A DNA stretch of 26,404 nucleotides from an uncultured Chthoniobacterales bacterium (GCA_955652155.1 CATPAT010000139.1:1-26404), one strand, 5' to 3'. Shown: positions 1 through 26,404, counted from the stretch's first letter. Numbers and translations: made by a program. Notes: generated by a model from the sequence alone, not told the origin.

Positions 1-201
1 GCTGCGCGCAGCCAGACTGGCGTCACGTTCATTGCCGTGTTCGATGTCGAAGGTGGCTCGGCGCACCAACCGTTTTTCCTGCCAGCGGACGTAAAGATCG
101 CGCCCGCCCCAGATTGCAGCGATCAGCAGAATGATGCCGAGCAGAACGCCGAACGAAAATCGGATGACTGTTCGCTGCGCCCTTTCAACAGATTGTTCCA
201 C
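1..201 (-). CDS. N-terminal part (runs off the window) of a single-pass membrane protein, possibly TPR-containing
   Basis: Manual translation from GTG at 201: MEQSVERAQRTVIRFSFGVLLGIILLIAAIWGGRDLYVRWQEKRLVRRATFDIEHGNERDASLAARS, open to base 1, with a hydrophobic TM segment. Not in the ORF track because it is truncated. The TPR call is inference from context (divergent from an exosortase). Confidence 0.7.
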   Translation of the reverse strand, partial: MEQSVERAQRTVIRFSFGVLLGIILLIAAIWGGRDLYVRWQEKRLVRRATFDIEHGNERDASLAARS

Positions 202-303
202 AGGAATTAAGGATTAAATGGAGAATTTCTGAAAAGGCGAATTGGGGTGGCAAATCAAGTTGCTTCCGCCAGAAGCATGTCGTGTTCCGCCGCGGGAAAC
301 CCG

Positions 304-346
304 CCCTGGTCGGTAGTGGTACACTGTATACCACTACCCCCTGGTC
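304..346. mobile_element. 27-bp miniature inverted-repeat element / IS scar with 8-bp target-site duplication
   Basis: CCCTGGTC (304-311), then GGTAGTGGTA-cactgta-TACCACTACC (312-338, perfect 10-bp IR), then CCCTGGTC (339-346). Confidence 0.65.
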
Positions 347-392
347 CAGCTCTCACTCATCGGCTCGCAAGTTGCTCGGGCTCGGCTACGCT

Positions 393-1970
393 ATGCCCCT
401 AATGGATGAGGCTGTTGCGCAAACCGCGCCCATTTCAGGAGCGATTACCAATAAAGCAGGGTGGCTGGTCGCGATTGTTCTCTTCGGTCTACTTTGGCTC
501 GAGCTCATCAATCAACTGAAAGCCGAATGGTGGCTTAATCCGCAATACAATTACGGCCTGATTGTTCCATTGCTCGCGCTCTATTTGTTCTGGAAACGCT
601 GGCGTAATCGACCCGCTCCCGCGCCACCAGCAGCAACCGGTTTTTCAATCGCTCTTATACTTTTCTGCGCCACCCTTTTTCTTCTGATTCGGTTTCTCGC
701 CGAAGCGAATCCGGAGTGGCGCTTGTTAAGCTGGCTGCTCGGGCTGGCGGTCGTTACCATCTCCCTTTCATTCCTATATTTAACCGGCGGCCGCGCCTGG
801 TTGCGGCACTTTGCCTTTCCGATCTTATTTTTTCTGGTCTCGGTGCCGTGGCCGGTCCGGATCGAGCAGGTCATTATTCAGGATCTGATGCGGGCGGTTA
901 CAGGTCTGAACGTCATATTTTTGCAGCTCGCGGGAGTCCCTGCGCTTCAACACGGGAACGTCATCGAAGTTGGCTCCGGCTTCATCGGAATCGAAGAGGC
1001 ATGCAGCGGGGTTCGGTCGCTGCAGGCCACGCTGATGATCTCTATCTTTCTTGGCGGACTTTATTTTTTTAGCGCAATCCGCCGGATTGCTCTGGTCATT
1101 ATCGGCGCTGCGCTGGCATTTGTTTGCAACGTGATCCGGACGGCCATTCTCGTTTGGGTTGGAACAAGCCGGGGCATCACCGGCATCGAAGCGTGGCATG
1201 ACCCGGCCGGCCTGACCATTTTGATCGTTTGCTTGTTCGGTCTTTGGCTGGTGAGCCTTGTCATGCTGCGTGGTGGAAACAGACCACAGATTCCGCCGCC
1301 GCCGTTCACTCAGAATGTACCGGCTCGTCTCAGTTCGAGTCTGTTAATCGGCCTGGGCATGTGGCTGCTTCTCGTCGAAGTGTCGGTGCAAATTTGGTAT
1401 CGGGCTCACCAAATCGCAGCCAGTTCGCGTTGGGCCGTGCACTGGCCGGAATCAGAAAACAATTACAAACCGGTGCCGATCGCGCCCGAAGCCGAGTCGT
1501 TGCTTCACTTCAATGAAGGTGGCGGCGCCGCCTGGGAAGGCGATGATGGTCACCGGTGGATCATGTATTTCTTCAAATGGTTGCCGGGCCGGACTGCGGC
1601 GCGTTTTGTGAAAGTCCATCGCCCGGACATTTGTCTTCCGGCAAGCGGCAGAACAATGGAACGCAACAACGGTCTGCGCATGATCGCAGTCAACGGGTTG
1701 AACATGCCCATCCGTTCCTATCGATTCGACGATCGCGGTTCTCCGCTGCACGTCTTTTACTGCTATTGGGACGCGCGGTCGTCCTACGAAAGTGTGGCCG
1801 CGGCCGAGGCCGAAGATTGGTCGGCCCGGGGACGAATTCGCGCGGCGCTGCAAGGCCGGCGCGAGATCGGCGCGCAGATTCTGGAAATCATCGTTTGGGG
1901 TTATCAGGACGACGACGAGGCGAACGCGGCCCTCGCACGCGAGTTGGGCCGCCTTGTCCGGGCCGGTTGA
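393..1970 (+). CDS. Exosortase (EpsH/archaeosortase family) fused to a C-terminal EpsI-like domain
   Basis: Multiple TM helices, YNYGLIVP, and the catalytic Cys/Arg/His motifs EEACSGVRSL, NVIRT and WHD. C-terminal soluble domain has VHRPDICLPASG. The start is more likely ATG 393 or 402 than GTG 282. Confidence 0.9.
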   Translation: MPLMDEAVAQTAPISGAITNKAGWLVAIVLFGLLWLELINQLKAEWWLNPQYNYGLIVPLLALYLFWKRWRNRPAPAPPAATGFSIALILFCATLFLLIRFLAEANPEWRLLSWLLGLAVVTISLSFLYLTGGRAWLRHFAFPILFFLVSVPWPVRIEQVIIQDLMRAVTGLNVIFLQLAGVPALQHGNVIEVGSGFIGIEEACSGVRSLQATLMISIFLGGLYFFSAIRRIALVIIGAALAFVCNVIRTAILVWVGTSRGITGIEAWHDPAGLTILIVCLFGLWLVSLVMLRGGNRPQIPPPPFTQNVPARLSSSLLIGLGMWLLLVEVSVQIWYRAHQIAASSRWAVHWPESENNYKPVPIAPEAESLLHFNEGGGAAWEGDDGHRWIMYFFKWLPGRTAARFVKVHRPDICLPASGRTMERNNGLRMIAVNGLNMPIRSYRFDDRGSPLHVFYCYWDARSSYESVAAAEAEDWSARGRIRAALQGRREIGAQILEIIVWGYQDDDEANAALARELGRLVRAG

Positions 1971-2039
1971 TTTTCGCACGCCGGAAAAATATTCTGCTAA
2001 AATCGCAGCAAGAAGCGGGTGGGCATCGAATGTGAGTGA

Positions 2040-2048
2040 TGACAAACT
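2040..2048 (+). promoter_or_regulatory. Putative extended -10 promoter (leaderless) for the ogt-like gene
   Basis: TG-a-CAAACT (2040-2048), then 6 nt, then ATG 2055. No Shine-Dalgarno. Confidence 0.4.
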
Positions 2049-2054
2049 GCCGGT

Positions 2055-2933
2055 ATGAATGATTACGAACGAGTTGCAAACGTGATCCGGTTCTTGGATC
2101 GACATCATACTGAGCAACCTGATCTCAACCAGCTCGCGTCCGCTGCCGGTCTGAGTCCGTTTCATTTTCACCGGCTCTTTTCAGCTTGGGCCGGCGTCAC
2201 TCCGAAGGATTTTTTGCAATGCCTGACTCTCGAGCATGTGAAACACCTGTTGCGAAATGGCGACAATGTTTTCGACGCCGCGCTCAACGCCGGTTTGTCC
2301 GGACCGGGGCGATTACACGATCTTTGCGTGACACTCGAGGCCGCGTCGCCGGGTGAAATGAAAAACGGCGGCGCCGGAATGCAGATCGAGTACGGTTTTG
2401 CCGAGACCCCATTCGGCCAAGCGCTCATCGCCGAAACGAAGCGCGGAATTTGCCATCTCTCTTTTGTCGACGGCCACGGCCGGAATAGCGCGCGAAATCT
2501 TCTAACGTCGCAATGGCCGAACGCAAAATTGAATCGAAACGATGCACGGAACGCGGAGTTGTCCGCAAAAATCTTCACCCAGGTTCGCGATGGTGCGTCG
2601 CGTCCAGCTCTTCGCGCTTTTGTCCGCGGAACTCCGTTCCAGTTACGGGTCTGGCGCGCGTTGTTGCGGGTGCCATCAGGCTCGCTCACGACTTACGGGC
2701 GCCTCGCCCAAGCAATTGGCCAGTCGCAAGCCGCTCGCGCAGTCGGGAGCGCAGTCGGCGCCAACCCGATTGCGTTTATCATTCCGTGCCACCGCGTCAT
2801 TCGCGAAACGGGCGCACTCGGCAATTATCACTGGGACCCGATTCGCAAACGCGCCATCGTCGGATGGGAGCTCTTGTCACCAAACTCGATCGGCGGGGAA
2901 GAAACCGATCGAATCAGGGCCACCGCGGCTTAA
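2055..2933 (+). CDS. ogt: AraC-HTH / methylated-DNA-protein cysteine methyltransferase (Ada/Ogt type, no Ada Zn-binding N-domain)
   Basis: AraC HTH (LAS..GLSPFHFHRLF..WAGVTPK), GTPFQLRVW, RAVGSAVGANP, and active-site IPCHRV. Confidence 0.9.
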   Translation: MNDYERVANVIRFLDRHHTEQPDLNQLASAAGLSPFHFHRLFSAWAGVTPKDFLQCLTLEHVKHLLRNGDNVFDAALNAGLSGPGRLHDLCVTLEAASPGEMKNGGAGMQIEYGFAETPFGQALIAETKRGICHLSFVDGHGRNSARNLLTSQWPNAKLNRNDARNAELSAKIFTQVRDGASRPALRAFVRGTPFQLRVWRALLRVPSGSLTTYGRLAQAIGQSQAARAVGSAVGANPIAFIIPCHRVIRETGALGNYHWDPIRKRAIVGWELLSPNSIGGEETDRIRATAA

Positions 2934-2942
2934 CAACCAACC

Positions 2943-2956
2943 TAAGATCGACATCG
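2943..2956 (+). repeat. Dispersed motif TAAGATCGACATCG, exact 14-mer copy
   Basis: 9 nt after the ogt stop, on the sense strand. It also reads as TCGACA-N17-TACCGT (2948-2976) upstream of pdxH. Confidence 0.75.
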
Positions 2957-2996
2957 TCGCCGCCCCGAAATACCGTAAGCGATCGCTGCTTGCTGT

Positions 2997-3647
2997 ATGG
3001 ACAAGGTTTCTCTCGATTACGCCGGTTTTCGCCACGAATACATCGGCGGCGGATTGCGGCGGGCCGATCTCGATCCCGACCCGATCAAACAGTTTCAGAG
3101 CTGGTTCGCCGCAGCGATTAAAGCTGGCATTTCCGATGCCAACGCGATGACTCTGGCTACCTGCGTGGACAATAAACCGTCCGCCCGCGTGGTGTTACTC
3201 AAGGATTTTGATGAGCGCGGTTTTGTTTTCTTCACGAATTATTCCAGCGACAAAGGCCGGCAGCTTGAGAAAAATCCAACGGCCGCGCTGGTGATGTATT
3301 GGATGGAAGTGGAGCGTCAGATCCGAATCGAGGGAAAGGTGGAAAAAACTTCGCGCGAAGAATCCGAGGAATATTTCCACACCCGGCCTTTCGGCGCACA
3401 ACTTGGAGCGTGGACTTCGCACCAAAGCGCGGTGATTGATGGGCGGCGAGTTCTCGATGCTCGTCTCGAAGAAATGAAACAACGTTTCGCTGAAGGACGG
3501 ATTCCACTTCCGCCGCACTGGGGTGGATTTCGTCTCAAACCCGACCGGATGGAGGTTTGGCAGGGACGCCCAGACCGTTTGCACGATCGATTTCGTTACA
3601 CGTTGCAATCGAGTGGTTCTTGGTCGATAGACCGGCTCGCGCCGTGA
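2997..3647 (+). CDS. pdxH: Pyridoxamine 5'-phosphate oxidase
   Basis: DANAMTLAT, PSARVVLLK, FFTNYSSDKG, RQIRIEG, YFHTRP, PPHWGG, EVWQGRPDRLHDR. Confidence 0.97.
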   Translation: MDKVSLDYAGFRHEYIGGGLRRADLDPDPIKQFQSWFAAAIKAGISDANAMTLATCVDNKPSARVVLLKDFDERGFVFFTNYSSDKGRQLEKNPTAALVMYWMEVERQIRIEGKVEKTSREESEEYFHTRPFGAQLGAWTSHQSAVIDGRRVLDARLEEMKQRFAEGRIPLPPHWGGFRLKPDRMEVWQGRPDRLHDRFRYTLQSSGSWSIDRLAP

Positions 3648-3689
3648 TATCCGACCAGCGCGTTCGCCGTGGCAGTTGCGAATCAATTG

Positions 3690-4139
3690 ATGATGGATCC
3701 GATCGATGAAGATTTTGTGAATGACGAACCTCTCGGCGCCGAGCAAAAGGCGTCGGCGCGAAAACGCCGCCGCCGCCCGCCCAGCGTCTTGGAGCCTCCT
3801 CCTCGTCGCCGGGAACAAATTGGCGGGAGAACGAGTCGAGAACGGACCGAGCTGTTTCTTCGCGAAAATCCGGTGCCGATAATTCTTGGCGCCCTCGTTG
3901 CCGGACTCGCCATCGGTCTGGCGATTCATTACACATCGCGCTCCGAAAAAGAAGTGGAAGTGAAAACGCCGCTTGGGCGCATCAACTGGAGCGTGCTTTC
4001 GCTGCCGTTTCTCTGGCCGCTCTTCCGCGGAATGAAAGAGAGTCTCGAAGGCTCCACGGATTCAATCAGGGAGGGCGTGAAGAATATCGATCGCTACACC
4101 AAGCCGATCCGCAAACGCTGGAAATCCTGGACCGATTGA
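3690..4139 (+). CDS. Hypothetical membrane-anchored protein with an ElaB/YqjD(DUF883)-like segment
   Basis: ELFLRENPVPIILGALVAGLAIGLAI resembles the YqjD/ElaB tail anchor, and there is a second hydrophobic stretch. The start is uncertain (GTG 3669 or ATG 3690/3693). Confidence 0.6.
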   Translation: MMDPIDEDFVNDEPLGAEQKASARKRRRRPPSVLEPPPRRREQIGGRTSRERTELFLRENPVPIILGALVAGLAIGLAIHYTSRSEKEVEVKTPLGRINWSVLSLPFLWPLFRGMKESLEGSTDSIREGVKNIDRYTKPIRKRWKSWTD

Positions 4140-4145
4140 GCTTCC

Positions 4146-4195
4146 TGTCATTTCGACCGACGTGGAGAAATCTCTTACTGTTTCTGAAATCAGAG
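4146..4195 (+). repeat. Truncated REP-like intergenic repeat of the TGTCATTTCGAC...GAGAAATCTC type
   Basis: TGTCATTTCGACCGACGTGGAGAAATCTC right after a stop codon matches a repeat family I recall from many genomes. The complementary second half (..CGACATGACA) is absent. Confidence 0.5.
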
Positions 4196-4204
4196 TGCTA
4201 ATCT
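4196..4204 (+). promoter_or_regulatory. Putative extended -10 promoter (leaderless) for the cytochrome c gene
   Basis: TG-c-TAATCT, then 6 nt, then GTG 4211. No SD. Confidence 0.55.
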
Positions 4205-4210
4205 CGCGGC

Positions 4211-5323
4211 GTGCTGCGCTTCATTGCGTTTTTAGCAATCGCCGTCGCTAGCGTTTCGGCCAAAGAGCCGACGCAAACTCCCGAAGCCGGCGCCAAGTTC
4301 GTCGGCGCGGTTGGATGTCGATCTTCCAGTTGTCACGGCGGCGCCGGCGAAAAACGCAGCCAATACATCACTTGGTCGCAAAAAGATTTTCACACCCGCG
4401 CTTACGCAATTTTGCTGGACGCGCGGTCGGCTCGCATCGGTGAAGCGGTCGGCGTCTCGCAGCCGCAGTCGAGCGCGCGCTGCACCGTCTGTCATTCGCC
4501 TTTTCAATCGGTTGCTCAGACTCGCCTGACCTCAACCGCGCGTCCCGATGAAGGCGTGTCGTGTGAAAGTTGCCACGGCGCGGCCCAACCGTGGCTGCGC
4601 GGACATACCCGCACCGATTGGACTTACGCGACGCGGGTGGCCGCCGGCATGCATGACTTGCGAAATCTCTATGTGCGCGCGAACGCGTGCGTCGCCTGCC
4701 ACCAAAATGTCGACGCTGACATCTTGAAGGCTGGTCACCCCGAACTCGTCTTTGAGCTCGATAGTCAATCGGTCAACGAACCAAAGCACTGGCGCGACGA
4801 CGACTCTTGGAGCGGTGTACGGGAATGGTTGGTTGGGCAAGCAGTAGCACTGCGCGAAGTGATGTGGGCGCTCAACACTCAGAGTGCGCCTTCCGACGAA
4901 CTCAAAGCTCAAGGCTGGGGTTTAGGCTGGCTTCTGGCTGAAACTACCAATGCCGTTCCGGAGTTGCCTAAGATCAGTTCCGGGATGTTAAAGGTTGCGG
5001 AGGCTACTCAAAAAGGTGCGGATGAGTTGGCGCGCGTCGCAGCGGTCTCGAATTGGTCGGAGATGTCTGTGCGTAATCTCCTGTTAGCGCTTGCCTCAAC
5101 CGAAAATCAATTTAGTGGAAAGGGCGTGATGGGCCCACCGCCAGCCGCTCCTCAACGCGCGCAGCGCCTTGTTCTTGCTCTCGAACGACTGAGTCTCACG
5201 CTGAATCTCGCGCCGAATTTAGAAAAAGAACTGACTGCGCTCCGTGAGGATGTGACGCGACACTACGATTTCAATGGAGCAACATTCGCCGAACATCTGC
5301 GCGCGTTTCGCGCAAAGCTGTAG
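4211..5323 (+). CDS. Exported tetraheme c-type cytochrome (cytochrome c554/c-552-like N-domain plus heme-free helical C-domain)
   Basis: Signal peptide MLRFIAFLAIAVASVSA and heme motifs CRSSSCH, CTVCH, CESCH, CVACH. Confidence 0.85.
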   Translation: MLRFIAFLAIAVASVSAKEPTQTPEAGAKFVGAVGCRSSSCHGGAGEKRSQYITWSQKDFHTRAYAILLDARSARIGEAVGVSQPQSSARCTVCHSPFQSVAQTRLTSTARPDEGVSCESCHGAAQPWLRGHTRTDWTYATRVAAGMHDLRNLYVRANACVACHQNVDADILKAGHPELVFELDSQSVNEPKHWRDDDSWSGVREWLVGQAVALREVMWALNTQSAPSDELKAQGWGLGWLLAETTNAVPELPKISSGMLKVAEATQKGADELARVAAVSNWSEMSVRNLLLALASTENQFSGKGVMGPPPAAPQRAQRLVLALERLSLTLNLAPNLEKELTALREDVTRHYDFNGATFAEHLRAFRAKL

Positions 5324-5409
5324 GGTGGATCGAGCAGTCCCTTGCTCGATGTTAAATTGCGGCGGAGCCGCACTAATATCATCGCCCGCGGAGCGGCCGA
5401 TCCACCTTC
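5320..5409 (+). repeat. GTAG-type REP-like multi-hairpin element
   Basis: Starts with GTAG. Outer IR GGTGGATCG (5324-5332) / CGATCCACC (5398-5406). Inner hairpins at 5329-5350, 5358-5372 (GGA loop) and 5381-5401 (GGA loop). Confidence 0.65.
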
Positions 5410-5436
5410 CCGTTTGAATGCTGGTTCCTCCTCGCG

Positions 5437-5452
5437 GAAGATGTCGATCTTC
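5437..5452. repeat. Palindromised copy of the dispersed motif (GAAGAT-GTCG-ATCTTC), 2 nt before the resB ATG
   Basis: Minus strand reads AAGATCGACATC (5451-5440) and forms a 6-bp stem with a tetraloop. Confidence 0.55.
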
Positions 5453-5454
5453 GC

Positions 5455-7449
5455 ATGGCCAAAACAAATCGATCCGACCAGCCCGCGTGGCAGCAGAACG
5501 CGATCTTCGAGTTTTTCTCATCGCTCAAGCTCGCTGTTGTCCTTTTGGCTGTGCTCATCGCGGGCGCGATCGTCGGCACCCTTTACGAATCGAGTTTCGA
5601 CGCCAAAGTCGCGCGCACTTATGTCTATGGCGCGCCATGGTTTAATGCCTGGCTCGTTTTACTCGGCGCGAATTTGACCGCGTCCGCGTTCTCGCGTTGG
5701 CCCTGGAAAAAATATCACACCGCGTTTCTTATTACTCATCTCGGCATCATCACGCTTCTGATTGGGTCGCTCATCGGCCGGATCTTTGGCGTCGAAGGCA
5801 CAATCACGCTCTTCAAGGGCGAAGCGTCGACGAACCGATTGCTGGTCGATCAGCATCAGCTTCGCGTCCATGATCTCGACGGGATCATCAAAGGTTATCC
5901 CGCGGAATTTCTGCATCATCCGCCCGATCCGGAGCATCCAAGAAATCTCGGCCAGCTCGCAAGCGGCGCGCGTTTGCAAATCGTCGATTACGCTCCCGCA
6001 ATCGAAGGCAAACTCAATCCCAGGCCGCTCAAAGACGGCGGCGCGCCGGCGGCGCATTTCAAAATCGAAACGGCGATGATGAACCAGCACTTCGAAAACT
6101 GGTTACTGGCGGACGATCCGCAGCATGGAAGTTTTTCGATGGGACTGGCGAACATCGAACTTAAACGCGGGGCCGCTTCTTCGGTAGTGGCCGGTCCGAG
6201 CCGGACTGGCGTTCTCCCCAGCGGCAAAAATGAAGCGGTTGATCTCGAGGAATCGATTTTCGCTTTCAGCAAAGCGCCGGACGAACAGATCGGTCACGTC
6301 AACAAAGGCGGCAGCACCGGCGCGAAGGTCCGGCTCGAACCACCAGAGAATGGAAACAAAGGCCGTGTCGTAATTTCGTTAAGCGGAAAAGAAACAAGTT
6401 TTGATGTCGCGGAGAATGTTGGCCGGGAAACGAAAATCGAGAAAACGCCCTTCGCACTTAAGATCGACAATTACTGGGCCGATTTTCGGATCGAGAATGG
6501 CAAACCGAATTCGATCAGCGATCAACCGAACAATCCGGCGGTCCTGATTACGATTCGCGGCAAAGGGGTTCCCCAAACGGCATCGGAAACGAAGAATCCG
6601 CATGGCACAGGCGAAATGCCGACGACTGGCGGTCCGCCGACAATGCCGTCCGCTGGCGAAGCAGCGCCGAATCATCTGACCCTGTTCGTTGCAAACGACG
6701 GCGCGCTCTCCTACGAATTGCTCTCGCGCAAGAACGGTAAATCATCCGGCAAGATCGACCTGGACAAGCCGCTGATTACCGGCTGGGCGGATTGGCAGCT
6801 CGTCGTGGACAAAACTCTGCCGCACGCCGAGCAATGGATGGATTTCCGAGCGGCGAAGTCGGAGGCCACAACATCGGCCTCGGGGGCGGCCGAACTGCCC
6901 GACGGCGTGCGTGTTCGGGTGGAACAAAATGGCGAGACATTGGAGCAATGGGTGCCAGCCGGCTGGCAGGTCACAGTGCCCACTTCGCCGAACGAAACGA
7001 TGATTGCCTACGGTTGGAAAACGCTTCCGCTGCCGATTGGGCTCGAGCTGCTCGACTTCGAAGTGAAACGGAACGAAGGCAGCGACAGTCCTGCTGGATT
7101 CAAGAGCACATTACGTGTAACTAATTCAGACGGCCAAAGCGCCGCCGGTTCCTGTTGGATGAATCATCCGTTCAGTTATCCGAGCGGCTGGTTGCGAACT
7201 TGGACCGGATTGACCTACAAAATTTCGCAGGCATCCTGGAATCCGGACAATCTCCAACAAAGCAGCGTCCAAATTTTGCGCGACCCCGGCTGGCTCTTGA
7301 AATGGATCGGTTCGCTCCTTGTTGTCGTCGGCGTGTTCATGATGTTTTATCTTCAGCCCTATCGGAAACAAACTGAAGGCGAACCAATCACGCCGATGGG
7401 TCCGAAACCGGCGAAGGGAGTGCAAGAGGTGCATCCGGTCGCGCGCTGA
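5455..7449 (+). CDS. resB: Cytochrome c biogenesis protein ResB/CcsB (system II)
   Basis: FFSSLKLAVVLL, YGAPWF, THLGIITLLIG, a large periplasmic domain, MNHPFSY, and a final TM after QILRDPG. Confidence 0.88.
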   Translation: MAKTNRSDQPAWQQNAIFEFFSSLKLAVVLLAVLIAGAIVGTLYESSFDAKVARTYVYGAPWFNAWLVLLGANLTASAFSRWPWKKYHTAFLITHLGIITLLIGSLIGRIFGVEGTITLFKGEASTNRLLVDQHQLRVHDLDGIIKGYPAEFLHHPPDPEHPRNLGQLASGARLQIVDYAPAIEGKLNPRPLKDGGAPAAHFKIETAMMNQHFENWLLADDPQHGSFSMGLANIELKRGAASSVVAGPSRTGVLPSGKNEAVDLEESIFAFSKAPDEQIGHVNKGGSTGAKVRLEPPENGNKGRVVISLSGKETSFDVAENVGRETKIEKTPFALKIDNYWADFRIENGKPNSISDQPNNPAVLITIRGKGVPQTASETKNPHGTGEMPTTGGPPTMPSAGEAAPNHLTLFVANDGALSYELLSRKNGKSSGKIDLDKPLITGWADWQLVVDKTLPHAEQWMDFRAAKSEATTSASGAAELPDGVRVRVEQNGETLEQWVPAGWQVTVPTSPNETMIAYGWKTLPLPIGLELLDFEVKRNEGSDSPAGFKSTLRVTNSDGQSAAGSCWMNHPFSYPSGWLRTWTGLTYKISQASWNPDNLQQSSVQILRDPGWLLKWIGSLLVVVGVFMMFYLQPYRKQTEGEPITPMGPKPAKGVQEVHPVAR

Positions 7450-7458
7450 ATCAGATTT

Positions 7459-8109
7459 ATGATCGTGAATTCAAAATTCGTCAGGTGGATTGGATCCTCC
7501 GTTATGATCGCGGCTCTGATTGGCTGCGCTTCAGACAAAAAACCCGCCTGGGTTCGCTTCGCTGAAAAACAACCGAACAAATGGGGGCATTACAGCGGGT
7601 ATGTCGAAGCGCGTTGGGAAAACGACGGGCGCACCATGACTTTGCTAAGCGAACTTCGCTATACTGATCCGGAGGGCGTCGTTTGGATCGCGCCAGCTGG
7701 ATCAGTTGTAGACGGCGCATCGATTCCTCGATCGCTCTGGTCGCTCATGGGCGGGCCGTTTGAAGGCCAATATCGGAACGCTTCGGTGTTGCATGACGTC
7801 GCTTACGACCAGAAGAACCGCCCTCACGAAGTTTGCGACCGGATGTTTTACCACGCGATGCGATGCAGCGGAGTGAGCGCCGTGGAAGCAGGAACAATGT
7901 ACTACGCGCTCCGCAAGTTCGGCCGCCATTGGAAGGCGCCAAAAGCCGAGCCGGTAAAAGTGGGCGACGAAATCGTCGCTCGGCCCGAGGAAGTGCGTCG
8001 GGCGATGCCGGTGAACCGGGGCGATATCAATGCCACTCGCGATTGGATTCGCAATTCTGAGCCGAGCCTGCTGCAAATCGAGCAACGCGCGGACGCCGAA
8101 GGACGCTGA
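7459..8109 (+). CDS. DUF1353-domain lipoprotein
   Basis: Lipobox ALIGC, plus VPAG-like IAPAGSVVDGASIPRSLW, ASVLHDVAY, CDRMFYHAM and MYYALRKFG, which are typical of DUF1353. Confidence 0.8.
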   Translation: MIVNSKFVRWIGSSVMIAALIGCASDKKPAWVRFAEKQPNKWGHYSGYVEARWENDGRTMTLLSELRYTDPEGVVWIAPAGSVVDGASIPRSLWSLMGGPFEGQYRNASVLHDVAYDQKNRPHEVCDRMFYHAMRCSGVSAVEAGTMYYALRKFGRHWKAPKAEPVKVGDEIVARPEEVRRAMPVNRGDINATRDWIRNSEPSLLQIEQRADAEGR

Positions 8110-8110
8110 A

Positions 8111-10579
8111 TTAGTCTTTCCCTTTTCCGTCTGCTCCATCCGCGCTCGCTGGTTTTGCGGCGCCATCCTTTTCCAAAGCGACGGCAAGGACTTCATCGAC
8201 ATTTTCGACCGGAACGAATTTCAGTTTTTGTTTCGCCTCTTCCGGAACATCGATCAGATCTTTTTCGTTCAGTTTCGGAATGATCACGGTCGAGATGCCT
8301 GCGCGCATCGCGGCCAGACTTTTTTCTTTGAGTCCGCCGATTGGCAAAACCAACCCCCGCAAAGTGATTTCGCCTGTCATCGCGACGTCCGGTCGCACCG
8401 GCGTATTGGTGAAGAGCGAAGCAAGCGCGGTGAACATAGCGATGCCGGCGGACGGTCCATCTTTCGGCACCGCGCCGGCGGGAACGTGCACGTGAATGTC
8501 CATGTCCCGAAAGTCTTCCGGTTTTACGCCGATCTCGCCGTCACGGCTGCGGACAAGGCTGAGTGCGGCTTGGACCGATTCTTTCATCACTTCGCCAATG
8601 TGACCGGTGAGGGTGACGTTTCCCTTGCCCGGATAACGAGTCGCTTCAATGTGCAACACTTCGCCACCGGCCGGTGTGTAAGCCAGGCCGGTGACGACAC
8701 CCGGTTTGCTCGTTTTCAATCTTGTTTCCCGGACGTACTTGGCGGGTCCCAGCATTTGGGCCACTAATTGCGGCGTGACCGTCACGTGCTCCGTCTTGCC
8801 GCGGGCAACGCGCGACGCGATCCCACGACAAATCGCTCCGATCTGGCGCTCGAGCTCCCGCACGCCGGCTTCGTGGGTGTAATCGTTGATGATTTGCCGA
8901 AGCGCGTCGTCCTGCCACTCGCACTGTTCAGGCTTCAATCCATTTTCTTCCATCTGCCTCCGGACCAAATAGCGTTTCGCAATCTCAAGTTTTTCGCGCT
9001 CGGTGTAACCCGGCAACGAAATCACTTCCATCCGGTCGCGCATCGGTTCGGGCACGCCTTCGATGTAATTCGCGGTCGCGATGAAGATGATTTGCGACAA
9101 ATCGAATGGCACATCGAGGTAGCGATCGACAAAAGTGTTGTTTTGTCGCGGATCGAGAACTTCGAGCAGGGCGCTCGCCGGATCGCCGCGAAAATCGGCG
9201 CCGATTTTGTCGATCTCGTCGAGCATGAAAACCGGATTGCGTGTTCCAGCGCGGCGCAACTCCTGAATGATGCGTCCCGGCATTGAGCCGATGTAGGTGC
9301 GTCGATGTCCGCGAATTTCCGCTTCGTCCCGCATTCCACCGAGACTGATCCGGACAAATTTGCGACCGAGCGCGTCCGCGATCGATTGCCCAAGACTTGT
9401 TTTGCCCACTCCGGGCGGTCCGAGAAAACACAAGATGGGGCCGTGTCCGGTTGGATTGAGTTTGCGCACGGCCAGATATTCGATCAGCCGCTTTTTCACT
9501 TTCTCGAGGTCGTAATGGTCACGATCGAGAATTTGCTGGGCTTGATCGAGATCGAGATTGTCCTGGCTTAATCTGTTCCAGGGCAGATCGGCGACAATCT
9601 CGATGTAACTGACGATGACGGAAAATTCGGGACTGGCCGGTGGAATGAAATCGAGCCGTTTCAATTCGCGCTCCGCTTGCTTCATCACTTCGGGCGGCGG
9701 CTTGGCCTCCTCGAGTCGCTGCCGCAATTGTTCCATTTGCTCTTCGCTACCGGTTTCGGTTTCACCGAGCTCGTGCTGGATCGCTTTGATCTGCGAACGC
9801 AAATAGGCGCGACGTTGTGCGTCGGAAAATTGAGACGCGACGTCCTTCTGCAATTTTTCCTGGATCTGCGCGATCTCGAGTTGCGCCGAGATGTGCTTCT
9901 GGACTGCGTGCAATCGTTTCTCGACGTCGGCTTCTTCGAGCAATGCCTGCTTTTGCCCGACATCGATATTCAAATTCGGCGCCAGAAAATCCGCGAGTTG
10001 TTCCGGAGTGGCGATGTTCAGAATCATCAAGCGCGCTTGCTCTGGCGCTTCCGGAGTCAGCTCGAACAATCTCGCGGCCGAATCGCGCAGATTCCGAAAC
10101 GTCGCTTTCCACTCCTTGCTCTCGGGTGGCGAAATGGATTTTACCAGGTCGACTTCCGCGCGAATAAATGGCGAAGTCGCGACGATTTTGCGCAACGTAA
10201 ATCGACTGAGGCCCTGGGCGATGATGAGCAAATGATCGTCAGCCTGGCGAATCATTTTGAGCACCAGCGCCGCGGTGCCGACGTGGTAAAGGTCCTGAGG
10301 TTCCGGGTCTTCCTTTGTCTCGTCGCGCTGCGTCAAAAGACCGATCACTTTTGTGCGCGGCAACGTTTCGTCGAGCAATTGAATCGAAGCCGGTCGCCGG
10401 ACATTGAGCGGCACAATCGTTCCCGGAAAAACAACGAACCCGCGCACCGGCAAAATCGACAATTCCTCCGGAATCTGTGGGACACGGCTTTCGTCGGTCA
10501 CGTCCGCGGCAATTGTCGGACCGGTGTTGGATTTCATTTCCAGTTCGGCCGGCACGGCGATTTGTTCTTCGTTCATCAT
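8111..10579 (-). CDS. lon: ATP-dependent protease La
   Basis: LON N-domain (VVFPG), Walker A GPPGVGKTS, Walker B FMLDEIDK, catalytic Ser in PKDGPSAG and Lys in IGGLKEK. True start is ATG 10579, overlapping the hsp20 stop (ATGA), not 10843. Confidence 0.97.
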   Translation of the reverse strand: MMNEEQIAVPAELEMKSNTGPTIAADVTDESRVPQIPEELSILPVRGFVVFPGTIVPLNVRRPASIQLLDETLPRTKVIGLLTQRDETKEDPEPQDLYHVGTAALVLKMIRQADDHLLIIAQGLSRFTLRKIVATSPFIRAEVDLVKSISPPESKEWKATFRNLRDSAARLFELTPEAPEQARLMILNIATPEQLADFLAPNLNIDVGQKQALLEEADVEKRLHAVQKHISAQLEIAQIQEKLQKDVASQFSDAQRRAYLRSQIKAIQHELGETETGSEEQMEQLRQRLEEAKPPPEVMKQAERELKRLDFIPPASPEFSVIVSYIEIVADLPWNRLSQDNLDLDQAQQILDRDHYDLEKVKKRLIEYLAVRKLNPTGHGPILCFLGPPGVGKTSLGQSIADALGRKFVRISLGGMRDEAEIRGHRRTYIGSMPGRIIQELRRAGTRNPVFMLDEIDKIGADFRGDPASALLEVLDPRQNNTFVDRYLDVPFDLSQIIFIATANYIEGVPEPMRDRMEVISLPGYTEREKLEIAKRYLVRRQMEENGLKPEQCEWQDDALRQIINDYTHEAGVRELERQIGAICRGIASRVARGKTEHVTVTPQLVAQMLGPAKYVRETRLKTSKPGVVTGLAYTPAGGEVLHIEATRYPGKGNVTLTGHIGEVMKESVQAALSLVRSRDGEIGVKPEDFRDMDIHVHVPAGAVPKDGPSAGIAMFTALASLFTNTPVRPDVAMTGEITLRGLVLPIGGLKEKSLAAMRAGISTVIIPKLNEKDLIDVPEEAKQKLKFVPVENVDEVLAVALEKDGAAKPASADGADGKGKD

Positions 10580-10980
10580 TGTTTTAGCGGCAGCGAAATC
10601 CAGAGCAACCCGTTGCGTTGTTCGGCCCTGGCTTGATCGACCTCTACTTCGGCTGGCAATGCGACCTCGCGCTCGAACGGTCCGTAATCGATTTCCATCG
10701 CCAGCAAGCGCACCGCTCGGCCTTCGGCGCGCGTCGGTTCCGGCAGCTCCCGCGCCCCGCGAATCAGAACGCGCTGCGGCTCGACGATGAGATCGATTTG
10801 CGATCGTTCGACCCCGGCGAGATCGACACAGATCCGAACGCATTTTTCGCAGCGGTAAGCATTGATTGCGGGCTCCCAGGTGTGGGGCCCGAATTGAAAT
10901 TGTGAACGCGCCAGCTCGTAAGTGACGTCATGCAACGCGCCGTGGAGCCAACGCAATTTAATGCTGCCGATCGGGTCCAT
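10576..10980 (-). CDS. Hsp20/alpha-crystallin small heat-shock protein
   Basis: WEPAINAY, VDLAGV, IDYGPFEREVALP, NGLLWISLP. Confidence 0.88.
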   Translation of the reverse strand: MDPIGSIKLRWLHGALHDVTYELARSQFQFGPHTWEPAINAYRCEKCVRICVDLAGVERSQIDLIVEPQRVLIRGARELPEPTRAEGRAVRLLAMEIDYGPFEREVALPAEVEVDQARAEQRNGLLWISLPLKQ

Positions 10981-11045
10981 TTCAAAAGTGATCTGCCTCT
11001 AAATAAACTACGCGGAAGGCGCGCTCCGCGCGTGCCTCTTTCGAG

Positions 11046-11082
11046 GTACCGCAGTGCAAACCGCTCGCAGACACGCGGCTAC
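11046..11082 (-). repeat. GTAG-type REP-like hairpin
   Basis: Minus strand GTAGCCGCG...TGCGGTAC imperfect stem with inner TGCGA/TTGCA pairing, in the hsp20 upstream region. Confidence 0.45.
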
Positions 11083-11095
11083 ACCCTCAATTGTT

Positions 11096-11109
11096 CGATG
11101 TCGATCTTA
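11096..11109 (-). repeat. Dispersed motif TAAGATCGACATCG, exact 14-mer copy
   Basis: 12 nt after the amidohydrolase stop, on the sense strand. Confidence 0.75.
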
Positions 11110-11121
11110 CGCCGCAGGGTC

Positions 11122-12798
11122 TCAGCGCACTTTGCCGGGACCCCACAACGCACGTCCAGGTTTCGCGCCGGTGTGTTCGCCGTCCTTGATCACTTGGGCG
11201 CCGTTCACAAAAACATCCTTCACGCCAGTCGCGTATTGCTGCGGCTTTTCGAATGTCGCGTGATCGGCGATGGTCGCCGGATCAAACACGACCACGTCGG
11301 CGAACATTCCTTCTTTCAAAAATCCGCGATGATCGAGCCCGAGATTGGTTGCGGGTAACGCGCTCAATCTTCGAATCGCTTCCGGTAGCGCGATCATTTT
11401 TTCGTCGCGGACATATTTGCCGAGGACGCGCGCGAAATTTCCGTAGGCCCGCGGATGCGGATTCGATTTCAGGAAAACGCCTTCCGGCGCTTGTGACGCC
11501 TCATCGGAGCCGAACGAAATCCACGGCTTCGCGATTTCCTTCTTTACGTTTTCTTCCGACATCATGAAATAAACGGCGCCGATGCGCGATTCATCTTCGG
11601 CGACGAGGTCCATCGCGGTGTCGATCGGATCTTTACCGCGCATCTTTGCGACTTCGGCGAGCGATTTGCCGGTGAGCGGTTTTAGTTTTTCCGATTTGAA
11701 GCCAACGAGGATGATGCGATCCGGCGAACCGGCGGAGAGGTACAGATTTTCCCATTTGTCGCTGTCGATTTTGACTTCGGCTTTGATTCTTTCGCGTGTG
11801 GCCGGATCGCGCAGCCGTTTGAAGAGGGCTGGATAACCGCCGTCCTCGGTCCATGGCGGGAAACAGGCATCGAGTCCGGTTCCGCCGGCGGTATAGGTGT
11901 ACATGTTCGCGCGAATGTTGAGCCCTTCCTTCTGCGCTGACTCGATCCGTGAAAGGAGATTGTCGATTTTGCCCCAGTTTTTCTGGCCGGCGGCTTTGAT
12001 GTGATAAACCTCCGCCGGAATTCCGGCTTCGCGACTGATCCGGAGCAACTCGTCGAATGCTTCGAGCAATTGGTTTCCTTCGCTCCGCATGTGCGAGATG
12101 TATTTGCCTTTGTATTTGGCGGCGACTTTGCAGAGTTCGATCAATTCATCCGTCTTCGCGTAAAATGCCGGCGGATAAATCAATGACGTCCCGATGCCGA
12201 GCGCGCCTGCTTCCATTTCTTTGCGGACGAGCTCGCGCATTTGATCAAGCTCCTGCGGTGTCGGCGGGCGATCGTCAAAGCCGATAACATTCTGGCGAAT
12301 GGTGGTCGCGCCGATAAATGACGCGACGTTGCAGGAAATGCCGCGCTTCTCCAGAAACTGGAGATACTCCGTCAGCGTCTTCCATGTAATGTCGTATTTA
12401 ACGTCGGCCTGCTGCTTCAGCATGAATTCACGAACACGATCGTTCATCGGCCCCATCGATTCGCCTTCGCCCATGATCTCGGTGGTCACGCCCTGACGAA
12501 TTTCGCTTTGCGAGCGGCCATCCTGGATCAGCGATTCCGTTGACCACGACAGCATGTTGATAAACCCGGGTGCGACCGCCAGCCCGCGCGCATCGATAAC
12601 CGTTTTCGCCTTTGCGTTTTTGTAATCGCCCGCCCCTGCGATGCGATCGCCGCGAATGGCAAGATCGACATGTTGCGCTTCGCCGCCGGTACCATTGTAA
12701 ACGGCGCCATTCGTAATAATGACATCGAAGTCGGCGGCAATGATAGAGACGCTTGTCGCCGCCAGGAGTAAGCTGAAACAGAAAATTGCGCGCTTCAT
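11122..12798 (-). CDS. Exported N-acyl-D-amino-acid deacylase (D-aminoacylase)-like amidohydrolase
   Basis: Signal peptide, DVIITNGAVYNGTG, VAPGFI, GVTTE, SHMR, VYHIK, GSD, HPRAYGNFARVLG, DRGFLKEGMFADVVVFDP-type C-terminus. Confidence 0.88.
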   Translation of the reverse strand: MKRAIFCFSLLLAATSVSIIAADFDVIITNGAVYNGTGGEAQHVDLAIRGDRIAGAGDYKNAKAKTVIDARGLAVAPGFINMLSWSTESLIQDGRSQSEIRQGVTTEIMGEGESMGPMNDRVREFMLKQQADVKYDITWKTLTEYLQFLEKRGISCNVASFIGATTIRQNVIGFDDRPPTPQELDQMRELVRKEMEAGALGIGTSLIYPPAFYAKTDELIELCKVAAKYKGKYISHMRSEGNQLLEAFDELLRISREAGIPAEVYHIKAAGQKNWGKIDNLLSRIESAQKEGLNIRANMYTYTAGGTGLDACFPPWTEDGGYPALFKRLRDPATRERIKAEVKIDSDKWENLYLSAGSPDRIILVGFKSEKLKPLTGKSLAEVAKMRGKDPIDTAMDLVAEDESRIGAVYFMMSEENVKKEIAKPWISFGSDEASQAPEGVFLKSNPHPRAYGNFARVLGKYVRDEKMIALPEAIRRLSALPATNLGLDHRGFLKEGMFADVVVFDPATIADHATFEKPQQYATGVKDVFVNGAQVIKDGEHTGAKPGRALWGPGKVR

Positions 12799-12824
12799 TG
12801 CGCGATTGAAAAAGCGCGATCAGT

Positions 12825-12838
12825 CGATGTCGATCTTA
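12825..12838 (-). repeat. Dispersed motif TAAGATCGACATCG, exact 14-mer copy
   Basis: 15 nt after the DUF6428-like stop. It also reads TCGACA-N17-TTCAAT-N6-ATG(12798). Confidence 0.75.
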
Positions 12839-12853
12839 AAACTCGAGCTTAGC

Positions 12854-13333
12854 TCAAGTCGAACAGCATGGCGCAGTCGCATTTGCGCAGCATGAGTCTG
12901 TTTTTAAAAGCGCAATTCTACGGTCGCGCACTTTGCAGATCGTGGCCGGCGGTACCAGCGACACGCGGGTGACGCCTTGCTGTTGGGCGACCGCTTCGAC
13001 GTGATATGTCGATGGAAAGAAATTATCGTCGCCGTACTCGACTCGAATTTCCGAGTCCAAATTGAGCGGGATCATGCCGCCGACTTTGTCGAAAATTTTC
13101 AGGAACTTCCCGACGGTCATGTAATCGGGATCCGGATCGGAAGGCACCCAGAGTTGCGCGATCGTTTCCTGCCACTGATTCGTCTGACCGCCGCAATCAA
13201 CTGTGTGCAACCATACCGCCTTCAATTCGGTCAGATGATAGCTGCGGTGAACGGCGTGGCCGTCAAGATCGACAAAGATCAACAGATTGCTTGGCGCGTC
13301 ACGCAGTTCCGAAATGAATTTGCCGGTTTTCAT
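12854..13333 (-). CDS. DUF6428-like protein with a Cys-rich tail
   Basis: YHLTELK, VDCGG and QLWV motifs, C-terminal SCCANATAPCCST. ATGA overlap with arsR. Confidence 0.75.
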   Translation of the reverse strand: MKTGKFISELRDAPSNLLIFVDLDGHAVHRSYHLTELKAVWLHTVDCGGQTNQWQETIAQLWVPSDPDPDYMTVGKFLKIFDKVGGMIPLNLDSEIRVEYGDDNFFPSTYHVEAVAQQQGVTRVSLVPPATICKVRDRRIALLKTDSCCANATAPCCST

Positions 13334-13701
13334 TTACTGAAGGTTGCCTTTCTTCGGCCGACTCGGCAGCAGACCTCCCCGCGCCGGCGTCGCTCCCCGT
13401 TCATGGTGTTGTCTTTCGCCATCCACTGTTGCAGGCCTAGCAGAACATGGCGCACCAGGGGATCGGCCTGTTCCGCCCAGCGATAATGCGTCCATTTGCC
13501 GTTACGGCGCGCCTCTACCAATCCGGCCCGCTTCAAGTGAGCAAGATGTCGCGACACTTTAGGCTGCACCACGCGGAGAGTACTGGTTAGTTCGCAAACA
13601 CAGGTTTCCCCACAGGCGAGGAGATTGAGCAAACGCAGCCGGGTTGGATCGGCCAACGTTTTGAAAAGAAAAGCCGGCCGGCTCTTACTCTTTCGTTTCA
13701 T
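13330..13701 (-). CDS. arsR: ArsR/SmtB family metalloregulator
   Basis: FKTLADPTRLRLLNLL, CVCEL, QPKVSRHLAHLKRAGLV, RRNGKWTHY, and a C-terminal VCC. Confidence 0.92.
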   Translation of the reverse strand: MKRKSKSRPAFLFKTLADPTRLRLLNLLACGETCVCELTSTLRVVQPKVSRHLAHLKRAGLVEARRNGKWTHYRWAEQADPLVRHVLLGLQQWMAKDNTMNGERRRRGEVCCRVGRRKATFSK

Positions 13702-13709
13702 CGTCCATT

Positions 13710-13739
13710 AATATATACGTTTATCCGTATATGTGTCAA
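13710..13739 (-). promoter_or_regulatory. Sigma70 promoter with an overlapping inverted-repeat operator (likely ArsR site)
   Basis: TTGACA (13739-13734)-N18-TATATT (13715-13710). Perfect IR ATATACG-N6-CGTATAT (13713-13732) in an AT-rich patch. Confidence 0.8.
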
Positions 13740-13798
13740 TCGGCAACAGACACTGGCCAGGCTTTCTCTAGCGAATCGATTTTACGGTAAGGCAGCGA

Positions 13799-14884
13799 CT
13801 ATTTCGCCGAGTCCTTGAGCAGCTGCACCAATTCATCCTTCCAGAGCGCCGCAATCGTGTGGCTGCCGTGGCCGCGCGTTTTGTCGCTGAGTGGAATGAC
13901 CATGGCGCGACCGTGCGGAACGCGCTTAATTTCCCGCTCGAGAATTCCAAGGTCTGGTGGATTGATCAGATCGTCGGCCGAATTGATTGCGAGCAACGGG
14001 GCCCGAATTTTTTCCAGGTTCGAGCCAGGATCGTAATCGTGCGATGCTTCCAGCGCATAGAGAACATCGTTCGCGTCCTCTACTTTCACGATTTGCTCGA
14101 CGAATTTGTCGAGCACTTCGTCAGTCTTCGCGAGTGTGGGCGCTTCTTTTTGGCGCAGGACCGGATTGCTGCTCATGAACCAGAGCATCTCAGCAGCGGT
14201 GCGCAGACTCGGCGGTTGTCCCGCGGCCGCGGGATATTCGCCGCCGTTCCAAGCCGGATCGTTCCGAATCGCGTCAATGATGATGCGCCGCCAGGCGCGA
14301 TTGCGGCCGGAAATTTGGGTCGGCAAACTGGCCAGCGGCATGAGGGCGTCCATGAACTCGGGATGCGATTCACCCCAAAGCCAGGTGTGCATTCCGCCCA
14401 TTGACGTGCCCATGACCAGCCGCGCGTGATTGACGCCGAGTCCGTCGATTAACAATCGATACTGCGCTTCGACCATGTCGATGTAACCGTAGCGCGGAAA
14501 CTTCGCGTGCATGCCATCGCTCGGTTTGCTCGATTTGCCGTGGCCGATTCCGTCCGGGAGCACGACAAAAAACTTCGTCGCATCGAGGGGCTGATCTTTT
14601 CCGAAAAGTTCACCGGCAAATTCCGGGCGGATAAATTGTGCGCCGGTGCCAGTGGTCCCGTGCATGATGAGAACGGCGTTGCGCGTTTTGCCCTGGGCGT
14701 CTTTGTCGATCTTGCCGAGAGTTCGACAATGGATTCGCAACTCGGGCAGAGTTTCACCTGAGGCAAACTTGAAGTCACGAATCGTGTAATCGCCTTCCGT
14801 CGAGGTGGGATAATCGGCTGCGGCCAGCGTGCCAGTCGCAGTGATCAGGGAAAGGCATGCGAACGTTCGGATTCTCGGAATCAT
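13799..14884 (-). CDS. Exported alpha/beta hydrolase, homoserine O-acetyltransferase (MetX)-like family
   Basis: MHGTTG, PDGIGHGKSS, nucleophile GTSMGG, acid INSADD, and His in GHGSH. Signal peptide from ATG 14884, 1 nt after the upstream stop. Confidence 0.85.
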   Translation of the reverse strand: MIPRIRTFACLSLITATGTLAAADYPTSTEGDYTIRDFKFASGETLPELRIHCRTLGKIDKDAQGKTRNAVLIMHGTTGTGAQFIRPEFAGELFGKDQPLDATKFFVVLPDGIGHGKSSKPSDGMHAKFPRYGYIDMVEAQYRLLIDGLGVNHARLVMGTSMGGMHTWLWGESHPEFMDALMPLASLPTQISGRNRAWRRIIIDAIRNDPAWNGGEYPAAAGQPPSLRTAAEMLWFMSSNPVLRQKEAPTLAKTDEVLDKFVEQIVKVEDANDVLYALEASHDYDPGSNLEKIRAPLLAINSADDLINPPDLGILEREIKRVPHGRAMVIPLSDKTRGHGSHTIAALWKDELVQLLKDSAK

Positions 14885-14885
14885 C

Positions 14886-15511
14886 TTAATGGTGTTGCCG
14901 CTCGGCCTGAATTTGTTTGAGCAGCTGGGTGTGGGTTCTTTCGAGGTCGTGAGCAAATTTCACAGTTGCCTGGAGAGCTTCGGGATACATCTCGAAGCGT
15001 TTTCGCAATTTCTTGGTCGCCGGATCGTAAAAGAAGGAAACGTCCTGGTCGAGATTCGGTACGATTAGCTCGTCGCTGAGGTTCTGATAATGCGCCATGC
15101 GGCTCAGCCCCAGCGGATAACCGATTCGTCGTTGCGCAACGCGGTGAGCGTCTCCACATCGAGCAGCTCGATGCCGCCGGATTGAAGCAGGGTGGCGAGG
15201 TCGGTCGGAGTGTAGTCGGTCGTGAAAACAAACGAATGCAACCGGGGCATCTCGCCGGCGTCGAGCGCTTGCTGAAATTCCGCGGCTTGCCGTTCTTCTT
15301 GTGCGCCGTTAATTTTCCCGCTCTCAATTCCATCGCGCAGCGTTTGCTCGATCGATGCCAGGATCTGGTCGCGCCGTTTCGCCTCCTGGAGATGCGGCTG
15401 ATAATTGTTCAGCCAGAAAGCGGCATAAACGCCGACGAAAACGAGGAGCAATTCAGCCATCCAACGGCCAAGCCTCCAGAGATACGAAGCCTTTTCGTTC
15501 GTCTCGCTCAT
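14886..15511 (-). pseudogene. Single membrane-anchored hypothetical gene (DUF6090-like N-terminus) split by a 1-nt deletion
   Basis: ORFs 15104-15511 and 14886-15098 join as ...IRWG-LSR-MAHYQ... if one G is added to the GGGG run at 15108-15111 (minus strand). Confidence 0.65.
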
Positions 15512-15593
15512 GATTCAATTTGGATGGTGCAATCGTCTAACATTATCCGCACGCCGATTCCAGCGACTTGACAGGATTCGTCTATTGGGATGA

Positions 15594-16406
15594 ATGATTG
15601 CCGCTCCAAATAGGGAACCCGTGCAAAATTCGTGGTCGCTTTCAAGCTTAACTGAGTTCGTCGCCGACTCGGTGCGAAACGCGCGTGAGGGCGGCGTTCC
15701 GTTTTATCATTTAGAGTTCGATCGCGTTTTCCCGTCCGACTTTTACGCGGAGATGTTGCGCACGATGCCGGACGAGAACGATTACCGGCCGATGTCGGGC
15801 AAAAGCAAGGTGGGAAGCAGCCGGCCGGATGGAAAACCGACCCGAACCAAGATTGATTTGTTTCCGGAATACATTCGCCATTTGCTGCCGGAAAAATTTG
15901 TAGTTTGGGACGTGGTTGGGCGCGTTCTACGTTCGGACGAAGTAAAAGCCGCGTTAATTCGCCAGCTCGCGCCAGGTTTGAAGCGACGCTTTGGAGAGAA
16001 TTTCGCCAGCGTCGGGATGTACCCGGTGCCAATTCTGACCCGCGACATTCCGGGCTACCGTGTTTTCAAGCACACCGACAGTCTTTGGAAAGGAATCACG
16101 GTTCAGCTTTACCTGCCGTCCGACAATTCCCATACGCATATCGGCACGATTTTTCACGAAGAATTGCCGGACGGGAGCAAACCGAAAAGAACGCAAATGC
16201 CATTCGTGCCAAACACCGGTTATGCCTTTGCCGTCTGGAATGACACCTGGCATTCGGCCAAGCCGGTCGGACCAGAGGTGAAAACGCGCGACAGCATTCT
16301 TCTGACCTATTTCGTGGATCGCGGCATTTGGAGAACTTTGCGGAACCGCGGGCGACGAATCGGCAATTTTTTTCTGAACGAGCTGCGGAGTTTAAAGCGC
16401 AGTTGA
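15594..16406 (+). CDS. 2OG-Fe(II) oxygenase superfamily protein
   Basis: HxD (KHTD), distal His (TWHS), 2OG-binding Arg (TRDSI), and ITVQLYLP. Perfect TTGACA at 15568-15573 upstream. The start is uncertain. Confidence 0.8.
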   Translation: MIAAPNREPVQNSWSLSSLTEFVADSVRNAREGGVPFYHLEFDRVFPSDFYAEMLRTMPDENDYRPMSGKSKVGSSRPDGKPTRTKIDLFPEYIRHLLPEKFVVWDVVGRVLRSDEVKAALIRQLAPGLKRRFGENFASVGMYPVPILTRDIPGYRVFKHTDSLWKGITVQLYLPSDNSHTHIGTIFHEELPDGSKPKRTQMPFVPNTGYAFAVWNDTWHSAKPVGPEVKTRDSILLTYFVDRGIWRTLRNRGRRIGNFFLNELRSLKRS

Positions 16407-16516
16407 GTTACCAGGTCACGCTGGCGTTGCCCGCAGAATCGGTGGTCGCGCTGCGTCCGACGAGCCGTATTGATTGAAAAGACGCGAAACGCGGCGTGGC
16501 GCGCTTGGATCGATAA

Positions 16517-17023
16517 TCAGTTCGTTTTCGGCCGGGGCGGTGACGGGATAGTCAGCTGGGCGCTGAACATTTTCTTTCCGTCAGAGAGATCGATTGAGCC
16601 GTCACCAATTCTAACGACACGCAGAATGAGCGCGACCGACGCGTTTGGCGCCTGCAAAGTAACGCTGTCCCCTTCGGCGACAGTTTTCCCGTTGATGACG
16701 GCCAACCGCGGATGACCAAGCGCAATCGCGCTTACGCGAACCATATCGGCGCTTAGTTGGATGACGATCGGCGCAGGAGGTTCGGCAGAACCGGGTTCGG
16801 CGAGACTATGGGTCCGGGCTTTGATAAAAGTAGGAAAACCAAATCGATCGCCTTCTTTTTGGCCGTGCCGACTGAAAATAATTCCGCCAATCGAAAGAAG
16901 CATCGCTCCCACGATTGCGCCGATAAATACCCAGCGCCCGTTCCCAGACATGACGCCTGCCTCTTTCAAGACAAAGGGCGAATCGGATCCGTCCTCGACA
17001 GAAGGGCTTTCCTGCGCGTCCAT
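16517..17023 (-). CDS. Single-pass membrane protein with an MshK/GspB-like C-terminal domain
   Basis: TM WVFIGAIVGAMLLSIGGIIF, Pro-rich linker, then ALGHPRLAVINGKTVAEGDSV...VVRIGDGSIDL. Likely start 17023, 17029 or 16951 rather than 17323. Confidence 0.6.
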   Translation of the reverse strand: MDAQESPSVEDGSDSPFVLKEAGVMSGNGRWVFIGAIVGAMLLSIGGIIFSRHGQKEGDRFGFPTFIKARTHSLAEPGSAEPPAPIVIQLSADMVRVSAIALGHPRLAVINGKTVAEGDSVTLQAPNASVALILRVVRIGDGSIDLSDGKKMFSAQLTIPSPPRPKTN

Positions 17024-17139
17024 CGACATGATCAAGCGCTCAGGCGGAATCCGGTTCGGCACCAGCTGCATACGATGAGTAACAGCATCGCACGGGCCAC
17101 GACTCATTCGGACCGCCGGTTTCGAGCGATTCACCTCGC

Positions 17140-17168
17140 TTGTCGGTTGCGTCGGCCTCGGATAAACT
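17140..17168 (+). promoter_or_regulatory. Putative sigma70 promoter of ccsA
   Basis: TTGTCG-N17-TAAACT, 8 nt before GTG 17177. Confidence 0.5.
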
Positions 17169-17176
17169 GCTCGAGC

Positions 17177-18898
17177 GTGAGACATCTCCACCTCGCCTTG
17201 ATGGCGGCATCTCTGGTTGCGATCACGCATTTCGACGCAATGGCTCAAGAGCGAAACTCGCCGCCGCCGGCCGCAGACACGAGCGGGCTTGATTTCCATC
17301 AGTTCGGGTTGCTCGCGGTCCAAGACGGTGGACGGCGCAAACCGATCGACACCTTTTCGCGTGAGACACTGATTCGAATCACCGGAAGATCGACATATGT
17401 CGGCAAAGCTGGACGCAAATGGCAGGCGAACGATTTCGTTTTGTCCGGCTCATTGGAAACGCACGATTGGCGGACGGAGCCGATGGTGCTGGTCTCGTTA
17501 GGCCAACTTAAGGAAAAGCTCGGCCTCGATAAGACGGAGCGCCGTTTTTCGTTTGAACAATTGGTTGGGTCAACGGAATTGCAGCGGCTCACAAACGAAG
17601 CCCACGCCTTGAAGCGCGCTGAGAAAACGCTCGATCGTGTGCAACAGGAGGCGCTGGCAGTAAGCGATCGGCTCGCCCTTTTGGCGAACGTGATGAATGG
17701 AACCGCGCTTCTGATTGTTCCCGCATCGAAGAGCGAAACCGACCCTTGGGTCGTTCCCCCAGAGTTTTCCCGGTACTACAGCGAAACGCAGTTCGCGCCG
17801 GTCCAGATCGAACTGCAAACAATGGCCACGAGTTATGTGCAGGCTGATGGCTTCAATTTCAGTCGCGCCGCCAGCCGGCTTCGTGAAAGTTTGCGTGCCC
17901 TCAGTCCTTCCGTTTATCCGCAAGAGCGACAACTGCGGCTGGAATATTTTTACAATCATTTCGAAGCGTTCTATCGCGCGATTTGGTTCTACGGGCTGGC
18001 GTTTCTGATTCTGCTGGTCGCGCACGCGCGTGGCGGCGGCCGTTTGCTTCGAACCGTCGGCGTAGCGGTTGCAACCCTCGCCATCGCTTTTCACGCCAGC
18101 GGAATCGTGATGCGCTGTTTCATCGCGGGGCGGCCGCCAGTGACGAACATGTACGAATCGGTCATCTGGGTTTCGTTCGCTGCGTCAGCGTTCGCAATGA
18201 TCTTTTACGCTCGTTACCGAACTCTGATCTATCTGATCGCTGCGTTACCGGCGACATTCCTTGCGTTGTTACTTGTCCATCAGATGCCGATCGCGATGCC
18301 CGCGAGCATCGATCCTCTCGTGCCTGTGTTACGTGATAATTTCTGGCTCACCATTCACGTGTTGACGATCACGTTGAGCTACGCCGCGTTCTTGCTCGCA
18401 TGGGCGTTCGGCAACTTAATGTTCGTTCTCTATACTGTTCAACCCGCGCGGACGCGTGAAAACGCCGCCTTACATTTCTGGCTGTACCGCATCATGCAGC
18501 TTGGCGTTCTTTTGTTGGCAGCTGGGACAATCCTTGGAGGTGTGTGGGCGAACTATTCCTGGGGCCGGTTTTGGGGCTGGGACCCGAAAGAGACCTGGGC
18601 GTTGATCGCACTGCTTTGTTATCTGACCGCGCTGCATGGTCGATTAGCCGGTTGGTGGACCGAATTTGGTCTAGTGGTGGCGAGCGTGATCTGCTTTCTG
18701 GCGGTGTTGATGGCCTGGTACGGCGTCAACTTTGTCCTCGGCAAAGGTTTGCATTCGTACGGATTCGGGATCGGCGGCGAGACCTATGTCGCGATTGGCG
18801 TGGTTCTCGATCTCCTGTTCGTGGCATTCGCGGTCTGGCGCTACCGATCAAGTAAACGCATCCCCTCCAGCACGCCGGCGGAAGCGGTGGCCGTCTAA
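17177..18898 (+). CDS. ccsA: Cytochrome c synthase CcsA/ResC (system II) with a large N-terminal periplasmic domain
   Basis: GRRKPIDTF, GRPPVTNMYES, FWLTIHV, WWD domain WGRFWGWDPKETW, GLHSYG. Signal-like N-terminus from GTG 17177 (or ATG 17201). Confidence 0.92.
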   Translation: MRHLHLALMAASLVAITHFDAMAQERNSPPPAADTSGLDFHQFGLLAVQDGGRRKPIDTFSRETLIRITGRSTYVGKAGRKWQANDFVLSGSLETHDWRTEPMVLVSLGQLKEKLGLDKTERRFSFEQLVGSTELQRLTNEAHALKRAEKTLDRVQQEALAVSDRLALLANVMNGTALLIVPASKSETDPWVVPPEFSRYYSETQFAPVQIELQTMATSYVQADGFNFSRAASRLRESLRALSPSVYPQERQLRLEYFYNHFEAFYRAIWFYGLAFLILLVAHARGGGRLLRTVGVAVATLAIAFHASGIVMRCFIAGRPPVTNMYESVIWVSFAASAFAMIFYARYRTLIYLIAALPATFLALLLVHQMPIAMPASIDPLVPVLRDNFWLTIHVLTITLSYAAFLLAWAFGNLMFVLYTVQPARTRENAALHFWLYRIMQLGVLLLAAGTILGGVWANYSWGRFWGWDPKETWALIALLCYLTALHGRLAGWWTEFGLVVASVICFLAVLMAWYGVNFVLGKGLHSYGFGIGGETYVAIGVVLDLLFVAFAVWRYRSSKRIPSSTPAEAVAV

Positions 18899-18904
18899 TC
18901 TGAC

Positions 18905-19483
18905 TTATTTCCGGGGCAAACGCGCTTCGCAGATCTCGCAAAGCACGTGAAGAATAAACTTGTGCGCTTCCTGAATTCGAGCGGTCGAATCGCTTTTCAC
19001 AATAAGATCGACATCGGCCAAGCCAGCCGCGGCTCCGCCGTCGCGGCCGAGGAGCGCGATTGTTTTTAATTTTCGATCGCGCCCTTCTTTGATCGCACGC
19101 CGGACATTTTTCGATTTGCCGCTGGTGCTGATGGTAATCAGGACGTCACCGGAATTTCCGAACGCGCACACTTGGCGCGCGAAAACTTCTTCGAAGCCGT
19201 AATCGTTTCCAATCGCAGTGACCAAACTTCCGCCCTGCGAAAGATTCATCGCCGGATACGGCCGGCGATCTTCCACAAAGCGACACGCCAGCTCGGTGCA
19301 AAAATCGGCCGCGTCCGCGGCGCTGCCGCCGTTGCCGCAAGCCAGCACCTTTTTGCCATTCGTTAGGCAATCGACGATTAAGTCGGCTGCTTTCGCGATT
19401 TGCGATTCAAGATCGACGATCGATTGCAGTGTTGTCGTCGCCGCACCGATTGCGCTCTTTAGAATTTCAGATGAGCTGCGCAT
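18905..19483 (-). CDS. gmhA: Phosphoheptose isomerase (SIS domain)
   Basis: CGNGGSAADA, IGNDYGFEEVFARQ, STSGKSKNV, TARIQEAH. Confidence 0.9.
   Translation of the reverse strand: MRSSSEILKSAIGAATTTLQSIVDLESQIAKAADLIVDCLTNGKKVLACGNGGSAADAADFCTELACRFVEDRRPYPAMNLSQGGSLVTAIGNDYGFEEVFARQVCAFGNSGDVLITISTSGKSKNVRRAIKEGRDRKLKTIALLGRDGGAAAGLADVDLIVKSDSTARIQEAHKFILHVLCEICEARLPRK
19003..19016 (+). repeat. Dispersed motif TAAGATCGACATCG, exact 14-mer copy inside gmhA (antisense)
   Basis: Encodes ADVDLI on the minus strand and lies 104 nt after the ccsA stop, in ccsA's sense orientation. Confidence 0.6.
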
Positions 19484-19496
19484 GGCGAAGGAAAAA

Positions 19497-19571
<75 letters not shown>

Positions 19572-19582
19572 ATTTCAAGCGG

Positions 19583-19610
19583 AGTGATAAGTGATCAGTG
19601 ACGAGTGGCC
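19583..19610. repeat. Degenerate heptamer tandem repeat (4 units)
   Basis: AGTGATA AGTGATC AGTGACG AGTGGCC, just upstream of the tRNA. Confidence 0.6.
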
Positions 19611-19618
19611 GGTCAAGA

Positions 19619-19637
19619 GCAAGATGTCCCATCTTGC
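19619..19637 (-). terminator. Hairpin after the HTH-REC gene (possible terminator or processing stem)
   Basis: Minus strand GCAAGATG-GGA-CATCTTGC, an 8-bp stem followed by TCTT only (weak U tract). Confidence 0.35.
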
Positions 19638-19652
19638 CGGAGCGGGTGGCTC

Positions 19653-20204
19653 TTACGCGGCGAGCTTGACCGCTTCTTTGTGGCCGAGAATGCGAACTGT
19701 CTCTTTCAATTGCTCGACCTTGAGCGGCTTTTTCAAAACCGTGATCGGCCCTTTCGTCAAAATTCGGTCGAGCATCGCGCTGTCCGGATAACCGGTGATG
19801 ATGATAATCGGACAGCCGGGCTGGTCTTGCTTGATCGCATCGTAAACGTCGTCGGCCGGACCGTCCGGCAATTTTAAATCGAGAAACACGAGATCGAATT
19901 TTTGTTTTTCGAGCGCAGCCAAGGCTTCTTTCACCGTGCCAACAACGACGCGGCTGAAACCGATTTTCCGGAGGAAGAGCTTGAAAAGGTTTTGCAAGCT
20001 TTCGTCGTCGTCGACCACAAGGACGGTGGGTTGGCCGGATTTGTCTTCCTTAAGAATGTCTTTATCAAGGGAGGATTTTTTGATCCGCCAGCGACCGCCG
20101 ATTTGGATAGCGGGAAGCTGGCCGCGCTGGACGAGGTAATAAACGGTCGGCAACGGGATACGGAGATATTTGGCCGTTTCCTTAACCGTTAGGAGGTTAT
20201 GCAT
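19653..20204 (-). CDS. Response regulator with an N-terminal excisionase-type HTH (HTH_17) and a C-terminal receiver domain
   Basis: LLTVKETAKYLRI...GQLPAIQIGGRWRI, then VLVVDDD, FLDLKLPDG (phospho-Asp), IITGY, and KP. Confidence 0.9.
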   Translation of the reverse strand: MHNLLTVKETAKYLRIPLPTVYYLVQRGQLPAIQIGGRWRIKKSSLDKDILKEDKSGQPTVLVVDDDESLQNLFKLFLRKIGFSRVVVGTVKEALAALEKQKFDLVFLDLKLPDGPADDVYDAIKQDQPGCPIIIITGYPDSAMLDRILTKGPITVLKKPLKVEQLKETVRILGHKEAVKLAA

Positions 20205-20259
20205 GTGGGGAAATCACCAATTCGCGGGAAAATGGGCAAGACATTTCGCTTAGCTGAGC

Positions 20260-20285
20260 ATTATAAATTCTAGAATCGATGTCAA
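20260..20285 (-). promoter_or_regulatory. Consensus -35/-10 hexamers with a short 14-bp spacer containing a palindrome
   Basis: TTGACA (20285-20280)-N14-TATAAT (20265-20260), with ATTCTAGAAT (20267-20276) in the spacer. Confidence 0.55.
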
Positions 20286-20388
20286 TCCTTTCTTTGGGCG
20301 GGGAGGAGCCTAACGATTCGCTAACCGGATGCCCGAGGGCACTCGCGACTGGACAATGCTGGGCTAGAGGGTGACTATTCGCTTTTCG

Positions 20389-21006
20389 ATGAGCGCCCTT
20401 TTCTTCAAACGATTCCTGAAGCGCCCGTTCCAAATTGCGTCGATTATACCCAGTTCCAAGGCGTTGGTCGAACGGGTGGCGGATAAAATCGATTTTGACC
20501 AGGCGCGCGTGATCGCGGAGTACGGTCCCGGCGAAGGGGTGCATTCGCGCGAGATCGCGCGCCGGATGCGACCGGATTGTCAATTGCTTCTCTTTGAGCT
20601 CGACGCTGCTTTCTCGCGCGATTTACAGCGTCAATTTAGAGGGGATCCGCGGGTGCATGTGATCAACGACAACGCTGCGCACCTGCCGTTGGAATTACGC
20701 CGACGCGGCATCGACGCGTGCGACTATATCGTTTCCGGCATCCCGTTTAGCATTCTGCAGATCGACAAGAAGCGGGCTTTGCTCCAACAAACCCATGACG
20801 CGCTCGCAGCTGGCGGTCGGTTTATCATTTATCAAGTCACGAACGAGCTGAAGCAGCACGCTAAAATTTTCGACCGTGCCGAATCCCAATATTTCCTGCA
20901 AAACATTCCGCCGATGTTCATCACGGTTTTTGAGAAATCGAACGGCCGCAACGGCGAATCGCATTTATCCCTTCAGGAAAGTCGAGCTTCCGCAAATAAC
21001 GCATGA
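20389..21006 (+). CDS. SAM-dependent methyltransferase, phospholipid N-methyltransferase (PmtA)-like
   Basis: FFKRFLKRPFQIASIIPSSKAL, EYGPGEG, IVSGIPF, GGRFIIYQ, QNIPP. Start ATG 20389 (or GTG 20371). Confidence 0.8.
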   Translation: MSALFFKRFLKRPFQIASIIPSSKALVERVADKIDFDQARVIAEYGPGEGVHSREIARRMRPDCQLLLFELDAAFSRDLQRQFRGDPRVHVINDNAAHLPLELRRRGIDACDYIVSGIPFSILQIDKKRALLQQTHDALAAGGRFIIYQVTNELKQHAKIFDRAESQYFLQNIPPMFITVFEKSNGRNGESHLSLQESRASANNA

Positions 21007-22418
21007 CCGGCGGCCGGAAGCGGATGGAAAAGGATTCAATGGGAGAAATGTCGCTCCCCGAATCCGCTCTCTATGGCGCTTCCACCCAGCGCGCTCTCCT
21101 GAATTTTCCGGTGAGCGGTTACCGTTTCTCCCGCCCGTTCATTCGTGCGCTCGGCTTGATTAAGTGGGCCGCGGCCCAGGCTAATCACGATCTCGGTTTA
21201 CTCGACGCCGAGCGCGCCGCCTTGATCGTGCAAGCAGCCGAAGAAGTGATCGAGGGCAAATTGGACGACCATTTTCCGCTCGACATATTCCAGACCGGTT
21301 CGGGCACGAGCACCAACACGAACGGAAACGAAGTGATCGCCAACCGTTGCGCGCAATTGGCCGGCAAAAAGATCGGCTCGCGCGAGCTGGTGCATCCGAA
21401 TGATCACGTCAACATGGGTCAGTCGAGCAACGACGTTATCCCATCGGCGATTCACATCAGCGCCGCCGAACAGTTGAAAAATCATTTGGTGCCGGCGCTC
21501 GGAAAACTGCAGGGCGCACTCGACGCGAAAACAAAAGAGTTTTGGGACATTATCAAAATTGGTCGAACGCATTTGATGGATGCGACCCCGGTGCGACTCG
21601 GCCAGGAATTTTCGGGTTACGCGCAGCAAATCGCCTACGGAAAGCAGCGAACGGAAAAATCGATCGACGTTCTGCGTGAGCTTGCGCTTGGTGGCACCGC
21701 GGTTGGAACCGGTTTGAACCGCCACGTCGATCTTCCAGGCAAAATGCTGCGGCACATTGAACAGCGGACTGGGATCGCGTTTTACGAAGCGAAAAATCAT
21801 TTCGAAGCGCAGAGCGGCAAAGACGCAGTCGTGGAAGCAAGCGGCCAGCTCAAGACCATTGCAGTTAGTTTATTTAAGATCGCGAACGACATTCGCCTGT
21901 TAGGCAGTGGCCCGCGTTGCGGCATTGGCGAGATTCAATTGCCAGCCACCCAACCGGGCAGCTCGATCATGCCCGGCAAAGTGAATCCAGTGATGTGCGA
22001 ATCGATGATGATGGTTTGCGCTCAAGTCTTCGGCAACGACGCCGCCATTACCTGGGCGGGCGCGAATGGAAATTTTGAGCTCAACGTGATGATGCCGGTA
22101 ATGGCGCATGACCTTCTCGAATCAACCCGGCTGCTTGCCAATGTGGTCGATGTCTTCTGTGAAAAATGCGTGACTGGGATCACGGCGAACAAAGCCCGTT
22201 GCGAAGAATTGGTCGAGCTTTCCATGGCGATGGTGACGAGTCTTGCGCCCAAGATCGGTTACGACCGCGCGGCCGAGCTCGCCAAAGAAAGCGTGCGAAC
22301 CGGCAAGACTGTTCGCGAACTTTGCCGGGAGAAAAAAATCTTGCCGGAAAAAGAACTCTCGCGCGCGCTTGATCCCGTTTCGATGACTGAACCCGGCGGC
22401 ACTGGTTCGGGCGGCTAG
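21003..22418 (+). CDS. fumC: Class II fumarate hydratase
   Basis: RMEKDSMG, QTGSGTS, HPNDHVNMGQSSND, KIGRTHLMDATP, and signature GSSIMPGKVNP. ATGA overlap with the methyltransferase. Confidence 0.93.
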   Translation: MTGGRKRMEKDSMGEMSLPESALYGASTQRALLNFPVSGYRFSRPFIRALGLIKWAAAQANHDLGLLDAERAALIVQAAEEVIEGKLDDHFPLDIFQTGSGTSTNTNGNEVIANRCAQLAGKKIGSRELVHPNDHVNMGQSSNDVIPSAIHISAAEQLKNHLVPALGKLQGALDAKTKEFWDIIKIGRTHLMDATPVRLGQEFSGYAQQIAYGKQRTEKSIDVLRELALGGTAVGTGLNRHVDLPGKMLRHIEQRTGIAFYEAKNHFEAQSGKDAVVEASGQLKTIAVSLFKIANDIRLLGSGPRCGIGEIQLPATQPGSSIMPGKVNPVMCESMMMVCAQVFGNDAAITWAGANGNFELNVMMPVMAHDLLESTRLLANVVDVFCEKCVTGITANKARCEELVELSMAMVTSLAPKIGYDRAAELAKESVRTGKTVRELCREKKILPEKELSRALDPVSMTEPGGTGSGG

Positions 22419-22420
22419 AG

Positions 22421-22927
22421 ATGTCGATCCAACGATTGATCGGGGCACTGTTTCTGGCGATCGGCCTAACGAATATGGTGATAGCCGCGGATTCGCGACC
22501 CGACGTAGCTCAGATCATTAACAAAACGGAAGCGTCCGCCATTTTGGGCGAACCGGTAAAAGATCCAAGCCAGCGGAGCGGCGACGGGACGGACGGTTAT
22601 TATTCCAAATGCAATTATTACAGCGTTCGGCGCGGCAAATCGTTGATCATTCGCCTGCAGGTGCCGGGACCGAACGCGATCGGTCCGCAAAAAGAACTTG
22701 AGCTGTTGGTGGCAGCGAACGGCACGATGGAAAAAGTTTCCGATGTTGGCGACGCCGCCCAAATGTTTACCGGCGGCGCGGAAAGCGGGTTCGCTTCGAG
22801 AATGCTGATGCTCTACGTCGCCAAAGGCAACACGTTCCTCACCGTCGGTCTCGCCGGTTTTGGAGACGACGCGGTGGCGCTGGAAAAGGCAAAGACCGTC
22901 GCGCAGAAATTGCTCGAGCATCTTTGA
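22421..22927 (+). CDS. Exported hypothetical protein
   Basis: Signal peptide, Cys in KCNYY, and a VSDVGDAA motif typical of DUF3558-like small secreted proteins (family call is tentative). 2 nt after fumC. Confidence 0.7.
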   Translation: MSIQRLIGALFLAIGLTNMVIAADSRPDVAQIINKTEASAILGEPVKDPSQRSGDGTDGYYSKCNYYSVRRGKSLIIRLQVPGPNAIGPQKELELLVAANGTMEKVSDVGDAAQMFTGGAESGFASRMLMLYVAKGNTFLTVGLAGFGDDAVALEKAKTVAQKLLEHL

Positions 22928-22958
22928 CCGCAGCCAACGGCGAGCTTAGATCGACAAT

Positions 22959-23336
22959 ATGGTGGCCAAACTCGACGGACCGCAGTTTTCCGGTGGCGCC
23001 AATATTGCAATCAAATGTCCCGCGCACACATACGATCAAACAGTCGCCTTTTATCGCGACACCCTCGCGCTGCCATTGATCGAAGAAGAATCCGATGGCT
23101 GCATTTTTCAGTTCGGTCCGAACCGGCTCTGGATCGACAAAGTGCCGAATCTGAGTCATCCCGATATTTGGCTCGAGATCGAGACGAACGACACCGAGGC
23201 CGCCTCGTCGTTTCTAAAGATTCACGGCGTCGCGCGTCGCGATGAAGTGGAAAATCTGCGCGAAGATTTCAACGGCTTCTTCATCTCCGATCCCGCCGGC
23301 GTCGTTCATCTCGTGGTCGGCCCGGAAGAAGTTTAA
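22959..23336 (+). CDS. VOC/glyoxalase-like protein
   Basis: NIAIKCP, TVAFYRDTLALP, FQFG, WLEIET, FFISDPAGVVHLV. Confidence 0.8.
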   Translation: MVAKLDGPQFSGGANIAIKCPAHTYDQTVAFYRDTLALPLIEEESDGCIFQFGPNRLWIDKVPNLSHPDIWLEIETNDTEAASSFLKIHGVARRDEVENLREDFNGFFISDPAGVVHLVVGPEEV

Positions 23337-23342
23337 ACTCGA

Positions 23343-23354
23343 ATGTCGATCTTA
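23343..23354 (-). repeat. Dispersed motif TAAGATCGACAT (12-mer copy) supplying the GNAT stop codon
   Basis: Occupies the short gap between two convergent stop codons. Confidence 0.7.
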
Positions 23355-23840
23355 AACGGGGCGACCCATGATGGTCAGGTCGCGTTCCACAGCATCGAGT
23401 TGCGCGATGCGCGGAAGTAATCCCCAGCGCTCGAAGCCAAGTTGTTCGAACAATCGTAAGCTTGGTTCGTTGTGCGCGAAAATCAGACCAACCATCGCCT
23501 TGATCTGAAGGGACGGCGCGCGAGCGATCGCTTCCCCGAGTAATGTTCGGCCGACTCCGCGCCGCCGGAGTCGTTCATCGACATAGACGCTCACTTCAGC
23601 CGTTCCGCGATAAGCGCAGCGCGGCAAAAAAGGTTTTAACGTGAGCCATCCGGCGATTTTGCGGTCGATTTCCAAAACCCAAAATGGATGTCGATCCGGG
23701 GAATGCTCCTTTAACCAGTTCCGTCGTTCGTCCAGCGTGACCTGCTCCAACTGCGCAGTAGCAACACGAGTCGCGACCGCGGCGTTGTAAATTTTAATGA
23801 TCGCGGGCAAATCGGACTCAACCGCGTCGCGGATTTTCAT
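23352..23840 (-). CDS. GNAT N-acetyltransferase, YncA/phosphinothricin acetyltransferase family
   Basis: MKIRDAVESDLPAIIKIYN, AYRGTAEVSVYV, RRRGVGRTLL, HNEPSLRLFEQLGF. Likely start 23840. Confidence 0.9.
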   Translation of the reverse strand: MKIRDAVESDLPAIIKIYNAAVATRVATAQLEQVTLDERRNWLKEHSPDRHPFWVLEIDRKIAGWLTLKPFLPRCAYRGTAEVSVYVDERLRRRGVGRTLLGEAIARAPSLQIKAMVGLIFAHNEPSLRLFEQLGFERWGLLPRIAQLDAVERDLTIMGRPV

Positions 23841-23884
23841 TTCTTCCGCTGTCTCTGGCCGTCGATGTTCAACCGCAACCCCGC

Positions 23885-24730
23885 TCATGCTGCCGGGAAA
23901 AATGCGTTCTCGAAAGTCGGCTGAAATGCGCCGAGCTCAGTCTCGCCGATGCGAAACCTCGGACTGATATCCGATTGGGTAGCACAAAAAAGTTCGATAT
24001 CGATCTTGCCGCATTTGCTGAGCGCCTCGCGTACAGTTTGGAGCGCGAGCCCGGGGGTGTTGCAATCGCGGCTAAGATGTCCAAGCACGACCCGATCAAT
24101 TTTTCCGGGAAGCAATTCTTCGATCACGGTGGCGGCCGCGTTATTGGAAAGATGCCCGTGCCGCGACTGGATCCGCTGTTTCACCGGCCAGGGCCGATGT
24201 GTGTCGCTCTGTAACAGTTTCTCGTCATGGTTGGTTTCGATCACGAGCGTGTGCACTTGTCGAAGGCGTTCCACAATCATCTTTGTGGCGTAACCGAGGT
24301 CGGTGATAAACCCGAGGCCGCGCGCTCCGGCATAAAACGCGAAGCCGACGGGATCGACCGCGTCGTGCGGCACCGGAAAAGTTTGGACAAGGACGTCGCA
24401 AATCTTGAACTCGGCGCCGGTGCGAAAGATTCGCCAGTTCCGATGTCGATCCAACGCGCCGTCGGAACGGACTGCTTCGGCGGTTTGCGCGTTCGCATAA
24501 ATCGGCAGATCGAATTTGCGACAGAGCACCTCCAGCCCGCAAACGTGATCGCCATGCTCGTGTGTAAGCAGAACGCCATCCAGCTGTTCGGCCATCACGC
24601 CGCACTGTTCGAGGCGCAATACGATTTGTCGCGCGCTCAGGCCGCCATCGATCAGAATTTTGCAATGATCGGTCGCGACCAGCGCGCTATTCCCGGCACT
24701 GCCGCTCCCGAGCATCGTCAAACTGAACAC
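23885..24730 (-). CDS. MBL-fold metallo-hydrolase, YycJ/WalJ family
   Basis: LGSGSAGNS, LIDGG, THEHGDH, PHDAVDP, TDLG, ETNHD, GHLSN, GHLSRDCN. Confidence 0.9.
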   Translation of the reverse strand: MFSLTMLGSGSAGNSALVATDHCKILIDGGLSARQIVLRLEQCGVMAEQLDGVLLTHEHGDHVCGLEVLCRKFDLPIYANAQTAEAVRSDGALDRHRNWRIFRTGAEFKICDVLVQTFPVPHDAVDPVGFAFYAGARGLGFITDLGYATKMIVERLRQVHTLVIETNHDEKLLQSDTHRPWPVKQRIQSRHGHLSNNAAATVIEELLPGKIDRVVLGHLSRDCNTPGLALQTVREALSKCGKIDIELFCATQSDISPRFRIGETELGAFQPTFENAFFPAA

Positions 24731-24753
24731 GACCGGTATTTAGCGACTGCGTG

Positions 24754-25482
24754 TCAGTTTTCGCAAATTAAATTCACGCGCCGCGATAAAATTTCGCCGC
24801 CTGGCAGCGCGAGGATTCGTTTTTTCTTGTCGGAATAATCGAGGGATCGGAAACGCCGAATTTCATCAAGCCGCCGTGCACCGTTCAGGGTGTCGAGATA
24901 GTGAGTGTAACTCGAGGCCAGCTCGGTTGTCTCCAGATAACGCGCCCGGAGGTTGCGATCGCGAAACGCTTCCGGGCATTGCCGTGCGAAAAGATGAAAG
25001 CGGAGCCAGCGGCGGTCAGTGCGTGAAACGCGTTGGGTTTTTCGAAAGAAGGCAACGAACAAAAGAAGAACAAGATAGGTATCGACCTGCGCCTGGAGCT
25101 CGAGATTGCGAGCAAAATCTTCCGAGGCGATCTCACGCGCGCCATTTTTAAACTGAAGCGCGGCGTGGAGGGCGTGATTGATTTCTTCTACGAACGCGAT
25201 GAGCGAACGGATATTGTGATCGCTCAGGCCAGCGCGCGGGTCGTGTCGCTCGAGTTGTTCGATCAGCCAACGTGAATAATAAATACCGACGTAAAGGCGA
25301 TCATCGGCCGTGCGCAGAAATGTGCGGGCAAGCTCACTCAATTCGCGGGCCGCTTTGCCAGCCAAGATCGACAATTGCCCGCAGCGGTGCCGATCAATCA
25401 GGCAATCTTCGAGATTGATCCCAACCTGCGCGTACGTGCGCTCGAAAAGCTTTTGGATTTGACTGAAAAGGCTCTCGTTCAC
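24754..25482 (-). CDS. Conserved-looking hypothetical protein with an EExxH..H / ELQAQVD putative metal site
   Basis: 242-aa ORF with GTGA overlap with the upstream gene; motifs VEEINHALH and LELQAQVD. Confidence 0.75.
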   Translation of the reverse strand: MNESLFSQIQKLFERTYAQVGINLEDCLIDRHRCGQLSILAGKAARELSELARTFLRTADDRLYVGIYYSRWLIEQLERHDPRAGLSDHNIRSLIAFVEEINHALHAALQFKNGAREIASEDFARNLELQAQVDTYLVLLLFVAFFRKTQRVSRTDRRWLRFHLFARQCPEAFRDRNLRARYLETTELASSYTHYLDTLNGARRLDEIRRFRSLDYSDKKKRILALPGGEILSRRVNLICEN

Positions 25483-26201
25483 AGAACGAGCGATGGTCGC
25501 GCATCTTCATCGAGATGAAGCAAGCGATCGGAGAGTTCGTTGAGCGCGAGGCGAACGTCGTGGAAGCGACTGGCTAATCCGGCGAAGACATCGGTGAGTT
25601 CGCAGCGTCGCGCGGTTTCGTGCGAAGCGACAAGCTGATAATTGCTGCGACCGACTTGTTCGTAAAATTCGATGTCGGGCGCACCGCGAAGACTGCGCCG
25701 CTGCGTGTTCTCGTGAAAGATGCCACTGATGAAAAGGGAGTAATTTCCAACGTGCGCGCGCAGGAGGAAAGTTTGCTCGGGCGTGGTGCGGGTGAGTGCG
25801 ATAAGCATGTCGGAAATGTATTCGTGGGCGCGGTTGTTCGCCCCGGCGAATCCGTCCTTTGGCGGATCGATCTTGTTCGGGCTCTGCAATTGGTTCGCAC
25901 GCGAAAAAGTTTCGAGCAGCGAGCCGACATAATCGCAAAGTTTGCGATCACCAATGCCGGCCTGCTGCAAGACGTAGCGGGCGAGAACATAAAAATAGAA
26001 TTGGGACGAGATGTGGAGATGGCCCGCATTGGAAAGAATGGTCTCGACCAGGCGCGGATGATCGAGAATCGAGTCGCGGGTTTCCGAGTCACCGAGAAGA
26101 TCGACCAGGGAAACGCTATCGCCGCGCGAGCGAGCGAGGGTGCGGACAATAAAATCGAAATCCGCGACGGTGAAACGTGCCCGACAATTTGCCCTAATCA
26201 T
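25479..26201 (-). CDS. Conserved-looking helical hypothetical protein
   Basis: 240-aa ORF with FYFYVLAR, HVGNYSLFISGIF and FYEQVGRSNY; translationally coupled to the next gene. Confidence 0.78.
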   Translation of the reverse strand: MIRANCRARFTVADFDFIVRTLARSRGDSVSLVDLLGDSETRDSILDHPRLVETILSNAGHLHISSQFYFYVLARYVLQQAGIGDRKLCDYVGSLLETFSRANQLQSPNKIDPPKDGFAGANNRAHEYISDMLIALTRTTPEQTFLLRAHVGNYSLFISGIFHENTQRRSLRGAPDIEFYEQVGRSNYQLVASHETARRCELTDVFAGLASRFHDVRLALNELSDRLLHLDEDARPSLVL

Positions 26202-26256
26202 CGCACCCTCCGTTCACCAGCATTGACGATGCCGCAGCCAACTTTGTTCGAGGCGA

Positions 26257-26285
26257 CGTTTATTTCGGTTCGCCTCGTTAGTCAA
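26257..26285 (-). promoter_or_regulatory. Putative sigma70 promoter of the 26201 gene cluster
   Basis: TTGACT (26285-26280)-N17-TAAACG (26262-26257). Confidence 0.45.
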
Positions 26286-26385
26286 GAGCGTCCCGTGGGC
26301 GTAATGATTCCGACGCTCGGCGCGGATTTGCAAATGATCGTGCTCGCCTCATAATAAACGCGCTCTTTTCGGAATCGATCAGCAG

Positions 26386-26397
26386 GATGTCGATCTT
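26386..26397 (-). repeat. Dispersed motif core AAGATCGACATC
   Basis: 12-mer at the window edge; context beyond 26404 is unknown. Confidence 0.5.
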
Positions 26398-26404
26398 GCA
26401 AAAA

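Follow-up and report, generated by a model that had tools for sequence, protein, structure and literature searches.

A ten-base DNA word repeated throughout the genomes of 'Candidatus Udaeobacter' relatives, a putative uptake-type self tag

The stretch of DNA analysed here (the window) is a contig of 26,404 nt from an uncultured Chthoniobacterales bacterium, in which a 14-mer, TAAGATCGACATCG, recurs close to stop codons. The question that it raises is whether this is a strand-oriented signal at the ends of genes, as the first-pass annotation had proposed, or a part of something else. The exact, shorter and variant copies all lie where that annotation had placed them, and their distances from the stops were reproduced. 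With up to two mismatches, there are 10 sites of TAAGATCGACATCG in the window against 0.32 expected from dinucleotide shuffles. The "post-stop motif" is nevertheless only the conspicuous part of a wider repeat, the 10-base DNA word AAGATCGACA, which has 14 copies in the window, and eight more copies, all intragenic, had been missed. The copies of AAGATCGACA and the related words are:

2944 to 2953, plus strand: intergenic; exact 14-mer at 2943, 9 nt after the Ada/Ogt stop, with the core 11 nt after it
4316 to 4325, minus strand: within a multihaem cytochrome c gene, antisense
5442 to 5451, minus strand: in a spacer, 4 nt upstream of a ResB-like gene; reported earlier at 5440, minus
6460 to 6469, plus strand: within the ResB-like gene, sense, frame 0 (K-I-D)
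11099 to 11108, minus strand: past the amidohydrolase stop; exact 14-mer at 11096, 12 nt after the gene
12661 to 12670, plus strand: within the amidohydrolase gene, antisense
12828 to 12837, minus strand: past the DUF6428 stop; exact 14-mer at 12825, 15 nt after the gene
13265 to 13274, plus strand: within the DUF6428 gene, antisense
14704 to 14713, minus strand: within an alpha/beta hydrolase gene, sense, frame 0
17386 to 17395, plus strand: within the CcsA gene, sense, frame 2
19004 to 19013, plus strand: within the convergent SIS/GmhA gene, antisense; exact 14-mer at 19003, 104 nt after CcsA
23344 to 23353, minus strand: overlapping the end of a GNAT gene, where the preceding T and the word form the TAA stop; reported earlier at 23343, minus
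25364 to 25373, plus strand: within a gene for a hypothetical EExxH protein, antisense
26388 to 26397, minus strand: non-coding, at the contig end; reported earlier at 26386, minus
22947 to 22956, plus strand: TAGATCGACA, a one-mismatch variant immediately upstream of an ATG; reported earlier at 22946, plus
17495 to 17503, minus strand: GCCTAACGA, a second, older word of the family, also at 19360 (minus), 20308 (plus) and 22464 (plus)

The unit is AAGATCGACA followed by A or T rather than the longer TAAGATCGACATCG, and a sequence logo holds zero information outside it. The word is asymmetric and non-palindromic, and it contains GATC. It is the top-ranking 10-mer of the 1.96-Mb genome to which the window belongs (G000), with 681 copies against 2.8-55 expected from Markov models of orders 0-5. 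Coding DNA holds 574 copies, where synonymous-codon shuffling of the genes predicts about 49 (244 sense copies against 30±6, and 330 antisense against 19±4.5). The counts are thus far above the Markov and codon backgrounds, on which the first-pass annotation had made the reality of the repeat depend. A preceding T, which 120 of the 681 copies have, is not enriched. There are 15 exact copies of TAAGATCGACATCG in the genome, a number that agrees with independent flanks around AAGATCGACA, and the clustering of four of them on this one contig is read as a local coincidence. The word is also sharp: the 681 perfect copies compare with 813 one-mismatch copies in G000, and 1070 perfect copies with 257 summed over the 30 one-mismatch variants on one contig (C14) of a relative, G057. 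That relative has 4653 copies in 2.9 Mb, or about 1.6% of its genome, and known uptake sequences cover up to about 2% of a genome (bioRxiv 10.1101/2025.10.24.684340).

The earlier supposition that the repeat is lineage-specific held when relatives were surveyed. Enrichment, to about 45-1600 copies per Mb, is confined to a single nested clade within the 'Candidatus Udaeobacter' family (order Chthoniobacterales), and a search of about 600 other genomes gave background counts; 12 other families of the order have 0-19 copies, 292 other Verrucomicrobiota genomes at most 60 each, and 301 Gemmatimonadota genomes at most 37 each. Genomes of the window's genus have 155-1474 copies, and of the family's 36 sampled genera 13 have about 520-4650 copies per genome, 4 are intermediate and about 19 are at background (8-110). 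The enriched genomes are nested within one derived group of an rpoB tree, and a single clade was not rejected by the AU test (p=0.42). The older word GCCTAACGA, which is unrelated to AAGATCGACA, is high in earlier-branching lineages of the family; some genomes hold both words, G057 being dense in both, and whole genera hold neither. We interpret this as a change in the reader's specificity, in which GCCTAACGA was joined, and then largely replaced, by AAGATCGACA in the derived subclade, and the nested pattern offers a natural experiment in word turnover. DNA near-identical to the window is present in soil metagenomes of 13 studies.

The word is conserved as DNA. When orthologues of G000 and a second genome of the same genus (G001) were compared over 232 kb aligned at 83% identity, 54-55% of the copies were intact in both, against 21% of all 10-mers and 17% of the flanking ones. 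Identity per position across the word is 0.83-0.97, and at least 0.89 at nine of the ten, with 0.7-0.9 and a three-base periodicity in the flanks. Orthologous copies are gained and lost by point substitution with the length unchanged, and a single base separates the two genomes at 68 of the 109 unshared sites; synonymous changes have created the word where the conserved Lon peptide ELSILP is encoded.

A 108-kb ICE in G057 was found because the word is missing there, with 1 copy against about 185 expected, the host density being 1.7 per kb. It lies at a tRNA-Thr, flanked by 41-bp direct repeats, has genes for TrbI, a VirB4/TraC-like protein, a coupling protein and a TrwC relaxase, carries copper resistance as cargo, and is stably integrated. 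Neisseria ICEs have been identified through the same kind of deficit (PMC7371117). The word can serve to separate native from mobile DNA in these metagenome-assembled genomes (MAGs).

We lean, with a confidence a little short of even, towards AAGATCGACA(A/T) being a genome-wide 'self' word and a putative DNA-uptake-enhancing sequence; a DNA-level signal of this kind had been kept as a fallback in the first-pass annotation and is the best-supported reading. A receptor on the surface, probably a component of a type IV pilus, would bind the word in double-stranded DNA, its preference would cause the DNA of relatives to be taken up preferentially, and ComEC, DprA and RecA would import the DNA and then recombine it. 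Uptake bias and recombination would write the word into every tolerant position via point substitution, as a molecular drive, and then maintain it, and newly acquired mobile DNA would be without it. Receptor binding, uptake bias and transformation in the clade are what we infer from the genomes. All 9 genomes tested have an intact ComEC, all 9 near-complete genomes have DprA, and 2-5 PilT-family ATPases score above the curated cut-off, with secretins and pilin clusters also found. A word-poor genome (G069) has ComEC, DprA and secretins too, and such genes are therefore only permissive. Our searches gave no gene that correlates with AAGATCGACA and no paper on uptake or transformation in this lineage.

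Several observations count against uptake. The ComEA-type HHH_3 domain was not found in the window's genus (PF12836 in 0 of 13 genomes and TIGR00426 in 0 of 5, several being 95-98% complete) and is found in 9 of 13 genomes of a word-poor genus (g20). The ComP_DUS Pfam model reaches 22.6 bits on pilin-like proteins, below its cut-off of 27.3, and the pilin family with these sub-threshold matches is nearly universal in the family, where 146 of 151 genomes have it. The two unrelated dense words of G057 require two readers or a recent switch, the inverted pairs are few and have no tie to terminators, unlike DUS and USS, and direct doublets at a fixed 15-16 bp in G057 are more usual for a cooperative DNA-binding protein.

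These doublets lead to an alternative that we regard as rather unlikely, namely that the word resembles HIP1 and has its reader inside the cell. That reader would be an abundant, sequence-specific protein that acts in recombination, repair, methylation or chromosome organisation, and selection or biased repair would maintain the sites, with no role in uptake. DNA-level conservation and hyperabundance suit this equally well as uptake, but a chromosome-wide need fails to explain the whole genera that are without either word. Cooperative head-to-tail binding is suggested by 25 direct pairs at exactly 15 bp and 14 at 16 bp in G057, 24 of the 39 being in spacers; in G000 close pairs are not above chance. 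The spacing of the word is nearly random (CV 0.93 vs 1.00) and no candidate reader was found, which both speak against a protein of this kind, whereas the failure to find ComEA in the window's genus and the presence of both words together in some genomes speak for it. D12 (Dam-type) methyltransferases are sporadic, in 27 of 151 family genomes, and unrelated to the density of the word, despite its GATC, and it is not a palindrome, although the pattern of HIP1 is comparable and its function is still unsettled (PMC5861425, PMC4390886).

We consider it improbable that the word is a self/non-self mark for a nuclease or defence system, Chi-like but without polarity, by which word-rich DNA is spared and word-free DNA attacked. 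Its confinement to one lineage and its absence from the ICE would agree with such a mark, but that very element persists in the chromosome. Chi and KOPS are moreover co-oriented with replication, whereas the word is not: 354 copies are forward and 327 reverse in G000, neighbouring copies have the same orientation in 231 cases and the opposite in 220, and there is no correlation with GC skew. Over 737 kb of G057, most 20-kb bins have similar numbers on the plus and the minus strand. We know of no orientation-free, Chi-like self/non-self system.

The original proposal, a strand-oriented signal for RNA 3' ends, termination, processing or stability after stop codons, is highly improbable, as the genome-wide placement of AAGATCGACA contradicts a role as an RNA or gene-boundary signal. 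The hot spot at the stops is real but minor. In G000 nine sense copies have their start at position +1 after a TAA stop, and 15 sense and 6 antisense copies fall in the first 10 nt past the stops, compared with about 2 per bin within genes; in G057, where the word is dense, +1 is the start of 34 sense copies and +4 that of 18 antisense ones. The positional bias thus stands, somewhat stronger in sense, but about 5% of the copies lie within 30 nt past a stop codon, the hot spot accounts for only about 5-12% of all copies, and antisense copies in genes exceed the sense ones. The hot spot arises because T before AAG... makes TAA and the reversed ...ACTA variant makes TAG, and it is strengthened because DNA past stops is less constrained. 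Coding sequence holds 84% of the copies and makes up 86% of G000, convergent 3'-3' spacers have no excess (0.36 per kb vs 0.50 per kb in divergent ones), terminator-like hairpins are not enriched (28 vs 31 in shuffles), and an association with U-tracts is absent. Least probable of all is a mobile-repeat remnant, be it a MITE or the minimal REP once suggested, or a by-product of peptide or codon usage, for which the many repeats and the preference of sense copies for frame 0 (K-I-D) could be cited, but conservation stops at 11 bp with no longer unit, the copies are mostly in genes, on both strands and in several frames, they come and go by single substitutions, and codon shuffling leaves far too few.

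If the word is an uptake sequence, self-preferring transformation would be far more widespread than thought; if not, some other mechanism would be able to fill as much as 1.6% of a genome with a 10-mer. As the word is carried by relatives of 'Candidatus Udaeobacter', abundant soil Verrucomicrobia, gene flow and species cohesion of a major soil lineage would become testable, and the word is a handle for a pull-down of its reader protein.

Sequence-specific DNA uptake has, to our knowledge, for decades been known from two proteobacterial families only, those of Neisseria and of the Haemophilus relatives. The DUS of Neisseriaceae is GCCGTCTGAA and its dialects, which differ by one to three bases, and its receptor is ComP; the USS of Pasteurellaceae has the core AAGTGCGGT and ComN as its predicted receptor; both have frequent inverted pairs that act as terminators. 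Like these, AAGATCGACA is a short, non-palindromic word of the 9-10-nt class with hundreds to thousands of copies, on both strands, in spacers and in tolerated frames of genes. It is likewise lineage-restricted with a change of word within the family, abundant to a similar genome share, preserved as DNA and scarce in an ICE, and its clade has T4P, ComEC and DprA genes, the uptake bias here being putative. Unlike these, it belongs to a different phylum and is unrelated in sequence, the window's genus has no detected ComEA, no ComP or ComN homologue was found above threshold, and direct doublets take the place of terminator-associated inverted pairs. AAGATCGACA and GCCTAACGA are also unrelated to each other, unlike the DUS dialects.

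HIP1 (GCGATCGC) of cyanobacteria is palindromic and associated with orphan methyltransferases whose targets are GATC and CGATCG. Transformation and horizontal transfer have recently been connected with HIP1 (bioRxiv 10.1101/2024.09.10.611283; PMC13756078). AAGATCGACA is similarly short and hyperabundant, genic as well as in spacers, conserved beyond codon needs and of lineage-dependent density, but it is asymmetric and not followed by Dam-type methyltransferases. The Chi and KOPS/AIMS words are over-represented, lineage-specific oligomers too, but they are co-oriented with replication and far sparser than the randomly oriented AAGATCGACA. We suggest, with considerable doubt, that the Udaeobacter family may tag its own DNA by means of a system not described before, with a switch from GCCTAACGA to AAGATCGACA in one subclade and a reader that would bind head-to-tail pairs 15-16 bp apart without a ComEA-type protein. 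Whether acting in uptake or inside the cell, it would be a third kind of genome-wide self tag, evolved independently of the others, and the first outside the Proteobacteria and Cyanobacteria.

The first-pass annotation had described a 14-mer that recurs behind stop codons in the window, and its four exact copies and the shorter ones are all found where it had placed them; the genes it named (Ada/Ogt, an amidohydrolase, DUF6428, GNAT, CcsA and SIS/GmhA) and their distances from stop to motif are also correct. With at most two mismatches, the window holds 10 sites of the 14-mer against 0.32 expected. The real unit is however shorter, the 10-base word AAGATCGACA, and it is a genome-wide feature. 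The window is an entire contig of a metagenome-assembled genome (G000, 1.96 Mb, 53% complete), and AAGATCGACA is the most frequent 10-mer of that genome, with 681 copies compared to the 2.8-55 expected from Markov models of orders 0-5. A logo over every AGATCGAC site confines the information to A-AGATCGAC-A-(A/T), and the preceding T, the source of the “TAA”, is not enriched before the word in G000. The 14 perfect copies in the window are distributed with eight in genes, five in non-coding DNA and one as the stop of the GNAT gene. The word is sharp: there are 681 perfect against 813 one-mismatch copies in G000, and 1070 against 257 for all one-mismatch variants pooled on contig C14 of the word-dense relative G057.

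Genes of G000 were called from codon usage, which gave 86% coding DNA. They contain 574 of the copies (244 sense, 330 antisense); another 96 fall between genes and 11 at gene borders. Coding DNA has 0.34 copies per kb, non-coding DNA 0.40. Certain frames are preferred by the copies within genes, and shuffling of synonymous codons within genes predicts 30±6 sense and 19±4.5 antisense copies, which excludes an artefact of peptides or codons. Convergent spacers are not favoured in this genome, the orientation of the word has no link to GC skew, and among 451 pairs of neighbouring copies 231 point the same way; this random orientation excludes a replication-polar word such as Chi or KOPS.

The word is kept as DNA. 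When G000 was compared with 400 kb of the same-genus genome G001, 232 kb could be aligned at 83% identity, and 54%-55% of the copies were intact in both genomes, against 21% of all 10-mers and 17% of flanking 10-mers. Identity per position was 0.83-0.97 over the ten positions, with nine of them at 0.89 or more, and the flanks had the usual three-base periodic identity of 0.7-0.9. Sites that were not shared differed by a single base in 68 of 109 cases, and this substitution-type turnover, together with the logo, excludes an origin of the word from MITE or REP elements. At the conserved peptide ELSILP of Lon, the word has been made by synonymous changes in 6 of 22 genomes.

The fumarase of the window has its relatives in ‘Candidatus Udaeobacter’, Chthoniobacterales and Verrucomicrobiota metagenome-assembled genomes, and DNA near-identical to the window occurs in soil metagenomes of 13 studies. 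The 27 same-genus genomes scored have 155-1474 copies of AAGATCGACA, and other families of the order (n=12) have 0-19. Among 151 genomes of the family the density differs between genera: high values occur in g1, g19, g21, g23, g25, g27, g28, g30, g36, g44, g45 and g47, the highest in g40 (as many as 4653 copies in 2.9 Mb), intermediate ones in g22, g24, g26 and g35, and background ones in the remaining genera sampled. Two genomes labelled Ca. Udaeobacter sp. have 125-148 copies. The unpublished genomes G005, G032, G037, G044, G159, G174 and G694 are counted in the copy ranges, and no conclusion rests on them. AAGATCGACA is not enriched in 292 genomes of other Verrucomicrobiota (maximum 60) or in 301 of Gemmatimonadota (maximum 37), and IMG/VR phage contigs bearing a 14-mer version of the word have, among the matches listed (at least 80), at most two copies each, which is the chance level. 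Searches of the literature gave nothing relevant on the word strings or on competence or transformation of Udaeobacter.

A second word, GCCTAACGA, is present in G057 at 0.6 per kb with the logo G-CCTAACG-A. It is high in g16, g17, g18, g32, g33, g39 and g40, moderate in several further genera and low yet elevated in most of the genera rich in AAGATCGACA, and reaches 4336 copies per genome in earlier-branching lineages of the family. G000 has 124 copies and fifteen other families of the order 0-40. The copies in the window are:

17495, minus strand, GCCTAACGA
19360, minus strand, GCCTAACGA
20308, plus strand, GCCTAACGA
22464, plus strand, GCCTAACGA

Of 51 genomes, 22 gave no Lon match at E<=1e-100, so Lon was rejected as a marker, and rpoB was chosen for a tree of 42 family genomes and 3 outgroups, with G032, G037 and G044 among its rows. 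The Lon protease encoded in the window (8111-10843, minus strand) is not universal in the family, and near-complete genomes are among the 22 that gave no match. In the rpoB tree g37, which has neither word, is basal, the early branches bear GCCTAACGA, and genomes with enriched AAGATCGACA fall inside a single derived group (SH-aLRT 87), plus g19 and g47 in a polytomy. A single AAGATCGACA clade is not rejected by the AU test (p=0.42), for a group that was named after the tree had been seen. Neither word is present in g20 and g43, and 200-kb samples of g20 and g37 yielded no further hyperabundant word.

Along contig C14 of G057 the density of AAGATCGACA is 1.7 per kb, and a single stretch departs from this by having just one copy:

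G057:C14, about 350,580-459,400 (loci L111-L116), integrative and conjugative element (ICE) of about 108 kb at tRNA-Thr(TGT), with a 41-bp direct repeat on its flanks

The element has genes for TrbI, VirB4/TraC-like, TraG-like and coupling proteins and a TrwC relaxase, and its cargo includes two RND efflux pumps, a P-type ATPase, multicopper oxidases and an SNF2-methyltransferase fusion. GCCTAACGA is likewise depleted in it. ICEs of Neisseria have been found by the same kind of word deficit (PMC7371117).

Repeats of other kinds are also present in these genomes. The 16-mer GCCAGTCCGGCTCGGA occurs 29 times on many contigs of G000, inside a longer, partly palindromic repeat that resembles REP-type elements and seems unrelated to the word. 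In G088, a genome poor in both words, the first 200 kb of contig C10 (1-200000, L184-L193) have about 20 copies of longer repeats with AGTCGAGGGATC and GCTCGGGATGAC, which are probably REP- or MITE-like elements.

Judged from sequence, AAGATCGACA could be a self tag of the DNA-uptake type, a reading we hold tentatively and at slightly less than an even chance. An intact ComEC was recovered from 9 of 9 genomes tested and a DprA from 9 of 9 near-complete ones; PilT-family ATPases above the cut-off number 2-5 per genome, alongside secretins and pilin clusters. In the genus of the window, 13 genomes were searched and none gave a ComEA-type HHH_3 match. Many genera of the family have HHH_3 matches, mostly in open frames of about 280-410 aa and often fused to a staphylococcal-nuclease domain, for instance:

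L134:1495-2514, minus strand (G057, contig C3), staphylococcal-nuclease and ComEA-like HHH_3 fusion of 339 aa

A family-wide scan showed that the presence of ComEA tracks neither word. Two other candidate correlates were also discarded, a pilin that matches ComP_DUS weakly, which 146 of 151 family genomes contain, and a Dam-type methyltransferase, which is sporadic in the family. A word like the cyanobacterial HIP1, with its reader within the cell, is possible though rather doubtful, and a self marker of the defence type is improbable.

The placement behind stop codons, from which the first-pass annotation had drawn a candidate strand-oriented 3'-end or gene-boundary signal, is a real hot spot but a minor one: it accounts for about 5% of the copies in G000, and in G057 for about 12%. 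Nine sense copies in G000 begin at +1 of a TAA stop, and the opening 10-nt bin counted from the stop contains 15 sense copies and 6 antisense ones, compared with about 2 per bin within genes. On a 737-kb contig of G057, 34 sense copies begin at +1 (13% of the TAA-ending genes) and 18 antisense copies at +4, usually as TAG-T-TGTCGATCTT. T plus the word contains TAA, and the common extended variant contains TAG when reversed; in those frames the word is possible solely as a gene end. Constraint is also lowest in the DNA that directly follows stops. Same-orientation neighbours in G057 include 25 pairs at exactly 15 bp and 14 at 16 bp, where about one per distance is expected, and 24 of these 39 are located in spacers:

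G057:C14, e.g. 14791, 16088 and 70594, direct doublets with their starts 15 or 16 bp apart, the majority in spacers and frequently beginning on a TAA stop

The spacing of the copies is otherwise near random (CV 0.93 vs 1.00±0.03). Hairpins are not enriched, which excludes a terminator. A 3'-end signal has hardly any probability.

In its pattern the word agrees with the genomic features that define DUS and USS, the uptake sequences of Neisseria and of Haemophilus relatives, but it differs from both in being without terminator pairing, and no ComEA gene was found in the genus of the window.
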